DNA of 64,000 nucleotides, from contig JANNVX010000067.1 of the NCBI GenBank assembly GCA_031414595.1, positions 1-64,000 on the forward strand. The letters run 5' to 3'. Each line of letters begins with the position of its first letter. Within the stretch, counting starts at the first letter, position 1. The notes below the pieces were generated by a model. It did no database searches and had not been told where the DNA came from. It saw only the letters and a program-made list of their open reading frames with translations. Both the position numbers and the translations under genes were made by a program. Below, piece after piece: positions 1 to 64,000 of the stretch. The DNA comes from Deinococcales bacterium (lineage in GTDB: Bacteria; Deinococcota; Deinococci; Deinococcales; JAAFIG01).

Positions 1-1
1 T

Positions 2-115
2 ATCTTTGCTGATTTGGATGCTTTGGAAGATATTTTGTGTGACCGTTGTGCTTTTCTGATGCAGAATCCTGAACTGGTTCGTGGTCGGGCTGGTTTTAGC
101 TGGCTCGATGATTAA
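2..115 (+). mobile_element. 3' end of probable IS630-family transposase (truncated by window edge)
   Basis: Frame 2 reads IFADLDALEDILCDRCAFLMQNPELVRGRAGFSWLDD*, resembling the C-terminal helix region of IS630 DDE transposases (F..l..Le..l..rc..l...pe.i....f.W). It is followed by ...AAATTTGGTATGAG (~128-141), which resembles IS630 right ends. Confidence 0.55.
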
Positions 116-183
116 ATACTATCTAAGTAAATTTGGTATGAGATGATATATCCTTAAATCTGGAAATCTTTTTAGGACAGTTC

Positions 184-1704
184 CTAAGCGTAGAACATTG
201 GCGCGGCGGGTTTGATAATTTGTCCCGGTTGCTGCTCAAAAGTCACAGAATTGTGCATGTACTCATCTTTCCAACCAATCTGATCTAAGGCTTTTAACCA
301 ACCACTGTACGATTCATTGTCTTTGACAAGGTAAGCGGCTTTGCCGATGCTTGCGTCGCCTCGAGCAATCACTTGTTCGACCCATGCCCATTTTGCCGAT
401 ACATTTCGTAACTCGAGGTCGCGGCGCAGTTCTTTTTGAATTCGCTTAAAGCGTTTTTCAATCACATCCACCCCAGCAAACGGGTCGGCGTGGTGCGGGG
501 TGTGGCGCTTTGGTACAAAAGGCGAAATCCCCATTGCCACTTTGGTGATGCTCGAGAGTTTTTTACTGAATTCAATTAGCTCGGTGATGTCGTCGTCGTT
601 CTCGGGTGGTAAGCCAATCATCATATAAACCTTGAGGCTCGAGAAGCCCAGTTTTTTAGATAAATGTGCGGTGCGTAATAAATCGGCTTCCGAAATACCT
701 TTTTTCATCCAGTCACGTAAGCGCTGGCTTGGCGCATCCGATGCCACGGTGAAACTGCGTAAGCCACCGTCGCGCAAAATTTGCGCCAGTTCTTCGTCTA
801 CCGTGTCCGCCCGAATACTCGAGACTCCAAGTTTTACGCCGCGTTCGGTTAGGGTGCGCCCGACGTATTTGGTGTGCTTAAAGTCCGATAATGCCGCGCC
901 GACCAAGCCGACTTTTTTGACCCAATCGGGAATGCACGCCAGCAAATCATTGGCTTCGTTGTTGCGGTTTGGTCCGTACATCGTGCGAGCAAGGCAAAAC
1001 GTACACGGACGAGGGCAGCCGCGTTGGGCTTCGACCAAGTACATGTTGCTCAGTTCCGAGTGCGGTGTGACAATTTGGCTGTAAGCAGGGAGCATTTCTT
1101 TGGGGGCAGTTGCCCAAAGCGGTTCGTGTTTCATGCGGTCTGGTAAGTAAATTCCCGGTCTACCTTCAAGGTCAGATAAAAATTCGGCTCGAGATGATGC
1201 TTCGCGCCAAGCCTCGGCAATGATTGGCACAATTAACTCACCGTCGCCAATGCAGATAATATCGGCAAATGGCGCAACGGGGTACGGGTTGCTCGAGGTT
1301 AATGGACCTCCAACAATAATAATTGGGTCAGATTCGTCGCGCTCTTCTCGCCACGGGTTAATTTTGCTCGCCTCGAGAAAACGAATGATGTTGGTTAGGT
1401 CTAGTTCAAAACTGACCGACAACGCCACCATATCGGCTTGTCCGACAGGATTGCCGCTCTCGAGCATCGGCAGTGGTTCGCCAAACTTCTGGAATGCCTC
1501 GAGGTCATCGGGCAGAAAAGCGCGTTCACAAGAAAAGCCTTCTTCTTCGTTAAACATGCGGTAAATCACTTGATAACCAAGGCTCGCCATGCCAACCGAG
1601 TAGCGATTGGGGAAACCAAGGGCAACGCGGGTTGAGGCATGTCGTCGGATTGTACCGATTTCATCATCTAACAGGGGTTTTAAGTGCTTACGCCAATAAC
1701 TCAT
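184..1704 (-). CDS. Radical SAM protein (B12-binding-like N-terminal region)
   Basis: 506 aa ORF with CxxxCxxC (GCPRPCTFC), N-terminal FPNRYSVGMASLG, IGDGE and YMMIGLP motifs. Confidence 0.85.
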   Translation of the reverse strand: MSYWRKHLKPLLDDEIGTIRRHASTRVALGFPNRYSVGMASLGYQVIYRMFNEEEGFSCERAFLPDDLEAFQKFGEPLPMLESGNPVGQADMVALSVSFELDLTNIIRFLEASKINPWREERDESDPIIIVGGPLTSSNPYPVAPFADIICIGDGELIVPIIAEAWREASSRAEFLSDLEGRPGIYLPDRMKHEPLWATAPKEMLPAYSQIVTPHSELSNMYLVEAQRGCPRPCTFCLARTMYGPNRNNEANDLLACIPDWVKKVGLVGAALSDFKHTKYVGRTLTERGVKLGVSSIRADTVDEELAQILRDGGLRSFTVASDAPSQRLRDWMKKGISEADLLRTAHLSKKLGFSSLKVYMMIGLPPENDDDITELIEFSKKLSSITKVAMGISPFVPKRHTPHHADPFAGVDVIEKRFKRIQKELRRDLELRNVSAKWAWVEQVIARGDASIGKAAYLVKDNESYSGWLKALDQIGWKDEYMHNSVTFEQQPGQIIKPAAPMFYA

Positions 1705-1790
1705 TCGTCTCCATATCTAGCCTAAGCACTGTAGCAAACCAAATTGATAATAAACAGCGACAATTGTGCCAATGGGGTAGACTAAAACAT

Positions 1791-2624
1791 ATGGCTGGCA
1801 GAGGCGCAATAGACACAATTTCACTCGAGGCAATGGTTTACCTGCTCGAGTTCTTACCGCAAACCCAAGCGCATTCAGATTGGATTCCGGGTAAGTTACT
1901 GGACTCCAACATGATGCAGCAAATGCAGTCCGAGGCATTCACAGGGTTTGCGGTGTTTGCTTTAGAACAAGAATGGTTGGGTGGGATTCTTTTTTACAAA
2001 GGGCAGGCGCTCGAGGCATGGCGCAGGGCATTGGGTGGCTTAGAAAACCGTGCCGAGGCATACCGCAATCTACTCCCGATGCTTGAATTTGCCTCAGTGC
2101 GTTTTTTTGTGTTGCCTGTTGACCTACTACCGAGTATTTCTGGTTTAACCCTGTCTGAAGCAATAGAAACCTATAACGCTACCGATATTCAAAGTGTGTC
2201 GCTGCTCGAGAAATTAAGCGCCGCCCAGTTTTCTGGGGCGGTACTGCTCGAGAATGGCGCGGTTGCCCAAGCATGGCATTTTTCCAAAGGCATAGCCTTG
2301 CAAAACTTGCCGCTTCCAGAAACATTCAAAGAAGGTAGGCTACATATTTTACATAACCCACTCGAGAAACCCGAGGATGTGGTGCAGTTTGCGGTTATGG
2401 AAGCCGAAAATGAAACAACGGCTCGAGTGCATTTGTTACGAGCCACCCTCGAGAACCAACTGATTGATCATCTTGGAATCAATGCCAAACCGCTTTTAGA
2501 AGCCAATCATGCTTGGTTAGCCCAAAACAACCCAAAGCGCTTGCAAGAAACGATTGAAATTTGGCTCGAGGAGACTTACGGCACGGTGTTCTTGCAACAA
2601 TTTCGAGAGCGCCTCGAAAATTAG
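1791..2624 (+). CDS. Hypothetical protein with two internal PATAN/DUF2226-like repeats
   Basis: Start moved to ATG 1791 (TAGACT -10 box 7 nt upstream; the longer ORF overlaps the divergent gene). Contains FTG...ILFYKG and FSG...WHFSKG repeats; paralogue of the next gene. Confidence 0.7.
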   Translation: MAGRGAIDTISLEAMVYLLEFLPQTQAHSDWIPGKLLDSNMMQQMQSEAFTGFAVFALEQEWLGGILFYKGQALEAWRRALGGLENRAEAYRNLLPMLEFASVRFFVLPVDLLPSISGLTLSEAIETYNATDIQSVSLLEKLSAAQFSGAVLLENGAVAQAWHFSKGIALQNLPLPETFKEGRLHILHNPLEKPEDVVQFAVMEAENETTARVHLLRATLENQLIDHLGINAKPLLEANHAWLAQNNPKRLQETIEIWLEETYGTVFLQQFRERLEN

Positions 2625-2676
2625 ATTGTCATGTTAGACTTTTCTTTAATTTTATGATTCGATTCTCGAGGGTCTT

Positions 2677-3519
2677 TTGAACGCAAATCCGCGTGGCGTG
2701 TTGGACTCTTTTTCGGCTGCCTTGCTTGGGTATTTGTTTGAATTTTTGCCTCAGACCGACCCGCTTTCTGAGTGGGTTCCGGGTAAACTTTTAACCAACG
2801 AATTTGTACTGCGTTTACGTGAATCAGAATTTACCGGTTTTGCCCATGCCAAAATAGGACATGAACTGCGCGGCATCCTGATTTTTTTTAAGGGGCGCTT
2901 ACTCGAGGCTTGGACATATGCACCTTTGGGTTGCGAAGTCGGCATAGATGCCTATTTGCACTTGCTTGAAAAAATAGCCGAAGGCGGTGTGGCACTCTAT
3001 AAACTCCCAACCGATGCCATTCCAGCCGTGCTTGCCTTTACCCTTGGGACGGTGCGCGTGGCTGGGGCAGATGCTAGAATTGTCAGCAGCCAGAATCTAA
3101 TCCGCAATCTCGAGGAGGAACGCTTTAGCGGCACGCTGATTCTCGAGAATGGCAAAATCGGACAAGCGTGGCTGTATCAACGTGGTCAGAACCTGTTCCC
3201 GCCGCCCTTGCCCGAAGAATTCCGCGAGGGCAAACTGCATTTGGTTCATGCCCCGGCTCGAGCGCCCAAAGATTTATTTGAAGCCCTAGCCGAACAAGTG
3301 CGGGCAACTGCCCAAGCCGAACTTGACCGTGTTTGGGCGGCGGCGCTGCTCGTATTAACCAACCAACTTGGACGAGGCGCAAACCAAGCCTTGGACAATC
3401 AGCGCAGCCGAATAAGTTCTGACAATTCTACCGAGGTTTTTGCCTTGCTGCGACGTTTTTTTGAAAGCAACTTTGAACCCGATGCGGTGTTAGATTTTGA
3501 AAAGCACTTAGCCAGATGA
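2677..3519 (+). CDS. Hypothetical protein, tandem paralogue of upstream gene
   Basis: Shares YL.EFLPQT, W.PGKLL, FTGFA, F.KG..LEAW, FSG...LENG...QAW and PLPE.F.EG.LH with 1791..2624. Confidence 0.75.
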   Translation: MNANPRGVLDSFSAALLGYLFEFLPQTDPLSEWVPGKLLTNEFVLRLRESEFTGFAHAKIGHELRGILIFFKGRLLEAWTYAPLGCEVGIDAYLHLLEKIAEGGVALYKLPTDAIPAVLAFTLGTVRVAGADARIVSSQNLIRNLEEERFSGTLILENGKIGQAWLYQRGQNLFPPPLPEEFREGKLHLVHAPARAPKDLFEALAEQVRATAQAELDRVWAAALLVLTNQLGRGANQALDNQRSRISSDNSTEVFALLRRFFESNFEPDAVLDFEKHLAR

Positions 3520-3561
3520 GCGGATTGTACAGTTCTGACATTTGTACGGTAAAGTAATGCC

Positions 3562-4371
3562 ATGAGACGAAACCCAATGCTGTTATCGGTACTGTTTTGC
3601 TTCACATCAGGGTCATTTTCTCAAATTCTCGAGCCGAGTCAGTGGCTACCGATTCCGCTTTCTTCCGACCCCGATTTTGGGGTTATCGAACCGATTAAAC
3701 CACTGCCCAGCAGCAACAGCATTCGACTCGAGTCAAAAAAAGTTTTGGGTGTGTCGGTCAAACTGATTCATGTCAATTTAGAGCATCCGATGGTGCAAGT
3801 TAGCGCGGTGTTACCGACTAATCTATTCAAAAAAGGCGCACACTTTGATACCTTGGTGGCTGGCTCGAGTGCGGTTGCGATGCTCAACGGTGGGTATTTT
3901 CATCCGCAGACTTTTAGTCCTGTAGGCGACTTGGTGGTGGATGGAAAATGGTTAAACCAAGGGCGTTTACGTTCTGGGCTGGCGATTACCAAAGCCAATA
4001 CTGCCCTACTTTGGACAAAAGACAGCCAAATAATTCCACGCGGTTTCAAAACCCTGATTGGTACAGGACCGATTTTGGTTCGAGCCTATCAAATAAACCC
4101 AGTCCCAAAAGCCGAAGGCTACGGCGACAAAGCCATCTGGTCAAAAGCTGCCAGAAGTGCAATCGGTATCTTAGGTGATAAAAAAATTGTACTGGTCAGC
4201 ACTAGAGAACGCCTTTCTTTACGTGAACTAGGTAAAATTATGCACAAACTTGGTTCAAGAGATGCGATTGCCCTAGATGGCGGCTCGAGCGTTGGTATGG
4301 CATGGAAAGGCAAAGTGCTGATTCATCCAAAACGAAAAATTGCGTTTGGGGTTGGGGTCTATATCAAATGA
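3562..4371 (+). CDS. Phosphodiester glycosidase (NAGPA) family secreted protein
   Basis: Signal-like N-terminus; NGGYF, GPILV, ARSAIG and ALDGGSS motifs. Confidence 0.85.
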   Translation: MRRNPMLLSVLFCFTSGSFSQILEPSQWLPIPLSSDPDFGVIEPIKPLPSSNSIRLESKKVLGVSVKLIHVNLEHPMVQVSAVLPTNLFKKGAHFDTLVAGSSAVAMLNGGYFHPQTFSPVGDLVVDGKWLNQGRLRSGLAITKANTALLWTKDSQIIPRGFKTLIGTGPILVRAYQINPVPKAEGYGDKAIWSKAARSAIGILGDKKIVLVSTRERLSLRELGKIMHKLGSRDAIALDGGSSVGMAWKGKVLIHPKRKIAFGVGVYIK

Positions 4372-4438
4372 ATGACTGTTGTGTATATCAAATGAATGAC
4401 TATTGTGTATATCAAATGAATGACTATTGTGTACATCA
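4360..4438. repeat. 24-bp tandem repeat x3 (TATATCAAATGAATGACTRTTGTG)
   Basis: Units at 4360, 4384 and 4408 plus a partial at 4432; the first unit contains the last codons and stop of the upstream gene. Confidence 0.95.
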
Positions 4439-4486
4439 TGTAACTTGACTTTTATAGTATATCCAACGATACTTTTTGTTATCGTT

Positions 4487-5437
4487 ATGAACGCACCTCT
4501 TACCCGTCAGCCCTTAAAAAAAGCCAGCCAGCAAGCACCGCTTGAGCAGTTAAGCATCATTATCCCTTCCTATAACGGAATTGGTGTTTTAGAAAAGTGC
4601 ATGACCATCTTAGAGAAAATCGCCTCTCGAGCCGAAGTGATTGTGGTGGATGGCGGCAGTACCGATGGGAGTTTTGAATTGGTACGCGACCAATATGGGT
4701 GGGCAAAATTACTGGCTGTACCAAATTATGGCTGGGCGCATGCCACCAACCGAGGCTTTGAAATTGCCCATGGAAAATTTTTGGTGACACTCAACTCAGA
4801 TGTGTTCCTCACCCCAGAAGCCCTAGAAGCCATGGTACTGCGTTTACTCGAGAACCCACAGATTGGTGGAGTCCAACCCTATTTACTCAACGGCGACCAG
4901 ACCCGCCAAATGGTTTTTGGTCCACTCTATCCGCCGCACTGGACAAGTATGAAGCAAGCTGTTGATGCACCCGTACTGTCTGGGGCATGTTTAATGACCC
5001 GCCGTGATGTGTTAGAAAAAGTTGGTGGGTTCGATGAAAATTTCTTTTTTTACAACGAAGAATTTGACTGGTGTTGGCGTGCCAGAAAAGCAGGATTCAG
5101 AATGGAACTTCGTCCAGAACGGGTGGTGCATCTCGAAGGGGGTTCAACCCCCAAGCACCCCAATTTTCAACTCGAGGCGCAACGTGGGGCGCTGTATTTG
5201 GTACGAAAACATTTTCATCCGATTATTTTCGAGATTTCCCGCTTTGGGGCGCAGGGATTGTGCTGGATTGCCATGGATTATGACCCGCGCAAAGAATTTC
5301 ATGGGGTTTGGAAAATCATGGAAGTGATTGCTCGAGAACGGCGTTACCTCGAGACCCCTTTTCAATTATCTGGGCGCGGACAGGTACAATTTAAGTTACC
5401 TTCTGAGCCTTTGCCAGAATCGCCTGACCACCAATAA
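4487..5437 (+). CDS. Glycosyltransferase family 2
   Basis: SIIIPSYN, VVDGGSTDGS, LNSD and GGFDENFFFYNEEFDWCWR motifs; likely start ATG 4487. Confidence 0.9.
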   Translation: MNAPLTRQPLKKASQQAPLEQLSIIIPSYNGIGVLEKCMTILEKIASRAEVIVVDGGSTDGSFELVRDQYGWAKLLAVPNYGWAHATNRGFEIAHGKFLVTLNSDVFLTPEALEAMVLRLLENPQIGGVQPYLLNGDQTRQMVFGPLYPPHWTSMKQAVDAPVLSGACLMTRRDVLEKVGGFDENFFFYNEEFDWCWRARKAGFRMELRPERVVHLEGGSTPKHPNFQLEAQRGALYLVRKHFHPIIFEISRFGAQGLCWIAMDYDPRKEFHGVWKIMEVIARERRYLETPFQLSGRGQVQFKLPSEPLPESPDHQ

Positions 5438-6392
5438 AAGGACCAATCAGCACATACAAGTAATACGATAAAATTCGCCAAATCAGCACAAAAGGAACAA
5501 TCGCTTGTGGAGCAACACCAAGGGCAGCCCCCGTTGTACCAAGTACCACTTCGTAATAACCTGCGCCGCCGGGTGTAGGAATAAAAAAACCAAAAAATAC
5601 CAGAATCACCTGAGCCGCAATTAAACCACCATGATGCACTGTTAAACCAAGTGCCGCCAAGACCAAATTAGCGGCAACCAAATGCAACATAAAACTTAAA
5701 GCCGTGGCAAAATGCAGTTTTAATTGCGTTGCAAAAGGCATGGTTCGCATTTGCTGCATAGCGGTGGCTGTTTCTTGTACAAATTGGACCACACCAGCTT
5801 GAAAACGTCTTAAAAATTTAATTTGAAAAATAAAACCAAGCAACTGCTCGAGACGGTGAGCCTGAAAAGCCACGCCATAAGCTAAGCCAATTGCACCAAC
5901 CATGCCCAGACCAACAAAAATACCGAGTAATGAACCGACCACTGGCAATTTAAGGTCAATACCTTGCCATTGCAAATAGATAAAAGCCAAGGGCAAGGCG
6001 TAAGCATACAGCGTTAAATCCAGTGCTAAGGTAAAAACTGCGACGGCGGTACCGCGTTTAGCATTGGTGTATTGGGCTAAGTACCACGCCATCGCCACAT
6101 TTGCTCCACTTGCATTGGGTGTGACCGAAGCACCAAATAAATACAACAAAAAAGCTCTGGTGGCACGCCATAAGCTGACATTGGGGCTGTTGCTTAAAAG
6201 TTGAATTCGCCAACCAGCACTCAGCCACCACGAAACCACCACGACCACAAAAGCCATTGCCCAAAGCGGATGAATTTTTACAAGGCTCGAGAACGCCGCC
6301 AAATCAAAGGTTTTGCCTGAACCCAGCAAGGTAAAAATACCCAATGCCGATAAGACAACTGTCACTAAAATGGCTTGAACTGCATTTTTCAT
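5391..6392 (-). CDS. Lysylphosphatidylglycerol-synthase-TM / flippase-like (UPF0104) membrane protein
   Basis: Multi-TM protein with IPTPGGAGYYE and LIWRILSYY motifs; likely start MKNAV at 6392. Confidence 0.85.
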   Translation of the reverse strand: MKNAVQAILVTVVLSALGIFTLLGSGKTFDLAAFSSLVKIHPLWAMAFVVVVVSWWLSAGWRIQLLSNSPNVSLWRATRAFLLYLFGASVTPNASGANVAMAWYLAQYTNAKRGTAVAVFTLALDLTLYAYALPLAFIYLQWQGIDLKLPVVGSLLGIFVGLGMVGAIGLAYGVAFQAHRLEQLLGFIFQIKFLRRFQAGVVQFVQETATAMQQMRTMPFATQLKLHFATALSFMLHLVAANLVLAALGLTVHHGGLIAAQVILVFFGFFIPTPGGAGYYEVVLGTTGAALGVAPQAIVPFVLIWRILSYYLYVLIGPFIGGQAILAKAQKVT

Positions 6393-6474
6393 AACTGCCT
6401 CTTGGCAGGCTCGAGTTTTGACACAAAGTAGTTTACACTTAAAAAAGTTCCTTGAGATTGAGAATAAGGTGAAC

Positions 6475-7620
6475 ATGAATAATCCAAGTAAAAAAATATT
6501 AATCGTTTCTGATGAAGGGTTCAAAGCTGGTGGTATTGGAACATCCACCGCGAATTTAGCAGTGGCACTGGCAAAAGCAGGGCAGGATGTGGTGCTGGTC
6601 TGGCCCGATGCCAATTCGGTTGCCCTTGCGGGGGTGCGACAAGTTTCGGTCAATGCCAAGCGATTTGATGTCGGTAAACTTGGTTTTGTGATGCTGGCAT
6701 TGCCCCCAGCCGCCAGTGCCATGCCAGAATACTGGATTCCAGATGTGGTGCATATCATGCGTCCGACTTATCTTGGTATTTGGGCGTATCGCTTAGCAAA
6801 AAAAGCTAAGGCAACCACTGTCTTAGCCATGCACGAAATTGTTGAACAACTCCCCAACAAGACCATTATTGGGCGTGTATTGCGTGGTATTGCCCGTTGG
6901 TGGTTTAGAACAACCTACAATGCGGTTGACATCAGCCTTACGCCAGCTAAATTTGTCGTCAATCACGCGCATCAAAGCCTTTTACTGCATCAAAAACCAA
7001 GCTATTTATCTAACGCCCTAGACTTAACTGCATGGCGGGCGGTCTCGAGTGCCGAAAAGCCTTTACCAGACAAAAAACTGCAAATTTGCAGTGTGATTAA
7101 CTTCTCACCCTATAAAAATCCAATGATGATTCCAGAACTCTGGGCAGAACTGCGCCAACGAGGACTACATATTCAACTCGAGCTTGTGGGTGGTGGTGTG
7201 CTATTTACGGATGTTCAAGAGCGCATCAAAGCCCTTCAACTCGAGGATTTAATTCATTTACAAGGACCCAAAGGGCGTTCTGAGGTGGCAGTCCTGATTG
7301 CGTCTAGCGATGCGTTTTTATTAACCAGTTTATTTGAATTACAACCGATGGTACTCATCGAAAGTAAAGCCCTTGGCACACCCGCTTTGGTTGCCAAAGC
7401 ACCACTCTCAGGGGCAGTTGACTTAGTAGAAGATGGGGTCAATGGAGTTCTTTTTGACTTGGATATTCAAAAAGCCGCAAATACCTTAGAGCCGTACTTT
7501 CGTCAACCCGAAAAATTGCGAGCCATGCGCCCCGCTACCTATGCCGATGCCGCCCAGTACGACCTCGAGCCAGTTGCCTTGGCTGCCCTCGAGATTTATA
7601 CAGCCAAGCCCAAAGGTTAA
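6475..7620 (+). CDS. Glycosyltransferase family 4 (GT-B)
   Basis: KILIVSD...GGIGT, PDVVH, and ELQPMVLIE (EX7E) motifs; likely start 6475. Confidence 0.9.
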   Translation: MNNPSKKILIVSDEGFKAGGIGTSTANLAVALAKAGQDVVLVWPDANSVALAGVRQVSVNAKRFDVGKLGFVMLALPPAASAMPEYWIPDVVHIMRPTYLGIWAYRLAKKAKATTVLAMHEIVEQLPNKTIIGRVLRGIARWWFRTTYNAVDISLTPAKFVVNHAHQSLLLHQKPSYLSNALDLTAWRAVSSAEKPLPDKKLQICSVINFSPYKNPMMIPELWAELRQRGLHIQLELVGGGVLFTDVQERIKALQLEDLIHLQGPKGRSEVAVLIASSDAFLLTSLFELQPMVLIESKALGTPALVAKAPLSGAVDLVEDGVNGVLFDLDIQKAANTLEPYFRQPEKLRAMRPATYADAAQYDLEPVALAALEIYTAKPKG

Positions 7621-7708
7621 GTTCATTGAATTATCAGTTAGCTTTGCTAGGCTGCCTTGTTACGAAACAGACAACACTTTCGGGTGGAGTCTGTGAGGAG
7701 AAATATTC

Positions 7709-9517
7709 ATGTCAATTATTGCAATTACTGGAGCGGCTGGCTCAGTTGGACAAGCCCTGACAAAGCGTTTTCTAGCGGCAGGGCATCAGGTGCGTGTTTT
7801 GGTGCGAACCGAGCAACAAGCCCTCAATTTGGCTGCTCCGAATCTCGAGGCAATTATTGGGGATGTCCGTAGCCAAGTCAATCTCGAGACTTTACTTGAG
7901 GGGGCAGAAATTGTCTGTCATCTAGCCGCTTGGATGGGGAAGCCATTTAACGAAGATTTGGCGGTTTCAATCAATGTTAAGTCAGTCGAAACGGCAGTGC
8001 GCTTAGCGGCTAAAGCTGGCGCAAAACGCTTTGTGCTTGCCAGTAGCGTGGCGGTTTACGGTCCTGTGCGTGGTGGTACGGTAGACGAACGCTCACCAAT
8101 TTCAAAGGTCGGAGACTTGTATTCGGATACCAAAGCCGACTCCGAAACTGCGGCTCGAGCCGCCGCCGAAGGCACAAACTTAGAACTGACCATCCTGCGC
8201 CCAGCCATGATTTACGGTCCTAGCGCCCCGTCTTGGACAATCATTCCCTTTGAAATGATTCGTAGCGGTACACCGATGATTATTGGCAATGGCGAGGATT
8301 TACTAAACCCAGTCCATGTGGATGATGTTGCTCGGGCTTTTGAAATCGCGGCTTTTCACCCACAAGCTGCCAATAACGATTTTAATATTTCGGGTGAATC
8401 TGCCACCTGGAATGTCTTCCTAGGGCATTATGCACGAATGGCAAATACCACCTTGCGCCGTTTACCGGCTGGAATTGCGACTTTTGGGGCGGGTATAGGT
8501 GAAAAAGCCAGTCGTTTAATGGGCAAACGCCCTCAAGTGATGGCAGAAATGGTTGGTGTGATGACCAGCCGCGCCCATTTTAGTGGCGAAAAAGCCGCAA
8601 CAGTGCTTGGGTTCAAACCAGAAATTGATTTAGAAACTGGAATGAAAGAAACCGAAACATGGTTGCGTTCTAAAGGCTACGTCAAAACGCCAAGCACTGC
8701 CCTTGTAACTGGGGCGGGCAGTGGACTCGGACAGGCTATCGCTCAGGGGTTGCAAGCCAAAGGCTTAACTGTTTGGGCAACCGACATGACTTTAGAGACG
8801 ATCAGCGAACTGCCAGACACCATCCATAAAGTCGCCATGAATGTCACCTTGGATGCCAGTATTGCCTCAGCCCTCGAGACGATTAAAAGTGCTGGGCATG
8901 AGATAGACCTCCTGATTAACGTGGCTGGAATTGCCAAACCGGGCGCACTCGAGGCACAAGACTTTAGTGAAGTGACGCTGCAATTTGAAGTCAATGCTTT
9001 TGGACCACTGCGCCTTGCTAGGGCGCTTGCACCCGCGATGCGAAAACGTGGTTTTGGCAGAATCATCAATATCTCGAGTACCAATGGTTTTGTGGTGACA
9101 CCATTTATGGGGGCATACAGCGCCTCTAAATTTGCCCTAGAAGCCCTCTCGGACAGTCTGCGGCTCGAGTTAAAACCTTGGGGGGTGGATGTGATTATCA
9201 TTGAACCGGGCGCAATGAAAACCCCCTTTGCGGCTACAGCTCAAAAAGGCTTAGAAGCCACCATGGAACAAAACCCAGACTGGAAACCGTACCTCGAGGG
9301 CTTTATTAAATCCTCGATGTGGGGAACGGTTGGCGGCACACCACCCGAAAAAGTTGCCGAAGTCATTATTAAAACTGCCCTAGGCAAAGGCGCACCACAC
9401 CGGGTTCTCGCCACCATGGATGCCATTCCATCTCGAGTGATTTCAACCCTGCCGTCCTTGATTAAAGACCCGTTGTTTTCGCAGATGTCGGGATTAAGTA
9501 AAAAACCAGTCAAATAA
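7709..9517 (+). CDS. Fusion of extended SDR (epimerase/dehydratase-like) and classical SDR oxidoreductase
   Basis: N-half has TGAAGSVG, YSDTK, LRPAMIYGP and VHVDDVA; C-half has TGAGSGLG, NVAG, NISS and YSASK. RBS AGGAG upstream. Confidence 0.85.
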   Translation: MSIIAITGAAGSVGQALTKRFLAAGHQVRVLVRTEQQALNLAAPNLEAIIGDVRSQVNLETLLEGAEIVCHLAAWMGKPFNEDLAVSINVKSVETAVRLAAKAGAKRFVLASSVAVYGPVRGGTVDERSPISKVGDLYSDTKADSETAARAAAEGTNLELTILRPAMIYGPSAPSWTIIPFEMIRSGTPMIIGNGEDLLNPVHVDDVARAFEIAAFHPQAANNDFNISGESATWNVFLGHYARMANTTLRRLPAGIATFGAGIGEKASRLMGKRPQVMAEMVGVMTSRAHFSGEKAATVLGFKPEIDLETGMKETETWLRSKGYVKTPSTALVTGAGSGLGQAIAQGLQAKGLTVWATDMTLETISELPDTIHKVAMNVTLDASIASALETIKSAGHEIDLLINVAGIAKPGALEAQDFSEVTLQFEVNAFGPLRLARALAPAMRKRGFGRIINISSTNGFVVTPFMGAYSASKFALEALSDSLRLELKPWGVDVIIIEPGAMKTPFAATAQKGLEATMEQNPDWKPYLEGFIKSSMWGTVGGTPPEKVAEVIIKTALGKGAPHRVLATMDAIPSRVISTLPSLIKDPLFSQMSGLSKKPVK

Positions 9518-9523
9518 TTTTTT

Positions 9524-9558
9524 AGGAACGCAGCTTTTTGGTTTGCATTCCTTTTTTA
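9524..9558 (+). terminator. Probable intrinsic terminator
   Basis: Imperfect hairpin AGGAACGCAG...TTGCATTCCT followed by a T-tract, just after the SDR fusion stop. Confidence 0.55.
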
Positions 9559-9595
9559 TGACTCGAGTCGCACAAAAAGTAGTACACTTGGTCGC

Positions 9596-9850
9596 ATGAA
9601 TCAGCCTCATCAAAAAATTAGCATCAGTGTGCCAGTTAATTTGTTACGTTATGCTGAAAAATACCAAGCCCAACAGCAACTCTCGAGCCGCAGCGATGTT
9701 TTTAGTGCAGCTTTGATTGCGTTGCGTGAAAAAGAACTCGAGGAAAGTTACCGAGCGTGGACGGAGGAACAAGGTCATAATCCAGACCCACTTCTTGCCA
9801 TTGATAATACAGATGGACTGGAATTGAGTGATGGAAGCGAGTGGCTGTGA
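9596..9850 (+). CDS. Ribbon-helix-helix antitoxin (MazE-like partner)
   Basis: KISISVP...SRSDVFSAAL RHH pattern, acidic tail, GTGA overlap with the downstream toxin. Confidence 0.8.
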   Translation: MNQPHQKISISVPVNLLRYAEKYQAQQQLSSRSDVFSAALIALREKELEESYRAWTEEQGHNPDPLLAIDNTDGLELSDGSEWL

Positions 9851-10215
9851 GTCTCATTAGGCGTGGTGATATTTACTTTACTCACTTTGGAACGGCTCGA
9901 GAAGGCGAAGTAGGTTATTCTCATCCAAGTGTTGTTGTTAGTAATAACATTGCCAATGCCAATACAGATGTTTTGGTGGTTGTTCCAATCTCGAGTAGTA
10001 TCCAAAGAATTTTTAGGCATGATCTTTTATTGCCACTTGAACGAACTGGCTTAAATAAAGACAGCAAAGCCCAAGTTAATCTGATTCGTCATGTCAGTAC
10101 TGGTCGTTTTGCTAAACGACTTGGTTTCGTACCAGACGATTTAATGCTCGAGTTGGATGAACGCATTCTCGAGCATTTGGGTTTGCTTTATAAGTTAGGC
10201 GCAACACTTTCTTGA
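9847..10215 (+). CDS. mazF: PemK/MazF-family endoribonuclease toxin
   Basis: RRGDIY...GE...HPSVVVSNN...VVPISS...DSKAQ..IR motifs; start is GTG at 9841 or 9847. Confidence 0.85.
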
Positions 10216-12032
10216 AAATGAGCCTTAATCACTTTGGCAAAATTTATGCCAATGCCTGGCACACCCGCAATTTGCTCTACACTTGCCGCACGAATCTCCT
10301 CGAGACTGGTAAAATGCTCCAAAAGCGCGTCTTTGCGTTTCTCGCCAATCCCTGCTACATCATCAAACACCGATTTCATCATCGCTTCGGCACGCAGCTT
10401 GCGGTGATAAGTAATCGCAAAATGATGCACTTCGTCACGCACCGCAATCATCATTCTTAAGGCGGGGTGGGTCTCGAGGAGGCGGACTTCGCGGTTCTTA
10501 CCGACTTCCGAGCCACTGCTAAGCCACCACTGAGCGCCGTAGATACTGGGTAGAATCAGGGTTTCTTGGCGTTTGGCAAGCCCCACAACTGGCACTTGCA
10601 CCCCAGCTTCTTTTAAGGCATCAAGGGCGGCATTGACCTGCCCGCGTCCACCATCAATCATCAGTAGGTCTGGCATTGGTAATTTCTCTGATAAACTGCC
10701 CGTAAAACGCCGCAACACGGTTTGGCGCATACTGGCGTAGTCGTCTGGACGGTCTAAACCCTTGACCTTAAATCGCCGATGCTCACCTTTGCGGGCGCGT
10801 CCGCCTTCAAAAACGACCATACCCGAAACAATGTGTGTCCCAAATAAATTGCTGTTGTCATAGCCTTCGATTCGCCACGGGCGTTCTGGCAGTGCCAGAA
10901 CTTCCTTAAGTGCCTCGAGTCCGGGGTTCTCGCCGCGTTTCTCGAGCAGCGCCAGTTCAGACTCGAGTCCAGTCTGGGCGTTGCGGGTTGCCATCTCGAG
11001 CAGGTCTACTTTCTCACCGCGTTGCGGATGACGAAGTTCGACTTTTCGTCCTTTGGCACTCATGAATTCTTCCCACACCGTTTTGTCCTCAAATTCGACT
11101 GGCACAAGCACCAGAGGCGGAATTTGCAGTGCCACACCATAATAATCCTGCATAAATGCTTTTAAGATTTCTTCTTCAGAACTTTCTTCTGCCCCAGTTA
11201 AAAAACGTTTATCACGCCCAATCACCCGCCCTGCCCGCATCTGAAAGTGCTGCACCATTGCAAATTCACCAGCTTGGGCAACCCCCAGAAAATCCATGTC
11301 CTCGAGACCCGTGTTTAATGCCACTTGCTGGTCAGAACCAAAGAGTTTTTCGACGGCTTGTACCCTATCCCGAATCCCAGCCGCCAATTCAAATTCACGG
11401 TTGAGGGCAGCTTCACGCATCGAGTCACGCAGCTTTTCTAGCACAACCTGTGCTTTGCCCTCGAGAACCCCCGTCACATCGGCGACTGCCTCGGCGTAAT
11501 CTTCGGGTTTGGCAAACCCGACACACGGCGCAAGACAACGTTTCATATGAAAATTGAGGCACGGGCGTTTTTTGGTCTGAAACGGAATCCCTGAGTTCTT
11601 ACGCAGGGCAAAAGTTGTATCAATCAGGTTCTTGGCTCGCCAGACCGCCCTCGAGTCTGGGTAGGGTCCATAATACTTGCCGCCATCCTTGACGACTTTA
11701 CGGGTCACCACCAACATCGGGTAGACTTCTTTGGTTAATTTTAAGAACGGATAATGCTTATCGTCCTTAAGCAGCACATTGTAACGCGGACGATGCTGTT
11801 TAATCAGATTCGCCTCGAGAACCAGTGCCTCGACTTCGTTCTTGGTGACTATTGTCTCGAGCGAACCTGCATCCCTTGTAATTCGGCTGGACTTGCCCGC
11901 GCTCTTAAAATGCTGCCCGACTCGAGATTTGATGTTATTGGCTTTACCGACATAAATAACCCGTCCGGCAGGGGTGCGGAAAATATACACGCCAGATTGG
12001 GTTGGCAGCACTGGGGCTTCTTCAAACGTCAC
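10188..12032 (-). CDS. uvrC: Excinuclease ABC subunit C
   Basis: GIY-YIG (GVYIF...IYVGKA), [33 protein letters not shown] and C-terminal HhH. Confidence 0.97.
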
Positions 12033-12103
12033 GTTTTACAGTCTACTATTCTGCTGTCGGGTTTTCATGCCTTTGAAGTTGATAAAACGGTATGCTGGCG
12101 GTT

Positions 12104-13033
12104 GTGAAAGAAGTTTTTTTAGAAAAAGCCAAAGGCAGTTTACTTGGCTTAGCCATCGGTGATGCACTTGGGGCAACCAATGAATTTAAGACCCGTGAAT
12201 CCATACAAGAAAGTGTACGTGACCTGATTGGTGGTGGTTGGTTGCACTTAAAAGCTGGTGAAATCACCGACGATACCGAAATGACCCTCTGTATTCTCGA
12301 GGCGTATGCCAGTGGCTACACTTTAGAACTGGTGGCTCAAAATTTCTTAGGCTGGTTAAACTCTAAACCCAAGGATATTGGCAACCTGACCCGAACCGCG
12401 CTAAGCGAATTAAAACGAGGGGTCTCACCAAGAGAATCTGGGCGTATTGCATGGGAAATTATGCGACAGTCTGGTGTCGGCAACGGCGCAGTAATGCGCT
12501 CTGCGCCAACTGCGATTCTTAGATCTTCTGACCGAGAAGTGCGAATGGTCGAAACCATCGAAATTGCCCGAATTACCCATTTTGACCAACGTGCTATCGA
12601 AGCTGCGCTGTGGTTAAACGCGATGATTGCAGCTTATTTATCTGGGGCAAGCGACCAAAGTGCTTGGTTAGCGGCTCGAGAAGAGGTTTTACTGGCTCGA
12701 ATCGAACAAAGCTGGCAGACACCCGACGCTGATGTCTTGGTTTGGGTCGAAGGCGCTCGAGAACTTGAAATTACTGCTTTGAACACCAGTGGTTATGCCC
12801 TTGCGACGGTGCAGGTGGCAGCTTGGGTCTTGATGCACAGCGAAAATTTTGAAGACGGTTTAATTTTAGCGATTAACCAAGGTGGCGATGCTGACACGAT
12901 TGGTGCAGTCACAGGGGCATTGCTTGGCGCAAAATTTGGATTGTCTAGCATTCCTAAACGCTGGCGAGATGGATTACTGATTCATGCCAAACTCGAGACA
13001 ACTTTAGAGAAAGCTTTGAGTTTGATTGAATGA
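12104..13033 (+). CDS. ADP-ribosylglycohydrolase (DraG/ARH family)
   Basis: GDALG, TDDT, GNGAVMR and GGDADT motifs; start GTG 12104 (7 nt after TATGCT) or ATG 12092. Confidence 0.92.
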   Translation: MKEVFLEKAKGSLLGLAIGDALGATNEFKTRESIQESVRDLIGGGWLHLKAGEITDDTEMTLCILEAYASGYTLELVAQNFLGWLNSKPKDIGNLTRTALSELKRGVSPRESGRIAWEIMRQSGVGNGAVMRSAPTAILRSSDREVRMVETIEIARITHFDQRAIEAALWLNAMIAAYLSGASDQSAWLAAREEVLLARIEQSWQTPDADVLVWVEGARELEITALNTSGYALATVQVAAWVLMHSENFEDGLILAINQGGDADTIGAVTGALLGAKFGLSSIPKRWRDGLLIHAKLETTLEKALSLIE

Positions 13034-13076
13034 TGCAATACCAGTTCCTAGTCTTGTCAATCGTAAACTTACGAGT

Positions 13077-13523
13077 ATGAACAGCAAACGCATTTTTATA
13101 GATGCTTTAGATGCCGGTGGCGCAAAACGCTCTAAATTCGTGGCGCAGAACCCACGCGGTGACCGAATCACCTTAGAAGCCCATCACGATGCACCGCTCG
13201 AGTCTGACCCTGCCAGTGTTGGTTTAGGTCCGATGGAGGTTTTACTAGCGGCGGTGGGCAGTTGTATGGCGGTGGATGTCCAAGACATCATGAAGAAAAA
13301 ACGCACGCCGTTAAGTTCTTACCGTATCGAACTCGAGGGGATTCGTGCTGAAAGCATCCCCAAACGGTACACCAAAATTATCATGCAGCACATTGGGCAA
13401 GGCGAAAATGTCAGCCAAGAAGCCTTTGCAAAAGCCGTGCAACTTTCATTTGAAAAATACTGCTCGGTTGCCAGCAGCTTAGCCAAAGACATCGAATTTG
13501 AATTGAAAGCCAGCATTATTTGA
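13077..13523 (+). CDS. OsmC/YhfA family protein
   Basis: GPMEVLLAAVGSC and EKYCSVA motifs; start 13077 follows TAAACT by 7 nt. Confidence 0.9.
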   Translation: MNSKRIFIDALDAGGAKRSKFVAQNPRGDRITLEAHHDAPLESDPASVGLGPMEVLLAAVGSCMAVDVQDIMKKKRTPLSSYRIELEGIRAESIPKRYTKIIMQHIGQGENVSQEAFAKAVQLSFEKYCSVASSLAKDIEFELKASII

Positions 13524-13549
13524 CTCGAGCGCGTGATACCCTATTGAGT

Positions 13550-14350
13550 ATGGAAGTTAGCCCAACTGCACAACCTTGGAAACCCTTACCGCTTCGAGCC
13601 GAAGAATTTTCTTTCTCACTCACTTACGCTGGCGCAAGCGCTGGTTCTGAACGCTGGATGACCCAGTTTGACAAAGGACAATTCTTAATTCGCCGCGAAG
13701 CCATTTTTCATGGTGGATTAGGCATGTCCAAACGTATTCAAATCTCGAGGTTTGAACAAAGTCTGCGTCTACCAGTCTTGTTTACCGAAAACGATTCTGG
13801 CAGAATTTTTGAAACAGCTTTTGACCGTCGGGCTGGAACAGTCACATTGCGCCAAAACCGTGACGAAGCGACTCTGGCTTTAACCCAGGATTACCACGAC
13901 CCGCTTTCAATTGTGCAATTGCTGCGTGACCTAGACCCAGACACCCAAACCCTGCGTGTCCCGATGGTTGGCGGCACAGTCTTGGTGACCCGCCTAGACG
14001 ATGAACTGATAGATACCCCTTGGGGTGAAGTCATGGCTCGAGCCTACTATCTGCGCCCCGGCATGGGCTTTATTTACATCGAACTCGAAGCGCCTTACCG
14101 CCCACTAAAATTTGTGCAAGCCATTGGGCGTTTTGTTCTCGAGTCATCCCTGACCCGCACATCGGAAACTCGAGTCGCTAAACCAGACCAAAAACGCCCT
14201 CGAGGACGGGTTAAGCAGCCCCAACAACAAGTCCAACAAAAAGTGAGTGCGCCAAAACCAGTCCAAGCCACGCTCCAACGCCCAGAAAATGAAAACGCCG
14301 AGCGCAAAGGTAAGCGCAAACGGCGTTTTCGTAAACCGAACAAGGCATAG
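13550..14350 (+). CDS. DUF3108-like hypothetical protein with basic disordered C-tail
   Basis: HDPLS and TPWGE motifs typical of DUF3108-like beta proteins; Q/K/R-rich tail. Confidence 0.6.
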   Translation: MEVSPTAQPWKPLPLRAEEFSFSLTYAGASAGSERWMTQFDKGQFLIRREAIFHGGLGMSKRIQISRFEQSLRLPVLFTENDSGRIFETAFDRRAGTVTLRQNRDEATLALTQDYHDPLSIVQLLRDLDPDTQTLRVPMVGGTVLVTRLDDELIDTPWGEVMARAYYLRPGMGFIYIELEAPYRPLKFVQAIGRFVLESSLTRTSETRVAKPDQKRPRGRVKQPQQQVQQKVSAPKPVQATLQRPENENAERKGKRKRRFRKPNKA

Positions 14351-14380
14351 GGCTAAAGAGTTGATTCTCGAGGATGGCTT

Positions 14381-14680
14381 TTAAGTTCTCATTACTGGCA
14401 GTTTAGCCTCGAGTGGACCTTCGGGCAATAAAAAGGTCACGCTGTCAGAACTGATGCTGGCATACACCACAGATTGTTCGGATGATTTATTTCTTGCCAC
14501 TAGACTCAGGGCATATTGCGATAATTCTGGGTCTTGTACAGGTAACGGCACAAGTTCAAAATCATCAGGCATTTGCGCCAGTATTTCGAGTTGTTCAGTT
14601 AGCAAACGAGTTAGCAAACGGTGATGCTGACCAAGTGCTTCTTGGAATGTATGGTTTGTTTGATTGTATTCTGCAATCAT
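14381..14680 (-). CDS. Small acidic hypothetical protein (DUF5647-like, putative antitoxin)
   Basis: 99 aa; LEILAQMPDDFELVPLPVQDPEL pattern; translationally coupled (TAATG overlap) to the upstream gene. Confidence 0.6.
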   Translation of the reverse strand: MIAEYNQTNHTFQEALGQHHRLLTRLLTEQLEILAQMPDDFELVPLPVQDPELSQYALSLVARNKSSEQSVVYASISSDSVTFLLPEGPLEAKLPVMRT

Positions 14681-15012
14681 TAGCGTTCGCCTTTCTCCTC
14701 AGATTTTTTAGCTTCGAGGTAGGCTTGAGTATACTCCATATAGTGCTTGCGTAGGTCTTGCTGTGCGAAATCAATAGCTTGGCTTGCTTCTTTTGGTATA
14801 GCAATTTCTTCGTGTACAGCTATTAAGTGACGATCACGATGCGCTTTTCCACCTGCTGTATCGTACCGAGTTACCCATTGCCAGTTATCTTCTGGGCTGC
14901 ACATTTCAAGTTGTACAGCCCAGTGTGAAATCGCACCTAAATCAAATTCTATTGTGGTTCGTAGCCGATGATTTGCATCTATCACTTGGTTGATTTGTTT
15001 GTTTTTCGGCAT
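14680..15012 (-). CDS. Small hypothetical protein (DUF6516/DUF7718-like, putative toxin)
   Basis: 110 aa with the RYDTAGGKAHRDRH motif (RYD...H.. type). Confidence 0.6.
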   Translation of the reverse strand: MPKNKQINQVIDANHRLRTTIEFDLGAISHWAVQLEMCSPEDNWQWVTRYDTAGGKAHRDRHLIAVHEEIAIPKEASQAIDFAQQDLRKHYMEYTQAYLEAKKSEEKGER

Positions 15013-15051
15013 TATTTCTTTGGTAATCTGTATGTCTGGTTTTACTCGAGT

Positions 15052-18000
15052 TTAACCACACTTGCTATAGCCACAGCTTTGGCATTTTAAGCAACCTTCT
15101 TCACGTACCAAATTAGGGCTGCTGCAACTTGGGCATTTTTCGCCTTTCATGGCAACCTGTGCGTGACCCAGTTTGGCTGGCTTGAACAACGAGGCTTGTA
15201 ATTCCTCGGCACTTGGGGCTGCGCCAGAAACGGCTGGATAAGTCTGCATGTCGGTGTACAAAAGTGGCTGCTCGGCTGGACGGACTGCGCCACTCGAGGC
15301 GGTACTCTCGAGTGCCACGGCGATTAAATCGGCTTTGCTGCCGACAAGCCTGCCGTTGTAACTGCCATATAAACCGCCATTAATACCACGAAGCGTTTTT
15401 TGAATCGCTTCGGCTGGAACGCCGTATTGCAGGGCAATAGACACAACCCGTCCGAGGGCTTCGCTGTCGGCGTTGGCTTCGTCGCCAGCCCGTCCGGAAA
15501 CCACGACAATTTCTACGGGTTTGCCCTCTAAAGTATTGGTGGTGATTAAAAAAGTACGTTTTGTACCAGCCGCAAGGTCGGTCAGTTTTACCATGTCGGT
15601 CACACCAGTTAAGCGGGTTGGACGTGAGAAAATCGGTGAACCGGGTTGAAAACTCTGATTTGCCCCCCACAGGGTTTCTTCGATGCTCGAGTTAAGGTTT
15701 GGCTCGAGTGGAATGATGTTACTGGCTTCTTCTTTTTTCTCTTCTTTGCTGGTGCTAAGCACTTGGAATTGTCTCGAGCCGTCGCGGTAGACGGTTATGC
15801 CTTTACAGCCCGTGCGGTAGGCTTCCGAGTAAGCCGCTTCAACATCTTCGACCGTCGCAGAATTAGGTAAGTTAATGGTTTTACTTAAGCTGTTCGCCGC
15901 AAAACCTTCGGTGTCAAAGGCTTGTTGGACTGTACCTTGCATTCGTACATGGTCTAATGGGGCAATGTCATGGGCGCAAATAAAGACGCTCTGGACTGCA
16001 TCGGGTACAAATTCGAGTCCAACACAAGACCCGTGGTTACTGGCTATTGCATCGGTGACTTTATCCCAATCCCAAGCATTATTTTTGGCGTATTTTGCAT
16101 GGGCTGGGTACTGCTCGAGCAGTTCTTGGAATAATGGTGCAGTTAAGGCTTTATATTCCGCTCCAATTTTGCGCCAAATAAACGGACTAAAGACTGGTTC
16201 GATGCCTGATGATACCCCCATCAGCATACTGGTTGTACCAGTTGGCGCAACCGTCAGCACCGCCACATTACGGCGTGGGGCATGGGGAATTTTATCTTTG
16301 TTCTGTTCAAAGACTGGGTACACACCGCGCTCGAGACCTAAGTTTTGGCTTTCGTTGACCGCTTCTTGACGCATCACACTCATGATTTTGTGGATGGTGT
16401 CGCGTCCTTGTTGGTTATCGTAACGCTGATCCATAAGAATCAGTGCGTCGGCGAGTCCCATCACCCCAAGCCCAAGGCGGCGCAGGTTTTGACTGGCAAC
16501 ACGGTTATCTTCTAAAGCAAAGACATTTACCTCGAGAACATCGTCTAAGAAACGAATGCAGTCACGGACATCGGTGCGGAAGGTGGCGTAGTCAAAAGTT
16601 TTGTTCTGCACGTAAGCTGCCAAGTTTATTGCACCTAAATCACAGGGTTCTCCAACTGTCAGAGGAATCTCGCCACAGGGATTGGTGCTTTTAATCTGAT
16701 AACGCTCGCCTAAATTCTTCAAAGCACTTAATTCGTTGACTTTATCAATGTAAATTAAACCCGGTTCACCAGTCGCCCACGCATGTTCGGCAATTTGTCG
16801 CCATAACCACTTGGCTGGAATCCCACCAACATACACAGGTACGCCCTTTGCCCCATCCAATGCTCGAGTTGGTAAAACTGGGATTGTACCGTTGTATTCA
16901 CCCTCAAGCCTGACAATATGGTACTTACCCATCACCTCGAGCGGCGCGATGTTCCACAGCGCATCGGCTTGGAGGGTATTCCAGAATTTCTCGGTTGGTA
17001 GAATCGAGATGTTAAAGGTGGAAATATCACCTTCGCCAGTTTCGCGGTCTAGGTCTTTGGCGGTTAAGAAATCCAGAACGTCTGGATGGTCTATAGAAAT
17101 GGTTGCCATCCCAGCGCCCCTCCTGGTGTTGTGACTGACCATTCCATTAGCAATGTACGTGTGGTTTTCATTGACGCTTAAATCCAAGGTGAGGATACGC
17201 CCTGCTTCTGTCACGCTCGAGACTTCTACATAACATTCTTCGGTATTGATGGCGGGAAGCATTTCTTCAAGCTGCTGCGTTTGGGTCAGCGCAGCATAAC
17301 CACTGATGGTTAATTGGCGTTCACCACGCATGTAGCGCGATAAGGTTTTGCGATTTTGAGTGTGAGGACTTGGGTGTCCTTTGCTGCCTTTTGGCAATTG
17401 ATTAAAAGTTTCTTCAAGTAAGCCTTGTGCGTGAGGTAATACCCATGCCGATTCACGGCTCTTGTCGGGTGTAAAGTCGTTCATGGCGGCGAATCTCGAG
17501 CCGTTTGCCCAGCCAATGCGTTCTTTGTAACGTTCAAAACCAATGTGTGAGGTGACTCGAATACGAGCGTATGGTTTACTCGAGTAACGGTCTTCTCGAG
17601 CCGCATAATCCGAAACTTGACTTGGAATGCCTAATCCAGCCAGCAACACTGCCAAATCTTCGACAAATTTTCTCGAGACGCTGCTTAGTTCTGGGTAATG
17701 ATGACTGAGCGTCCCATCAGCTTCAAAAACACCGTGTAAGAATGCGCCTAGAATATGCCGTGGTGCTTGGCGAATCGCCCGTGGAACTTCCAAGTTTTCA
17801 GCTTTAGGTTTGAGTAGATTATTCTTTTCGAGCCACATAGTTAGGGCTGCGCTTTTGACCACAAACACAACGCTTTTATCGTTTTCCTTTTGTTGAATAC
17901 CGACATCTAAACCAAAGAGAGCTTGGAACATCTCTGGGACTCTTTTTTCCATGATGCTGCCATGAGCCGCACACATGCCAACACGTCCGCCAGTGCTGAT

Positions 18001-19353
18001 AAAACCATCGCCCCATAAGTAACCAAGCCAAAAAGCCAAATCTTCGGTCAGGGTTTCGGGGGTTTGTATCCGAGTGGCATTGAAATGTAGGTCTGCTTCC
18101 TCGAGAGGTTGCAGTTGGACACTGCTGCCTGTGTGTTGGTCAAGGCTTTGAATCACGTGATCGCCTTGCTTAAGTTCAGATAATTTGACCCATTCTCTTG
18201 TTCCGTCCGAACGCATCACTTTGAGTTTGTGGTTTGGTGTACCTTGAATAAATAAGCCGTTCTCGAGTGCTACTTTTAAGGTGTTGGCAACGCCGTTGTT
18301 AAAGGTTTCTGGGCTGTGTTTCCAACCTTCGTCAGTGGCAACTTCGAGGGCATGGTGTTGCCAACCTGTGATGTATGGGTCTACCAGTTCGGACAAACGC
18401 AATGTGCCTTTGCTGGTGTGAACCAGTGTATCTGGGTGTAAACAACCGCCCTGCCTCACAACCCTCAACACTGGCGCATAACAATACCTGAGTGTCGCCA
18501 CTGGACCAGATTGCTCTGCCCCTAAATTTGCCCACTCGAGGAAATTATCAAAAATCTCAAATAAGAACGACACGGGTCCACTGGATGTACCGCCAGACCC
18601 TTTAATCGGTGCGCCTTCTTCGCGCAGTCCAGACAAATCTATGCGTGGTTCATTGCCAGCCTTGGCAGTGGCACAGACCATTTTGGCTGCCTCGAGAATC
18701 CCGCCCATGTCGTCGTGAATGGCATTGACATTATCAGGCAGACTGCCGACTAAATTTACCCCGTATTGCCGTGCGAGACTCGAGAGTGTTGGCGAGACAA
18801 CTCCGTAGACCACTTTGCTCCAGTTACGGATACTGGTCGGTTGTTTTTCACCGTCGGGCATGGTTGGTGGGCGCATTAAACCTTTGATAAAATCTTCAAC
18901 ATCGGGGTGGGTGGCGCTCATGTATGCCCAACCGCGTACACCGTTATCTGAGCGGCTGGTGCTTGCCCTTGGGGTATAGACATCTAAGTTCACGCCGTTG
19001 CCACCGCCGACTTTGGTGACGAGAGCCAGTTTTTTGGCGACTTCCATGACCCCAAGAAAGCTGCTTGGCTCAAATTCGGTTGCACCTTGGACAAAGCAGT
19101 TCAGGACATTGCCGTGCTGCGTTCCAGCCCCAGCTAGAACCCGTCCACCGGGGCAGAAGCGTTTACTTGCCATCAGGTCATAAAAAGTTGCACCCCATTT
19201 GGCTTTTAATTCGGGGGTGCTTTCGGCACTCGAGACCCAACTGGCAATGCGCTGGAACATGCCAAAAACGTCAGTATCAGACGGCTGCATGTATTGGCGT
19301 TTGGCAATACTTTGGGCGTGGTCGTCGAAGTGGTAAGTGGTATTTTGGGTCAT
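15052..19353 (-). CDS. nrdJ: Adenosylcobalamin-dependent (class II) ribonucleotide reductase with intein
   Basis: NCFV, TNPCGE, EPCDLGAINL, RRLGLGVMGLAD, APTGT, SKTIN and GCKGITVYRDGS motifs; C-terminal TSCPD-like domain and CxxC...CxxC; GGAGG RBS before ATG 19353. Confidence 0.95.
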   Translation of the reverse strand: MTQNTTYHFDDHAQSIAKRQYMQPSDTDVFGMFQRIASWVSSAESTPELKAKWGATFYDLMASKRFCPGGRVLAGAGTQHGNVLNCFVQGATEFEPSSFLGVMEVAKKLALVTKVGGGNGVNLDVYTPRASTSRSDNGVRGWAYMSATHPDVEDFIKGLMRPPTMPDGEKQPTSIRNWSKVVYGVVSPTLSSLARQYGVNLVGSLPDNVNAIHDDMGGILEAAKMVCATAKAGNEPRIDLSGLREEGAPIKGSGGTSSGPVSFLFEIFDNFLEWANLGAEQSGPVATLRYCYAPVLRVVRQGGCLHPDTLVHTSKGTLRLSELVDPYITGWQHHALEVATDEGWKHSPETFNNGVANTLKVALENGLFIQGTPNHKLKVMRSDGTREWVKLSELKQGDHVIQSLDQHTGSSVQLQPLEEADLHFNATRIQTPETLTEDLAFWLGYLWGDGFISTGGRVGMCAAHGSIMEKRVPEMFQALFGLDVGIQQKENDKSVVFVVKSAALTMWLEKNNLLKPKAENLEVPRAIRQAPRHILGAFLHGVFEADGTLSHHYPELSSVSRKFVEDLAVLLAGLGIPSQVSDYAAREDRYSSKPYARIRVTSHIGFERYKERIGWANGSRFAAMNDFTPDKSRESAWVLPHAQGLLEETFNQLPKGSKGHPSPHTQNRKTLSRYMRGERQLTISGYAALTQTQQLEEMLPAINTEECYVEVSSVTEAGRILTLDLSVNENHTYIANGMVSHNTRRGAGMATISIDHPDVLDFLTAKDLDRETGEGDISTFNISILPTEKFWNTLQADALWNIAPLEVMGKYHIVRLEGEYNGTIPVLPTRALDGAKGVPVYVGGIPAKWLWRQIAEHAWATGEPGLIYIDKVNELSALKNLGERYQIKSTNPCGEIPLTVGEPCDLGAINLAAYVQNKTFDYATFRTDVRDCIRFLDDVLEVNVFALEDNRVASQNLRRLGLGVMGLADALILMDQRYDNQQGRDTIHKIMSVMRQEAVNESQNLGLERGVYPVFEQNKDKIPHAPRRNVAVLTVAPTGTTSMLMGVSSGIEPVFSPFIWRKIGAEYKALTAPLFQELLEQYPAHAKYAKNNAWDWDKVTDAIASNHGSCVGLEFVPDAVQSVFICAHDIAPLDHVRMQGTVQQAFDTEGFAANSLSKTINLPNSATVEDVEAAYSEAYRTGCKGITVYRDGSRQFQVLSTSKEEKKEEASNIIPLEPNLNSSIEETLWGANQSFQPGSPIFSRPTRLTGVTDMVKLTDLAAGTKRTFLITTNTLEGKPVEIVVVSGRAGDEANADSEALGRVVSIALQYGVPAEAIQKTLRGINGGLYGSYNGRLVGSKADLIAVALESTASSGAVRPAEQPLLYTDMQTYPAVSGAAPSAEELQASLFKPAKLGHAQVAMKGEKCPSCSSPNLVREEGCLKCQSCGYSKCG
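17128..18444 (-). mobile_element. Intein (439 aa) with LAGLIDADG homing endonuclease
   Basis: Inserted in RQGG|TRRGA; begins CLHPDT, has block B TPNH, two LAGLIDADG-like motifs (LGYLWGDG, LHGVFEADG), ends VSHN, +1 residue Thr. Confidence 0.95.
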
Positions 19354-19525
19354 GTTTTGCTGCCTCCGAATGGGTTTTTGGGTCAAACAATGCACCTCGA
19401 GCAGTCTCGAGGGAATTTAGATTGAGGTCTAGTTGACGAACAGGGGACAAATGGGGTCAAATTGAGTTTCCTGCATTTTGCCCCTTTACAGATGTTTGGG
19501 GTTTAATGCTTTTTCAAACATCCGA

Positions 19526-19603
19526 ATCCCATATCTCGTGCTTTAGTTTAAGTAGCATACCATATCTTGGGTGTCCGTCAAGATTAGACACAATATCAAG
19601 TTG
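19526..19603. promoter_or_regulatory. Three tandem NrdR boxes
   Basis: ATCCCATATCTCGTGC (19526), ATACCATATCTTGGGT (19557) and ACACAATATCAAGTTG (19588) match acaCwAtATaTwGtg at exact 31-bp spacing upstream of nrdJ. Confidence 0.85.
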
Positions 19604-19787
19604 ATACTGTTTATAACGTAATCTGAGTAAATTTGTGCATCCTAGGCGCAATTATTCCAAAAAAATCAGCAAAAACAACGCCAGAAACGCAAAAAAGATA
19701 AAAATTACACCGAATCCAAAATTTAGATAGACTCGAGACCATAAACTGTATGCGCCAAGCCCCTTAAACTCAAGTAGACTCGAGACC

Positions 19788-20858
19788 ATGCCAGCCACTT
19801 CATTGCAAAACCTGATTGAATCCATCCAGTCCCCCAGTCAAACCGCACAAGCATCGGCTCGAGAACGACAAGCCAAACTGACCAAGCCACTTGGCGCACT
19901 CGGGCGACTCGAGGACTTAAGCATTTGGTTGGCTGGGATTCAAAACACCGACTTTCCCGAAATTAAAGGTAAAATTGTGATTGTTTGCGCTGCTGACCAC
20001 GGTGTCACAGCCGAAGGAGTTTCGGCGTACCCAAGTGCTGTCACCCCTGCGATGGTACAAAATTTCTTGGCTGGTGGGGCTGGGATTAACGCGATTGCTC
20101 GAGTGGTTGGGGCAAAGGTCAAAGTGCTTGATGTGGGCGTGGCTGCGCCCCTCGAGCCTCACCCTGATTTAATCGCTGCCAAAGTACGATTCGGCACGCA
20201 AAACTTTTTACACCAAGCCGCCATGACCCGCCAAGAAACCGTCAGTGCTATTCTTGCTGGTGCAAATGCTGCCAAAGAAGCCATTGAAGGTGGCACAAAC
20301 CTTTTGGTGGCTGGGGATATGGGCATCGGTAACACCAGTGCCGCCAGTGCTTTAACGATGTGGTACGCCAATACCAGTTTAGATTTGAGTGTTGGACGCG
20401 GGACTGGCATAAACGACACCATGCTCGAGCATAAGCGCCATGTGGTTCAAGCTGCTGTCACTCGAGCTAAAACAGAAAATGCTGATTCACTGGACAGGCT
20501 CACAGGTTTATCCCAACTCGGCGGACTCGAGATTGCCGCCATGACTGGCATCATGCTTCAAGGTGCAGCCAGCCGTGTCGCTGTCCTTGTGGACGGTTTT
20601 ATTGCTGGTGCTGCCGCCCTAGCCGCCTGCGCCATTGCTCCACTCACCAGAGAATACTTGTGTGCTACCCATGTTTCGGTTGAACCCGGTCATCTCGCCC
20701 AACTTGAGTACCTTCGTCTCGAGCCTTTGTTTAATCTTGGTTTGCGCCTCGGCGAAGGTACAGGCGCGACCCTTGCCATTCCGATGCTCGAGGCGGCTGC
20801 CAGAACCCTATCGGAGATGGCAACTTTTGAAAGCGCCGCCGTACCAGATAAAGCATAG
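19788..20858 (+). CDS. cobT: Nicotinate-nucleotide-dimethylbenzimidazole phosphoribosyltransferase
   Basis: LTKPLGALGRLE, ADHGV, GDMGIGNT, GGLEIA and LRLGEGTGA motifs. Confidence 0.96.
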   Translation: MPATSLQNLIESIQSPSQTAQASARERQAKLTKPLGALGRLEDLSIWLAGIQNTDFPEIKGKIVIVCAADHGVTAEGVSAYPSAVTPAMVQNFLAGGAGINAIARVVGAKVKVLDVGVAAPLEPHPDLIAAKVRFGTQNFLHQAAMTRQETVSAILAGANAAKEAIEGGTNLLVAGDMGIGNTSAASALTMWYANTSLDLSVGRGTGINDTMLEHKRHVVQAAVTRAKTENADSLDRLTGLSQLGGLEIAAMTGIMLQGAASRVAVLVDGFIAGAAALAACAIAPLTREYLCATHVSVEPGHLAQLEYLRLEPLFNLGLRLGEGTGATLAIPMLEAAARTLSEMATFESAAVPDKA

Positions 20859-20940
20859 AGCAGAGAAAAAGGAGAAACGAGGCAAAATGCCTTTTACCCT
20901 TCGCCTTTCGCCCTTTGCCTTTCTGTTACGATAAGCCCCG

Positions 20941-21465
20941 ATGAAAACTTTTTTGAGTACGGATGCCGATGCCTATAAAGGCGTGGCTCGTCTGTGGGCT
21001 TCTACCGTGACCGTGGTCACAGCTAAACGCAAAGCTGAATTTGTCAAAGATGGTGTGCCAGAACAAGATGGGTATACGGCAACGGCTTTTTTGACGATTA
21101 GCATTGACCCGCCAATTATTTTGGTATCACCTGCAAATGGCGGTAGTGCCTATTCGATGTTGGCAGAATCAGAGCATTTTGCAGTGTCTATATTGGCTTC
21201 AAGCCAACAATCGATTGCCGATGCCTTTGCTAAACCCTCGAGTCAACGCAGCGCCAATTGGGATACATTCGCTTGGCATTCCGACAGCAACGGCAGCCCA
21301 ATTCTCGAGGGGGCGCTGGGGGCTTTTAGTGCCAAAATTAAGCAACTGATTCCGGCGGGCGACCATACGATTGTGCTGGGCGATGTCACCGAAATTCATC
21401 ATGGCGACGTTGGAGAGCCACTGGTTTACTTTAATCGGGCTTATGGAAAGCCCAGTAGTCTTTAA
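20941..21465 (+). CDS. Flavin reductase-like protein
   Basis: VTVVT, SIDPP, GDHTIVLGDV and PLVY motifs. Confidence 0.9.
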   Translation: MKTFLSTDADAYKGVARLWASTVTVVTAKRKAEFVKDGVPEQDGYTATAFLTISIDPPIILVSPANGGSAYSMLAESEHFAVSILASSQQSIADAFAKPSSQRSANWDTFAWHSDSNGSPILEGALGAFSAKIKQLIPAGDHTIVLGDVTEIHHGDVGEPLVYFNRAYGKPSSL

Positions 21466-21563
21466 TAAGCCTTGAATAATAAACAAGTTTTAAGAAGTCC
21501 TCATAAGACCCATCCCGAATTACTGCTATGGTATTAACAGTTCGTTGTGAAGGAGGAACACAT

Positions 21564-22997
21564 ATGAAATTCAAAGCCTTACTCAGTGCCGCATTCGCCC
21601 TCTTCTCAGGTATTGCCTTGGCGCAATCCGCCCCAGTTGCTTCGCCCCAAGGAATTGTGGTTAATCCAACCCCAACCAGTCTAAAAGTCCAAGTTGCGGT
21701 CAATAAAGCAGGAGAGAACCCACTTTACAGCCAAGGTGAAAGTCTAAAAATCTCGGTCAGTGTCAACCAAGACGCATACGTTTATGCTTTTAACATCACA
21801 TCTACCAATGATGTTGTGGTGTTATTGCCCAACGGTTTTTCTAATGGCACACCGTTTTTACGTGCCAATGAAACCCGTACTTTCCCTGGTGTAAACGATC
21901 AGTATACCATCGAAGTCTCTGCTCCTTATGGTCAAGAAAAAATCTTTGCCTTGGCTTCAAAAACCCCACTTGACTTATCCAGAATCATTCCGCAAGTCAC
22001 CAGTGGGAATTTTACCCAAGCCACAGTTCAGGGTACTGGCTTAGCCCGTCCTCTGGCTTTGGTTGTTACACCATTACCACCCCAAGATTGGACTTCGGAT
22101 TATGTTGATTTCCGCACCCAAGCTCGAGTTGCTGTACAAACCACAGGTATCCTGCGTGTAAGTAGCAACGTTAATGGCGCTCAAGTCTTTGTGGACAATG
22201 TTTTTGCAGGCAACACCCCCGCTTCAATTACTGTAGCGGCTGGTCAACACTCGGTTCGTGTAAGCGCCAATGGTTTTACCGAGGCAACCCAAACGGTCAG
22301 TGTACGTGGTGGACAAACCGTAGACCTCAACTTTAATTTGCGCTCAGTGGTGCAGAACGGCACAATCACCGTGCTGGTTTCTCCAGCCGATGCAACCGTA
22401 TTTATAGATGGTGTCCGCGTTGGCAATGGTTTACAAACCGTAACTGTCGCACCAGGTCAACACACTGTTCGTGTGGCAGCCAATGGTTACACCGATTTCA
22501 ACCAAACAGTTAATGTCAGTGCTGGCGCAAATGTCACAATTCGCGCTACTTTACAACCAATTGTGCAGAATGGTGCGCTGCAAGTCAATGTTCCAAATGG
22601 CGCTCAAGTTTATATTAACGGTGCTTTGATCGGTTCAAATTCGGGTCGAATCACCGTTCCAGCCGGTCAATACGCCATTCGTGTTGTTCTTGGTGGCTTC
22701 CAAGATTTCAACACCACGGTTGTTGTCCAAGCCAACCAAGTGACCACAGTCAACGCCGACCTGCAACCTTTGGCTGGTAGCTTACTGGTTCGCAGCAACA
22801 CCGCCAATGCAACTGTCTATATTAACGGTAGCGAAGTTGGAAAAATTGGTAATGATGGTGTTTTACGGGTCAACAACTTACCAGTTGGCAACCATGAACT
22901 AACCGTTGTTGCACCTGGTTTCCGCACCCAAGTCCTGCAATTCAGCATCCGTGCTGGTGCAGTCACAGAAATTTTTGCTAATATGGTACGCCTGTAA
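21564..22997 (+). CDS. Secreted DUF4384 + multiple PEGA-domain (S-layer-associated) protein
   Basis: Signal peptide; YSQGE...DAYVYAFNI...LLPN domain; four GA.V.I(D/N)G...G.H.VRV...G(F/Y) repeats; AGGAGG RBS. Confidence 0.88.
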   Translation: MKFKALLSAAFALFSGIALAQSAPVASPQGIVVNPTPTSLKVQVAVNKAGENPLYSQGESLKISVSVNQDAYVYAFNITSTNDVVVLLPNGFSNGTPFLRANETRTFPGVNDQYTIEVSAPYGQEKIFALASKTPLDLSRIIPQVTSGNFTQATVQGTGLARPLALVVTPLPPQDWTSDYVDFRTQARVAVQTTGILRVSSNVNGAQVFVDNVFAGNTPASITVAAGQHSVRVSANGFTEATQTVSVRGGQTVDLNFNLRSVVQNGTITVLVSPADATVFIDGVRVGNGLQTVTVAPGQHTVRVAANGYTDFNQTVNVSAGANVTIRATLQPIVQNGALQVNVPNGAQVYINGALIGSNSGRITVPAGQYAIRVVLGGFQDFNTTVVVQANQVTTVNADLQPLAGSLLVRSNTANATVYINGSEVGKIGNDGVLRVNNLPVGNHELTVVAPGFRTQVLQFSIRAGAVTEIFANMVRL

Positions 22998-23021
22998 GCA
23001 ATCAGTATGGTACGCCTGTAA
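22982..23021. repeat. 16-bp direct repeat at 24-bp period duplicating the gene end
   Basis: TATGGTACGCCTGTAA at 22982 and 23006; the first copy ends with the stop codon. Confidence 0.9.
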
Positions 23022-23060
23022 CCCGTTCAGTGTAAGTAATCCAGTAAGAAGTACCTCGAG

Positions 23061-23086
23061 ACCTCCCAGTAATCTGGGAGGTTTTT
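23061..23086 (+). terminator. Intrinsic terminator
   Basis: ACCTCCCAG-TAAT-CTGGGAGGT followed by TTTT. Confidence 0.85.
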
Positions 23087-23136
23087 GTTATGCAAAACAC
23101 CTGACAAAACTTGTCAACTAAGCTAGACTGCACCCC

Positions 23137-23565
23137 ATGAGTCTCGAGACCCTAGAAGCCCAAGTCCAACACTTTGAAACCCTAGACAACAGCGCCAGAA
23201 TTCAAGCCCTGATAAACTTAGCCCAAAATGTCAGTCAACTCGAGCCAAAGCATAACGAGACATGGGATTTTACCGAAATTCGTCAAGACCAAGAATGCTT
23301 AGACGAAATGGGTTTATATCTGCGGCACAACAAAAACACGCTCGAGCTTGCCGCAACTGTTGGCAGTGAAGCCACCACCCTGACACGGGCATTAACGGCT
23401 GTCTTGGTGCAGCACCTAAACGGCGAAACCAAAGACCGCATTCTCGAGTTAAAAGACTGCTTCGTACCGCGTTTAGTCGGCGAGAGTTTATTGCGTCAAC
23501 GTCGTAACGCTGCCTATTACCCCTTGCGCCGTATTCAAGATGCGGTGCGGCACTTTCGAAAGTAA
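23137..23565 (+). CDS. SufE-family protein
   Basis: 142 aa; RIQALI.LA, single Cys (QEC), SEA..TR, RILEL and RQRRN pattern. Confidence 0.7.
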   Translation: MSLETLEAQVQHFETLDNSARIQALINLAQNVSQLEPKHNETWDFTEIRQDQECLDEMGLYLRHNKNTLELAATVGSEATTLTRALTAVLVQHLNGETKDRILELKDCFVPRLVGESLLRQRRNAAYYPLRRIQDAVRHFRK

Positions 23566-23763
23566 TTTTTTTTACTTGTGCCTGTGTAATCACAGGCTGC
23601 TCAAGAACACCAGTCGGAGACTGGCGTTTTGTCGGGTAGGTAGCATGAGTGTTCTCTGAATCACTTGTGAAGTTCTGTATAAAAAACCTCTTTGTTACCG
23701 ACGTATGAAAAGCCTTTAAGGAAACAGACTTGATTCTCATAATTACTCTCATATACTAAGCCT

Positions 23764-24441
23764 ATGGACAGAAAACCATTGGTGCTGGTCGTTGAAGACG
23801 AAAAAGACATTGCCCGTTTTATAGAACTCGAGCTTGCCGCCGAGGGCTACCAAACCGAAGTGGCATTTGATGGTGTGACCGGACTTAGTAAGTTCCGTGA
23901 AGTCAACCCAGACTTACTGATTCTTGATTTAATGCTGCCCGTCTTAGACGGTCTCGAGGTCGCCCGCCGAGTGCGGAAAACCAGTAATACCCCGATTATT
24001 ATTTTGACCGCTAAAGACAGCATTTCCGATAAAGTCGAGGGCTTAGACGCTGGGGCAGACGATTACTTAATTAAACCCTTTAGCATCGAAGAACTTCTGG
24101 CTCGAGTCAGGGCGCATTTGCGGCGGGTCAATCCGGCTGTAACGGGCGAAGTGCGGGTCGCAGATTTGGTCATGAACCTAGACGGGCGCGAGGTTTTTCG
24201 TGGTGGTCGGCGGGTCGAGTTATCAGCCAAAGAATTTGAACTGCTCGAGTTACTAGCCCGTAACCCCGGTAAAGTCTTTAGCCGTTTTGAAATCGAAGAA
24301 AAAGTCTGGCCCGAATACACTGGTGGCAGCAATGTTGTGGATGTCTACATTGGCTACTTGCGCCGTAAGCTCGAGGAATCTGGTGAACGCCGTTTGATTC
24401 ACACCGTCCGTGGTGTTGGTTATGTGCTGCGCGAGGAATAA
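23764..24441 (+). CDS. OmpR-family response regulator
   Basis: [33 protein letters not shown] and HTVRGVGY motifs. Confidence 0.97.
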
Positions 24442-24484
24442 GAGCTAGGGTTAAAGGGTAAAAAGTAGAAAGCGACCCAGCCCG

Positions 24485-24526
24485 TGAGCGCGAATAGCCC
24501 GTTAGGTGCTGTTTTATGAGCAAGAA
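24485..24526 (+). repeat. Dispersed 42-bp repeat (copy 1)
   Basis: TGAGCGCGAATAGCCCGTTAGGTGCTGTTTTATGAGCAAGAA is 38/42 identical to the reverse complement of 59580..59621. Confidence 0.85.
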
Positions 24527-24645
24527 GGTGCATCTTTAGCGACCCAAGCCCGAAGGTGCTGTAGTTGTGGTCAAGAAGGGTCAAGAAGGGTGAAAGTAAA
24601 AACCTTTAACCTTTTTACCTTTTCGCCTTTTCTACTGGGGTTTTT

Positions 24646-26112
24646 ATGACTTTGCGTTGGCGTTTGACTTTACTTTACAGTGGTTTGTCTGGGTTGCTCT
24701 TGGCATTGGCGTTTATTGTCACCTATGTGGGGGTTCGTAATACCTTACTCAGTTCCTTTGAGCGCGACTTGGACAGTACCCTGACTCAAGCGGTTGAAAT
24801 CATGAAGGGCAGTGAATTCTACATTCCTAAGCCAGAACAATGGAATGTGTTTGCTCGAGATGCATATGGGCAAGTGTTGCAGTACGATGCGACTGAATTT
24901 GTGGCGACAGAGTTTTTGCAGCTTCAATCGCCAACCTCGAGTCGAAATGCGAATCTGAACGATAAGGATTTTTCTGATATTGATTTGACTTTAGAGGCTT
25001 GGACGCAAGTTGAACGAACAGGGCAGTACCGTGGTTTAGGGCGACTTTCGGCAAGCAAAGAAAATGTTCAAGTTCGAGTTGAACGTTTTGAAGCGATTCA
25101 ATTGGCGGGTCAAGCATTTATTCCGATTGTCTTGGTGGCAAAGTCAAGCGACGACATCAACGGGGTTCTCGAGACGCTACAAAGGGCTTTATTTGTGGTG
25201 GCACTGGTGGGGATTATCGCGGCGGGAATCTTGAGTTATTTTGCTGCCCGTAGTGCTTTAAGTCCCATTACCAGTGTGCGTGATGCGGCGGCTGGCATTG
25301 GTGGGCGTAACTTAAATTTACGTGTGCCGGAACAAGGCACACGCGACGAAGTAGACGACCTTGCCAAAACCCTGAATGCCATGCTCGAGCGTTTAGAATC
25401 TAGTTTTGAAACCCAGCGCCGCTTTACCGCCGATGCCAGTCATGAACTTCGCACCCCTGTCACGGCAATTGCTGGTCATGCTTCGTACCTGATGCGCCGT
25501 ACCAATCCAACGGAAGCCCAAAAAGAATCCCTTGAAGCCATCACCAATTTATCGGTGCGGCTTGGGCGCTTAATTGGTGATTTACTTGATTTAGCCCGTG
25601 CCGATGCGGGTTTTGGTGTGGAACGGGTTTCAACCAACCTGATGAGTCTTGCCGAGGATGTGCATCTCGAGGTTGTGGCAATTGCGGGCAACACCGAAAT
25701 TGAATTGCTGGGAGAATCGGCACTGCGGGCATTGATTGACCCCAACCGAGTGCGGCAAGTGATTCGTAATTTGGTACAGAATGCCTTAAAAGCTGGCTCG
25801 AGTAAAATCACGGTAGAAATTAGCAAAGAAGAAACCACTGCCCGCATTACGGTGCAAGACAATGGTTCAGGGATTGCGGCAGAACACTTAAGCAAGCTCT
25901 TTGATCGCTTTTACCGCGTGGATACATCGCGTGACCGAGCGGCGGGTGGCAGTGGTTTAGGTTTAAGTATTGTCAAATGGATTGTTGAGGCGCATCAGGG
26001 AAGTATTGATGTCTCGAGTGAACTTGGTGTGGGAACAAGAATCGAGGTACGTTTTCCAATTGGCGATGTTGGACTGCCAAGTATTCTTAAAAGCCCAACG
26101 CCACAAGGTTAA
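24646..26112 (+). CDS. HAMP-domain sensor histidine kinase
   Basis: Two TM segments; HAMP; ASHELRTP, NLVQNA, DNGSG, FDRFYR and GSGLGL motifs. Confidence 0.96.
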   Translation: MTLRWRLTLLYSGLSGLLLALAFIVTYVGVRNTLLSSFERDLDSTLTQAVEIMKGSEFYIPKPEQWNVFARDAYGQVLQYDATEFVATEFLQLQSPTSSRNANLNDKDFSDIDLTLEAWTQVERTGQYRGLGRLSASKENVQVRVERFEAIQLAGQAFIPIVLVAKSSDDINGVLETLQRALFVVALVGIIAAGILSYFAARSALSPITSVRDAAAGIGGRNLNLRVPEQGTRDEVDDLAKTLNAMLERLESSFETQRRFTADASHELRTPVTAIAGHASYLMRRTNPTEAQKESLEAITNLSVRLGRLIGDLLDLARADAGFGVERVSTNLMSLAEDVHLEVVAIAGNTEIELLGESALRALIDPNRVRQVIRNLVQNALKAGSSKITVEISKEETTARITVQDNGSGIAAEHLSKLFDRFYRVDTSRDRAAGGSGLGLSIVKWIVEAHQGSIDVSSELGVGTRIEVRFPIGDVGLPSILKSPTPQG

Positions 26113-26119
26113 CGTCTTG

Positions 26120-26146
26120 GTGGGCAAGGCATGCCTCACCCTTTAC
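26120..26146. repeat. Degenerate REP-like palindrome between convergent genes
   Basis: GGGCAAGGCA|TGCCTCACCC imperfect palindrome followed by TTTAC, resembling GTAG-type REPs. Confidence 0.4.
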
Positions 26147-26196
26147 AACCAATGATCTGGCTATTCCCAATTAGAAGAGTAAGTTTAGATGAATCT

Positions 26197-28068
26197 TTAA
26201 TCAGCAGCCACCAATTCAAAACTCACACCTAGATTTGCCAGCACCTTTTTGATTCCAGCCGTGTCTATACCTGCTTGACGGTGCAAACTGCTAACTTCGG
26301 CATGATCCATAAATGAATCTGGAATACCCAAAAGCCTGACCTCTGGTTTTAGGTCTTGGCTGGCTAAATGCTCCAAGACCGCACTGCCAAAGCCGCCAAC
26401 AATCGTGTTGTCCTCGATGGTGATAATGGCTCGAGCCGAACGCGCAATACCCTCGAGCATGGTGGTGTCCAGTGGTTTAACAAACCGAGCATTGACCACC
26501 CCGACACCCGTTGTGCCTTTGACTGCCTCGAGTGCATAAGTAATGGTATTGCCTGTGGCTAGAATCACAATATCATCGCCGCCCACTAAGCGCTCCCAAG
26601 TTCCCCAAGCAATCTGTTTGCTCGAGCCTTCTGGAACTGGTTTAACCCCACCACGCGGATAACGAATCGCAATTGGTCCACTCATGGTCAGGGCGGTGTT
26701 TAGCATGGCACGAAGTTCGACGGCATCTTTGGGAACACCAATCTGAACATTTGGTACAAGTCGCAAATACGAAATATCAAAGACCCCATGATGGGTTGGT
26801 CCGTCTGCGCCAACCACGCCAGCGCGGTCTATTGCAAAAATCACATTGAGGTTTTCGATGGCGACATCGTGAACCAGTTGGTCAAAGCCACGTTGCAAGA
26901 AGGTCGAGTAAATCGCCACAATCGGGCGCACCCCGCGAAGCGCCATACCAGCCGCCGCCGTAACCGCCACTTCTTCGGCAATGCCCGTGTCCAAATAACG
27001 TTCTGGATGGGTTTGGGCAAACTCGACCAAGCCCGAGCCTTCGCGCATGGCTGGGGTAATCATATAGACATCTTTGCGCTCATGACAGATTTCGATGGCT
27101 GCATCACCAAAGGCATTTGACCATGTGTAGGACTTGCCAACTTCTTCGGGGTCATCCACATCAAACTTAGCCGGGCTGTGCCAATAAATCGGGTTTTCTT
27201 CGGCAATGTCCATGCCCTTGCCTTTGCGGGTGACAATATGCAGCACCGTGGGTCCTTCGAGTTCTTTAATATGCTCGAGCAGATAAACCAGTTCTTTAAC
27301 ATTATGCCCATCTACCGGTCCGACATAGCGCAGGTTCATGGCAGTGAACGGATTTTTGCTGTGTGGGTCAAAAAAAGTTCTGGCGGCATCCTTTGCCCTC
27401 GAGACCAAACCGCCCAAGGCTTTACCGACCAGTTTTTTACCACCTTGTTCGGCACTTTGAAACCAGCGCTGAACTTGTAGGGTACGAAAATAAGCATTCA
27501 TTGCGCCGACATTCTCAGAAATGCTCATTTCGTTGTCGTTGAGGATAATCAGCATTTTGGTTCGTTTATAGCCAATGTTGTTCAGGGCTGCCAATGCCAT
27601 CCCACCCGTTAAAGCCCCGTCACCAATAATTGGAATGACATGAAAATCTTCGGCTAAACCATCTTTGACCAGTGCATCCCGAGCCAGTGCCATGCCAAAA
27701 GCATTGGCTAAACTGGTGCTGGCGTGTCCGACGGTAATCGCATCGTGTTCGCTTTCCGAGACCTTGGTAAACCCGGACAAGCCACCTTCTTTTTTAATCG
27801 TGTCCATCTGGGCTTTACGACCCGTCAGGATTTTATGCCCATACGCCTGATGCCCAACATCCCAGAGCAACCTGTCTTTTGGACTCGAGAAAACCCTGTG
27901 CAGCGCCACGGTCAGTTCAACTGTGCCGAGGCTCGAAGCCAGATGCAGCCCGCCCCTCGAGCAAACCCGAATGATTTCGTTTCGCACATCTTGGGATAAA
28001 GTCTCGAGTTCATCAAGTTCAAGTTTTTTTAGGTCTTCTGGTAGGTTTACACGGTCTAGGACGCTCAT
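26197..28068 (-). CDS. dxs: 1-deoxy-D-xylulose-5-phosphate synthase
   Basis: [32 protein letters not shown] and [13 protein letters not shown] motifs. Confidence 0.98.
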
Positions 28069-28081
28069 AAGGTACTCCTCA

Positions 28082-28744
28082 CTACTTCTTAAAATTATAA
28101 TTGATTAAAACCAAACCCTCGCGGCTTTGGACTTCGCCAATAAATGGCACAAAACGAATCCGTTGCGATTCGATTACGGGGTCGGACTTACCGCTTAAAT
28201 CTTCCAAACGGTTATCGCGCAGAATTAAAAAAGCATCGTAATCGGTGTTGGCAACACGGTACTTTTCTTTGGCAACGACCCTGAACTGATAGGTGTAACG
28301 CAACTTTTGCGGGCTTTGCTTGGGGATGGTCAGGGTGGCGTTGCTTGTACCGCTCCAAGTTTTACCAATCACCAAGTCTTTTTGTGGTGGGTACTCGAGA
28401 ATTGGGGTTTCATAGACCAAATCATAAAAATTTGCTGAGCCTTGGGCAATCAGTTGGACACCGCGTTCATCAAATTGCCGAAAGTAACTGATGTCTTGTC
28501 CGCGTCCGATAAAACGCATTCCGGTTAAAATTCGTCCGTTATAACTCTGAGGTCCCTCGATTCGCAGCGTGTACGGGGTGCTGTCGTTGCGCTCACCGTC
28601 TTTAAGGTATTGCCAAATTGCCCCAGATTGACTTGGATAAAACGCTACATTTGCCCCCGTCCCAGTTTGCCCTGTGACTCGAGACGGTGTTTGTGGGGCG
28701 CAAGCTGCTAAAGCCAGCACCAACCCTAAAGCGGCAATTCGCAT
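28082..28744 (-). CDS. Hypothetical lipoprotein
   Basis: Lipobox LAAC after [11 protein letters not shown]; start 28744 is 7 nt after TAGACT. Confidence 0.8.
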
Positions 28745-28837
28745 AACAAAAAGTCTATTCCAAACAACACCAAAAAACTGTGTTCTAAGCATCTCAAATT
28801 AGTAGCACAGCTTCTTCTAACTAACCAGAGTTTTTTA

Positions 28838-30808
28838 TCATCTTTTGGCTTTAGCGTTGGACATCGAACTGGCTTTGGCAGTGTACATCGAATGGTCAGC
28901 GATATTGGAAAGCTCATCGGTAGTGCTGCCATCCCTTGGGTAAATCGCCATGCCAATACTGGCAGAAACCTCGTGTTGGTGCGTCCCAATCACTACTTTG
29001 GTGGTCAGGCTTTTGGCAAGTTGTGCTGAAATCTGAGCTACTTCTTCGGGTTGTTCTAAATTCGGCAGAATTACTGCAAACTCGTCGCCGCCTAGCCTGG
29101 CAACCGTACTGGCAGCGCTGGTTTCGGCAATTAACTGGCGAGCGATATTTTTAAGCAGTTCGTCGCCCGTGGCATGACTAAAGTTATCATTGACAAACTT
29201 AAAATTATCAAGGTCAATGTAGAGTAACCCGACCGAACTTTTTTGTAGGTCAGCTTGGCGCATGGCGAGGGTTAAACGTTCTTGGTACAAAGCCCGATTT
29301 GCTAGGTTGGTCAGTGGGTCGTGGGTGGCACGGTACTCGAGTTGTTCAAGTAAGGTATTGCGGTCTATGGCAATCGCGCTCAGTTCGGTGGTGGTGTGCA
29401 GCACCCGAAAATTGTCTCTGGATGTACTGGGTAAATAGACCGTCACCACCCCAATGGCTTGATTAGACACCAAAATCGGTAAACTGCGGGTGGCGCGAAA
29501 ATCGTGTTTTAAGATCAATTCTTGTTCGTTATGATTGAAACGTGGGTCACTGATGCTTTGAAGATTTGACTCGAGTTGCCCCACCCAAGTAGCAAAAGCG
29601 GTTTCTTCAAGCGGACGTTGCAACCAAGTGCGGATACTGTTGGGTAAACCGTGGGTGGCAAGTAATTCAAGGTGTCCAGCCCGCAAAGCACTGATGGCAC
29701 AACCAGCCCGTTGAAATTGCGAAGTGGCAAGTTCACAAATTCGCGCCATCACTTCTTCAAGTTCGATATTTCGGGCAATCAACTCGAGAATCTGGTTGCG
29801 TTCACGCTCCAAACGCACCGAGCGTTTATGTTCGGTGATATTGACCATTAAGCCACGCACCCGCACACTGTCGTCTACTTGGGCAAAGGTAATGCGGTCT
29901 TGAATCCACATCAGTTCGCCTTGGTCGTCGTAAGCCCGAGCTTCGATTTCCAGTGGCTCGAGGGTTTTGGTGGCATGACGCAAACGCAAATTCATGGCTG
30001 ACCAGTCGTCGGGTTGGAAGACTTGCGTCCAAAGGTTTGATTCACGTAAGCCTAGAAAGCGCTCGCTCGAATAACCAAATAAACGTTCGGCTTGGCGGCT
30101 AATAAAGGTGCAATGTAGTCCGCCATCACGGTATTCACCTTCCCAGACCACCCCTTCTAAGGAATTGACCAGTTCTTGGTAAATTGTTTTTGATCGGCGC
30201 AATTCGGTTTCGGTTTGCTGACGATGCCGCAATTCGGCACGCAACTGGTCAAACAATTCGGCATTCTCGAGCAGAGGTGCAGCCGCCGCCGAAGCACTTT
30301 GAATAATATCAATTTCGTGTTCGTTAAATTCACGCACGGTGTACGAATCCAAACCCAGTGTCCCGACCACGCGCCGCCCAGCAATAATTGGCACAATCAA
30401 CATACTGGCGACTCCAAAGGCTTTGGCGATGTCCCGCGCTGCGCCCATCCGAGGGTCGTTTTGGGCATCCAGCACCGCTACTGGTTGCCGTCTTGACAAA
30501 ACCAATTGAGTAATCTCGTTGTTCTCGAGTGAAATCTGCGCCCCTAAGTTTCCAGTATTGCCCTCGCCATACTCAGAAATAATCGTCAGTGCCTCGCCAT
30601 CTTCGTTCAGCCGAGCAAAACCAGCGTGTTGCACTCCAACCACTTCGATTAACTCGGCACAAATCACGTTTAAGACCGTGACTGGCTCAAGCGGAGCGCC
30701 AGCCGTGGCAACAATGTGTTTTAGCATTGTGGCTTCGGTGAGACGTTTTTCTAACTCGAGTTTATTAAAACCCATTTGTGGAATTTGGTTACTTGGATTT
30801 TGGCTCAT
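28838..30808 (-). CDS. Diguanylate cyclase (GAF-PAS-GAF-GGDEF)
   Basis: HDPLTNLANR, DLDNFK and RLGGDEF motifs; N-terminal GAF and PAS (WIQDR) regions. Confidence 0.92.
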   Translation of the reverse strand: MSQNPSNQIPQMGFNKLELEKRLTEATMLKHIVATAGAPLEPVTVLNVICAELIEVVGVQHAGFARLNEDGEALTIISEYGEGNTGNLGAQISLENNEITQLVLSRRQPVAVLDAQNDPRMGAARDIAKAFGVASMLIVPIIAGRRVVGTLGLDSYTVREFNEHEIDIIQSASAAAAPLLENAELFDQLRAELRHRQQTETELRRSKTIYQELVNSLEGVVWEGEYRDGGLHCTFISRQAERLFGYSSERFLGLRESNLWTQVFQPDDWSAMNLRLRHATKTLEPLEIEARAYDDQGELMWIQDRITFAQVDDSVRVRGLMVNITEHKRSVRLERERNQILELIARNIELEEVMARICELATSQFQRAGCAISALRAGHLELLATHGLPNSIRTWLQRPLEETAFATWVGQLESNLQSISDPRFNHNEQELILKHDFRATRSLPILVSNQAIGVVTVYLPSTSRDNFRVLHTTTELSAIAIDRNTLLEQLEYRATHDPLTNLANRALYQERLTLAMRQADLQKSSVGLLYIDLDNFKFVNDNFSHATGDELLKNIARQLIAETSAASTVARLGGDEFAVILPNLEQPEEVAQISAQLAKSLTTKVVIGTHQHEVSASIGMAIYPRDGSTTDELSNIADHSMYTAKASSMSNAKAKR

Positions 30809-30864
30809 GATCTTGACTTAATCTACCAAAAAATAAATGAGGAAGAACCCATCTTTGGGTTGGC

Positions 30865-32028
30865 TTAGTAGTCCGAGCCAAGGCGCACTGTAATATCTGC
30901 GCCAAGCACACCCTCACCACTGATACGCCCTGTACCAACCCCCAAAGCTGTGCCAATCACCCGAGCCTCGAGTAAACTGCTCGAGGATAAAACCTCGGAT
31001 GTATTGGGGTCTCCGCCGGTCACATCTGCCAGCCAAACAAACCGAAAACCAGCCGTGCGTAATTTCTCTCGGGCGCGTTTGGCTCGAGCCGCATCGGTGG
31101 CAACAATCGCAATGCTCAATTCAAATGGGTCACGGGCGGGTTTGTCTTTAGCGTTGCGAAGGTTAGAATCTACCAAGGCTGCTACGGCTTGGGTGTTTGG
31201 AATCCAAAAAGAATACCTTCCTAAACGCCCAAAATCGCCCGGCAACAACAAGGTATCTACCCGAGGACGCTGCACCAAAAACCCCAATGCACCACCCACT
31301 TCTGTGCGGCTTAAATTGGTACGAACATGTTTTTCAAAGACCTTGGCGAGTTGCGGTAAACGCCCCCAAGATTCTGGTTGTTGTAATTTCTCGAGCAATG
31401 CCCGAAAAAAGGCTTGCTGACGTTGGGTGCGTCCAATATCGCCAAGGTTATCGTAACGAAAACGCACAAAACCTTCGGCTTCTTGCCCCGTTAAAACCTG
31501 CCAACCGGGTTTTAGGTTAATCTCGAGTTTAGCGGCTTTATCGCTGTACTGCATGGCTTGTGGAACATAAATTCTGACTCCGCCAAGTGCATTTACCAAG
31601 GCTTTTGTGCCATCTATTGAAACAAATAAATAGCCGTCTAGTTTTAAGTTCAGTAAGCCCTCAACGGCTCGCACACTCGAGTCAAAGCCGCCAAGCATCG
31701 CCGCATTGATTTTGTCGCGGGTGGTGTTGCCCGCCCCAACATGGGTATCACGCGGAATCGAAAGTAATTTAATGGCTTTTTGGGCAGGGTTGAGTTGTAC
31801 CAGTACCATGGAGTCAGTCAAACCCAACTGAAAATCATTCTCGAGTGTTCCACGGGTGTGATAGCCTACATAATGGTGTCCGACACCCGCCAGTAAAAAG
31901 GTAATGGGTTGCTTGGGCGCACTTGGAAAAGCCGCGAATCTCGAGATTACACCCCAAGCTGGATATGACCAGAAACCACACGCCCCAAGCGCTGCCAGCA
32001 ATAAAAAAGAAAAAAAGAATCTTCGCAT
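30865..32028 (-). CDS. LCP (LytR-CpsA-Psr) family protein
   Basis: TDS, SIPRDT, KINAA and RFRYDNLGDIGRTQRQQ motifs; C-terminal DITVRLGSDY (LytR_C-like). Confidence 0.93.
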   Translation of the reverse strand: MRRFFFSFLLLAALGACGFWSYPAWGVISRFAAFPSAPKQPITFLLAGVGHHYVGYHTRGTLENDFQLGLTDSMVLVQLNPAQKAIKLLSIPRDTHVGAGNTTRDKINAAMLGGFDSSVRAVEGLLNLKLDGYLFVSIDGTKALVNALGGVRIYVPQAMQYSDKAAKLEINLKPGWQVLTGQEAEGFVRFRYDNLGDIGRTQRQQAFFRALLEKLQQPESWGRLPQLAKVFEKHVRTNLSRTEVGGALGFLVQRPRVDTLLLPGDFGRLGRYSFWIPNTQAVAALVDSNLRNAKDKPARDPFELSIAIVATDAARAKRAREKLRTAGFRFVWLADVTGGDPNTSEVLSSSSLLEARVIGTALGVGTGRISGEGVLGADITVRLGSDY

Positions 32029-32102
32029 AAACCCCGAGGTCGCTCGGGAAATCTATGATACGTGGTAGCTGTGAGAAGCATGAAGAATTTATAATGACGC
32101 GA

Positions 32103-32831
32103 CTAGCGCAATCCGAACGCCACCGAAACCACCGCTGTGATTTCCTTTTCGATGCTGCTGGTGTCAAACGCACCGTAATCATCCACACTTGGGCTATTTT
32201 TAGCCGTAATCTGAAACACACCGACTCGGGCGTTACGTGGTGCGCCAATTCCCACACCCGCACCCTTGGCAATCACTTCAGCACGTTTTTTAGCGTCACT
32301 TGTGGCTTCCTCGAGCATTTGAATTCGTAAATCGGCGAGCTTGGTGTACAAGTAACTCAGTTCGGCTTCAAAAGGCACACCATTAGAAAGCATGTTTTCG
32401 GCAGTTTTACCAGCCAGAGCAGTCACGGCTTGCACTTGGTCACTCGAGACTTCGACCCGTTGACGCACCCGCCAAGCTGGAATGGTAGTGCGTGAACCAT
32501 CGCTATTGGTACGCTCATAGGTTAGCGGTTCGCTCGAGATTGGGGCTAACTCGAGTTTGACCCCAGCCCCGTTCGCCGCCACAAAAGTCTTTAGGCGGTC
32601 AACATTCTTTTTTAAGTCTGCCACAGCCGTTTGTAAATTGCTATTTTCTGCCGTGACACTGCCTTTCCACTGCACGAGGTCGCTGGTGATGGGTTTACGC
32701 GCACTGCCCGTGACCGTAATATCCGAATCACTTCGAGATTCCTTAATCGCGTTACTGCCAAGAAATGCACCAACCACGATAGCGACTGACAAACCGAGCA
32801 TCCCTAAGAAATTTCCAAGCGAATTATTCAT
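32103..32831 (-). CDS. SIMPL (DUF541) domain protein
   Basis: ITVTGSA, DAKKRAE and GVFQIT motifs. Confidence 0.88.
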   Translation of the reverse strand: MNNSLGNFLGMLGLSVAIVVGAFLGSNAIKESRSDSDITVTGSARKPITSDLVQWKGSVTAENSNLQTAVADLKKNVDRLKTFVAANGAGVKLELAPISSEPLTYERTNSDGSRTTIPAWRVRQRVEVSSDQVQAVTALAGKTAENMLSNGVPFEAELSYLYTKLADLRIQMLEEATSDAKKRAEVIAKGAGVGIGAPRNARVGVFQITAKNSPSVDDYGAFDTSSIEKEITAVVSVAFGLR

Positions 32832-32945
32832 GACCTATATTGTACTGTTTTTTTGGTGAGTGAAGTCTCATCAAGATTAATTGGTACTTAATCTTTTGTC
32901 TCGAGGACAGCAAATTATTGGTTTTCTAATCGAGAATGTTGATCT

Positions 32946-32979
32946 AAAAATAAACCCCAAGTCTGTTTGACTTGGGGTT
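32946..32979 (-). terminator. Intrinsic terminator of S8 protease gene
   Basis: AACCCCAAGTC-TGTTT-GACTTGGGGTT hairpin with an A-tract on the left. Confidence 0.85.
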
Positions 32980-32996
32980 CTCGAGACAAAAAGATT

Positions 32997-34730
32997 TTAG
33001 CTGTCTGGCTGCATCAGTAAATCAATAGCCGTTTTGTTCTCGCCAGCACTAATAGTGACGGTACTCGAGACTTGTGGTTCGTTGGCATCGAGTGCCGAGT
33101 TGCTATTTAAGTCGTTGTAAGCTGTTACTTTGTACGTTCCAGCCGGTAAATCGGTCAGGCTGTAATTAACCGCCGTTTTGGATAAGCTAATTTCAACTTG
33201 TTTGCTCAGACTTGCGTCGGTGGTATTGTCGGCACGAACAAAATTCTTGGTGACTTTAACCACTGGTGGTGGTGGTGGTGGAGTTGGAGTTGGTACATCT
33301 GTTCCTGGGTTTGCTGCTTCTTTGACTTTTTCTAAGGTTTTGGCAGCGTCCACTAACCCACTTCCACAAAAAGCATCACTCACGGCAGCGTTGCCATTGG
33401 CACAATCGCCAGTCGCCAGCGCTTTGGCGTTACTTTTAAGAAAAGCTAGGGTTTTGGTGTAATTAAGCGTTGGGTCAATACCGACCATTAAACCAACCAA
33501 ACCAGCCACATGGGGCGAAGCCATGCTTGTGCCTTGGATACCGCCTAGGTTGAACTGATTGGTAACTTTGTTAAAGTAATTGCTGTAAACACCAGCTTCT
33601 TGGTCTGCGCCATTTACGTTAATTGACAATTCGGTGTCGCCACCAGGTGCCATCACATCAACTCGAGCGCCGAAGTTAGAATATCCAGCCCGTTTGTTGG
33701 TTGGTCCGGTTGCACCGACGGTAATCACATTGTTGCAATTGGCTGGCGATTTTGGCTTGCTGACATTTTCAGTTTCGTTGCCAGCCGCCACAACAATGAT
33801 TTTCCCTTTGCCTGTCAGAAGGTTGTAGGCATCCTGCTCAAATTGTGAACAAGGGTTGTCACCGCCCAAGCTCATGTTGATTACTTTAGCGGGATTGGTG
33901 TTGGCAGGCACACCATCTATCGCTTCGCCACCAGCCCACAATACGCCTTCGGTTATATCAGTACCAGTGCCGCCACCCTTACCCAGCACACGGACATTGA
34001 GTAATTTGGCTGTCCAGTTGACCCCAGCCCCAAATAGTCCATTGTTGGTGGTAGCCCCCATCGTTCCAGCCACGTGCGTACCATGTAGACCGATGCGGTT
34101 GTCGTAGGGGTTGGCATCACGTCCATCACCGTCTTCGGCAGTTGCCGCTTCAGAGATAAAATCATAGCCAATGTTACTTGCCATGCGCCCAGCAAAATCT
34201 GGATGAGTTTTGGTGTCTGTATCGGTTAGATTATAAAGCATTCCGTCATCCACAACAGCCATGATGGTAGTAGCAACACCTGTGCTGATGTCCCAAGCGG
34301 CTGGTAAATTCATGGCGTTGTAATGCCATTGCACATTGAACTGTGGGTCGGTAGGAATAGCCAAAGCATGGTAACGATAATTGACTTCGGCATATTCAAT
34401 ATCGCTACGGTTTGAAAGTTGCCGCACCATCTCGAGGGTTTGTTCAGCATTGGCGTTGGCACGAAATAAACTGGTTTTGGCTAAGCCTAAAGCCCGCACT
34501 CGAGCCAATTGCAAACCGCCAGCTTGCAAAGTAATGGCATTGGTGGCTTGAATTTTGCTCTTGAATTTAACGATTACTTCACCAGCCACAAAGTTATTTG
34601 CACTGGATGGTTTGGTTGTACCGGGGCTGACCGTACCAGAAATCGAACCATTGCCACCGCCACCACAACTGATTAAGCCTATGGTTAGCGCACTAAGAAC
34701 AGAGAGGGTTTGAACGACATGTTTTTTCAT
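32997..34730 (-). CDS. S8 (subtilisin-like) serine protease lipoprotein
   Basis: Lipobox LISC; catalytic triad motifs VVDDG, HGTHVAG and GTSMASPHVAG; Pro-rich linker. Confidence 0.95.
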   Translation of the reverse strand: MKKHVVQTLSVLSALTIGLISCGGGGNGSISGTVSPGTTKPSSANNFVAGEVIVKFKSKIQATNAITLQAGGLQLARVRALGLAKTSLFRANANAEQTLEMVRQLSNRSDIEYAEVNYRYHALAIPTDPQFNVQWHYNAMNLPAAWDISTGVATTIMAVVDDGMLYNLTDTDTKTHPDFAGRMASNIGYDFISEAATAEDGDGRDANPYDNRIGLHGTHVAGTMGATTNNGLFGAGVNWTAKLLNVRVLGKGGGTGTDITEGVLWAGGEAIDGVPANTNPAKVINMSLGGDNPCSQFEQDAYNLLTGKGKIIVVAAGNETENVSKPKSPANCNNVITVGATGPTNKRAGYSNFGARVDVMAPGGDTELSINVNGADQEAGVYSNYFNKVTNQFNLGGIQGTSMASPHVAGLVGLMVGIDPTLNYTKTLAFLKSNAKALATGDCANGNAAVSDAFCGSGLVDAAKTLEKVKEAANPGTDVPTPTPPPPPPVVKVTKNFVRADNTTDASLSKQVEISLSKTAVNYSLTDLPAGTYKVTAYNDLNSNSALDANEPQVSSTVTISAGENKTAIDLLMQPDS

Positions 34731-34847
34731 ATTTGAACCTCCAGCATTACTTTTACCACACGAAGACTACCAAAGTAGCATCACACAATTGTCAAATGAA
34801 ATTTTTCATTCACTTCTTGTAAGACAGATACTATCCAAAGTAGCGTC

Positions 34848-34912
34848 GCACCAGCGTCGCATGGGAATCTGCACCAGTCTCGCATGGGAATCTGCACCAG
34901 TCTCGCATGGGA
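34848..34912. repeat. 23-bp tandem repeat x~3 (GCACCAGTCTCGCATGGGAATCT)
   Basis: Units at 34848, 34871 and 34894 in the divergent promoter region. Confidence 0.93.
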
Positions 34913-34987
34913 TTTATCACAAAACAAAAAATGAACACGGCTTGGCTGCCCTGTGTGACTGCTGTGCAATTTAGGTATGCTTGCCAA

Positions 34988-36577
34988 ATGAAAACGATTT
35001 ACGATGCGCTGATTGTTGGTGGCGGACACAATGCCCTGACCTCGGCGGGATACTTAGCCAAAGCGGGTTATAAAGTTGCGGTCTTTGAGCGCCGTCATGT
35101 GATTGGTGGGGCGGTCTGCACCGAAGACGATATTTTACCGGGGTACAAAATGGATGTCGGCTCTGGGGTGCATATCATGATTCATTTAACCCCTGTGGTT
35201 AAAGATTTGAACCTCGAGGAACATGGACTCGAGTATTTAGAAATGGACCCAATTGCTTACGCGCCACTCGAGGGCGGTGGCGGTTTTGGACTGTACAAAG
35301 ACTTAGAACGCACCTGTGAGGAAATCGCGGTCTTTAGCCCCAACGATGCTGCCGCCTACCGAAAATTTGTCAAATCTTGGGATGAATTTTCTGGCAAGCT
35401 CTTTAAGGCATTTCAGAAATCGCCCACGGCTTGGAACTTAATCTCGAGTTTCGCGGGTCGTAAACCCCCAGAAATAGACTTGCTGCTTGGGGTGATTCGT
35501 AGTTACGGGCATTATTTGCGCGGACACTTTGAACATCCGGGGGTGCGTTCGGCGCTGGCGTGGTTGGCAGCCCAGTCTGGTCCTGCGCCGCACGAGATTG
35601 GGGCTGGAGGATTTTTAATGTGGCACGCGGTGCTGCATAAATTTGGTGCAAAACGGGCGGTTGGTGGCAGTGGCGCACTGACCAAAGCCTTGCAAAAAAG
35701 TATTGAACACATGGGCGGCGAAGTGTATCTGAATGCCCCTGTCAAAAAAATTGAACTCGAGGGCGGAAAAGCCAAGCGCATTATTCTCGAGGACGGGCGG
35801 GTATTTGAAGGGCGGGTAATTATTTCTGGGGCGCATGTGCAAACTACGCTCCTTGACTTGGTGGGCGCAGAAAATTTACCCAGTAACCTCGCTTGGAAAA
35901 CCGAGAATATCCGTGTCGGAAATGGCTTTGGACTGATTCACCGCTTCTCGAGTTCGACACTTCCCGAGTACGCTGGAGCGCCCGAACACGCCACCAATGG
36001 AATGCAGCTTTTATGCCCCAGTCTCGAGTATTTAGAACAGGCTTTTCGGGATTACGACAATGGTCTGCCCAGTAAGAACCCAGCCGCGCTTGCCATGACG
36101 TTTACTAAGCTTGACCCAAGCCTTGCACCCCCAGACAAGCACCTGATTTACCTCTGGGGGCAGTACTACCCGTTTGAACGCTCCGATGGGCGCATCTGGG
36201 ATGCGAGCGCCGAAGCCGAAGAAGGCGCAAAACTCGAGGAGGTGCTGTTCAGGTATGCGCCAAATATGCGCGGCAGCATCGAAGGGCGGTTTACCCAGAG
36301 TCCGCTCGATTTAGAACGGCGTATTGGACTGCGTAAAGGTAACGTCATGCACCTCGAGATGGGTTTAGACCAAATGTTTAGTTTGCGCCCTTTGCCAGAA
36401 TTATCTGGTTATCGCACACCGATTCCGGGCTTGTACTTGTGCGGTGCAAGCACCCATCCGGGCGGCGGGGTCTTTGCCGCTTCGGGCAGGGCATCGGCGC
36501 TAGTGGCGATGTATGACCTCGAGGGCGGGGCTTTTGGACGCGCCAAGACGTGGATTGAACAAGCCCTGCAAAAGTAG
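34988..36577 (+). CDS. crtO: Phytoene-desaturase-family FAD oxidoreductase, probable CrtO-type carotenoid ketolase
   Basis: GGGHNAL...ERRHVIGGAV, GNVMHLEM.LDQM..LRP and LYLCGASTHPGGGV motifs; resembles Deinococcus CrtO. Start 34988 is 6 nt after TATGCT. Confidence 0.7.
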   Translation: MKTIYDALIVGGGHNALTSAGYLAKAGYKVAVFERRHVIGGAVCTEDDILPGYKMDVGSGVHIMIHLTPVVKDLNLEEHGLEYLEMDPIAYAPLEGGGGFGLYKDLERTCEEIAVFSPNDAAAYRKFVKSWDEFSGKLFKAFQKSPTAWNLISSFAGRKPPEIDLLLGVIRSYGHYLRGHFEHPGVRSALAWLAAQSGPAPHEIGAGGFLMWHAVLHKFGAKRAVGGSGALTKALQKSIEHMGGEVYLNAPVKKIELEGGKAKRIILEDGRVFEGRVIISGAHVQTTLLDLVGAENLPSNLAWKTENIRVGNGFGLIHRFSSSTLPEYAGAPEHATNGMQLLCPSLEYLEQAFRDYDNGLPSKNPAALAMTFTKLDPSLAPPDKHLIYLWGQYYPFERSDGRIWDASAEAEEGAKLEEVLFRYAPNMRGSIEGRFTQSPLDLERRIGLRKGNVMHLEMGLDQMFSLRPLPELSGYRTPIPGLYLCGASTHPGGGVFAASGRASALVAMYDLEGGAFGRAKTWIEQALQK

Positions 36578-36578
36578 G

Positions 36579-37730
36579 TCAAAAATCCGAACTTGCTCCG
36601 CCGCCACTGCTTTGACCGCCGCCTGAATTGCTGCCAGAACGATTATTTGATGCAGTCGAGGAAAAACCAGAACTCGAGTGCCGAGTGACATCAGATGTAA
36701 AGTTGCTTGGGTAAAACCTTGGTCGGTCTGAATGTCGCTCTAAGCGAGGCAGAATAATATCTTGTAAATCTTGGTGCTGACAGTGCGAGCAATGCCGCTC
36801 GAGCCGAGTTAAACCTTGCTGTGTTTGTGAAGCTGGAACGATTGGGGTTTTAGTTCCCGATAAGGTCTGATGTTGACAACTCGGACAGGTGCTGTAATTT
36901 GAAAACCAAGATTGCCGCCTGATAATTTCGTGGTTGTTGCACGTTTGACAATGCCAAATATCGTACTGAACACTGGAAAGACGTTCCTCGAGTTGTTGAG
37001 CGGCACTTAGGTACTCGTCGTCGGCTTGTTCAGATAATTTCTCGAGAACCGTTTGACAGTTCGGGCAGCGTTTTGGGCGACGTAGCGAACTAAAACCAGC
37101 CCAAGCACCCAGCAGCGTTAAACCTGCGCCTATCGGTAGCCACGGTGAAAATGGCTGGCTAGGTATCATGATTCTAGGGGTGTTACTAGGGCTTGGGGTC
37201 GGTACAGGTTTTGGCTTAGCCACAGCCGCAACTGGGCATAATTTGGGCAAGGACTGAATAATTTTTTGCGAACCCAAGACCATCCCAGCCCCATAACGGG
37301 CTTCCTTAAAAAGCGGCACAACTTGTTTCTCGAGAATTTGTTTCATTACAGGGTCGTAACAGCGCTTAAACCCAGACCCCAATTCGATGCGTAATTTGCG
37401 TTCTTTAATTGCTGCCACAAATAAGACCCCATCGTTACGCGATTTAGTACCGATGCCCCAACGGTTAAATAAATTGGTGCTAAACGATTCCCAAGTTGTG
37501 TTGGGTGTATCTAAATCCTTCCAACTTGGTAGGGTGAGGACAATTAACTCAGCCCCAGTTGAACGCTTAAACCAAGCGATGCTATCCATTAACGCCGTTT
37601 GATCACGACTTGGTAAAATACCTGCTAAATCCTGAATACTGCCAGTTTTTTGTGGATAGGCAGCCAAGGCAGTTGAGGCGAACGAAACAATCAAAGAAAC
37701 CAATCCCACCCCGACTCGAGTTCTTATCAC
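36579..37730 (-). CDS. TPM-domain membrane protein with C-terminal Zn-finger region
   Basis: LFNRWGIG...NDGVLF...RIELGSG; TM segment; four CxxC; GGGQSSGGGASSDF tail. Confidence 0.9.
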   Translation of the reverse strand: MIRTRVGVGLVSLIVSFASTALAAYPQKTGSIQDLAGILPSRDQTALMDSIAWFKRSTGAELIVLTLPSWKDLDTPNTTWESFSTNLFNRWGIGTKSRNDGVLFVAAIKERKLRIELGSGFKRCYDPVMKQILEKQVVPLFKEARYGAGMVLGSQKIIQSLPKLCPVAAVAKPKPVPTPSPSNTPRIMIPSQPFSPWLPIGAGLTLLGAWAGFSSLRRPKRCPNCQTVLEKLSEQADDEYLSAAQQLEERLSSVQYDIWHCQTCNNHEIIRRQSWFSNYSTCPSCQHQTLSGTKTPIVPASQTQQGLTRLERHCSHCQHQDLQDIILPRLERHSDRPRFYPSNFTSDVTRHSSSGFSSTASNNRSGSNSGGGQSSGGGASSDF

Positions 37731-37837
37731 AAACTACAATACGCGATTTTCGTCAAAAAGTTGCAAATGGCACAATTGACCAAAACTTGCCTTAAATTAC
37801 CCTGCCAAAAGTCATACAATAAGCATAAACTAGGCAA

Positions 37838-39834
<1,997 letters not shown>

Positions 39835-41055
39835 TTAGCGCAGCATTTCAAGTGCCTTCTCGAGAATTTTGTCTTGACCACGGCTTAAAGCACCCATGTC
39901 GTCGAGCATTTCAATGTTTGGTGTAACAAATTCTGGATGTGGGATGCCGTCCAAGCTACTCGAGCGGGCAGCCGTAATCGCTAAGGTGCTGCCGTCTGGC
40001 AGGTTATACAAGCCGGTGCTGGTGTTGAGAACTCCGGCGGTGCGTTCCCCAAGTACCGTGGCACGTCTGGGGCGTTGCAAAAAGTAGGTCATGTACTCGG
40101 CAGCACTTCTCGAGATATGGTTGGTTAAGACCAGCACTGGTTTATTTTTATCAAAACGGGTGAATGGACTTAAGTTCCAAACAGCAAAACCATTACTTTT
40201 AAGGACTCCATCCCTAAATTCATAGCCACCAGAACCGTTTTTGCTCTCAAAAGTCGTCCCCACAGGTTCGGTAAACCCGCCAGCGCTGCCGATGCTTTCA
40301 AAAGCACTACCGCCACCACTACCACGCACATCCAAAATAATTGCTTTGGTGTTCAGGGCGGCGCGAATATGGTCTTGGACTCGAGCCGCCACCAATGGGG
40401 TCAGGTACTGATAAAAGGTAATAATCGCAATGTTATTGACAATTTCTAAGCTCGGCAACCAAGGACCTATTTTTTTAGGCTCAAGCCTGATGACCCTCGA
40501 GTCTGGCAATTCAAATAAAATACTGGGCGCACTGGCTTCTAGTTCAGTTATGGCAACCATCGCTTCAGCCGCATTCTTGAACCGATTTAAGTTGCCATTT
40601 GCACCGAGAATCACATCACCGCGTTTAATCCCAGCAAGGGCGGCGGGGCTGTTCTCGAGAACCCGTGTGACCACCAAGGCGGGAGCATCTGGTAACGGCG
40701 CGAATTTCATTCCAACCCCTAGAATTGCTTGGTTGGCTTGGTTGGCATTGAATTCTGCGCGGCGCAAGGCACTCATACGGAAGGTATGCCCGTCACCTAG
40801 GCTCGAGATGAGTTGATCTAAAATAGGTAAGGCTTCTTTATACTCGCAACTCGGTAAGTCTTTACAAACAGTTTCGAGTTTGTCTTTAGCAGTTTTTTCG
40901 AGGGCTGGTAAGTCAAACTTAGCAAAACCGGCATACTGACCAGCCAATAAATCTATGGCGCGTTCGATCAAAAATAGCCCTTGAGAGGGCGCTTGGGCGT
41001 AACTCGAGACGGTAAAAGTCAGGAAGCAAAGACAAATCAGAGCAAGGCGTTTCAT
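39835..41055 (-). CDS. S41 family (C-terminal processing) peptidase with PDZ domain
   Basis: GDGHT, SPAALAGIKRGD, LDVRGSGGG, SRSAAE and GERTAG motifs; signal peptide. Confidence 0.9.
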   Translation of the reverse strand: MKRLALICLCFLTFTVSSYAQAPSQGLFLIERAIDLLAGQYAGFAKFDLPALEKTAKDKLETVCKDLPSCEYKEALPILDQLISSLGDGHTFRMSALRRAEFNANQANQAILGVGMKFAPLPDAPALVVTRVLENSPAALAGIKRGDVILGANGNLNRFKNAAEAMVAITELEASAPSILFELPDSRVIRLEPKKIGPWLPSLEIVNNIAIITFYQYLTPLVAARVQDHIRAALNTKAIILDVRGSGGGSAFESIGSAGGFTEPVGTTFESKNGSGGYEFRDGVLKSNGFAVWNLSPFTRFDKNKPVLVLTNHISRSAAEYMTYFLQRPRRATVLGERTAGVLNTSTGLYNLPDGSTLAITAARSSSLDGIPHPEFVTPNIEMLDDMGALSRGQDKILEKALEMLR

Positions 41056-41156
41056 AAAAATAGTCTACTGCCTGTTTCTCGAGAAGCATGAAAAAAACTT
41101 GTACTCAGTTCAGAAAATCGGTTATCCTGCTGCCCTTACACACAAGGAGGCAGGAC

Positions 41157-42197
41157 ATGCAGAAACGACTGGTTGGGGTGGCGCTGGCAGCAGCTTTTGG
41201 CACAATGGTGTACGCGCAAGGTGGTTTTGCGGGTTGGCGCGAAATCAGTATTGCTGGTTTAGTCTGTTCCGATGGTAGCCCGTGGAAGTTCTATGCCACG
41301 AGGGGCGACACGCAAAAAGTCGTGGTGGATTTTCAGGGCGGCGGCGCATGTTGGGATTCGGTCAGTTGCGACCCAAAAAATGGCTTGTACAACCGTACCC
41401 TAAACAAAGGCGACCTTGATTACGCCCAAGGAATTTATAACAAAGGTAGCAATGCCAATCCATTCAAAGGCTGGTCACATGTGTTTGTTCCGTACTGCAC
41501 AGGAGATTTGCACTGGGGCAACAGTGAACAAAAATACACCAGTGGAACAATTCAGCATAAAGGCGCAGCCAACGCCCAAGCCGCCCTCGAGTACACTTAT
41601 AAAAACTTTCCTTTTGCCCAGAATGTTTTTGTGACTGGTTGCAGTGCTGGCAGTTACGGCGCAGCCATGTGGACACCGCACATCATGAAACACTACAACA
41701 AGGCTCGAGTGGCGCTGTTGGGTGACAGTGGCTTAGGAATTACCAGCCAAGGGTTTTCGGACATTGCAACCAAGGCTTGGAATCCGTCTGGCGCAATCCC
41801 AGATTTTATTCCAGAACTGGCAGCCCTGAAGTCTGACCCAAGTAAACTCCGGGTTGAAGCAATTTATAAAGCAGTTGCTAAAGCGTTTCCCAATAATAGT
41901 TTCGCCCAGTTTACGGCGAATACCGATAATGTCCAGATTTTCTTCCATGCGCTTGCCCTTGGTTTAGCTCAACCGACCCAAGCCTCGGCAACCCAATGGG
42001 TTCAGCAAGCCTTTGGCAGTCTGCTCGGGATTAAGGCAGTCACCCCAAATTATGCCAATTATGTTGCCCCTGGCGGCTCGCACTGCATTATTGGCAGCCC
42101 GAATTTTTACACCACCAAAGTTGGCGATAAACCACTGGTCAACTGGGTTAAGGAATTGATTAGCACCACACCAGCCGATGTGATTGCTCGTCCATAA
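41157..42197 (+). CDS. Pectinacetylesterase-family secreted hydrolase
   Basis: CSDGSP, FQGGGACW, VPYCTGDLHWG, GCSAG and HC motifs; AGGAGG RBS. Confidence 0.9.
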   Translation: MQKRLVGVALAAAFGTMVYAQGGFAGWREISIAGLVCSDGSPWKFYATRGDTQKVVVDFQGGGACWDSVSCDPKNGLYNRTLNKGDLDYAQGIYNKGSNANPFKGWSHVFVPYCTGDLHWGNSEQKYTSGTIQHKGAANAQAALEYTYKNFPFAQNVFVTGCSAGSYGAAMWTPHIMKHYNKARVALLGDSGLGITSQGFSDIATKAWNPSGAIPDFIPELAALKSDPSKLRVEAIYKAVAKAFPNNSFAQFTANTDNVQIFFHALALGLAQPTQASATQWVQQAFGSLLGIKAVTPNYANYVAPGGSHCIIGSPNFYTTKVGDKPLVNWVKELISTTPADVIARP

Positions 42198-42230
42198 GCA
42201 CGAATTCTCGAGTTGTGGCATTCTATTAAA

Positions 42231-42656
42231 ATGAATGCCATAACTTTTTTAATACCACTGACTTTTCTGATTGTTTTTTCTGTCATGTGGATGGGCGTGA
42301 TTTGGTTTATCTCGAGGTTTGGCTGGTTTGGTTTGGCATCCTATTGGCGCACCACAGATACGCCCACGGGAATGCTGTACTCGAGTGCGTCGGGTCGTAT
42401 CGGCGCTCGGTACAACCACGTGCTAAAAATTTGGTTAGATGATAAGGGCTTATTTCTCGAGACTATTTGGTTATTTCGCCTTGGGCATGAACGCCTTCTG
42501 ATTCCGTGGGAGGATGTACTGGACATGAAACCGACACGGATTTTATGGCAAACTGGGGTTCGGCTCGAGTTGAAAAATGATAAGTCTTTTGTGCTTTATG
42601 GGGCAGTCAGTGTAGCGCTGCTCGAGTTGTGGACTCAAAAACCAGCTTTAGAATAA
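42231..42656 (+). CDS. Hypothetical membrane protein
   Basis: N-terminal TM; GW..LA..Y and H..L.IPW pattern. Confidence 0.7.
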   Translation: MNAITFLIPLTFLIVFSVMWMGVIWFISRFGWFGLASYWRTTDTPTGMLYSSASGRIGARYNHVLKIWLDDKGLFLETIWLFRLGHERLLIPWEDVLDMKPTRILWQTGVRLELKNDKSFVLYGAVSVALLELWTQKPALE

Positions 42657-42663
42657 ATACTAC

Positions 42664-42683
42664 ATATTGACAATCATCAATAT
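42664..42683. promoter_or_regulatory. ArsR-type operator 1
   Basis: ATATTGA-N6-TCAATAT inverted repeat overlapping a TTGACA -35 upstream of arsR. Confidence 0.75.
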
Positions 42684-42701
42684 ATAATGTACACTCGAGC
42701 C

Positions 42702-43034
42702 ATGTCTGGGCTGATGCAACTCGAGCCAACAATGTCAGAAGCCCCTTTGGGTCTCGAGGGTATGGCATGGATTTTCAAAGCCCTTTCCGACCCTGCACGG
42801 CTTAAAATAATTATGTATTTGGCTTCGGATGCGGTTGGTTGTTGTGGCGATGGCATTTGTGGCTGTGATTTAGAGTCGGTGACAGGGCTTTCTCAACCGA
42901 CGATTAGCCATCATATGAAGTGCTTGGCTTCGGCTGGTTTGGTTGTGGCACAAAAACGCGGTAAATGGATGTATTACAGTTTGGACACTCGAGTTTTTGC
43001 GGCGGCTGGGGCTTATTTGACCCAGTGTTGCTAA
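42702..43034 (+). CDS. arsR: ArsR/SmtB-family repressor
   Basis: FKALSDPARL, CCGDGICGCDL, SQPTISHH and RGKWMYY motifs; terminal CC. Confidence 0.9.
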   Translation: MSGLMQLEPTMSEAPLGLEGMAWIFKALSDPARLKIIMYLASDAVGCCGDGICGCDLESVTGLSQPTISHHMKCLASAGLVVAQKRGKWMYYSLDTRVFAAAGAYLTQCC

Positions 43035-43048
43035 AAATTAGGTCAAAC

Positions 43049-43068
43049 ATATTGAAATGTATCAATGT
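43049..43068. promoter_or_regulatory. ArsR-type operator 2
   Basis: ATATTGA-N6-TCAATGT, a near-identical copy of the 42664 site, downstream of arsR. Confidence 0.7.
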
Positions 43069-43080
43069 AAGGAGAAATGT

Positions 43081-43260
43081 ATGAACATTAACGAAATTCT
43101 AAATCACCAAGAACAAATTCGGCATGACGTTCGGATTGCCCATCTCGAGGAGTACACCCTTCTCGAGTGGTGGCAGGGCTTATGGCACAAAACCAGTGTC
43201 AAAATCCCCAAACCCCTCGCCCTAACCAGCGCCGAAGCTGCTTGCGCCTACACATGTTAA
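43081..43260 (+). CDS. Small hypothetical protein (59 aa, C-terminal CxxxC)
   Basis: AAGGAG RBS before ATG 43081; fills the gap to the next RBS. Confidence 0.6.
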   Translation: MNINEILNHQEQIRHDVRIAHLEEYTLLEWWQGLWHKTSVKIPKPLALTSAEAACAYTC

Positions 43261-43274
43261 AAGGAGAATCATAT

Positions 43275-43775
43275 ATGTCAAACTTAGAAACGTTTTTAAT
43301 CAATCTCGAGCCGCACCTTGAACACCCGATGGTCTTTGACCTTGGTAATGGGCAGCATGTGCCAGTTGGCTATCATGTCACCGAATTCAAAGCCCTCGAG
43401 TATCACACCGTAGATTGTGGTGGTATGGAACACAAATTCCAAGAAACCGTGATTGAACTCTGGCGCACTGCCCTCGAGCTAGACCGTGATTTTATGAGCG
43501 TTGGCAAGTTCTTAAGTATTTATAAAAAAGTCAGTCCTAAAGTTAATTTTGCTACCCAAGCCGAACTGATTTTCTTGTATGGCGCTCAAGGACAACCAGC
43601 CGCACGCTACGCGGTTGCTAAACTCGAGCCTAAGAATGGTCAATTGATTGTACATCTCGAGCCAGACGGCGTGCGTTGCAAAAGTGCAGACCGCAAAGCT
43701 GATGCGATACTGGATGGTTTACCCATAATTTCTGGATGTTGTACTCCAGTCAATTCGAGTAAGGTTTGTTGCTGA
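43275..43775 (+). CDS. DUF6428-like protein (ars-operon associated)
   Basis: YHVTEFK, VDCGG and ET.IELW motifs; Cys-rich tail GCC...CC; AAGGAG RBS. Confidence 0.75.
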   Translation: MSNLETFLINLEPHLEHPMVFDLGNGQHVPVGYHVTEFKALEYHTVDCGGMEHKFQETVIELWRTALELDRDFMSVGKFLSIYKKVSPKVNFATQAELIFLYGAQGQPAARYAVAKLEPKNGQLIVHLEPDGVRCKSADRKADAILDGLPIISGCCTPVNSSKVCC

Positions 43776-44677
43776 TGTTACGCCAAGCTACCCTCAGCGA
43801 CCTCGAGCTTCTAAAAGCTCATTTAAGCCAAGCTAAACTTGTTTTACAAAGCATCGAAGAACATTTAGAACATTTCTGGCTTTTATTTGATGGGGATGAC
43901 CTAATCGCTTCGGCTGGTCTCGAGATTTATGGCGGCGTGGCGTTGCTTCGTTCGGTTGCTGTTAATGCTCATTGGCAGAATCAGGGTTTGGGTCAGCAAA
44001 TCCTACAAAAAATTCTCGAGTATGCCTCGAGCTTGGGCATACGAGAACTGGTACTGCTGACCGAAACAGCACCAAGTTACTTTGAGCGTTACGGTTTTAG
44101 GAAAATCGCTCGAGAACACGCCCCACAAGCCGTCAAAGCATCAACCGAATTTAAGGGTGCGTGTTCGGATAGTGCAATTGTTATGCGCCGCTTTCTGGTT
44201 CACATCCGTACTGCCGAGCCAAAAGACGCTTTACAAATTACCCAGATTTATAACCAAGGCATCGAAGACCGAATCGCTACTTTTGAAAGCGAAGCTCGTT
44301 TGGAACAAGATATTCTCGAGTGGTTCAATCCAAACTATCCGTTTTTAGTGGCTGAACGTGACGGTCTGGTACTTGGTTTTATTCGCGCCTCGAGTTACCG
44401 CAGCCGAGCAAGTTATGCTCAAATTGCCGAGTACAGTGTTTATGTGGCTCGAGAAGCCCAAGGACAACGAATTGGTGATGCGCTGATGACCACTTTTATT
44501 CCAATTCTAAAAGAAAAAGGGTTTTCTAAGGTTCTCTCGAGAATCTTTCCGGAGAATACTGCTTCTTTGGCACTTTGCGCTAAACATGGCTTTAGAGTCG
44601 TTGGTGTCTATCAAAAACATGCCCAGCTAGACGGCGTTTGGCGTGATTGTGTAATCGTTGAACGGTTGCTCGTGTAG
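43775..44677 (+). CDS. Tandem GNAT fusion: ArsN2-like + ArsN1/phosphinothricin-acetyltransferase-like
   Basis: N-half has GLEIYG..ALLRSVAV...LLTETA..YF...CS.SA; C-half has IYNQGIEDRIATFE...EYSVYV...IFPENTAS...WRDCVIVERLL. Confidence 0.85.
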   Translation: MLRQATLSDLELLKAHLSQAKLVLQSIEEHLEHFWLLFDGDDLIASAGLEIYGGVALLRSVAVNAHWQNQGLGQQILQKILEYASSLGIRELVLLTETAPSYFERYGFRKIAREHAPQAVKASTEFKGACSDSAIVMRRFLVHIRTAEPKDALQITQIYNQGIEDRIATFESEARLEQDILEWFNPNYPFLVAERDGLVLGFIRASSYRSRASYAQIAEYSVYVAREAQGQRIGDALMTTFIPILKEKGFSKVLSRIFPENTASLALCAKHGFRVVGVYQKHAQLDGVWRDCVIVERLLV

Positions 44678-44687
44678 AATTTAGCAC

Positions 44688-45161
44688 ATGAAAAGATTCT
44701 TGCCCGTTTTAATCGCTGTTTTGTTTTGGTCTGGGGCTGCCCAAGCTCAGGAATTTGGTTTCCGTTTTGGTTTACAACTGCTGACCATTCCGGGTGTGCA
44801 AATCGGCACAGAAATTAGTTTTGGTGATTGGGGTCTTGGCACACGGGCTTCGTTTGGGACAGTTATTTTTGTGTCTCGAGTCCAACTCGATGCCTATATG
44901 TTTATGCGAATTTCTGGTTCTTGGCAAAGTTATATGGGTTTTGGGGTGGCTGGGCTTACGGTGGTTGCCAATAACAGTTTATTTGATCTTCATGCTTTGT
45001 TTGGGGTGCGCTTGAACAATGGTTTTTATGCCGAAGTTGTACCAAGACTATTTTTTGGTTCGCCTTGTTCAGACACCTTTAATTGTACCTCTACAACTGG
45101 CTCGATTCGTGCCTTGGCGTATGGGATTGACTTTGGACTTGGTTTTTCTTGGCGCTTTTGA
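44688..45161 (+). CDS. Hypothetical secreted/outer-membrane beta-strand protein
   Basis: Signal peptide (AQA), alternating aromatic/Gly strands, C-terminal Phe (GFSWRF). Confidence 0.65.
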   Translation: MKRFLPVLIAVLFWSGAAQAQEFGFRFGLQLLTIPGVQIGTEISFGDWGLGTRASFGTVIFVSRVQLDAYMFMRISGSWQSYMGFGVAGLTVVANNSLFDLHALFGVRLNNGFYAEVVPRLFFGSPCSDTFNCTSTTGSIRALAYGIDFGLGFSWRF

Positions 45162-45234
45162 ATCGTGACAAAAAATACCAAGCAAAATAGCTGTTGGTGG
45201 GTTAGACTGTTCTGGAAGTGACAGGAGCTTTTTC

Positions 45235-47445
45235 ATGAACCGCTACGATGACCGTGCCAGACTTGTATTTCATTATGCTCGAGAAGAAGGTTCTAAGCTC
45301 GGTCATGCCATGATCGGACCAGAACATTTGTTGCTTGGTCTGATGCGAGAAGGTGGGACGGCTTGCCGAATCCTCACCGAATTTGGCGCAACTTTAGAAG
45401 GTTTTCGTCGTCGGGTCGAAGAAATCATTGGTCGCGGCGAGGGTTTACGCCACACCGAAGCCCCAGCTATTACCCCAAGGGCGCGGCGCGTGATGGAACT
45501 AGCATCCTCCGAAGCCCGTAATTTGGGCAGTCAAGTGATTGGCACTGAGCATATTTTATTGGGCATCCTGCGCGAAGGCGACGGGGTTGCCTACCGAATC
45601 CTGACCGATTTAGCCAGAGACCCAGACACGATTCGTTGGCGAATTCTGGCACACACCGACCCAAAAACCGAACCTAAAAATGTCAATACCCCTTTTTTAG
45701 ACGAGTACGGACGCGATTTAACCAAAGAAGCCAAAGAAGGCAAACTCGACCCTGTAATCGGGCGCAGCGAAGAAATTCGTCGGGTGGTGCAGATACTTTC
45801 GCGCCGCACCAAGAATAACCCCGTTTTAATCGGCGACCCAGGGGTCGGTAAAACCGCGATTGCCGAAGGTTTAGCCTTAGCTATTTTTGAAAAACGAGTC
45901 CCAGATAACCTTAAAAATGTGCGTTTAATCTCAATAGACTTAGCCGGTGTGGTGGCGGGTACAAAATACCGTGGTGAATTTGAAGAACGCCTTCGGCAAA
46001 TCATTGAAGAACTGCGCCAAGCCCGAGTGGTGGCATTTGTGGATGAACTCCATACCCTCGTTGGGGCGGGCGGGGCAGAAGGCACATTGGATGCCGCCAA
46101 TATCCTTAAACCAGCCTTGGCACGCGGTGAAGTTCAAGTGATTGGCGCAACCACGACTGGCGAGTACCACCGTTATATCGAAAAAGATGCTGCTCTCGAG
46201 CGCCGTTTTCAACCTGTGCTGGTTCTCGAGCCTAGCCCCGAAGATACTTTAGAGATTCTGCGTGGCTTAAAGTCGCGTTACGAAGAGCATCATAACGTCA
46301 TCATCCCAGATTCGGTGCTGATGTTGGCTGTCAAAGTCGGCGAGCGCAGCTTGCCAGGGCGGAATTTCCCCGATAAAGCCATAGATTTAATAGATGAAGC
46401 TGGCTCGAGGGTGCGCCTGAACGCCAGTTTGAATATGCCGGTCTTAGAGGATGCCGACGGCACGCCAATTGTCTCCCGCGAAGACATCGAAGCCGTGGTG
46501 GACTCTTGGGGCGGGGTTTATATCGATGACCGTGATGACCAAAAACTGCTGGGTCTCGAGGAAGAACTTCGCGCTCAAGTCTTTGGGCAACCAGACGCGG
46601 TGCGCTCACTCGCTTCGGCACTGCGGCGTTCACGGGTCGGGCTTGGTGGGCAAACCCGTTTAGCCGCTAGTTTTTTATTTGTTGGCTCGAGTGGGGTCGG
46701 TAAAACCCATTTAGCCAAAGCCCTTGCCAAGGTTTTATTTGGTTCAGAGCGTAGTTTAATTCGCTTTGACATGTCCGAGTATCAAGAACCACACACCATT
46801 TCTAAGCTGATTGGCGCGCCCCCGGGCTATATCGGGCATGACCAAGGTGGGCGTTTGACCGAAGCCGTTCGCCGCCAGCCATTTAGTGTGATTCTGCTGG
46901 ACGAAATCGAAAAAGCCCATTCGGATGTTTATAACACCTTTTTACAAGTCATGGATGATGGGCGTTTAACCGATGGCATGGGTAGAGCCGTAGACTTTAA
47001 GCGCTGTATTTTAATCATGACCAGCAATACTGGCTTTAATGTTTCCGGGGCAGTGCGTTTTGCTGGCGACTCGGAAATTATGGATACCCAACCGGTTAAA
47101 AACCTCTTTACCCCAGAATTTTTAGACCGTTTAGACGAAGTGATTCGCTTTAAGCCGCTTGGCGAAAACGAACTCTTAAACATTGCCAGAACTTTGCTCG
47201 AAGAAATGCGGCTCGAGTTACGCAGCCGAGATTTACGGATTAACTTTGACTCTAAAATTGCGGGTTATTTGGTCAGCAGGGTCAAACTCAAAGGCTCGAG
47301 CCGTCAGTTACGCACAATTATCCGCGAAGAAATCGAAGACCCATTGGCATTGGCGCTGCTTTCTTTTCCCGAGGGCGAAGTCTTCCTATCCATGCAGGGC
47401 GGAAAAATAGAATTTGTGCGCCCAGAATTGGTGGCTGACTTCTAA
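45235..47445 (+). CDS. clpC: ATP-dependent Clp protease ATPase subunit (ClpC/ClpA type)
   Basis: Two Clp-N repeats (EHLLLGL), two AAA+ modules (GDPGVGKT, GSSGVGKT), PDKAIDLIDEA and PEFLDRLD motifs. Confidence 0.92.
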   Translation: MNRYDDRARLVFHYAREEGSKLGHAMIGPEHLLLGLMREGGTACRILTEFGATLEGFRRRVEEIIGRGEGLRHTEAPAITPRARRVMELASSEARNLGSQVIGTEHILLGILREGDGVAYRILTDLARDPDTIRWRILAHTDPKTEPKNVNTPFLDEYGRDLTKEAKEGKLDPVIGRSEEIRRVVQILSRRTKNNPVLIGDPGVGKTAIAEGLALAIFEKRVPDNLKNVRLISIDLAGVVAGTKYRGEFEERLRQIIEELRQARVVAFVDELHTLVGAGGAEGTLDAANILKPALARGEVQVIGATTTGEYHRYIEKDAALERRFQPVLVLEPSPEDTLEILRGLKSRYEEHHNVIIPDSVLMLAVKVGERSLPGRNFPDKAIDLIDEAGSRVRLNASLNMPVLEDADGTPIVSREDIEAVVDSWGGVYIDDRDDQKLLGLEEELRAQVFGQPDAVRSLASALRRSRVGLGGQTRLAASFLFVGSSGVGKTHLAKALAKVLFGSERSLIRFDMSEYQEPHTISKLIGAPPGYIGHDQGGRLTEAVRRQPFSVILLDEIEKAHSDVYNTFLQVMDDGRLTDGMGRAVDFKRCILIMTSNTGFNVSGAVRFAGDSEIMDTQPVKNLFTPEFLDRLDEVIRFKPLGENELLNIARTLLEEMRLELRSRDLRINFDSKIAGYLVSRVKLKGSSRQLRTIIREEIEDPLALALLSFPEGEVFLSMQGGKIEFVRPELVADF

Positions 47446-47483
47446 ATCGGCACAACTTGACTAAGCTGTGCTACCATTAGCCA

Positions 47484-47723
47484 ATGATGTCAGTCAATAT
47501 GTTGGAAGCAAAAACCCAACTGTCTAAGTTGGTCGAACGTGCCTTAAACGGCGAAGAAGTGGTTATTGCCAAAGATGGCGAGCCGCAAGTTCGGCTTGTG
47601 CCAATTAAACAAAAGGTGCTAAGACCAGTGGGACTGTATTCATCGGTAGGATTAAGTCCAGAAAGCCTAAAAGAAAGTATTGCCCAGCTATCCGAAGAAG
47701 AGCTTAAGGCTTGGCATGGCTGA
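47484..47723 (+). CDS. Phd/YefM-family antitoxin
   Basis: VNMLEAKTQLSKLVERALNGEEVVIAKDGEP motif. Confidence 0.92.
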   Translation: MMSVNMLEAKTQLSKLVERALNGEEVVIAKDGEPQVRLVPIKQKVLRPVGLYSSVGLSPESLKESIAQLSEEELKAWHG

Positions 47724-48108
47724 GTCTGTTTTGATTGATTCACATGTGCTGCTGTGGTTCAATAATAAACCAGACGAACTCAGCCCTCGAGTTGTGACCT
47801 TGTTGCGTGACCCAAGCACAATTGTTTTTGTTTCGAGCATGACAGCCCATGAATTGGCGGTTAAGTATGCGAACGGTAAGTTACCAGAAGCAAGTGCTTT
47901 GGTGAATGATTTTCTGGGAATTTTAAGTCGCTACAATTTTCATGAATTGCCGTATTCGATTAGCGATGCCTTATGCGCCGCAAAACTTGAACCGTCCCAC
48001 AAAGACCCTTTTGATCGGGCTTTAAGCGCTCAGGCTTTAGAGCGAAATTATGCTTTGGTCAGCATAGACCAGATGCTTGACCAATTTGGAGTGCGTCGCA
48101 TCTGGTGA
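47716..48108 (+). CDS. vapC: VapC (PIN-domain) toxin
   Basis: LIDSHVLLW, E..K...GKL and HKDPFDR motifs; overlaps the antitoxin stop. Confidence 0.92.
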   Translation: MAESVLIDSHVLLWFNNKPDELSPRVVTLLRDPSTIVFVSSMTAHELAVKYANGKLPEASALVNDFLGILSRYNFHELPYSISDALCAAKLEPSHKDPFDRALSAQALERNYALVSIDQMLDQFGVRRIW

Positions 48109-48168
48109 ACCAAAAACTGTATTCAGGCGTGTTGTGTCTAAATACCAAAAAACGTCAGACTAGATAGC

Positions 48169-49092
48169 ATGAGTCAAGGACTAAAAGTAGCTGTTACTGG
48201 CGCGACTGGTTATGTTGGGCATCACGTATTGCGCGAACTGCTCGAGCGTGGGCATAGCGTCACGGCACTCTCGAGAAGCGGCGCAAAATCCAGCACCGCC
48301 AGTGGAAAATCCCTAGCCACTTTTGAGAATGTCAAATACATCGGTGGCGATGTCTCGACGGCTCGTAACCTCGACACAGCCTTTGCTGGGGCGGATGTGG
48401 TGATTCATTTGGTTGGGATTATTAGCGAACATAAAGACCAGACTTTCCAGAATGTGCATGTCAACGGCACAAAAAACGTTCTCGAGGCAGCAAAAAAAGC
48501 GGGTGTCAAGCGTTACCTGCACATGAGTGCTTTGGGTGCGGCTGCCAACGCTGCCAGTGGCTACTCAAGTAGCAAATTTGCAGCAGAAGAGCTGGTGCGA
48601 GCCAGTGGTCTCGAGTATACGATTTTTCGTCCTAGCCTGATTTTTGGCGAAGGCGACGATTTCTTTGGACGGGTCTTAAAAAACCTTGTCTCGAGTGCGC
48701 CAATCGTGCCACAAATTGGCGATGGCAGTTTTCCATTCAGACCAGTCTGGGTGGGCGACGTGGCAAAATGTTTTGCCCAAGCGCTGGATATTCCCAGTAG
48801 TATCGGGCAAGTCTTTGATGTGGTGGGCAGTAAAGAATTTAGTTTTAAGGAACTGCTTAATCTCGAGATGAACGCCCTAGGAACTAAAAAACCCCTTGTT
48901 CCAGTACCGATTTTTTTAATGGATATTGGTGTGCCGCTCATGCAGATTTTGGGTTCGTTAGCACCGATTACGACCCATCAGTACGCGATGCTCAAAGCGG
49001 GGAACACCGCCGACCCAGCCCCAGTCAATGCAATGTTTAAGCTCGAGAACCGCAGTTTAGAGACCGAATTACCGAAATTACTCGGGAAGTAA
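48169..49092 (+). CDS. NAD(P)-binding protein, complex I NDUFA9-like atypical SDR
   Basis: TGATGYVG, HLVGII, HMSALGA, YSSSK, RPSLIFG and PVWVGDVA motifs. Confidence 0.9.
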   Translation: MSQGLKVAVTGATGYVGHHVLRELLERGHSVTALSRSGAKSSTASGKSLATFENVKYIGGDVSTARNLDTAFAGADVVIHLVGIISEHKDQTFQNVHVNGTKNVLEAAKKAGVKRYLHMSALGAAANAASGYSSSKFAAEELVRASGLEYTIFRPSLIFGEGDDFFGRVLKNLVSSAPIVPQIGDGSFPFRPVWVGDVAKCFAQALDIPSSIGQVFDVVGSKEFSFKELLNLEMNALGTKKPLVPVPIFLMDIGVPLMQILGSLAPITTHQYAMLKAGNTADPAPVNAMFKLENRSLETELPKLLGK

Positions 49093-52000
49093 AATAAATT
49101 CTTGCCATGAACTCGGTAGGCTTTCACCAATTTTTTGGTACTGCTCTTGTTGCACCTGATAAAAACTGTTCAGACTCGAGTCGAGACTGGCTTCAAGGGC
49201 TTGTACGTGCAGTCGCAGGGCGGGTCGCTCGAACGGGTTCATGTTTAATAAAATGCGACTGGCTCGAGTGGCTTCGGTTGGATTAATGGGCAAGCTTTGG
49301 GTGATGGCTCGGGTCAGGGCTTCAGATAGGGCTTCTTGGACACTTGGGTTAAGGCTTATTTCGTCTTCTAAGTACACGCCGCGCCAGATTGTGGTGTCCA
49401 GTGTTTCTAAGAAATCCTCGGCATCGGTACGAACGCCTAAACAATAACCAAGGGTGGTGTGTTGCACAATTTCACTGCCAAGGCTTTTGCGTAAACGATA
49501 AATCAGCTGCCGAAGAGCCGAAGCCGCTTGTTCTTCGTTTTCTTCGGGGTAGAGTGTGTCTATCATCTCGAGTTGAGTCACCATGACCCTGCCCATCAAC
49601 CGCGCCTCGAGCAGTAATGCCAGTAGTTCTCGGGCTTTTTTTAAGCGCTTAGAAATGGTTTGGGTAGCGTAGCGCATTTCGCCTAGCACCTCGAGTTTTT
49701 GAGGGTTGGTTTGAGTGGTTTGTTGTGACTGATTAAACATTTCTGGAAAGTAGCGTTTGGCAACATGAAGGGTAGAAATTGCCTCATCTCCCAATTCTTT
49801 TAATCGTCTAATCCGCAAAGCAGCCGCTTCTTTTTGCGAAAACAAATAATCAAATTCTAAAGCAAATCGTTCAAACGAAATACTTGTATCGGTATCTTCT
49901 AAGGTTTTCAGGGCTTGAATCATTTCTTGTTTTGATTCTTCTATAAAACCAAGTGCAAAACGAGTTCTTGCTCGAACCCACATGCCCTTAGCCAAGTCAC
50001 TTGTCAACTCGAGTTTTTGTGCTAATTCTATTTGTTCATCAATTAAAGTTAGTGCCACACTTGGGTCGCCATGAAGGGCTTCAATCCAAGCTATATCGGC
50101 TAAGTTACGGGCAAGTTGTGGTTTGCTGGTCAGTAATCTTTGGTAACGTAGGGCATCTTTGGTGTGTTTGCAAGCTAGAATTTCACCAAACGGCGGACTC
50201 CATTCCATGTACAAATAAGCCAGTTGTAAATGGACTGAAGTCAAGTACAACCAATCACCTGTGGCATGACTGAGTACATTTTGGGCTTCTAAGAGCAGCA
50301 ATTCAGCCCGTTCAAACTGCCCTAAGTAGGTGATGGAGCTTGCAATTGCCGCTTGTCGAATCGAATAACGAAAAGGGTCAGCTAAATCTCGCATCAGTTG
50401 CAAAGAAGTCTCGAGGTCATGCAAACCTTCTTGTTTTCGCCCTAAGTCCATACGAACCAAACCCCGATTAGAAATCAGCAATTCTTGTTCTATCCATAAG
50501 TTGCTAGATTCTTCAGGATGTTCTTGCAGTAAGTTTAGGGTTTGGGTAAATAAGGCTTCGGCTGCCGTAAATTGTCCTAGGATACGCAATCCAAGGGCTT
50601 TAACATTGAATAAACGCAAACGGGCTGAAAGTTCAACTGGGCGGCTTAAGGTTTGGTCTATCAGTTCAAATGCCTCTACTTGTCTGGACAGTTGAATCAA
50701 TGACATGGCAATACTCCAATTGACTACAGGATTTAATTGTTGTTGCAAATCTGGGTGTTGTTGCCAAATCGAAATAACCTTCTGGTAATCACCACGAATC
50801 GCTAGGAATTGCACAAATGCGGCTAGCCAAGCAACATCAAATTCTTTTTCAGGAGCAGATTTAATCAGTATTTGTTCGGCTTCATCACTGCGTCCTAAGA
50901 GTTGCAAAGCTAAACACCAACCCAAAATAAACTCTGGATTATCTGGCTCGAGACGAAAAGCAATTTCATACAATCGGGCTGATTCGGTTCGGTCAAAGGG
51001 CTTTAAGAGTTCTGCGGCTTGAAACGCCATACTACTTTTTTCTTCTAATGAAGTCAGTTGTACCGCATACGCAAAAGCGCGTCCGGCAAAATGTTTATTT
51101 CCTTTGGCGGCAGTCAGACGTGCCACTTCTAACCATACGTCAAGGGTTTGTTTTGGCTCGAGTTGTGCCGTTTCCACCAGATACTCAATGAGTTCTGGTG
51201 CAAATAAAAGGGTTGGAGCAATTAATTCTCGGGCAATGCTGATTTTTTCTTGCAACCACATTTTTGAACGCAATACTTCGGGATACAGCGGATGCACAAA
51301 TTGATTAGCCGACCAGATACCTGTGCTGAACAATTCAAGATGGTAGACATTTTGCATTTGCTCTGACCAAGTGGCAAAAACATGGTCTCTTAGGTTTGGT
51401 TGATTGGGCAACAAGGCTAAACTAAGCAGCACTTGACGTAAAATACTTGGCGCTGCTATTTGCTGGCTAATATCTTCTAAACGCTCAATAATAATCGCTT
51501 CTAAATCTTTGGGAATTGTCTGTGTTTGTATTGGTTCTTGCCAAAACCATTGTTTCTGCACTTGCCATAAAAAACCTTGGCGCAGGGCGTGTTGAAAAAA
51601 CTCGAGGGTAAAAAGTGGATTACCTAAACTGCGTTTATAAATCCAATTTATTGCATCTGGTGGTAAGGGATAAACGGCGGCGTTATTGAGTAAAGCTGTT
51701 GCTGCTTTTTGGTCAAGGGCTTGCAAAGAAAATTCTTGAAATGCAGCCGATAATGGTAAACGGCTGGTGATAATTAAACCAATGCCCTTACTTTTACCCA
51801 GCATTTGTGCCACTGTAACCCAAAGTGCCAGTTGCGCTGGGTTGGCTTCATGGGCATCCTCGAGATGCACCAGCACAGGCGACAGGGCTGTTAAATAAGT
51901 CAATACGGCTTGGGCTATAGATTTTTCGGATAGATTTTGCTGTTCTTTGAGTTGCTTAAAAACTTGTTCTGCCCAAACAGGCAAAGGTTTTGTGGCTACC

Positions 52001-52239
52001 GGTAATCGGGTGTGTAACCAATGCCAAGGTTCTGAAATTGGAATTAACACTCGAGTACAAGGGATGACACTTAGCACTTGCTCGACGGTGTGGGTTTTGC
52101 CCATGCCCGCATCTGCCACAATTGCAATGGCGGCACTGCGAAAACCCGAGGCGATTCCGTTCAGGCGCTCAAGCAACCGCCCAGCTTCGGCAGTCAGTTG
52201 CTTTTTTGAGGTGGTAGGGCTGCTTAAGTGTGTTGGCAT
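49078..52239 (-). CDS. STAND ATPase - TPR - C-terminal SARP/wHTH transcriptional activator (paralogue 1)
   Basis: Walker A ADAGMGKT, Walker B VHLEDAH, ITSR, GNPLF and FVHPLY motifs; TPR-like helices; C-terminal LEVLG...ELLALLL...DTLYP...ALRQLIYRLRKSLG...GY.L. Likely start 52239 (6 nt after TACCCT). Confidence 0.85.
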   Translation of the reverse strand: MPTHLSSPTTSKKQLTAEAGRLLERLNGIASGFRSAAIAIVADAGMGKTHTVEQVLSVIPCTRVLIPISEPWHWLHTRLPVATKPLPVWAEQVFKQLKEQQNLSEKSIAQAVLTYLTALSPVLVHLEDAHEANPAQLALWVTVAQMLGKSKGIGLIITSRLPLSAAFQEFSLQALDQKAATALLNNAAVYPLPPDAINWIYKRSLGNPLFTLEFFQHALRQGFLWQVQKQWFWQEPIQTQTIPKDLEAIIIERLEDISQQIAAPSILRQVLLSLALLPNQPNLRDHVFATWSEQMQNVYHLELFSTGIWSANQFVHPLYPEVLRSKMWLQEKISIARELIAPTLLFAPELIEYLVETAQLEPKQTLDVWLEVARLTAAKGNKHFAGRAFAYAVQLTSLEEKSSMAFQAAELLKPFDRTESARLYEIAFRLEPDNPEFILGWCLALQLLGRSDEAEQILIKSAPEKEFDVAWLAAFVQFLAIRGDYQKVISIWQQHPDLQQQLNPVVNWSIAMSLIQLSRQVEAFELIDQTLSRPVELSARLRLFNVKALGLRILGQFTAAEALFTQTLNLLQEHPEESSNLWIEQELLISNRGLVRMDLGRKQEGLHDLETSLQLMRDLADPFRYSIRQAAIASSITYLGQFERAELLLLEAQNVLSHATGDWLYLTSVHLQLAYLYMEWSPPFGEILACKHTKDALRYQRLLTSKPQLARNLADIAWIEALHGDPSVALTLIDEQIELAQKLELTSDLAKGMWVRARTRFALGFIEESKQEMIQALKTLEDTDTSISFERFALEFDYLFSQKEAAALRIRRLKELGDEAISTLHVAKRYFPEMFNQSQQTTQTNPQKLEVLGEMRYATQTISKRLKKARELLALLLEARLMGRVMVTQLEMIDTLYPEENEEQAASALRQLIYRLRKSLGSEIVQHTTLGYCLGVRTDAEDFLETLDTTIWRGVYLEDEISLNPSVQEALSEALTRAITQSLPINPTEATRASRILLNMNPFERPALRLHVQALEASLDSSLNSFYQVQQEQYQKIGESLPSSWQEFILLPE

Positions 52240-52281
52240 GTTCACAGGGTACTCCAAATTACATTTTGGGATTTTCTCGAG

Positions 52282-52319
52282 TCGGTCTCGGAGTGCAAAA
52301 TTTTGCACTCCGAGACCGA
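52282..52319. repeat. Perfect 38-bp palindrome
   Basis: TCGGTCTCGGAGTGCAAAA|TTTTGCACTCCGAGACCGA. Confidence 0.95.
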
Positions 52320-52328
52320 TAAGCCAAA

Positions 52329-54509
52329 TTACGGTTTGAACAGAGCCACAAACGAAGTGGTGTTATTTAGTGCAAAGCCATTGCCAAACGCCATTGCACT
52401 GCTGTCTGGTAAGCCAACCACACCCGTAAAAATTGAGTCAAAGCTGAGGCTGTTACTTGGATTGGTATAACCGAGTAACACTTTACCGCCCACGCCAAAG
52501 CTGCTGTCTAAACTGCCATCTTGGTTTAAGCGCACGGCTGCGAAGTCGTTGGTGTTGGCTGCACCGACCATCATAATTTTGCCATTGGCAAGCACAGTAA
52601 TGGCTCGAGGAACGTGCAGGTTGGCATTAAAGGTCACATCTATGCGCCCATCGGTATCAAAACTGGTGTCGAGGCTGCCAGTATCGGTTAGACGAACCAC
52701 ACTGTACAATTCGGTGGTGACATCACGAATCAGCATTAACAGTCTGCCTTGAGCGTCCAGAGTAACGCGGCTACGGCTATTAATCGAACTTAAATTCAGA
52801 ACAGCATTGTTGATTGCTTGGCTTTGATAAGCTGCGTCTACTGCGCCAGTTGGGAGAATACGATTCACAGTGATGGTTGAACTGGCTCCTGAATCGGAGA
52901 TGACAAGGAAGCGTCCTTGGGAATCGGTGAAAGCGATAGCTGTTTCATTTGAAAACAGACCAGGAATCGCAATTGTTTTGCGTCCGTCACCATCAAAATC
53001 AGGGTCTAAGTTGCCACCGGGAGTTAAGCGAATCAATTCGTTTTGGGTGATAAATAAGAAACGACCTAAGTCAACTTGGGCAAAACTGAGCAGATCAGAT
53101 CCAATGTTGGATGCAAACAGTTGGGTTGCACCATTTGTACCGAAACTCGAGTCCAAAGAACCATTTGGGTTCAAACGGGTAATTGCTGTATCACTAAGGA
53201 GCAAAATTTTATTGTCGGCTTGGAGTACAAATTGCACTGGAGTGACAAAACCCAGTCCAGCAGGAGGGTTAAAGGTGCTATCAAGCGTGGCATCGGCATT
53301 AAGCCTTGCAATCCCCAACGCTCCTACCGTAACCAGTATTTTCCCATCTGGTTGCCGAAGACTAATCCGACCATTGATGCTCGGTGCTGTCTTAAATCCT
53401 GCCAATGGCAAATTGCTAAAACTCGAGTCTAGGGCGTTACCGCCAATGTTTGTGGCTTTGGGTTGCTCGAACCGACTCAGTACGTTGGTGCTGACCAAAA
53501 TGGTTTGTATAATCCCGCCGCCTGTACCTTTAATTGTAAAGTTTTGAGGTCCAGAAGGGGTGTTCAAACCAGCCACCATTGACATATTGGTATTTGTACC
53601 GTTCTCGACTCGCATATCTTGTGGCACACTTTGGGCGCTAATTACCACAGGCGCAGTAAATCCAGCTTTGCGTTCGACATTAACGGTAAAATTGCTGCGG
53701 ACTTCTTGCAGAATTGGGTCTTCGATAACGGTGGTGCTGAGCTTAAAGCCTTGGGTCGTGACAGGCAAAACCGTAAGTTGCACCACGGTACTTCTGGTCA
53801 GGTTATTGGCGACACCAACCATTCTCATGGCATAGACTCCGGGCAGGGTGTTGTTGGCAAGGCTTAATGTCACCAATGAGGTGTTCTGATTGGGTGGATT
53901 GACCGTTGGGACTGGATTTTTATTAAAAACCGCACTGACCCCAAGCGGTAAATTCTCGAGGGTAAGCTGGACATTGCCGCTAAATGTGGGGTCTAGTTCT
54001 TTAACGTTAATGCCAAATTTGGCGGTAAAACCGGGTTCGGCACTAAACACATTGGGGGTTGCGGTCAGGGTGTAGACCGAACCTGTTATAGCTGGAACAA
54101 CGACATTGATATTGGTACTGACGGTGATGGTTGCGGCTTGGGGGTTTAGGCTTTTTCCGGGTATGCCATCTATCGCAACACCAAGCACTTTTAAGGGGTA
54201 TGTACCGGGAGCAACATTTTTACCGATTTTCAGGCGCACACCACAATCGCCGTTGCTCGAGTCGCGGGTCCATTCTTGTTCAAAACCAGCCGGTAAATTC
54301 TCGAAGGTCATTTGTACAAGGTTGCTAAAGCCAGCCTCACGCTCGAGCGCCACAAAACTGGTGGCATCACCACCAATTGGAATCTCGAGGCTTATTTCGG
54401 CGGGTTTGAGCTTAAAACTTGGAATAACAACAGGTGGTGGCGCAGTGTTACACGCCATGATGGTCATACCTAAAGCGAGGAGCAGACCGATTGTTTTGCT
54501 GTGTTTCAT
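52329..54509 (-). CDS. Lipoprotein with Ig-like repeats and delta-60 (beta-propeller) repeats
   Basis: Lipobox IMAC; repeated F.L...GF...V.L...NLP.G modules; multiple RL..(D/N)GSLD.SF(G/D) repeats; AAGGAG RBS. Confidence 0.85.
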   Translation of the reverse strand: MKHSKTIGLLLALGMTIMACNTAPPPVVIPSFKLKPAEISLEIPIGGDATSFVALEREAGFSNLVQMTFENLPAGFEQEWTRDSSNGDCGVRLKIGKNVAPGTYPLKVLGVAIDGIPGKSLNPQAATITVSTNINVVVPAITGSVYTLTATPNVFSAEPGFTAKFGINVKELDPTFSGNVQLTLENLPLGVSAVFNKNPVPTVNPPNQNTSLVTLSLANNTLPGVYAMRMVGVANNLTRSTVVQLTVLPVTTQGFKLSTTVIEDPILQEVRSNFTVNVERKAGFTAPVVISAQSVPQDMRVENGTNTNMSMVAGLNTPSGPQNFTIKGTGGGIIQTILVSTNVLSRFEQPKATNIGGNALDSSFSNLPLAGFKTAPSINGRISLRQPDGKILVTVGALGIARLNADATLDSTFNPPAGLGFVTPVQFVLQADNKILLLSDTAITRLNPNGSLDSSFGTNGATQLFASNIGSDLLSFAQVDLGRFLFITQNELIRLTPGGNLDPDFDGDGRKTIAIPGLFSNETAIAFTDSQGRFLVISDSGASSTITVNRILPTGAVDAAYQSQAINNAVLNLSSINSRSRVTLDAQGRLLMLIRDVTTELYSVVRLTDTGSLDTSFDTDGRIDVTFNANLHVPRAITVLANGKIMMVGAANTNDFAAVRLNQDGSLDSSFGVGGKVLLGYTNPSNSLSFDSIFTGVVGLPDSSAMAFGNGFALNNTTSFVALFKP

Positions 54510-54595
54510 AATTTTCTCCTTATTGCTAAAAACGCGAGGGTTTAAGAACGAAGTACCTGTTTTGTATCCGAACCTCCTGTGTAACGAACTTCTAA

Positions 54596-54628
54596 AGGCT
54601 AAATGGACTGTGGTAACGAGGCTGTAAC
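54596..54628 (-). promoter_or_regulatory. Direct-repeat activator box + -10 (copy 1)
   Basis: Sense strand GTTACAGCCTCGTTACC (54628-54612), 10 nt, then TAGCCT. Confidence 0.8.
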
Positions 54629-54635
54629 ATCAAAA

Positions 54636-55415
54636 CTAGAATGGGAAACTTTTAGGGTCTTTTGGATTGACAATTTTGAGAACCAACCCCAAATCAGTCA
54701 TTGTCTTTTTGTCCTCGAGCCGAGGTGCTTTTTGTACCCCCACTTGGTTAATCAGGGCAGCTTGCTGCTTGCCGTTGGGTAGTACAATCCAACCAGCCAC
54801 GGCTTTTTTTGCACTCTTGCTTTCGGCTCGGTAAAAACCAGCTTGGTCTCGAGCCAATGGAACAGCAAAGGCATACGTTCCACTTGGTAATTCAAGGCTG
54901 CCGAGTGCGTTTTGCAAATTTATTTTGGCAATTAGCCGCGCTCCGTTTTTAGACTGCAACTCGAGTGAATTGTCTAAACCGAGTGCGCCTTTGAACCATT
55001 CAGCAGTCTTTTGCCCATCACAGATGTATGCCAGTACACGCTGCTGTTGCAAGGCAATGGCAATAAAAACTGGTGATTGTGGAATTTTTCCAACATAGAC
55101 TGCCTCGAGTTGGGGTGAGGCTGGCTTGAACCACAACACGGCTGCAATCAATAAAACCGCCAAAAGGCTAAAGACACGTACATCTAATTTTTTCTGGACT
55201 GGCGTTTTGGTGATTGGTTGTGGCTCGAGTGGCAGACCGCATTGGGCGCAATTTCGGGCATAGGGCGACATGATTGGCGCTTGGCAGACTTGGCACTGCT
55301 CGAGCATTTCTGTGCCATCGTTAATACAATATCTTTCCCCGCTTTCTATCGGTACGGCTCGAGCGCAGCGCGGACAGATGCGGTATTGGGGCTGGCTGGT
55401 CACGAGTTGGCTCAT
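54636..55415 (-). CDS. Double zinc-ribbon + TM + extracytoplasmic domain protein
   Basis: CPRC...CIND...CQVC...CAQC followed by a TM helix (VFSLLAVLLIAAVLW); likely leaderless start at 55415. Confidence 0.75.
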   Translation of the reverse strand: MSQLVTSQPQYRICPRCARAVPIESGERYCINDGTEMLEQCQVCQAPIMSPYARNCAQCGLPLEPQPITKTPVQKKLDVRVFSLLAVLLIAAVLWFKPASPQLEAVYVGKIPQSPVFIAIALQQQRVLAYICDGQKTAEWFKGALGLDNSLELQSKNGARLIAKINLQNALGSLELPSGTYAFAVPLARDQAGFYRAESKSAKKAVAGWIVLPNGKQQAALINQVGVQKAPRLEDKKTMTDLGLVLKIVNPKDPKSFPF

Positions 55416-55422
55416 GGGGTTT

Positions 55423-55455
55423 AGGTTACGGGCAGGGTGGTAACGAGCCTGTAAC
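55423..55455 (-). promoter_or_regulatory. Direct-repeat activator box + -10 (copy 2)
   Basis: Sense strand GTTACAGGCTCGTTACC (55455-55439), 10 nt, TAACCT, 7 nt, ATG. Confidence 0.8.
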
Positions 55456-55491
55456 GTCTTTGTTTTTGATTTGTGGCTTAGAATTCTCGGT

Positions 55492-58449
55492 GTGTCCGAA
55501 TCCGTAGAAACCTTAAAGCAGTGCTTACAAGATTTGCCTTTGGGAAATCCCAGTTGTGCTTTGGCGTTGACAGCCGAAGCTGGCGCAGGCAAGTCTTTTG
55601 CGGTGGCAGCCTTAATGCGTGAGTTACCGTATGGTTCAATGGTTGTCCATGCCGAAATTAGCCTTAGAGATTTACCAAAGATGCTGCCTTCTCGAGCAAC
55701 ACAAAAAATACCCGTACCAGATGGCGTGGTGACATCGTTGCTGAATCACTTAAATCTGCTGAGTCCGTTTGTTTTATGGGTCGAAGATTTTCATCAAGCC
55801 AGTCCCGAACAGCAACAAATCTGGTTGGCACTCTCGAGCGCGATTATTCAAACCAAAGGGCTGGCATTGTTATTTACAACAAGGGTGGCAATGACTGCGC
55901 CTGTACAGACCTTTTTTCTCGAGCCACTTTCACCGATTCAATTAAAGTCTTTACTGGAAACCGAAGCAGGCTCGATTATCCCCGAAGCCGCGATTATCTG
56001 GATTGAAAAGCAAACCCAAGGCAATCCGCTTTTTTCCTTGGAGTATTTTAAGTGGTTAGCACGGCTGGGTTTTTTACGCAGTGATGGTCAATTTTGGCGT
56101 TGGCGTGAACCAGAGCATCGGGTTTTGCCATCAAAGTTAGACGCGCTGATAGAACAAGCCCTGATGCCCGCTTTGGTTTCTGAGCAGCAGGCGCATGTCT
56201 TGCTGGCGGCGGCATTGCTGGGTTCAAAAGTGGATTTATCGGTTTTGTCGCAAGTCACACAAAAAAGCCAAACCGAACTTAAAGAAATTTTTTTGAGACT
56301 CGAGCGATTTGGGGTTTTTAGACGTGGACAATTTGCCCATTCTCTGTACAAAGAGGTACTGCTGAACAATCCAAACATCAAAAATCGTGAATTGATAATA
56401 AAGCAAGTGCTGACTTTTTTAGCCAAGCATAATCCAATAGAAGCCACCCAAATGATGCGCTATGCCAAGTTAAACCCGACCGAACAAGGCTATTATTTTG
56501 AACAAGCCATTACCTTTGCCCTCAACTTGCCAGACCCTGTGTTAGCGGCTCGGTTGCGCCGCAAAAGCATCGAATTTGTGGATCGTTTAGCCCAAGTTCC
56601 CTTGTTGCTCGAGTCAGCCTTGTGGTTGCAACCGTATCAGCTTTCCGAAGCCTTAGAGATCACCGATTTACTGTTATCACTCGAGCCGCTCAACACGGCT
56701 AATTTGCGTCTGCGGGTGATTTTATTGGCAAAACTAGGGCGCACAACCGAGGCACAGGGGATGCTACACAGCTTGCCTTTGAAGGGGCTTAACGACTTAA
56801 TAGAACTCGAGGTTCTGGTGTTGTACCGAGGCTGCCAGTATACAAAACTGCTTGAACTCTGGCGGGTTGGCTTAGCTGCACAAGTTATTTTGCCCGCACC
56901 TTTGGCTCGAGCCGTGGCAATTGCGTTACTTTATGATTCAGAATTTGAAAAAGCCCAGCAAATTATGAGCAGAACCTCGAGCCTAACAGGTTTTGACCGA
57001 TTGGACATCTTGTTTGCCGAATTGTATCTTCCATTTACAAAGCATGACTTTGTAACCACAATCAGGGCTTGCACCGATTTTTTAGGGCAACTCGAGCCGT
57101 ACCGCAATGCCACCTTTGAATGGATTGACTTGTTGTGCGGCACATTGCATTTACGAGCTTTGGCGTACAGCGCCCTTGGTCAACCGCTCGCTGCAATTGC
57201 GGACACCACAAAAAATTTGGGCTACCTTAAACAACTTGGTCTTTTGGTTATCTATGCCCAAAGAAAGGCAGAATTGGCGTTGTACCAACTCGAGGCTGGC
57301 GAAAGCGGTTTGGCAGCCACCAACTTATTTGAAGCCAGTGAAACTTTGGATTACTCGAGCGAGCCAGTCCAGAATTGCTTTTATCATCAAACTCGAGCCA
57401 TCTATTACTTGGGCTTAGAAGATCAAAAAGCCTTGCAGATTGCCCGTTTAGCACTTCGTCATGCCCAAGAAACCGAAGAACCAAATCACATCAATCAGGC
57501 AAAACAGACCTTGGCACTGATTGAAGCCAGCCTTGGCTCTGGCGCAAAAGCCTTGGATTTAGTCTCCCAACTCGAGCCGCCACCAAGACTGACCAAAGCC
57601 ATTGCTTTGAAGCGCTTAGGGCAACCTACCGAGGCAATAGAACTACTCGAGCAAGCAGGCAACGAACCGACTGGACGTATGCAGCTTGAATTGGCTCATC
57701 TTAAAAATGACTTTGCTTTTGCCCAGAAACTCTTATTGCAATTTAATCAAAACCACCAAGGGCAACTGATTAAACTGCACCAAAAATACTTTCCTCATTC
57801 CAGCCGCCCTAAAAAACCTGCGCTGCGCGTACTGGGCGATATTTACTGGCACGATGCGCCCTTGGGTGAACGTGGACGCAAAGCCCTAGAATTATTGGTC
57901 TACTTACTCGAGGCTCGGGTAGAAAAACAGCCAGTCGTGACTTTAGAAGAATTATTCAGGGTGCTTTATCCAAATCATCAGCCCGCCGAAGCCAAAGCCG
58001 CCCTAAAACAATTGGTTTACCGAATGCGGAGTTTTCTGGGTGCAGAAACGATTTTGCACCTTGGTGATGGCTATGCTTTAGGTGCGTTTGAAACTGACCT
58101 CGAGCTATTTTTAGAACATCCACAACCCGAATTACTTTTAGGCAATTACATCAATGACCTTGGAACAGACCACCCCTCGAGCTTGCGCCAAGTTTTAACA
58201 GAAAAAATCCAGACCTTACTATCCGAAATGATGCAGCACAACCACCCTGAAACAGTCCGAATTGCCCGAATTTTACTCGAGATGAACAGCCCAGACCAAA
58301 AAAATCTAACCCTGATTCTTAAAGCTGTTCAACACGCCAAAGACCCTGTAGCAGCGATTCAAATTTATGCCCATGCCAAACAAAAACTCGAGGAAATGGG
58401 CGAGGATTTACCCGACTCTTGGCAAAAATACTTACAAGCCCAAGGCTAA
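55492..58449 (+). CDS. STAND ATPase - TPR - C-terminal SARP/wHTH transcriptional activator (paralogue 2)
   Basis: AEAGAGKS, LWVEDFH, FTTR, GNPLF and FAHSLY motifs; C-terminal LRVLG...ELLVYLLEAR...LYP...ALKQLVYRMRSFLG...GYALG. Likely GTG start 55492 (7 nt after TAGAAT). Confidence 0.85.
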   Translation: MSESVETLKQCLQDLPLGNPSCALALTAEAGAGKSFAVAALMRELPYGSMVVHAEISLRDLPKMLPSRATQKIPVPDGVVTSLLNHLNLLSPFVLWVEDFHQASPEQQQIWLALSSAIIQTKGLALLFTTRVAMTAPVQTFFLEPLSPIQLKSLLETEAGSIIPEAAIIWIEKQTQGNPLFSLEYFKWLARLGFLRSDGQFWRWREPEHRVLPSKLDALIEQALMPALVSEQQAHVLLAAALLGSKVDLSVLSQVTQKSQTELKEIFLRLERFGVFRRGQFAHSLYKEVLLNNPNIKNRELIIKQVLTFLAKHNPIEATQMMRYAKLNPTEQGYYFEQAITFALNLPDPVLAARLRRKSIEFVDRLAQVPLLLESALWLQPYQLSEALEITDLLLSLEPLNTANLRLRVILLAKLGRTTEAQGMLHSLPLKGLNDLIELEVLVLYRGCQYTKLLELWRVGLAAQVILPAPLARAVAIALLYDSEFEKAQQIMSRTSSLTGFDRLDILFAELYLPFTKHDFVTTIRACTDFLGQLEPYRNATFEWIDLLCGTLHLRALAYSALGQPLAAIADTTKNLGYLKQLGLLVIYAQRKAELALYQLEAGESGLAATNLFEASETLDYSSEPVQNCFYHQTRAIYYLGLEDQKALQIARLALRHAQETEEPNHINQAKQTLALIEASLGSGAKALDLVSQLEPPPRLTKAIALKRLGQPTEAIELLEQAGNEPTGRMQLELAHLKNDFAFAQKLLLQFNQNHQGQLIKLHQKYFPHSSRPKKPALRVLGDIYWHDAPLGERGRKALELLVYLLEARVEKQPVVTLEELFRVLYPNHQPAEAKAALKQLVYRMRSFLGAETILHLGDGYALGAFETDLELFLEHPQPELLLGNYINDLGTDHPSSLRQVLTEKIQTLLSEMMQHNHPETVRIARILLEMNSPDQKNLTLILKAVQHAKDPVAAIQIYAHAKQKLEEMGEDLPDSWQKYLQAQG

Positions 58450-58451
58450 AC

Positions 58452-58484
58452 GTTACAGCCTCGTTACCAGTCCTAGCGCAAGCT
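58452..58484 (+). promoter_or_regulatory. Direct-repeat activator box + -10 (copy 3)
   Basis: GTTACAGCCTCGTTACC (58452-58468), 10 nt, then CAAGCT. Confidence 0.8.
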
Positions 58485-58508
58485 GTTGGAGAAAGGAAAG
58501 GAGCGAGT

Positions 58509-58637
58509 ATGAAAAAACGGTTTTGGCTTCTGGCATTGCTGGTTGCAGCACTAATCACCGCTTGTCCAAGTCCTCCACCAGCCGTGGCTGATGGCACTTG
58601 GGGAGAATCAAATTGGGGACAGGCTAACTGGAGGTAA
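58509..58637 (+). CDS. 42-aa mini-lipoprotein with Trp repeats
   Basis: AAGGAG RBS; MKKRFWLLALLVAALITA-C lipobox; mature part PSPPPAVADGTWGESNWGQANWR. Confidence 0.75.
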   Translation: MKKRFWLLALLVAALITACPSPPPAVADGTWGESNWGQANWR

Positions 58638-58639
58638 TT

Positions 58640-59533
58640 ATGAAAAACATTGTAAAGAACTGGGCAATTGGATTTGGGATAGGAATTTCTGGACTTGGCG
58701 TAGCTGCCGTGACACTGCCACACACTTTTTTACCAGGAACACCGATTAAATCGGCGGACATGAACGCCCAATTTTTAGAAATCAGCAAAGCCATTAACAG
58801 CCTCGAGACCCAACTCAATACAGTCAAAGGTTCGGTTACGACCCTCGAGACAGGTAAGCAAAAACGAGTTACTGGAACGTGTACCATCGGCTCGAGTATC
58901 CGCACCATAGATGCCGAAGGTAATGTCGAATGCGAACTGGACGATATTGGCGGCAATGGCGGTAGTTTCTCGGCAGGCGCGGGTTTGAATTTTACAAATA
59001 ATGTTTTTTCGGTAGCCGATGCTGGAATTACCACTTCTAAATTAGCCGACAGTAGTGTCAATGCCGCTAAAATTGCCGATGAACCAGCCGTTGCCCAAAG
59101 CATAGACACCGATGGTCACGGCACAATGGCACAAGGGCAAATTATTATTCTCGAGCAAGTCACGGTTCAAGCTCCAGCCAATGGTTTTGTACTGGTGATT
59201 GGTTCAACCCAAGTCGGTATTGTTGCCACCACCAATTCATTCCCAGCCGCCGCTTTTGGAGTTTCTAAATCACCAACCAGCATGGATAACGAACAAGTAA
59301 AGTTTGTATCTGCCCCACCAGTCGCTGCCAATGCCAACAATAATTCGGTTTTCCAAACGGTCTCGAATCAAAAAATCTTTGCGGTCAATGCAGGGGCAAA
59401 CACCTTTTATTTACTAGGAAGCCGTCAAGTGAGTACCCCTGTCAGCAGTAAAAAAGAAACTTTGTCGGCTGTTTTTATCCCCTCGAGTATGGGAACAGTT
59501 GAAGAAATTGACCTCGGCACGCCACCGATTTAA
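58640..59533 (+). CDS. Secreted fibre/adhesin-like protein
   Basis: GGAGG RBS, signal-like N-terminus, TF.PGTPI.S..MN..F motif, coiled coil, C..GSSIR.I...G.V.C module, and IT..KLAD..V...KIAD repeats. Confidence 0.7.
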   Translation: MKNIVKNWAIGFGIGISGLGVAAVTLPHTFLPGTPIKSADMNAQFLEISKAINSLETQLNTVKGSVTTLETGKQKRVTGTCTIGSSIRTIDAEGNVECELDDIGGNGGSFSAGAGLNFTNNVFSVADAGITTSKLADSSVNAAKIADEPAVAQSIDTDGHGTMAQGQIIILEQVTVQAPANGFVLVIGSTQVGIVATTNSFPAAAFGVSKSPTSMDNEQVKFVSAPPVAANANNNSVFQTVSNQKIFAVNAGANTFYLLGSRQVSTPVSSKKETLSAVFIPSSMGTVEEIDLGTPPI

Positions 59534-59637
59534 GTATCTCACACCTCCATTTTAGAATCTTCAAAATGCGGCAATTCTGTTCTTGCTTATAAGATAGCAC
59601 CTCACGGGCTATTCGCGCTCATTTCGGTGTGAGATAC
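59534..59637. mobile_element. 104-bp MITE-like element with 12-bp terminal inverted repeats
   Basis: GTATCTCACACC (59534-59545) ... GGTGTGAGATAC (59626-59637); contains the 42-bp repeat also found at 24485. Confidence 0.6.
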
Positions 59638-59748
59638 GCCTAAATTGCCTCGGTATAAAACGACTCGAGCAACCCCAGTTTTTTCTCATGGGTATGAACC
59701 CACGCCATCAGTTCAATATAATCCAACAGCAACGATAGGAGGTACATT

Positions 59749-60510
59749 ATGAAACGGTACTTATTCCCACTTGGCTTCTTGCTGATAATTGGTTGTGCGC
59801 CCGCCAACAGCACCACTAGCGCCCCAACAGTGATAAAAGGTTCAGGTGACATTACAAGTACCATCGAACAATACCGTCAATTGCTTGGCGGTATAGATAA
59901 CAACGGAGAACCAGGCTCGAGAAGCACAGGATACCGAGAAATAAACTGGGATAGCTTGCCCAACGAACTGTCAGCTCCCAATTTTTACACCCCAGATTTC
60001 TTTAATGCCTCCACAGCCCCTCGAGCCAGAGGCGCAGTTCTCAGTACCCCAGGAAAAGGTTTAATGGTTAGCGCCAGCAATAACAATCCGACTGGCACAT
60101 TGCCAAGATTTGGAAACATCAACCCAACCTATGTCAATAGTTTTAAGACCTTTAGCAGCGAACGCTTATTTTCACCAATTGGTAGTAACATTGCCGAAAT
60201 TCGTTTTTATGTACCAGGAACAAATACCCCAGCCGCCGTGCAAGGTTTTGGGGCGGTTTACACTGATGTGGACACTGACCATACTGCCTTTGAGTATTTT
60301 GATATTAAAGGTAATCTACTCGGTTCTTTTGCAACGCCAATTGCCGACAATGGACTATCGTTTCTAGGTGTAGTTTTTAAGCAAGCAATTGTTCATAAAG
60401 TACGAATTCAGTATGGTACTGCCGCATTAGGAGCGGATGACAGTCTAAGCAATGATGTTGCAGTTATGGATAATTTTGTCTACGGCGAACCAAAAGCCAT
60501 TCAGCCATAA
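59749..60510 (+). CDS. Hypothetical lipoprotein
   Basis: AGGAGG RBS, lipobox IIGC; REINWD, GFGAVYTDVD and MDNFVYGEP motifs. Confidence 0.8.
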   Translation: MKRYLFPLGFLLIIGCAPANSTTSAPTVIKGSGDITSTIEQYRQLLGGIDNNGEPGSRSTGYREINWDSLPNELSAPNFYTPDFFNASTAPRARGAVLSTPGKGLMVSASNNNPTGTLPRFGNINPTYVNSFKTFSSERLFSPIGSNIAEIRFYVPGTNTPAAVQGFGAVYTDVDTDHTAFEYFDIKGNLLGSFATPIADNGLSFLGVVFKQAIVHKVRIQYGTAALGADDSLSNDVAVMDNFVYGEPKAIQP

Positions 60511-60565
60511 CATGAAGATGTTCCCCTTGAAAATCTGCTCGAGAGGTCTTGGCATTATAATTCAA

Positions 60566-61192
60566 TCAAGCCATCAATGACAAAGAACCCGTCACGGCTG
60601 CCAGAATTTTTTCATGGATTACATCGGCGGTTTGGGTTGCATCCAAAACCAAGAAACGTTCTGGTTCGGCTCTGGCTAACTCGAGAAACCCAGCCCTGAC
60701 TTTTTGATGAAACCCCAAATCAGCTTGCTCGAGTCGGTCTGGAGTACCAACTCTAGCAGCCCGTTCTAAGCCCAGTTTCGGCTCGAGGTCAAGCAGTACG
60801 GTTACATGTGGGCGAAGTCCGCCCGTGGCTTCCCAAGTCACTTCACGCAGAAAATCCAGGTTTAAGCCCCGCCCAAAACCTTGATAGGCAAGGCTCGAGT
60901 CAAAGAATCGGTCACAAATCACCACATAATTACCAGCTAAATTTGGCACGATGATGTCTCTACAAAGTTGCGCTCTGGAAGCACTGAACAGTAAAAATTC
61001 AGATAAAGCTGTAATCTCGAGGTCTGGATTGAGCAAAGCCGCCCGCACTGCATCACCCAGAGGTGTTCCACCCGGTTCTCGAGTCAGTAGCACCGCATAA
61101 CCCGCCCGTTCTAAGGCAGCTTTTAAGAGTTTGGTTTGGGTGCTTTTGCCAGCCCCTTCAGGTCCTTCAAATGTAATAAAAACACCGGGCAT
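60566..61192 (-). CDS. tmk: Thymidylate kinase
   Basis: FITFEGPEGAGKSTQ, TREPGGT and CDRFFDSSLAYQG motifs. Confidence 0.97.
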   Translation of the reverse strand: MPGVFITFEGPEGAGKSTQTKLLKAALERAGYAVLLTREPGGTPLGDAVRAALLNPDLEITALSEFLLFSASRAQLCRDIIVPNLAGNYVVICDRFFDSSLAYQGFGRGLNLDFLREVTWEATGGLRPHVTVLLDLEPKLGLERAARVGTPDRLEQADLGFHQKVRAGFLELARAEPERFLVLDATQTADVIHEKILAAVTGSLSLMA

Positions 61193-61280
61193 GTTGTCCT
61201 TTTTGTGCAGCGCAAAAAGATACCACACAGGCAAGTGTAACGTTTCGTTTTTGGATAAACCATGTCAGAATGAAAATGTT

Positions 61281-62543
61281 ATGCGCTTTATTTTTTATGT
61301 CCTGATACTTTCTTTGTTGGCTTGCAGCAAAAGCGGTCAAACTGTGGTTTTGCAACCAGCCCCTATTGAGAACACGGCGGTACTCGCCAGTACAGTCACC
61401 ACTAAAGTCGTGACTGTTTCGAGCCAGACTGTACCTGAACCTGTGAAAGCCTCACCTGCGCTGTTTAACGCGGCTGGATGCGCTATACCGCTAACGCCAA
61501 CCCAATTTATTAAACCGCCAGCCGTTCCTAAAGGCATCACTGGTAGAGTTGGTTTATTCGTCGGACGTTTTAGCCGTGGCACAAAAGAATTTACGTTAGA
61601 ACAAGCCACTTGGCAAAATCCCCAAGGGCAATATCCCTTGGCAAGCAATTTCAAAACCAGTGTTTTATTTGAAGTGTTGCGTGGTGTGGACAGTGGCAAA
61701 ATTAAACTCGAGGAGCGTTTTAATGTCACCAAAGGCAACCAGAGTTACGGGCGTTATCCTTATGACAACACCCTACTTTTGAATCTGGGGATGGCAATGA
61801 TTTCATGGTCGGACAACACCGCCACTGATATTTTATTTCGGCGCGTGGGTTTGGACGCACTGCAACCCTCAGCCCAACGCTTAGGGCTTTGTAATACCCG
61901 TTTACTATTACCGACCAAAACATGGTGGACTGCCCAAGCTGGACTTGGCGGGGCGGACTTTCCCAAATATAGTTTGGTGGCTGCCACCAAACGCTTTGCC
62001 CAAGCACCCTATGAGACACAATTGGCACTGGCAGAACGCCTAGACCAAAAAGCCCTAAACACCAATGCCGAAACGCTACGCCGATTCCTTGACCAAGGTT
62101 ACTTTGCTGGGCGCAATGGTGGCGTAGAAACCATGAGTCAAATAGACCGCAACCTGCAAAATGCCAGTACCCCACACGAATGGGCAAGATTTATGTGGAA
62201 TGCTTTTGTGAGTTATGACCTAAGCACCTTTGGTCAAAAAAAGTTTAGAGAAATTATGTCCCACGGCAAGGGACGCAGTTATATCCGTGTACCATTCAAG
62301 TATTACGGCGGTAAAAGCGGCAACACCGCCAGAATCCTGACCTATTCGGGGTTTCTCGAGACGCTATCTGGGGATAAAGTCATTTATGTCTACATGAACG
62401 ACTCAAGCCAAAATCTAATCACTCGAGATGAAACCAACTTGGCGTTTAATTACATCAATGCGGCGCTTAAAAAAGTCATTCGTCCAAGCGATTTGGTACG
62501 TCCTAAACCCATAAAATTAGAGAAGCCCAAAGCTAAGAAGTAA
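61281..62543 (+). CDS. Class A beta-lactamase-like serine hydrolase lipoprotein
   Basis: Lipobox LLAC; SNFK (SxxK), SDN and KSG motifs. Confidence 0.85.
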   Translation: MRFIFYVLILSLLACSKSGQTVVLQPAPIENTAVLASTVTTKVVTVSSQTVPEPVKASPALFNAAGCAIPLTPTQFIKPPAVPKGITGRVGLFVGRFSRGTKEFTLEQATWQNPQGQYPLASNFKTSVLFEVLRGVDSGKIKLEERFNVTKGNQSYGRYPYDNTLLLNLGMAMISWSDNTATDILFRRVGLDALQPSAQRLGLCNTRLLLPTKTWWTAQAGLGGADFPKYSLVAATKRFAQAPYETQLALAERLDQKALNTNAETLRRFLDQGYFAGRNGGVETMSQIDRNLQNASTPHEWARFMWNAFVSYDLSTFGQKKFREIMSHGKGRSYIRVPFKYYGGKSGNTARILTYSGFLETLSGDKVIYVYMNDSSQNLITRDETNLAFNYINAALKKVIRPSDLVRPKPIKLEKPKAKK

Positions 62544-62561
62544 TTGTCGTATACTAAATCC

Positions 62562-62849
62562 ATGCTTGCATACAAAGCGATGTTCAAATTTTTAGAAAAT
62601 CAAATCCATGCCGAGGTGTTGGATTTTCCAGGGGTAGTTACTTGTGCTGTAACTCTGACAGAAGCTCGGCGTTTACTCAGCAGTGCTTTGGTAGATATGG
62701 CAGATATTGCTTTACAGCAAGGCGAAGCGTTGCCATTGCCTAATCCTTTGTTGACGGACTTTGAAGCAGACCTTGAAGAACCAATTTACTTACTTCTCGA
62801 GTCAGCTTCTGTGGTCACACACAGCGCAACGGTGTATGAAACGGCGTGA
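62562..62849 (+). CDS. hicB: HicB-family antitoxin
   Basis: AEVLDFPGVVT...EAR..L..AL...GEALP.P pattern. Confidence 0.85.
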   Translation: MLAYKAMFKFLENQIHAEVLDFPGVVTCAVTLTEARRLLSSALVDMADIALQQGEALPLPNPLLTDFEADLEEPIYLLLESASVVTHSATVYETA

Positions 62850-63024
62850 TTTACTGCTGCATTTGGCGGCGGCTGGTTGTGAATTACTGCGTGAAGGCTC
62901 AGAGCATTCTATTTGGTGGAGTCCAAGCACGAAGATGCGGACAAGTATTCCTCGTCATCGTGAAATCAATGACTTCACCGCCGCAAAAATTTGTTTACAA
63001 CTGGGAATTGAAATTCTAAAGTAA
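62836..63024 (+). CDS. hicA: HicA-family toxin
   Basis: MKRRDLL..L...GC.LLREGSEH, IPRHREI and IC.QLGI motifs. Confidence 0.88.
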   Translation: MKRRDLLLHLAAAGCELLREGSEHSIWWSPSTKMRTSIPRHREINDFTAAKICLQLGIEILK

Positions 63025-63025
63025 A

Positions 63026-64000
63026 TCAAACTCGAATAAGCTCGGAATTCTTCGCCACATCCCTAGCACTGCGCCGCCCAAACTGATGTGCCAAATCTCG
63101 TTCCGAGAGTTTTAGTGCCGTTGGTCTGCCATGCGGACACGCCCACGGCACACGACAAGCCCGCAAGGTCTCGAGCAGTGCCGTTGCATCGGCTTTCTCG
63201 AGTTTATGCCCAGCTTTAATGGCAGGCAAGCACGCCATTCGCGCCAGAAAATCGCGCCGAGCATCGGGGGCATTTAAGGCTCGGGATAGCACATCCACCA
63301 CCGTCTCGAGACGAATGCCAATAAAGGCACTGGGAATACTGGCGATGCGGTGCAGTCCGCCGCCGAAGTTCTCGAAGGTAAAACCCCAAGTGATGAGTTC
63401 TTGGCGTTTGGTCTCGAGAGACAGTTCCATGTCGGGCGGCAGGGTCAGCAATTCTGGTTTGGGTAACTCGAGGGTATGGGCGGTTTCAAAACTGTTTTCG
63501 AGTTCTTCAAAAATAATTCGTTCATGGGCAGCGTGTTGGTCGAGTAACCATAAATCGCCGTCGGTACTCTCGGCAAGTAAATAAGTATCGCGGTATGTGC
63601 CAATCAAACGCAATTCTGGGAAACTTGAACGAATGGCTTGTGGAGCTTGAACAATCCGAGGTTCTGGTACACTTGGCGCAAGCGGTTGGGCGTTTAGCAC
63701 TTGGGCAATTGCCGCTTCTACAACTTTTTCGACCTGTTTAGCCTCGAGCAGTGCCACCCGTAATTTGCCCGGATGGGCATTCTGATTGACCAATTCTGGC
63801 GGCACAACAATGTTTAAGACCATACTCGGGGCGTGGTTTTTTGGCAGCAAGGTACTGAAGGCTTTAAGCACCGCATTCTCGATATTGGTCTCGAGTTCAA
63901 CAGGACGGTTGTTAATCGCTACGTGCATTCGGTCGGTGCGTGGACGTGCCAATTCTGGACGGGTAATCACCCCAGAAACCTGCACATTGTCTTGTTCAAA
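63026..64000 (-). CDS. mutL: DNA mismatch repair protein MutL (C-terminal part; 5' end outside window)
   Basis: DQHAAHERIIFE, AC..AIKAG and CPHGRP motifs. Confidence 0.95.
   Translation of the reverse strand, partial: FEQDNVQVSGVITRPELARPRTDRMHVAINNRPVELETNIENAVLKAFSTLLPKNHAPSMVLNIVVPPELVNQNAHPGKLRVALLEAKQVEKVVEAAIAQVLNAQPLAPSVPEPRIVQAPQAIRSSFPELRLIGTYRDTYLLAESTDGDLWLLDQHAAHERIIFEELENSFETAHTLELPKPELLTLPPDMELSLETKRQELITWGFTFENFGGGLHRIASIPSAFIGIRLETVVDVLSRALNAPDARRDFLARMACLPAIKAGHKLEKADATALLETLRACRVPWACPHGRPTALKLSERDLAHQFGRRSARDVAKNSELIRV

Follow-up and report, generated by a model that had tools for sequence, protein, structure and literature searches.

An uncultured family of Deinococcales with a GC content of about 47% has a genuine highly iterated palindrome (HIP), CTCGAG. 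It occurs 333 times (5.2 per kb) in the window, that is, the whole stretch of 64,000 nucleotides analysed here (1..64000), in genes of both strands as well as between genes, and it is made and kept at the DNA level chromosome-wide, irrespective of reading frame, strand and gene boundaries. We tentatively suggest, with a probability of roughly 0.4, that the HIP is kept by a site-autonomous molecular drive that would act through biased repair or gene conversion. A search of the literature found no earlier description of a CTCGAG HIP in Deinococcales.

Abundance of CTCGAG in the window and in the source genome

The original prediction put about 30 sites into the first 5 kb, and the exact count for this stretch (1..5000) is indeed 30. 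Its statement that the high density persists across the window proved to be an understatement: 100 dinucleotide-preserving shuffles yielded 7.65 +/- 2.9 sites, with 15 as the largest value and 0/100 reaching 333, and each 8-kb bin of the window contains between 36 and 46 sites. The motif is present, as predicted, in several reading frames, in intergenic DNA and in the LAGLIDADG intein (17128..18309, minus strand) of the ribonucleotide reductase gene (ORF 15052-19395); the seven sites of the intein (positions 17216, 17495, 17579, 17595, 17672, 18100 and 18262) correspond to a density of about 5.9 per kb, which is typical of the genome.

In the source genome (G000; 4,488,778 bp, 4.49 Mb), CTCGAG is found 23,235 times, or once per 193 bp, and is the commonest hexamer by threefold (counts on both strands: 46,470, compared with 14,786 for the runner-up and a median of 1,820). 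This corresponds to 24 times the mononucleotide and 43 times the first-order Markov expectation; the observed/expected ratio (O/E) of 1.16 under a fourth-order Markov model is uninformative, because about 90% of the CTCGA pentamers already lie within CTCGAG. With ORFs called by a simple longest-ORF rule, the density is 5.15 per kb in ORFs and 5.33 per kb in non-ORF DNA, and the profile is flat across gene starts and gene bodies. The sites in ORFs are distributed over the frames CTC-GAG (11,850; 59%), xCT-CGA-Gxx (3,885) and xxC-TCG-AGx (4,176). Shuffling synonymous codons, with every protein sequence and the codon usage of every gene kept constant, predicts 1,272, 383 and 257 sites, respectively, and hence leaves O/E values of 9.3, 10.1 and 16.3. 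The enrichment therefore survives this control, since it is neither confined to the Leu-Glu frame nor missing from intergenic DNA, and the view that this lineage possesses a HIP of its own is supported.

CTCGAG is a bare six-base word that lies outside any repeat element. The flanking positions carry at most 0.03 bits of information, 23,081 of the 23,229 20-mer contexts are unique (the most repeated one occurs 27 times), and extensions to 8-bp palindromes are under-represented; a dispersed repeat of the REP/MITE type was ruled out by the information-free flanks and the nearly always unique contexts. In non-ORF DNA, there are 1,828 loci that deviate at one position to 3,345 perfect sites; this ratio of 0.55 compares with about 18.5 predicted from base composition. 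One-off variants of the transition type show no depletion (1.07-1.23 of the mononucleotide expectation). A drive toward perfect sites does not predict this outright, although decay of the very numerous sites can explain it.

Distribution, conservation and gain of sites

All 19 of the 19 genomes of the family, which represent five genera and independent assemblies (one of them a single contig), contain 4.3-6.8 CTCGAG per kb, and the HIP is older than the split of these genera. Several other Deinococcales lineages exhibit a milder enrichment, among them the 99%-complete genomes G067, G116 and G019 (Thermaceae-like f5 and f4), while Deinococcus-like genomes are strongly depleted (36/36; 0.01-0.27 per kb) and Thermus-like genomes are neutral, their motif count being wholly accounted for by codon usage (O/E 0.7). 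Eight HIP-poor islands, all with lower GC, were detected in the source genome; of the four that were annotated, one holds a polysaccharide cluster, another an RHS toxin tip and a third a transposase adjoining a defence-like gene, while the ORFs of the fourth had no Pfam match. Recently acquired islands thus lack the CTCGAG HIP, whose presence depends on time.

Orthologous loci were first fetched from the family genomes with a 20-kb stretch of the window (24000..43999). Relatives of the same genus have 144 of 188 sites (77%) in common, compared with 28% for any hexamer, and other genera have 54 of 94 (57%), compared with 15%; alignments of the whole window gave 57-82% shared CTCGAG positions and 15-33% for any hexamer. 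Positional conservation is thus 2.5-4-fold over background, and its footprint is exactly 6 bp, with a divergence of 0.03-0.13 at the six motif positions versus 0.09-0.34 in the flanks. The codons CTC, GAG, TCG and CGA are identical in a fraction of 0.80-0.86 inside the motif and of 0.22-0.38 outside it.

The dxs gene (26197..28068, minus strand; nine sites), whose product is 94% identical to Deinococcales sequences and so supports the placement of the organism in Deinococcota, was aligned by codons with seven other family and nine outgroup sequences. In 14 of the 22 columns with a family site, all nine outgroup sequences lack it, whereas some outgroup sequence also has it in the remaining eight. 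Some sites arose through synonymous changes and others through replaced amino acids; the changes include LS, LP, LR or LA to LE, FNS or FDS to FSS, and a double switch of codon families, Ser AGC to TCG together with Arg CGN to AGR. Judged by this alignment, most sites are gains relative to the outgroups, not relics. The force acting on the motif is strong enough for amino-acid exchanges as well as for synonymous recoding, and the proteins have been rewritten by it, as seen from the 2.2-fold excess of Leu-Glu dipeptides (19,758 versus 8,866 expected, about 11,000 extra; the reverse dipeptide EL occurs 8,723 times). CTCGAG encodes 60% of the LE dipeptides, although CTC accounts for 7.9% of the Leu codons and GAG for 20% of the Glu codons away from the motif. 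The HIP is probably still active in each lineage, because there are lineage-specific sites, the synonymous positions within the motif are constrained, and the equilibrium between sites and one-off variants is shifted.

These data bear directly on trivial causes, namely that CTCGAG is a by-product of Leu-Glu codon pairs, the relic of a high-GC ancestor that favoured CTC and GAG, a set of repeat copies, or an assembly artefact. The predominance of the CTC-GAG frame, the sufficiency of codon usage in Thermus-like genomes and the eight dxs columns with outgroup sites are in keeping with such causes, but these are contradicted by the 10-16-fold enrichment in the other two frames, the equal density in non-ORF DNA, the off-motif codon usage, the gains in dxs, the unique contexts and the recurrence of the motif in independent assemblies; we consider them extremely improbable.

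Candidate mechanisms for the maintenance of the HIP

In a HIP1-type scenario (Elhai's model), an orphan methyltransferase would mark CTCGAG or the TCGA at its centre, and mismatch repair or recombination that depends on this methylation would ratchet the number of sites up. It is a special case of a drive in which a methylase does the reading. Elhai 2015 (PMC4390886) reports that a methylase specific for the alternate HIP is present in those cyanobacteria that have one, and the source genome contains many methyltransferase genes (nine PF07669, nine PF01555 and five PF00145 matches). They include two TaqI_C-type adenine methylases, C89 (559 aa) and C4 (663 aa), whose specificity is not readable from the sequence; C4 has 7.5 CTCGAG sites per kb and is therefore a long-term resident. 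Furthermore, one-offs of the C-to-T type are as frequent at positions 1/6 (444) as at positions 3/4 (456), so that a deamination hotspot of the m5C type is absent, a result compatible with m6A or m4C. However, C89, a relative of the ATCGAT methylase M.BseCI, is present in just two of 13 family genomes searched, and a search of the family with five methyltransferase Pfam families (PF07669, PF01555, PF00145 and PF02086 among them) found, within these known families, no ortholog common to all members; absences are soft, the majority of the family genomes being incomplete MAGs with a completeness of 57-94%. The PF01555 and PF02086 matches, when fetched and clustered, split into ortholog groups with a patchy distribution, each limited to 2-5 genomes, and several of them adjoin genes of MutH/Sau3AI-family or EcoRV nucleases; both PF01555 and PF07669 are absent from G002 (82% complete), and the C5 methylases (PF00145) are absent from G010 (91% complete) and thus not universal in the family.

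Orthologs of M.TaqI were found in 22/22 of the HIP-less Thermus-like genomes and in 24/151 genomes of the order, but in 0/19 of the family. The XhoI-family nuclease (PF04555) was likewise found in 0/19 family genomes by a search that was positive in 6/151 order genomes, and the partner methylases of XhoI systems have no close homolog in the family (best full-length match 23-30% identical). A TaqI-type or XhoI-system methylase was consequently rejected as the reader of CTCGAG, neither having been found in the 19 family genomes. The orphan CTCGAG/TCGA methylase that the original prediction had invoked is hence unsupported; near-Poisson spacing is also ill-suited to selection for regularly spaced methyl marks, and we regard the HIP1-type scenario as distinctly unlikely. 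Since no methyltransferase common to the family was found, the HIP may well be independent of methylation.

The distances between sites have a coefficient of variation of 0.99 and are near-exponential, there is no 10-11-bp (helical) or longer period, the sole period being that of the 3-bp codon, and 4-kb windows contain 20.8 +/- 5.6 sites, close to a Poisson distribution (sd 4.6). It is for these reasons that the proposed drive would be site-autonomous. In the proposed biased-repair drive, a candidate factor would read CTCGAG and tilt gene conversion or the correction of mismatches in favour of the perfect hexamer; existing sites would thereby be shielded from mutational loss, and near-sites would be fixed into full sites, every locus on its own. 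We infer biased repair from sequence patterns that an uptake-bias drive or weak selection on individual sites would predict as well. MutL is present in the source genome; the window contains the C-terminal part of mutL (63026..64000, minus strand), a gene that runs off its end and is a putative participant, listed here because mismatch repair belongs to the proposed mechanism. Vsr (PF03852) had no match in the source genome in a search that was positive in three known control genomes, and NucS yielded nothing above the family cut-off.

CTCGAG might instead serve as an uptake or recombination-enhancing signal, so that motif-rich conspecific DNA would be preferentially taken up or integrated, followed by homologous recombination. 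Uptake sequences occur in genes in all frames, are shared by related species, and probably accumulate by molecular drive and not through a function of each site; the genome-wide spread of CTCGAG over all frames, its effects on peptides, its sharing by related species and its absence from new islands match these properties. Uptake of DNA by Thermus is reported to be sequence-independent, and Thermus-like genomes are unenriched. On the other hand, a 6-mer discriminates poorly between self and non-self, 5 sites per kb is about five times the density of known uptake sequences, and an uptake drive should saturate once each fragment has a site. The source genome has both ComEC and DprA of the competence machinery, but these proteins are near-universal (control genomes were positive in 10-11/14), and their presence therefore says little. 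Even with recent work that ties HIP1 to transformation (10.1101/2024.09.10.611283; PMC13756078), we judge this explanation unlikely.

Weak selection on the sites, either for binding by an abundant chromosomal protein that organises the nucleoid or for a self mark which, like Chi, protects resident DNA against a nuclease, would accord with the positional conservation and the exact 6-bp footprint, and with the weak hint of evenness in the slight shortage of gaps of 200-800 bp (for example, 2,396 gaps above 400 bp versus 2,755). It would also accord with the opposite extremes reached by sister families. However, selection would have to be effective on 23,000 sites that are each of almost no value, which is a demanding requirement, the spacing is neither regular nor helical, the sites are equally dense in all genomic contexts, and no candidate protein is known; we give this possibility little credence, about as little as the HIP1-type scenario.

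The extremes in sister families suggest that something reads CTCGAG throughout the order. Conceivably, although we think it rather unlikely, this is an order-wide activity other than a methyltransferase, a new sequence-directed repair or recombination drive that ran away in one family while the same word was purged more than tenfold in Deinococcus.

Implications and comparison with known systems

HIPs have so far been treated as a cyanobacterial peculiarity, and their function is debated (methylation-linked repair, genome structure, DNA uptake). A new HIP without a detectable conserved methylase allows comparative tests of the essential features, and if lineages with the milder enrichment and 99%-complete genomes were cultured, methylome, repair-bias and uptake work would become feasible. 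Since the motif has measurably reshaped proteins, it provides a clean example of a DNA-level process that overrides protein-level constraint, and its density is a sharp marker for binning genomes of the family and for spotting recently acquired DNA. If a runaway drive is indeed at work, a hexamer has been written into 3% of the bases, and about 11,000 changes at the amino-acid level have been forced in the family. Should an order-wide reader other than a methylase exist, HIP formation would be separated from DNA methylation, and a second, independent and partly culturable system would be available for a problem that is 30 years old.

To our knowledge, a drive of this kind has a single precedent that is well understood, namely Vsr, which acts with Dcm (CCWGG) in E. 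coli and corrects mismatches in a sequence-specific manner, so that the genome is shifted toward a palindromic word. The Deinococcales case differs in that the source genome yielded no Vsr, C5 methylases do not occur throughout the family, and all six positions of CTCGAG are affected, not just the deamination-prone cytosine. Known very-short-patch repair enriches far more weakly, which speaks against a repair drive; the effect of CTCGAG is one to two orders of magnitude above that of Vsr in E. coli. Restriction-modification systems of the XhoI/PaeR7I type (CTCGAG) and the TaqI type (TCGA) recognise the same word or its core and occur in the order, but each is found in 0/19 genomes of the HIP family, and restriction normally leads to avoidance of sites and not to the 25-40-fold excess (approximately) seen here. 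The Neisseria DUS and the Pasteurellaceae USS are non-palindromic 9-12-mers that occur about once per kb; their uptake bias has been demonstrated, and the Neisseria receptor is known. CTCGAG resembles them as an over-represented short word that runs through genes in all frames and is common to related species, and differs in being palindromic, in its length of six bases and in its density of about 5 per kb; it is known here from sequence alone.

A close parallel is provided by cyanobacterial HIP1 (GCGATCGC) and the alternate HIPs, which are also short, GC-rich, hyper-abundant palindromes of coding and non-coding DNA that are not tied to gene-level features and affect codon and peptide usage. 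HIP1 is conserved between genomes beyond what codons explain, and the test of Xu et al. 2018 (PMC5861425), as described there, gives the same result for CTCGAG. HIP1 proper was excluded, with CGATCG occurring three times in the source genome and GATC at 0.14 of its expectation. The Deinococcota word has six bases instead of eight and is not periodically spaced, whereas quasi-periodic spacing has been reported for HIP1 (Xu et al. 2018). HIP1 is accompanied by the methylases DmtA and DmtC, by the account in PMC13756078, in contrast to the family studied here, for which the searches did not find a cognate orphan methylase that is conserved. Xu et al. 2018 (PMC5861425) state that genomes other than those of cyanobacteria do not show a high abundance of HIP1; with one site per 150-230 bp, the CTCGAG HIP exceeds in density every HIP1 case that they quote (at most about one per 350 nt). 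It is an independent second case of a HIP, in a phylum other than the cyanobacteria and with another word.

Abundance, spacing and reading frames of CTCGAG

The hexamer CTCGAG occurs 333 times in the window, compared with 7.65 ± 2.9 occurrences (maximum 15) in 100 dinucleotide-preserving shuffles. The original prediction had placed about 30 sites in the first 5 kb, a figure that a recount bore out exactly, and had described a high density across the window, which agrees with the 36 to 46 sites present in each 8-kb bin. Genome-wide (G000, which includes the window as contig C67; 4,488,778 bp in 120 contigs, 47.2% GC), 23,235 sites correspond to one per 193 bp and to 3.1% of the sequence. CTCGAG is the top hexamer of this genome with a threefold lead (46,470 occurrences on both strands vs. 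14,786 for the next hexamer and a median of 1,820), and reaches 24 times the mononucleotide and 43 times the first-order Markov expectation. Its observed/expected ratio (O/E) under a fourth-order Markov model is only 1.16; such a model is blind to the excess because about 90% of the CTCGA pentamers already lie within the motif. TCGA tetramers sit inside CTCGAG in 69% of cases. Neither CCCGGG nor CYCGRG is enriched in G000, and the unit is therefore the exact hexamer. A general palindrome-generating mutation is ruled out, since the other palindromic hexamers do not exceed expectation.

Each position flanking CTCGAG carries at most 0.03 bits of information, and 23,081 of 23,229 sites stand in a unique 20-mer context; hence, the motif is not a repeat element. 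Its 8-bp palindromic extensions are all somewhat under-represented in G000, and CCTCGAGG is found at 178 loci, about fourfold below the expectation from independent flanks. The gaps between sites are distributed near exponentially (coefficient of variation 0.99); those shorter than 50 bp or of 200 to 800 bp are slightly too few, and those longer than 1 kb are in excess. The spacing shows no genome-wide periodicity except for the 3-bp codon period. Pairs of sites one base apart (CTCGAGNCTCGAG, distance 7) number 101 vs. 17 to 49 at distances 8 to 14; pairs at distance 6 are absent, as they would form the avoided hexamer GAGCTC. The density profile is flat from 300 bp 5' of gene starts through the gene bodies and rises slightly around stop codons (6.8 per kb in the final 50 bp of a gene, 6.3 in the next 50 bp and about 5.1 elsewhere).

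In a set of 3,587 long, non-overlapping ORFs covering 86% of G000, the motif has a density of 5.15 per kb, compared with 5.33 per kb outside ORFs. It is read as CTC|GAG (Leu-Glu) 11,850 times, as xCT|CGA|Gxx 3,885 times and as xxC|TCG|AGx 4,176 times. A codon shuffle in which all proteins stay unchanged and every gene retains its individual codon usage predicts 1,272, 383 and 257 sites, respectively, so that the excess is 9.3-, 10.1- and 16.3-fold; this control errs on the cautious side, as the usage of these codons is itself raised by the motif. Hence, the assertion that the sites occur in several frames and in intergenic DNA is upheld, and a confinement to the Leu-Glu frame with none in intergenic DNA, which had been named as the outcome that would speak against it, is contradicted by both the codon shuffle and the equal densities. 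Outside the motif, CTC encodes only 7.9% of Leu and GAG only 20% of Glu residues, and yet CTCGAG spells 60% of all Leu-Glu pairs in the ORFs. These pairs number 19,758 vs. 8,866 expected from amino-acid frequencies, whereas Glu-Leu (8,723) is at expectation; the motif has therefore altered proteins as well as codons.

The window also contains intergenic repeats with units of about 40 nt and a core starting with GCGACCCAGCCCG (24446-24633 and about 34842-34912), of which dozens of matches exist in every genome of the family searched. An imperfect inverted repeat of 20 nt (24453-24472 / 24604-24623) flanks the first. None of these repeats includes CTCGAG or matches an Rfam family; scanning the whole window for Rfam families and tRNAs likewise turned up nothing.

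Distribution, conservation and gain of sites

The Dxs protein encoded in the window shares 94% identity with two Deinococcales MAG sequences, followed by those of Deinococcus (65-67%) and Meiothermus/Truepera (about 60%). When CTCGAG density was surveyed in 151 genomes of the order, all 19 genomes of the window's own family (five genera, one single-contig genome included) had 4.3 to 6.8 sites per kb. The Deinococcus-like family (36 genomes) has 0.01 to 0.27 per kb, the Thermus-like genus g9 about 0.6 to 1.1, and other lineages in the families f5, f4 and f2 reach 2 to 3.4. CTCGAG is the top hexamer in sampled DNA of G067, G116, G019, G126 and a 48%-GC Trueperaceae-labelled contig, and the excess in these samples extends off-frame and into non-ORF DNA. 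In a sample of the Thermus-like genome G016, codon usage accounts for the motif (O/E 0.7). These densities and O/E values together indicate a phenomenon that varies by degrees across the order and reaches its extreme with the window's family. The reverse, a depletion of CTCGAG, is seen in the Deinococcus-like family, with an O/E of 0.3 after codon shuffle in a 40-kb sample of G014.

Although genomes of the same genus share only 77-80% DNA identity, an aligned site was found for 144 of 188 window sites (77%) vs. 28% for any hexamer; with two other genera, 54 of 94 sites (57%) were matched vs. 15%. Divergence is 0.03-0.13 across exactly the six motif positions vs. 0.09-0.34 in the flanks. CTC, GAG, TCG and CGA codons are identical at a frequency of 0.80-0.86 inside the motif and 0.22-0.38 outside it, a control that Xu et al. 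(2018) describe for HIP1, the highly iterated palindrome (HIP) of cyanobacteria. Selection at each individual site, for a binding protein or as a self mark, is one way in which such conservation might be read, but we consider it quite unlikely. Every genome also has lineage-specific sites, and 73 sites in the genus comparison are present only in the relative.

In a codon alignment of dxs (eight family and nine outgroup sequences), 22 columns have a site in any family member, and 14 of these lack it in every outgroup sequence. The sites are therefore mostly gains rather than relics of a high-GC ancestor. The changes forming them include LS, LP, LR and LA to LE, FNS/FDS to FSS, and a joint codon switch in which Ser AGC became TCG and Arg CGN became AGR. 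Non-ORF DNA of G000 holds 3,345 sites, and only 1,828 loci there differ from the motif by a single substitution. From base composition, about 18.5 such loci per site would be expected instead of the 0.55 found, which is a shift of roughly 34-fold. These variants are mostly transitions, nearly equal at both cytosines (444 and 456), and thus give no sign of an m5C hotspot.

Sites per 4-kb window of G000 (20.8 ± 5.6; Poisson standard deviation 4.6) fall to five or fewer in only eight islands, all of lower GC. Of the four that were annotated, one holds a surface-polysaccharide cluster, another the tip of an RHS toxin gene and a third a DDE transposase adjoining a large sacsin/NOV_C-domain gene; the ORFs of the fourth, on contig C88, have no Pfam match. 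The scarcity of sites in these low-GC islands indicates that the motif accumulates with residence time. At one locus (L213; G000:C14:31001-41000), the gene for a 2,374-aa RHS-repeat protein bearing a PT-HINT domain precedes small motif-free low-GC ORFs, an arrangement that resembles an exchanged toxin tip accompanied by immunity genes. Within the window, a ribonucleotide reductase gene (15052-19395, minus strand) contains an intein (17128-18309, minus strand) that bears a LAGLIDADG homing-endonuclease domain; the intein carries seven CTCGAG sites, in line with the earlier claim that the motif occurs inside it, and is to be seen as an old resident because this density is typical of the genome. 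A scan of viral contigs for dense CTCGAG returned at least 126 loci. Among the matches listed, the dense loci are of high GC; overall, either the reversed control GAGCTC is similarly common in the dense viral records or the sites are merely locally clustered. The densest locus has no phage match, and no phage of the window's family was found among the matches listed.

Methylases and other candidate machinery

G000 avoids many other palindromes in the extreme: GGCC has 152 copies in 4.49 Mb (0.01 of expectation), GATC stands at 0.14 of expectation, and GGCGCC (3), TGCGCA (2), GTGCAC (6), GAGCTC (6) and CGATCG (3) are nearly absent; numerous hexamers occur fewer than 30 times. Such avoidance is in keeping with a rich, variable repertoire of restriction-modification genes, and the many methyltransferase genes of G000 are therefore expected. 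A D12 adenine methylase followed by a MutH/Sau3AI-family gene (L165, G000:C1:20000-34000; ORFs 6905-7876 and 7861-8484) is probably a GATC restriction-modification pair, which fits the depletion of GATC.

The link to a methylase defines current thinking on HIPs, and an orphan CTCGAG/TCGA methylase had been proposed in the original prediction. This proposal was not supported: censuses of PF01555, PF00145, PF07669, PF02086 and PF02384 revealed no methyltransferase common to the whole family, soft as such absences are in genomes that are mostly MAGs and with specificities that cannot be read from sequence. PF01555 is absent from G002, PF00145 from G010 and PF07669 from G002; the fetched PF01555 genes cluster in groups of two to four genomes, and the PF02384 matches are heterogeneous. 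PF02086 occurs in 18 of 19 genomes, yet in at least four ortholog groups, one adjoining a MutH/Sau3AI-family gene and another an EcoRV nuclease gene. The five families were rejected as candidates, and the fetched PF01555 and PF02086 loci that were clustered form only patchy groups of restriction-modification type. A methylase-based ratchet of the HIP1 type, whose methylase link is not visible in the family with the reservations just made, appears distinctly improbable.

A 559-aa TaqI_C-type methylase on C89 (TaqI/BseCI-like, kin to M.BseCI and CamA) is ruled out as a maintainer by its presence in only two of 13 family genomes searched, and a 663-aa TaqI_C methylase on C4 was set aside as a member of a widespread family with uninformative names; plasmid tblastn searches gave no hint of specificity for either. 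The complete, HIP-positive genome G019 encodes a full-length M.TaqI homolog (E 1e-126 to a solved structure; L199, G019:C1:29000-41000, ORF 4944-6287, minus strand) between two housekeeping genes, for an aminotransferase and a release factor; no nuclease family was identified next to it. M.TaqI orthologs are anti-correlated with the motif (22 of 22 HIP-free Thermus-like genomes, none of 19 in the family) and were rejected as maintainers. A D12 methylase of the single-contig family genome G033 likewise adjoins a release-factor gene.

XhoI-family nucleases occur in six of the 151 genomes; with none in the 19 family genomes and none in the 36 Deinococcus-like genomes, they explain neither the maintenance of the motif nor its depletion. 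Pairs with a PF01555 methylase lie in family f4 (L219, G015:C1:73699-77256; L216, L217, L220 and L221), and these methylases share 70-79% identity with each other and only 23-30% with anything in the family set. Their hosts do not avoid CTCGAG (0.7-1.8 per kb), and the G025 copy is broken by stop codons.

MutL, ComEC and DprA are present in G000, while Vsr and NucS were not found there. A role of CTCGAG as an uptake or recombination signal is, in our view, unlikely.

Upkeep of the motif and its relation to HIP1

Taken together, the data show a DNA-level preference for the bare hexamer, in all kinds of positions, independently at each locus and throughout the family, that is strong enough to override weak protein constraint and needs time on newly acquired DNA; trivial explanations are excluded. 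We infer that its upkeep is a molecular drive. Sequence-specific biased mismatch correction or gene conversion toward CTCGAG would provide one, and we rate this tentatively (probability about 0.4) as the most likely reading because it would not saturate and would place each site independently of the others, close to a Poisson process.

Full-text literature searches, with subscription journals, REBASE and supplements outside their scope, yielded no prior description of the motif in Deinococcota, and the accessible part of Elhai (2015) does not mention CTCGAG. According to the accessible part of Xu et al. (2018), HIP1 is not known to be highly abundant beyond the cyanobacteria, and its density amounts to at most about one site per 350 nt. 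The motif is not HIP1 itself, as the mere three copies of CGATCG in G000 indicate, and it differs from HIP1 in phylum, word, length and density, as well as in its lack of periodicity and of a conserved methylase here. Nevertheless, CTCGAG shows the operational features of a HIP and behaves like its cyanobacterial counterpart.

Follow-up and report, generated by a model that had tools for sequence, protein, structure and literature searches.

In the classification given in PMC10972967, all described classes of SARP regulators (small, medium, large, and SARP-LAL) carry the SARP domain at the N terminus. Published accounts describe their targets as direct repeats with a spacing of 11 (or 22) bp, the -10 element being ca. 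8 bp from the 3' repeat. For AfsR, a large SARP of Streptomyces (SARP-NOD-TPR), PMC10936776 describes a target site of two 11-bp direct repeats over the -35/spacer region, similar to the box found here. We analyzed a stretch of 64 kb of ordinary chromosome from a Deinococcales bacterium (the window) containing two STAND proteins in which the parts of AfsR appear in a permuted order. No description of this permuted STAND-SARP arrangement was found in the literature searched, in keeping with the preliminary description of the locus as a candidate undescribed system. Because the paired STAND proteins adjoin genes for secreted and fiber-like proteins with a common promoter repeat and similar modules recur in relatives of Deinococcus, the locus most likely represents a widespread but unstudied gene switch.

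Two paralogous STAND proteins with a C-terminal SARP module

The preliminary description reported two paralogous STAND-TPR proteins of ca. 1,000 aa, and the sequence comparison agrees. STAND1 (49078..52239, minus strand; 1,053 aa, the length also of its database form P0001, with a GTG at 52308 as an alternative start) and STAND2 (55471..58449, plus strand; 992 aa from a TTG start) align over their full length with 26% identity (BLASTP, E 3e-63), and both open reading frames encode a NOD ATPase that is followed by a TPR array and, at the C terminus, by a SARP module made up of a winged helix (wHTH) and a short BTAD. By region, identity was 34% in the SARP module, 28% in the NOD, and 19% in the TPRs. 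The P-loop (ADAGMGKT in STAND1, AEAGAGKS in STAND2), Walker B (VHLED and LWVED), GNPLF in both, and the F-x-H region (FVHPLY and FAHSLY) could be read directly in the translations. The core of a STAND NTPase (Walker A, Walker B, sensor arginine, and GxP) was found in all 20 aligned family members, in which the switch residues GxGK, ED, TSR, GNPL, and F..H are invariant; the AAA_22/AAA_16 and TPR matches in a Pfam scan were all under the cut-offs. A full-length AF2 model of STAND1 (pLDDT 84.9) had as its best PDB match 6mfv, "STAND protein with TPR" (E 5e-12), which we take to be MalT-like, and model and match both display the STAND succession of NOD, winged-helix/helical arm, and C-terminal repeat sensor. 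The second-ranked match was Avs3 (E 1.8e-8), with the likeness in the NOD-TPR part.

The last 220 aa were modeled with a pLDDT of 95.4, and a fold search with this model gave six matches at E<=1e-3 over ca. 240 columns, to AfsR (8k60, 8hvr) or EmbR (2ff4, 2fez) only. A family profile compared to the PDB also retrieved AfsR (6.1e-10) and EmbR (3.4e-5), with a weak second stretch across the BTAD, so that both fold search and profile recovered the SARP signature, a winged helix of the OmpR type with a BTAD behind it. Positions 19 to 126 of the NCBIfam AfsR model matched STAND1 residues 860 to 968 (E 1.7e-11), a partial match of 42.8 bits versus the cut-off of 1430 set for the full-length AfsR equivalog (NF053617). 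Trans_reg_C scored 18 to 21 bits, under its cut-off of 26.2, and among 61 family C-terminal domains BTAD was detected in 13 and Trans_reg_C in 3, none reaching the curated Pfam cut-offs. Pfam gave no GerE match in the locus proteins, i.e., no C-terminal LuxR/GerE-type HTH, and neither Pfam nor the fold search detected a nuclease or other toxic domain in the C-terminal domain. The SARP module occupies the last ca. 215 residues in STAND1, STAND2, and all 150 representatives among the matches listed, and none of the N-terminal SARP classes accommodates this family. Structure prediction thus gave the order NOD-TPR-wHTH-BTAD, the reverse of AfsR, as had been proposed when the SARP-type wHTH and short BTAD were first placed at the opposite end.

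One box at three predicted promoters of the window

A 17-bp box, GTTACAG[C/G]CTCGTTACC, is present in three exact copies in the 64 kb, at 54612-54628(-), 55439-55455(-), and 58452-58468(+), all oriented alike relative to the downstream gene, which sustains the earlier claim of a single box common to three target promoters. Allowing up to three mismatches, the window had only one further match, at 27608, and none of 100 shuffled sequences reached four box matches (mean, 0.25). Each copy consists of direct repeats with a period of 11 bp, in line with the period that the preliminary description gave for SARP/OmpR wHTH sites, and would lie in the -35/spacer region of a promoter facing a neighbor gene. 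In the predicted promoter of the delta-60/STAND1 operon (54596..54628, minus strand), TTACA is found at 54627-54623, TTACC at 54616-54612, and a -10-like tagcct at 54601-54596. In that of the zinc-ribbon gene (55423..55455, minus strand), the repeats are at 55454-55450 and 55443-55439, followed by a -10-like taacct at 55428-55423; the ATG is only 7 nt past this hexamer, a spacing that points to a probably leaderless transcript. The predicted promoter of the mini-lipoprotein/fiber operon (58452..58484, plus strand) has repeats at 58453-58457 and 58464-58468 and a -10-like caagct at 58479-58484; here the box starts 2 nt past the STAND2 stop codon, an arrangement typical of the family and seen in many loci. 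A simple sigma-70 and terminator scan of the window gave sites no commoner than in shuffled sequence and missed the box promoters, and Rfam (gathering threshold) and tRNA scans gave no match in the window. As a side observation, a fourth hit to the full pattern, at 29227(-), falls inside a GGDEF gene and was taken as chance.

The genes behind these promoters encode exported or fiber-like proteins, in line with the preliminary description (TIGR02608, DZR, phrog_28766, and signal peptides). The delta-60 lipoprotein (52329..54509, minus strand; 726 aa) has a signal peptide with the lipobox ...MTIMAC and C-terminal delta-60/DUF5122 beta-propeller repeats (TIGR02608, 8.1e-41, above cut-off; PF17164 [DUF5122], 3.4e-24); its N-terminal half, the basis of the Ig label in the preliminary description, had no Pfam match. 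Since STAND1 lies behind this gene on the same strand, at a distance of 89 nt (20 nt if counted to the GTG), it is probably cotranscribed from the box promoter. On the other side, the mini-lipoprotein (58509..58637, plus strand; 42 aa, MKKRFWLLALLVAALITAC..., with a lipobox read from the sequence) is followed by the fiber-like protein (58640..59533, plus strand; 297 aa), which carries an N-terminal membrane anchor or signal and matches the tail fiber protein phrog_28766 (E 2e-4). A further open reading frame for a lipoprotein of 253 aa (59749..60510, plus strand), with no Pfam, NCBIfam, PHROG, or PADLOC match, is of uncertain membership because it lacks a box of its own and is separated from the fiber gene by a gap of 215 nt.

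The family in Deinococcota

From 150 confirmed genome hits, the best 80 provided 79 related loci in 36 assemblies, with up to eight per assembly, and 78 of the 79 were titled Deinococcota; the representative library gave 319 clusters at E<=1e-30. The recurring module consists of a STAND-SARP gene, the box, a small double-zinc-ribbon gene, large secreted lipoproteins, and often a tail-fiber-like protein. Large lipoproteins, with Pfam subtilase, C39-like, PKD, or Ig domains, were found in 38 of the 79 loci and fiber-like proteins in 12 plus the window; no other DNA-binding family conserved in the module was found. The neighborhood analysis of homologs that had been suggested for this locus therefore revealed an arrangement both conserved and expanded in Deinococcota, as judged from these best 80 of 150 hits. 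The term "twin" locus turned out to be apt for the two paralogs here and not for the family, as in most loci a single regulator precedes its box. Within the same best hits, STAND1 had its closest genomic relative (44%) in locus L001, which was rejected as a case of shared gene order, with an acetate-kinase-like and other open reading frames separating its two regulators.

In tblastn searches of the 79 loci, the delta-60 lipoprotein appeared outside the window only in a near-identical contig (L002), as did the 253-aa lipoprotein, while the N-terminal part of the fiber-like protein was present in five loci besides L002. The fiber-like cluster contained 14 open reading frames from 13 sources, and PF13884, the intramolecular chaperone of tail fibers and endosialidases, was detected in two of three fiber-like relatives tested. 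The mini-lipoprotein region showed DNA conservation with L002.

The zinc-ribbon membrane protein (54636..55415, minus strand; 259 aa; PF12773 DZR, 2.8e-5) has a cytoplasmic double zinc ribbon (ca. residues 10 to 64), one membrane helix, and an extracytoplasmic domain. Its first part is a member of the small zinc-ribbon family found after most regulators, and in L010 and L046 its C-terminal domain stands alone as a lipoprotein. It had been regarded as one target among several; a box-driven gene is what its predicted promoter indicates, but by sequence matches (tblastn, 43 of 79 loci, in most cases immediately downstream and on the same strand) it is rather the most conserved companion of the regulator family. 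Across the phylum, the core is 38 to 58% identical to the window copy, with 14 invariant columns and 7 invariant Cys (alignment A4). Searches for the small protein in longer, fused versions gave none that scored, and a protein atlas search with the window protein gave no usable hit. A complex prediction with the STAND1 NOD (residues 1 to 350), the SARP module, and the zinc-ribbon domain gave no answer (score, 0.00) in a three-chain design that differs from the calibration of the tool, and carries no weight in either direction.

Throughout the family, the box can be generalized as TxACC-N6-TxACC-N11-A-N3-T. The strict pattern T[GAT]ACC-N6-T[GAT]ACC was found 52 times in 1.08 Mb (both strands), and 28 of these hits were within 400 bp past a regulator stop codon and in the same orientation. 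Among 59 regulators with enough downstream DNA, a strict hit followed within 400 bp in 26 and a relaxed-pattern hit in 33; the other 26 had no box in this interval, even with the relaxed pattern. The A at +27 and the T at +31, neither of them part of the search pattern, were each present in 38 of 39 sites. This A/T pair accompanied 60 of 123 relaxed half-pattern hits at this offset, whereas 23 other offsets had it in 0 to 12 hits each. Of the 60 hits with the pair, 56 were module-placed, compared with 22 of the 63 without it. The -10-like hexamer starts 10 bp past the TxACC core, equivalent to 8 bp past the heptamer unit, with the repeats 11 bp apart and the half-sites 10 and 21 bp from the -10, neither at -35 spacing. 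The zinc-ribbon genes mostly start 12 to 18 nt past the predicted transcription start. Both -10 hexamers and transcription starts are predicted from conservation, and the geometry they imply, two 11-bp repeats at ca. -38 to -23 and no -35 hexamer, would match the published AfsR site. An ECF-sigma reading of the box was dropped because of the spacings between half-sites and -10.

The recognition helix bore the signature YR[LM]R in all six regulators with TTACC-type boxes and in none of the 33 with TGACC, TAACC, or TCACC boxes. When the C-terminal domains were placed in a quick tree, regulators of the TTACC type grouped together at the base and 50 others formed a branch with 86% support, so that the correspondence of box and helix may reflect a single evolutionary event.

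Proposed mechanism and alternatives

We consider it likely that STAND1 and STAND2 are ligand-gated activators of the NLR/STAND type, made of permuted AfsR parts, that drive private surface-protein operons. The domain folds, the box, the promoter geometry, and the conservation of the module are observed; by analogy with AfsR and MalT, the proteins would bind DNA, activate, be gated by a ligand, and take part in feedback. The parts would follow the order ATPase switch, TPR sensor, and SARP DNA-binding/activation module, and a cytoplasmic ligand on the TPR array would free the ADP-locked state; sensing of a cytoplasmic signal through the TPRs is suggested by this analogy and by their being the most divergent part. 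Two adjacent SARP modules could then occupy the pair of 11-bp repeats (TTACA-N6-TTACC in this locus), which would cover ca. -38 to -23 in three promoters with a -10-like hexamer and without a -35 hexamer, and RNA polymerase would be recruited by the bound modules. The expected outputs are the zinc-ribbon membrane protein, the delta-60 lipoprotein with STAND1, and the mini-lipoprotein with the fiber-like protein; the place of STAND1 in the delta-60 operon would provide positive feedback. STAND1 and STAND2 have a common box type and recognition-helix signature, with the TPRs as the most divergent part, and probably feed two signals into one promoter set. That the target genes are adhesins is a guess. 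No promoter of its own was identified for STAND2, which counts against this explanation, as do the sub-threshold matches of wHTH and BTAD to curated models, the 26 of 59 regulators that showed no downstream box, and the possible origin of the box-helix correspondence in one event.

A broader version, which we regard as unlikely, is a phylum-wide transcription-coupled NLR system in which paralogous sensors act through their own box variants on private surface cassettes with the zinc-ribbon protein as obligatory partner. If so, each paralog (up to eight found per genome) would recognize a different cue, e.g., an invader protein or peptide, and the cassettes of secreted proteases, propeller/Ig lipoproteins, and phage-like fibers would serve to arm or remodel the cell surface. 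The strictly conserved zinc-ribbon protein, whose gene invariably opens the operon, would feed back on the switch, and pairs like STAND1/STAND2 would be sensors converging on one promoter set.

It is quite improbable that the box promoters are real but read by another factor, be it a dedicated sigma factor or the zinc-ribbon protein, with STAND-SARP acting elsewhere or as a modulator. Zinc ribbons can bind nucleic acids, and this protein is the most conserved companion; however, boxes follow regulators also at loci that show no zinc-ribbon gene (e.g., L009, L026, L030, L034, L039, L045, and L060), the 11-bp tandem repeat is typical of OmpR/SARP wHTH dimers, and the box type follows the recognition helix of the regulators. 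As the half-sites are off -35 spacing, a reading by sigma alone fits badly. Even less probable is that the STAND-SARP proteins bind the boxes as repressors, blocking RNA polymerase until release by the ligand. The sites overlap the core promoter, a position used by many repressors, but the lack of a -35 hexamer at proper spacing is a mark of activator-dependent promoters, the BTAD activation domain is retained, and the SARPs described in PMC10936776 and PMC10972967 activate from this position. Finally, hardly any weight can be given to an antiviral, Avs-like STAND defense with phage-sensing TPRs and a DNA-targeting C-terminal effector, which the resemblance to Avs3, the expanded family with variable sensors, and the tail-fiber-like neighbors would favor, but PADLOC matched none of the six locus proteins (E<=0.01), the C-terminal domain is a SARP free of nuclease or toxic domains, the boxes with promoter geometry before neighbor genes point to gene regulation, and the surroundings are ordinary chromosome.

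With STAND1 and STAND2 as ligand-gated activators, SARP- and NLR-type transcription control would reach beyond the antibiotic clusters of actinomycetes, in a permuted architecture expanded across Deinococcota. The box, its spacing, and the -10 offer a ready-made testable regulatory code. The finding also marks out cargo operons for proteases that are secreted, lipoproteins of the propeller and Ig types, and fiber-like proteins. In lineages that are poorly studied and often uncultured, sequence could serve to predict regulons of this type, and the family would provide natural sensor/output pairs for the coupling of a STAND switch to RNA polymerase with the DNA-binding module at the other end.

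Comparison with known systems

Antiviral STANDs (Avs, bNACHT) resemble STAND1 and STAND2 in the NOD-TPR architecture, the fold of Avs3, and variable multicopy sensors, whereas the latter have no defense-model match and their output is a transcription factor domain with cognate promoters. The COG3947 response regulators described in PMC3564903, e.g., Deide_19260 of Deinococcus deserti, have the SARP C-terminal to the input domain, as in the STAND family, but that input is a phospho-receiver of ca. 120 aa instead of a STAND ATPase with TPRs, and, unlike for the STAND family, no conserved gene neighborhood is reported in that description. MalT/LAL regulators and GutR share the same order (ATPase switch, helical-repeat sensor, and C-terminal DNA-binding domain), and the MalT/LAL logic of one-component ligand-gated activation may by analogy apply to STAND1 and STAND2 as well; the DNA-binding domain is of the LuxR/GerE HTH type in MalT/LAL and an OmpR/SARP wHTH with BTAD here.

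AfsR and the large SARPs of Streptomyces share with STAND1 and STAND2 all three modules and the SARP fold. N-terminal-SARP proteins from the same genomes as the STAND family have a NOD-TPR homologous to that of the family (hhalign probability 97%, E 1e-10, 482 columns, GNPL[FY]xLE). The invariant His (F-x-H) of the family is found at the place of the F/Y-H-D latch described for AfsR (bioRxiv 10.64898/2026.09.02.748808), to which it may be equivalent. The two differ in the position of the SARP, N-terminal in AfsR and C-terminal in STAND1/STAND2, and in the BTAD, which is shorter in the STAND family. AfsR belongs to Actinomycetota and antibiotic clusters, whereas the STAND family belongs to Deinococcota, with secreted or surface proteins and zinc-ribbon proteins as predicted targets, and, unlike AfsR, it is present in many paralogous copies per genome.

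Organization of the locus

The ORF translations place on the reverse strand STAND1 (49078-52239), a 726-aa lipoprotein of the delta-60 type (52329-54509) and a 259-aa zinc-ribbon membrane protein (54636-55415), and on the forward strand STAND2 (55471-58449), a 42-aa mini-lipoprotein (58509-58637) and a 297-aa fibre-like protein (58640-59533). An additional lipoprotein gene downstream of the latter (59749-60510) may or may not belong to the locus. The DNA of the window around the locus is ordinary chromosome, with uvrC, dxs, ribonucleotide reductase, Clp ATPase, tmk and mutL. The same locus was found, with protein identities of 93-100%, in a public contig (L002) from a Deinococcales metagenome-assembled genome. 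There the STAND2 orthologue (3521-6505, +) reads as two separate ORFs, 3521-5722 and 5747-6505, because either the gene is disrupted or the assembly is at fault.

Elsewhere in the window, the gene for a 1447-aa ribonucleotide reductase (15052-19395, -) contains an intein with a LAGLIDADG homing-endonuclease domain. A MazF/PemK-type toxin gene (9841-10215, +) and a PIN-domain gene (47680-48108, +), the latter ca. 1 kb from the 3' end of STAND1, are probably toxin-antitoxin modules. There are 333 copies of the palindrome CTCGAG in the 64 kb, in coding and non-coding DNA, versus 7.65 ± 2.9 in shuffled sequences. Its density was 2 to 9.5 per kb in most related loci of Deinococcales MAGs, Meiothermus, Calidithermus and Trueperaceae, and 0 to 0.9 per kb in those of the genus Deinococcus proper. 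Within the regulators it favours the Leu-Glu frame (9 of 12 sites in STAND1, 13 of 20 in STAND2). A literature search on this excess found nothing.

Fold and domain order of the regulators

The preliminary description took the two proteins of ca. 1000 aa for paralogues with a SARP module at the opposite end from AfsR, and both points are borne out. STAND1 and STAND2 are 26% identical over their full length (E 3e-63; 28% in the NOD, 19% in the TPR array, and 34% in the C-terminal module) and share the Walker A (P-loop), a Walker B with terminal ED, GNPLF and F-x-H-x-L-Y. The F..H pair and the motifs GxGK, ED, TSR and GNPL do not vary across 20 aligned family members. Replacing the putative counterpart of the invariant His in AfsR made that protein auto-active (bioRxiv 10.64898/2026.09.02.748808).

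AlphaFold modelling, which had been proposed as a check on domain order, agreed with the order read from the sequence. The best structural match of the STAND1 AlphaFold2 model (pLDDT 84.9) was the crystallised TPR-bearing STAND protein 6mfv (E 5e-12), followed by Avs3. A model of the C-terminal 220 residues built with 61 homologues (pLDDT 95.4) gave only six PDB matches at E ≤1e-3, all of them SARP modules of AfsR or EmbR and spanning ca. 240 columns that take in both the winged helix and the BTAD. The sequence profile of this domain also matched AfsR (6e-10) and EmbR (3e-5). Its Trans_reg_C score was 18 to 21 bits, below the cut-off of 26.2, BTAD was detected in 13 of 61 family members, and the NCBIfam AfsR model gave a partial match only (42.8 bits).

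The family's NOD-TPR region and the one in a conventional protein with N-terminal SARP are homologous (hhalign probability 97%, E 1e-10, 482 columns), and the conventional protein occurs in some genomes that also carry the family; the parts of AfsR are thus present in permuted order. N-terminal SARP-BTAD-AAA_16 proteins (ca. 950 aa) lie within a few kilobases of permuted regulators in 4 of 79 loci (L040:1-2871, -; L019; L023; L024), and therefore both domain orders coexist in the same genomes. Two members whose genes are placed divergently to a standard regulator gene (L005:2724-6086, -, and L049:1533-4874, -) have C-termini that do not align to the SARP module and match TPR instead, and may be SARP-less paralogues.

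A recurring module in Deinococcota

To collect relatives, one genome per species was scanned; 150 were confirmed and the best 80 of these, in 79 loci, were kept. Of the 79 loci, 78 have record titles that point to Deinococcota (Deinococcales, Deinococcaceae, Trueperaceae, Meiothermus, Calidithermus and "Deinococcota bacterium") and one is titled "uncultured bacterium"; the loci are spread over 36 assemblies, with a maximum of eight in one. Culturable carriers of the family include Calidithermus roseus (L004, L009 and L063), Meiothermus taiwanensis (L012) and Deinococcus oregonensis (L013 and L036), and L030 and L040 come from a 5.09-Mb chromosome. Against 1.84 billion representatives, the C-terminal profile retrieved 319 proteins at E ≤1e-30 and 666 at E ≤1e-10. 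The domain was C-terminal in 150 of 150 among the matches listed, and the full-length forms have ca. 1010 to 1100 aa.

Neighbourhood analysis of homologues, another proposed check, revealed by ORF clustering of the 79 loci a recurring order of regulator, small double-zinc-ribbon gene, at least one large lipoprotein gene and, often, a fibre-like gene. The pairing of regulators described for the window does recur, with two adjacent family genes in eight loci (L001, L005, L011, L022, L023, L024, L049 and L055), but is not the rule. The large-lipoprotein cluster is present in 38 loci, and the five products tested have subtilase, C39-like peptidase, PKD or Ig-like domains. Fibre-like genes were found in 12 loci besides the window; two of three proteins tested carry the tail-fibre intramolecular chaperone PF13884, with PHROG tail-fibre matches at 2e-11 and 5e-10, and the window protein matches phrog_28766 at 2e-4.

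The small zinc-ribbon genes of relatives encode ca. 70 to 90 aa. They form an ORF cluster of 38 members, and tblastn with the window protein found matches in 43 of 79 loci. Their core is much more conserved than the regulators, with 14 invariant columns, seven Cys among them, in the family alignment (A4). None of the 202 relatives in the database has a more specific name than "zinc ribbon domain-containing protein," and every named one is from Deinococcota. The window protein fuses the zinc ribbon to a membrane helix and an outer domain, which appears beside regulators as a stand-alone lipoprotein (L010:11682-12266, -, and L046:11356-12045, -), whereas the 70- to 90-aa protein of most loci has no membrane helix.

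Box and predicted promoter geometry

A single box had been proposed for the three target promoters, and GTTACAG[C/G]CTCGTTACC indeed has three exact copies in the 64 kb, every one inside the locus and oriented toward its downstream gene (delta-60 lipoprotein, zinc-ribbon protein and mini-lipoprotein). With up to three mismatches there were four matches in the window, a number reached by 0 of 100 shuffles. Within the box, TTAC[A/C] is repeated directly with a period of 11 bp, and the -10-like hexamers that accompany it are caagct, tagcct and taacct. The ATG of the zinc-ribbon gene comes only 7 nt past its hexamer, which suggests a leaderless message in the window. At 29227 (-), within a GAF-PAS-GGDEF gene (28838-30808), is a fourth sequence of the window that fits box plus hexamer in full (TTACT-N6-TGACC...); it was taken as chance.

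Many regulators of the family have T[GAT]ACC-N6-T[GAT]ACC directly 3' of their stop codon. A search of 1.08 Mb on both strands gave 52 matches to the strict pattern, and 28 of these follow a regulator, in its orientation, at a distance of no more than 400 bp. Among the 59 regulators with enough sequence, 26 have such a strict match, rising to 33 with the relaxed pattern. In the repeat-aligned sites, A at +27 and T at +31, both outside the search pattern, are each present in 38 of 39. The strongest two positions of the sigma-70 -10 hexamer are an A and a T separated by this distance of four bases. The pair occurs in 60 of 123 relaxed half-pattern matches (23 other offsets give 0 to 12), and 56 of these 60 are in module positions (37 just past a regulator's stop, 9 further into that operon region, and 10 upstream in divergent orientation, an arrangement also seen in the window), versus 22 of 63 matches without it.

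If the -10 is placed at positions 26-31, which have the form cAnncT, and the predicted start ca. 7 nt further on, the repeat cores fall at -38 to -34 and -27 to -23, in keeping with the earlier expectation of 11-bp repeats near -35. Being 21 and 10 bp from the predicted -10, neither can be a normal -35. Most zinc-ribbon genes begin 12 to 18 nt past the predicted start. In the part of the SARP study available (PMC10936776), the repeats are 11 bp apart, 8 bp separate the 3' one from the -10, the centre of the AfsR box is at -29.5, and two side-by-side protomers offer sigma region 4 an alternative docking point. The predicted geometry of the family is the one reported there.

Box variants follow the regulators. 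One variant stands in two or three copies before successive cargo genes in L007, L040, L049, L053 and the window. The wHTH signature K[A/G]xE plus YR[LM]R was found in all six regulators with TTACC-type boxes, both window proteins included, and in 0 of 33 with TGACC, TAACC or TCACC boxes. In a quick tree of the C-terminal domain, excluding two rows with unalignable C-termini, the TTACC-type regulators group at the base, the other 50 fall in a branch of their own with 86% support, and STAND1 pairs with STAND2 (support 83%). Because of this grouping, the correspondence may go back to a single evolutionary event; it fits specific recognition without proving it.

Proposed mechanism

We consider it likely that the regulators activate the three promoters through the boxes. 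The mechanism as a whole is drawn from anatomy and analogy: like AfsR and MalT, the regulators would be ligand-gated activators, in which the TPR array, the most divergent part, would sense a cytoplasmic ligand, the NOD would change its nucleotide state, and the SARP modules would occupy both repeats and bring polymerase to promoters without a -35. STAND2 is placed as is typical of the family, with the box after its stop. STAND1 lies behind the delta-60 gene with neither a box nor an obvious terminator in between, and would therefore be induced by its own system, giving positive feedback. Statements on the signal or the role of the cargo deserve much lower confidence.

Another factor might read the box, for which the zinc-ribbon protein is the sole conserved candidate, but boxes are found also in loci without its gene. 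Repression by the regulators is disfavoured by promoters without a -35 and by the presence of the BTAD. An Avs-like defence system would hardly fit a locus with no PADLOC matches and an output domain that is a transcription factor with cognate promoters.

Comparison with known systems

The value of the system lies in its phylum-wide expansion, a clean predicted regulatory code, and an unexplained conserved zinc-ribbon partner and cargo. Full-text searches of a collection with few subscription journals found no STAND protein described as having a SARP at its C-terminus, and no account of the module. The SARP classes (small, medium, large and SARP-LAL), as set out in the part of PMC10972967 available, all have an N-terminal SARP module; by position, the STAND-SARP regulators, with theirs at the C-terminus, fall outside that family. 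According to the portion of PMC3564903 at hand, Deinococcus also has receiver-SARP response regulators. MalT and the LAL regulators have the same domain order as the STAND-SARP proteins but a different DNA-binding domain, and it is AfsR that the system would resemble in its way of working.

Follow-up and report, generated by a model that had tools for sequence, protein, structure and literature searches.

The three boxes described here lie within an 11.4-kb cluster (positions 49078–60510) of a Deinococcales MAG; positions are those of the window, the whole stretch of 64,000 nucleotides that was analysed. The cluster encodes two regulators of about 1000 amino acids, P0001 and P0002, in which a putative STAND ATPase–TPR part is followed by a SARP domain occupying the C-terminal 210 amino acids. 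P0001 (55492–58449, plus strand; 985 amino acids) has a putative P-loop STAND-type ATPase with the Walker A sequence GAGKS, a TPR region and, encoded at 57817–58446 (plus strand; approximately residues 776–985), a SARP domain made up of an OmpR-type winged helix with recognition helix LKQLVYRMR and then a helical BTAD. P0002 (49078–52308, minus strand; 1076 amino acids as listed) contains AAA_22, TPR and C-terminal SARP domains, the last with recognition helix LRQLIYRLR.

The preliminary description of this DNA had claimed three copies of a conserved 17-bp box, each oriented with the gene downstream of it. A motif search of the window with GTTACAGSCTCGTTACC, allowing up to two mismatches, returned the same sites in the same orientations, 54612–54628 (minus strand), 55439–55455 (minus strand) and 58452–58468 (plus strand), all with 0 mismatches and with 0.02 copies expected; at least three copies were reached in none of 100 shuffles. 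An independent repeat finder recovered the same three copies and extended them to 18–22 nt (D8, I1, I3). GTTAC-N6-GTTAC, with its 11-bp period, is present inside all three boxes and the gap from the 17-mer to a -10-like hexamer is exactly 10 nt in each case (TAGCCT, TAACCT and CAAGCT), as had been proposed. These hexamers agree with TATAAT at 3 to 4 of 6 positions; none of the three promoters yielded a sigma-70-type -35/-10 pair in promoter calling, and the sequences flanking the boxes are unrelated to each other.

Box 1 (54607–54628, minus strand) consists of two 11-bp direct repeats, GTTACAGCCTC and GTTACCACAGT, and its hexamer TAGCCT is at 54596–54601 on the same strand. The transcript is predicted to start at about 54589, with a leader of approximately 80 nt and AAGGAG ahead of the ATG at 54509. 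Target gene 1 (52329–54509, minus strand) encodes a lipoprotein of 726 amino acids with DUF5122 beta-propeller repeats and a signal peptide plus Cys; box-driven counterparts of 738–804 amino acids occur in related genomes G014, G012, G018, G013 and G010. The P0002 gene follows target gene 1 and probably shares its transcript.

Box 2 (55434–55455, minus strand; GTTACAGGCTC and GTTACCACCCT) precedes TAACCT (55423–55428, minus strand), which stands 7 nt ahead of an ATG in a leaderless arrangement. The gene concerned, target gene 2 (54636–55415, minus strand), encodes a protein of 259 amino acids whose N-terminal part is a double zinc ribbon (signature CINDG) and which also has a single membrane segment plus an outer domain; a zinc-ribbon gene of the CINDG type adjoins the regulator in 15 loci. 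On the plus strand, a TAGAAT hexamer (55479–55484) is situated 7 nt ahead of the GTG start of the P0001 gene and is the probable leaderless promoter of that gene. The P0001 N-terminus aligns with that of the G014 ortholog, where TAAGCT is found 6 nt ahead of the same GTG. With respect to the TAGAAT promoter, box 2 occupies -37 to -58 in the opposite orientation.

Box 3 (58452–58473, plus strand; GTTACAGCCTC and GTTACCAGTCC) begins 2 nt past the P0001 stop codon and is followed by CAAGCT (58479–58484, plus strand); transcription is predicted to start at about 58491, so that a short leader containing AAGGAG would precede the ATG at 58509. Target gene 3a (58509–58637, plus strand) encodes a lipoprotein-like peptide of 42 amino acids (MKKRFWLLALLVAALITAC...) and target gene 3b (58640–59533, plus strand) a membrane-anchored protein of 297 amino acids that has no Pfam match. 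A gene for a lipoprotein of 253 amino acids (59749–60510, plus strand) is a candidate for the last gene of the box 3 unit and possibly belongs to it; in this cluster it lacks a dedicated box, while relatives in G008 and G012 have one (L096:1234 and L089:6017).

Distribution of the motif in the genome

The preliminary description had proposed that the motif defines a regulon directly from sequence, to be checked by a genome-wide scan. Across the 4.49-Mb assembly as a whole, the complete 17-mer is found at no sites but the three in the cluster, whereas the bare GTTAC-N6-GTTAC occurs 8 times, approximately at chance level; the cluster copies are therefore special by virtue of their full sequence and context and not through the bare pattern. 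A spacer of 6 was not favoured in this genome (13 matches versus 4–15 for spacers of 2–11), and GTTAC-N6-GTTACC showed no genome-wide enrichment in 19 genomes (86 matches versus 86 for the reversed control). The predicted regulon is limited to the three local promoters and does not extend to a genome-wide set.

Domain structure of the regulators

P0001 has the domain order AAA_16 (residues 10–120), TPR (approximately 385–730) and SARP. GAGKS and an invariant hhhhED are present in the N-terminal ATPase part of the regulators. AAA_16 matches 13 of 13 members, on P0001 below the cut-off (26.3 versus 32.6 bits), and an N-terminal profile matches the archaeal STAND protein PH0952 (6mfv; E 6e-4). 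Profile A1, built from 15 C-terminal domains, matches the AfsR chains 8hvr_I (E 9.4e-8), 8k60_I and 8jke_I (approximately 1e-6) and EmbR (2fez; E 0.003), with no matches other than AfsR and EmbR at E ≤1; the Pfam models Trans_reg_C and BTAD each match one of the 15 members, below the cut-off. An AF2 model of the SARP domain (pLDDT 90.6) was compared with known structures by Foldseek, for which the best six matches were all AfsR or EmbR (E 1e-5 to 3e-4 over 243–254 columns; next match E 0.04), with a sequence identity to AfsR of only about 20–23%. Profile, AF2 model and Foldseek all identify the domain as a member of the SARP family, an OmpR-type winged helix plus BTAD, and a 48%-identical homolog is labelled 'DNA-binding SARP family transcriptional activator' by JGI. 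The predicted function, binding of the repeats and activation, is supported by the co-location of regulators and boxes and by the helix–box covariation described below.

Register of the boxes relative to -10

Box 2 begins 11 + 11 + 5 + 6 + 7 = 40 nt ahead of the A of the leaderless ATG and would therefore extend from -40 to -19 if that A, at 55415, is the first transcribed nucleotide, the start that we infer. The afs box of AfsR lies at -40 to -19, and SARP promoters are described as having the 3' repeat 8 bp from the -10 and an 11-bp period (PMC10936776). SARP target sites in general are direct repeats of 11-bp or 22-bp period that overlap the -35 region. Provided that the leaderless ATG is the transcription start, the register of box 2 matches the one published for AfsR; the cluster boxes likewise have two 11-bp repeats, with 9–10 nt from a 7- or 6-nt 3' repeat to the hexamer. 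Leaderless mRNAs are common in Deinococcus, and an account of Deinococcus deserti reports that no conserved -35 motif was found (PMC4007540), so a missing -35 alone is no proof of activator dependence. The earlier proposal of a site 'replacing the -35' accordingly carries less weight here than the same observation would in E. coli, because Deinococcus promoters are mostly without a recognisable -35.

The preliminary description had also offered an alternative-sigma promoter, with GTTAC as a -35-like element, and an upstream element that is conserved and keeps a constant distance to a -10-like hexamer would indeed fit a sigma-specific promoter. However, the hexamer is separated by 10 nt from the 3' GTTACC and by 21–22 nt from the 5' GTTAC, as opposed to 16–18 nt for the sigma-70 family; the element is a tandem duplication, unlike a -35; and the motif varies with the neighbouring regulator paralog (see below). 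There is also no sigma or anti-sigma gene among the ORFs scanned from 39.8 to 62.8 kb, and we regard this explanation as highly improbable.

Conservation in related genomes

GTTAC-N6-GTTACC matches were re-fetched from 19 genomes of the family, giving 84 sites, 21 of which are within 5 kb of a STAND-SARP gene. All 21 of these SARP-linked boxes (19/19 distinct sequences) have nAnnnT at exactly N10, compared with at most 1/21 at N6–9 or N11–13, and position 11 is C in 19/19 distinct sequences, although such counts overstate the independent support because the related genomes are kin.

This register bears on whether the SARP regulators might bind the boxes as repressors, keeping RNA polymerase off the region upstream of the -10. 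The box site overlaps the polymerase footprint and box 2 adjoins the promoter of P0001 itself; further, -35-less promoters are normal in Deinococcus and therefore the -10 alone might suffice. Yet the register to the -10 is fixed to one base in 21/21 boxes, and as an invariant register is what one expects of a protein in obligatory contact with polymerase while occlusion would tolerate variation, this argues against repression. The poor match of the -10 hexamers to TATAAT points the same way, as does the fact that the characterised SARPs named in the relevant sections of PMC10936776 and PMC10972967 are activators. We consider repression very unlikely and activation the more probable mode.

An alignment of eight zinc-ribbon-gene promoters, the regulators of which are 31–92% identical to P0001, has only 12 invariant columns: T-AC and G in the 5' repeat, CGTTAC in the 3' repeat, and A2 and T6 of the -10. 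The half-sites and the -10 thus hold their position even in orthologs with as little as 31% protein identity, although the sequence around them diverges. It is hardly credible, given this conservation, the three exact 17-mers against 0.02 expected and the unrelated flanks, that the repeats are non-functional and arose by chance or recent copying, even with the bare pattern at chance level genome-wide.

Covariation of box and recognition helix

The helix QL[VI]YR[LMV]R is present in 14 of 37 aligned regulators, and 13 of these 14 lie within 5 kb of a GTTAC-type box; the remaining one is on a 3.3-kb contig holding that gene alone. Across the 19 related genomes, GTTAC boxes near such regulators are found only beside those with the recognition helix YRxR. 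All four loci with the helix I[RH]G[TI]R have CTGAC[CT]-N5-CTGACC-N10-nAnnnT (8 sites in total), whereas no CTGACC-type site with a -10 was found among the remaining 17 loci. CTGACC-class boxes occupy the position of box 3 in loci L117, L121, L122 and L129. In addition, helix FKIR pairs with GTTGAC/GTTTAC and YQ[LI]R with CCGAC/CTGAC. Box sequence therefore changes in step with the recognition helix of the regulator next to it. No recognisable box was seen for the two further full-length paralogs of the present genome (contigs C18 and C15).

The same genome encodes an OmpR/PhoB two-component response regulator (G000:C119:9210-8551), which could be the protein that mainly reads the boxes, with the STAND-SARP genes merely among its targets. 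Its gene has a GTTACTCGCCTGTTACC box of its own, followed by a -10 and a leaderless ATG, and this layout recurs in 13 of the 84 re-fetched matches; its recognition helix, VKVTVYRLR, has YRLR in common with the helix type of P0001 and P0002. Another protein could thus read the boxes, because the same half-site precedes an OmpR-type response-regulator gene with a YRLR helix. OmpR/PhoB proteins are winged-helix regulators that bind tandem direct repeats of 11-bp period (pho boxes) directly upstream of the -10, in the place of the -35, a habit that suits the response-regulator explanation. The two kinds of site differ, however, in their distance from the -10, with N9 in 13/13 response-regulator-linked boxes of this lineage versus N10 at the cluster boxes and the other SARP-linked sites; of the 11 distinct response-regulator-linked sites, 6 have C and 5 have T at position 11, as against C throughout the distinct SARP-linked ones. 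Moreover, CTGACC boxes stand beside the I[RH]G[TI]R paralogs at 4/4 loci. Since box type shifts with the helix of the STAND-SARP paralog, one global response regulator is a poor explanation, and we consider it unlikely. P0001 and P0002 are themselves distinct from PhoB/OmpR regulators in having no Response_reg match, hence no receiver domain, and in having a BTAD after the winged helix.

Proposed mode of regulation

In our view the three boxes quite likely serve as operators for regulators encoded in the cluster itself, predicted to be P0001 and probably P0002. The earlier reading of the boxes as activator sites is supported by the presence of SARP regulators in the cluster, the AfsR register, the invariant -10 spacing and the helix–box covariation. 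Two SARP domains would bind side by side on the same DNA face, one per 11-bp repeat (GTTACAGSCTC and GTTACCNNNNN), and the pair would cover approximately -40 to -19, where sigma region 4 otherwise meets the -35 element, recruiting RNA polymerase to the weak hexamers TAGCCT, TAACCT and CAAGCT. For AfsR on the afsS promoter, RNA polymerase recruitment has been demonstrated and the AfsR–RNA polymerase complex solved (PMC10936776). The ATPase and TPR parts may gate SARP activity in response to some signal. The regulon would comprise three local transcription units, all for envelope proteins: the first for the zinc-ribbon membrane protein; the second for the beta-propeller lipoprotein and P0002, creating a positive loop; and the third for the 42-amino-acid lipoprotein and the 297-amino-acid membrane protein, perhaps with the 253-amino-acid lipoprotein too.

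Relationship to known systems

The predicted system shares with AfsR and other SARPs the DNA-binding and activation module, an OmpR-type winged helix plus BTAD; the type of site, two 11-bp direct repeats, here with GTTAC as half-site; and, with the start inferred here, the register over the -35 region beside a weak -10. AfsR likewise has a STAND ATPase and TPR part, the ATPase class being putative for P0001 and P0002, and adjoins its targets. The domain order differs, being ATPase-TPR-SARP here versus SARP-ATPase-TPR in AfsR and other 'large SARPs'; a 2024 review describes all large SARPs as having an N-terminal SARP, a central NB-ARC/NOD and a C-terminal TPR domain (PMC10972967), and the order in P0001 sets it apart from this AfsR-like architecture. 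The same review presents SARPs as exclusive to actinobacteria, whereas the host here is a member of the Deinococcales, so that P0001 and P0002 fall outside SARPs as the literature delimits them. The putative targets, lipoproteins and a zinc-ribbon protein, also contrast with the antibiotic and secondary-metabolite genes controlled by SARPs.

SARP activators have been studied almost only in Streptomyces, as antibiotic-gene switches. The present cluster shows their DNA-binding module and promoter register in a different phylum, in proteins whose domain order is reversed and whose putative targets are genes for envelope proteins. Tandem winged-helix sites abutting the -10 are textbook and there is no new regulatory principle here.

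We give even chances to a wider proposal, that SARP regulators of reversed domain order (STAND ATPase-TPR-SARP) have multiplied in an uncultured Deinococcales family, to between 3 and 23 matches per genome. In this view every regulator belongs to a self-contained module together with a CINDG double-zinc-ribbon protein, always the first target, and secreted lipoproteins; each module would have its own 11-bp direct-repeat box in the afs-box register, with the box predictable from four recognition-helix residues (YRxR giving GTTAC and I[RH]G[TI]R giving CTGAC). The zinc-ribbon protein might then be a signalling partner of the regulator. Should the proposal be true, it would describe the first SARP regulon outside actinobacteria and a natural code by which SARP winged helices recognise DNA, and it would suggest that activation by 'sigma adaptation' is old and widespread. 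Many paralogs, each with its box next door, would yield a table of recognition helix against half-site, and small regulons of uncultured bacteria could be read straight from sequence.

Two further systems are partly comparable. Deide_19260 of Deinococcus deserti, a COG3947-type response regulator, has a C-terminal SARP domain (PMC3564903), as do P0001 and P0002, on a signalling protein; its input is a CheY-like receiver as opposed to the STAND ATPase and TPR here, and the passages of that paper dealing with it name no binding site or target. MalT and other STAND activators are large P-loop STAND ATPases in which a repeat sensor arm is combined with a DNA-binding domain at the C-terminus, a design that P0001 and P0002 probably share. 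Their output domain is of the LuxR type rather than SARP, and the sites here are direct repeats abutting the -10.

Three identical repeats in one gene cluster

The 17-mer GTTACAGSCTCGTTACC is present in three copies in the 64-kb window, at 54612–54628 (-), 55439–55455 (-) and 58452–58468 (+) (boxes 1, 2 and 3 respectively); all have 0 mismatches, 0.02 copies were expected and none of 100 shuffles reached three. A motif-blind repeat finder recovered the same copies and extended them to 18–22 nt. By sequence reading, each copy is GTTAC-N6-GTTACC oriented towards the downstream gene, with a hexamer (TAGCCT, TAACCT or CAAGCT) exactly 10 nt beyond it; the preliminary description of three copies oriented with their downstream genes, each with a 10-nt gap, is borne out as written. 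The 17-mer was found nowhere else in the 4.49-Mb, 120-contig assembly, of which the window is contig C67, being confined to these sites, and the bare pattern GTTAC-N6-GTTAC occurs eight times in the whole assembly, approximately the level expected by chance. The palindrome CTCGAG, visible throughout 54300–58800 of the window, occurs 23,235 times in the 4.49-Mb genome against approximately 972 expected from base composition.

The cluster that holds the boxes has a convergent housekeeping gene on either side: an epimerase gene, which ends at 49092, and a thymidylate kinase gene, which starts at 61234. Box 1 is upstream of a gene for a 726-aa lipoprotein with DUF5122 beta-propeller repeats (52329–54509, -), behind which lies the gene for the regulator P0002 (1076 aa; AAA_22, TPR and a weak Trans_reg_C match; 49078–52308, -). 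Box 2 is upstream of a gene for a 259-aa protein with a double zinc ribbon, one membrane segment and an outer domain (54636–55415, -). The other regulator, P0001 (985 aa; AAA_16 and TPR), is encoded at 55492–58449 (+), and box 3 starts 2 nt past its stop codon, upstream of the gene for a 42-aa lipoprotein-like peptide (58509–58637, +), which is followed by genes for a 297-aa membrane-anchored protein (58640–59533, +) and a 253-aa lipoprotein (59749–60510, +). No Rfam family reached its gathering score in 49000–60600. Loci 91–97% identical to P0001 come from records titled 'MAG: Deinococcales bacterium'.

The zinc-ribbon protein has the signature Y-x-x-C-x-x-C...CINDG...C-x-x-C, seen at 54636–55415 and in 15 related loci, where the double-zinc-ribbon gene always adjoins a STAND-SARP regulator and always lies behind a box. 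At most loci the zinc-ribbon domain is soluble, with a length of 72–98 aa; the copy in the window, like its close orthologues, is a fusion with a membrane segment and outer domain. A complex prediction for residues 1–775 of P0001 with residues 1–70 of the zinc-ribbon domain scored 0.00, which is evidence neither way.

The cluster regulators carry a predicted SARP domain

A profile of 15 C-terminal domains aligned from this and related genomes matched three AfsR chains at E values of 9.4e-8 to 1.2e-6 and EmbR at 0.003, with no further match up to E 1. An AF2 model built on this alignment had a pLDDT of 90.6, and in a Foldseek search of the PDB its best six matches were all AfsR or EmbR (243–254 columns, E 1e-5 to 3e-4), the seventh having an E value of 0.04. 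On the basis of these profile and fold matches, the last ~210 residues are predicted to be a SARP domain, that is an OmpR-type winged helix plus BTAD; a 48%-identical homologue is named 'DNA-binding SARP family transcriptional activator' by the JGI pipeline. Profiles and the fold model were informative here and single-sequence searches were not: the P0001 C-terminus alone found AfsR in the PDB only at E 0.5, full-length P0001 gave no match up to E 0.1, and Pfam Trans_reg_C and BTAD were each matched in one of the 15 aligned domains.

GAGKS is present in the N-terminal 420 residues, as is an invariant, acidic motif resembling Walker B. AAA_16 was matched in all 13 aligned N-termini, although on P0001 taken by itself the match is below the Pfam cut-off, and the N-terminal profile matched the STAND protein PH0952 (6mfv) at E 6e-4. 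ATPase-TPR-SARP reverses the domain order described for AfsR and all 'large SARPs' (PMC10972967). The same 2024 review describes SARPs as exclusive to actinobacteria (PMC10972967); a receiver-SARP protein is reported from Deinococcus deserti (PMC3564903), and Atlas clusters contain similar large AAA_16/BTAD proteins from other phyla. A word-based homologue search returned only seven proteins and says little about distribution.

Promoter register

The ATG of the zinc-ribbon gene lies 7 nt past TAACCT, a leaderless arrangement. With the A of this ATG as +1, the promoter reads GTTACAGGCTC (-40 to -30), GTTACCACCCT (-29 to -19), GCCCG, TAACCT (-13 to -8), AAACCCC and ATG. The afs box spans -40 to -19 as two direct repeats of 11 bp, and the AfsR dimer there overlaps the -35 region next to a poor -10 (PMC10936776); given the start so inferred, the predicted register of box 2 is that of the afs box to the base. 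A 3' repeat 8 bp from the -10 is described as the general rule in SARP promoters (PMC10936776). The P0001 gene itself seems to be leaderless too, judging by a TAGAAT 7 nt before its GTG and, in the orthologue from genome G014, a TAAGCT 6 nt upstream of the corresponding GTG.

A sigma-70 consensus scan called no -35/-10 pair at the three sites. The missing -35 is a weak sign of activator dependence here, because no -35 is conserved in the lineage. The preliminary description had offered an alternative-sigma promoter as its second reading; this was not borne out and is highly improbable, as the spacing does not fit and no sigma or anti-sigma gene was present among the ORFs scanned at 39.8–62.8 kb.

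A third CGTTACA is found at 54575–54581 (-), approximately 10 nt downstream of the box 1 -10 and within the predicted leader. The near-identical copies in G005 and G001 retain it and the G014 copy does not; it is probably incidental.

Related genomes keep the box and its spacing

Each of the 18 other genomes of the family has relatives of P0001; matches number 3 to 23 per genome, and these are not copy numbers. The G005 cluster keeps all three boxes. In G014 (50% identity) the zinc-ribbon gene is preceded by GTAACAGCCGCGTTACC-N10-TACGCT and the beta-propeller gene by GTTACTGGTACGTTACC-N10-TAACTT; in G004 and G006 (37–38%) the zinc-ribbon gene is preceded by ATAACAGCAACGTTACT-N10-TAAGCT or TAGGCT. 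Across eight aligned zinc-ribbon promoters the sole invariant columns are T-AC, G, CGTTAC and the hexamer A2 and T6, 12 columns in all. Together with the exact-copy statistics, three 17-mers against 0.02 expected, this alignment excludes chance, to which we attach a negligible probability. Target genes recurring in distant loci are the zinc-ribbon gene, a 738–804-aa lipoprotein gene and that of a ~255-aa lipoprotein like 59749–60510.

Exact GTTAC-N6-GTTACC matched 86 times in 19 genomes, and since the reversed control also gave 86, this sequence alone is not enriched. We re-fetched 84 of the matches for context; the two left out, on contig C57 of G001, are orthologous to boxes 1 and 2. A STAND-SARP gene lay no more than 5 kb from 21 matches (19 distinct sequences), all 21 with the -10-like pattern nAnnnT at exactly N10 and at most one of 21 with it at any of N6–9 or N11–13; position 11 was C in all 19 distinct sequences. 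Another 13 precede a classical response-regulator gene, with the hexamer at N9 in every case. Among the remaining 50, nAnnnT stood at N10 in 16, against 0–7 at other spacings; several of these, on short contigs, match boxes of known clusters.

The 92%-identical P0001 orthologue in G005 (C751; L002 / L115) is interrupted by one TAA, giving ORFs of 742 and 260 aa, with the three boxes intact; possible explanations are a pseudogene, strain variation or an assembly error.

Box sequence changes with the recognition helix

An alignment of SARP domains from 37 regulators in the fetched loci was used for helix comparison; the genomes are kin and several loci orthologous, so that the counts that follow are not independent. 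The helix QL[VI]YR[LMV]R was present in 14 of 37, including P0001 (LKQLVYRMR) and P0002 (LRQLIYRLR), and a GTTAC-type box lay within 5 kb of 13 of these, the fourteenth being the sole gene on its 3.3-kb contig. A search around the 23 regulators whose helices differ (20 loci), allowing one mismatch, gave two GTTAC matches with nAnnnT (L121:2684 and L134:2082), neither with the CGTTACC signature; we treated them as chance, our own estimate of the expectation being ~1. A third match was inside the coding region of the regulator on contig C15.

All four I[RH]G[TI]R loci have CTGAC[CT]-N5-CTGACC-N10-[CG]AnnnT, eight sites altogether, the first starting within 16 nt of the regulator stop codon, the place of box 3 in the window; a CTGACC-type site with a -10 was found in none of the 17 other loci. 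Helix FKIR pairs with GTTGAC/GTTTAC and YQ[LI]R with CCGAC/CTGAC, both at N10. Of the 15 loci with a 'CINDG' zinc-ribbon gene next to the regulator, 11 show a periodic repeat upstream of that gene (at most one mismatch between halves) at N10 from nAnnnT, compared with 2.5 of 15 for shuffled sequence; the 5' half carries two mismatches in the remaining four. These helix-class and box-class counts indicate that the box varies with the neighbouring regulator while its geometry stays constant, as cognate binding would predict.

The boxes might instead be read by a classical OmpR-type regulator, whose helix also reads YRLR and which uses the GTTAC half-site. Its own promoters are, however, consistently N9 rather than N10, and it cannot account for paralog-specific boxes; we regard it as unlikely.

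Two CTGACC-class loci also contain TTTGAGA-N4-TTTGAGA, of 11-bp period, with -10-like hexamers on both sides (L117:8501-8517 and L122:1126-1142).

A model for box function

We consider it likely that the boxes are tandem sites for two SARP domains, of P0001, P0002 or both, which on docking would recruit RNA polymerase to the weak -10 hexamers, with the ATPase-TPR part acting as a switch. The position of P0002 behind box 1 would create a positive loop. An activator site was also the main reading of the preliminary description, and it holds, given the SARP domains in the cluster, the afs-box register, the fixed N10 and the helix-box relation. The same proteins acting as repressors would be a poorer fit to the fixed register and poor -10s, and is quite improbable.

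The predicted architecture is that of a SARP-type direct-repeat promoter and hence of a known kind. What is new is the reverse domain order, the occurrence in another phylum, the targeting of envelope proteins and a large paralog family in which helix and box stand in a readable relation; a literature search of limited scope, which is not proof of absence, found no such regulators or sites described in Deinococcota.

Extent of the regulon and other GTTAC sites

Scans of the genome with relaxed half-sites, spacer controls and -10 anchoring gave nothing convincing beyond the three boxes. The regulon predicted from sequence is local only. The other full-length paralogs of this genome, on C18 and C15, have no recognisable box, nor was another periodic repeat recognised there.

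The best extra match, C100:46088, was rejected as lying on the antisense strand inside a coding region; C88:54798 is coding sequence, within a gene read as fabZ-like from sequence, and the GTTAC-N6-GTTAC match on C93 is without the trailing C. Matches on C90 and C119 belong to other classes. At C90:1846-1862 (-), GTTACCTGTGCGTTACC is only 5 nt before TAGACT, followed by a leaderless ABC-ATPase gene; G001, G004 and G005 retain the site with 0–1 change, and its short spacing fits neither box class. At C119:9232-9248 (-), a GTTACTCGCCTGTTACC box stands before a classical OmpR-type response-regulator gene (C119:9210-8551), with CATACT as -10 at N9 and then a leaderless ATG, the same arrangement being found in G001, G003 and G004; six genomes of another genus add a second, divergent box.

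The match on C57 of this genome (C57:13338-13354, +) was set aside as a promoter remnant: the box is followed by TAAACA, an ATG and then only seven codons. Its counterpart in G003 drives a 724-aa protein (L083:4484-2313) with an N-terminus that is SARP-like by eye, and for this reason the C57 site seems to be left over from a regulator gene since lost.
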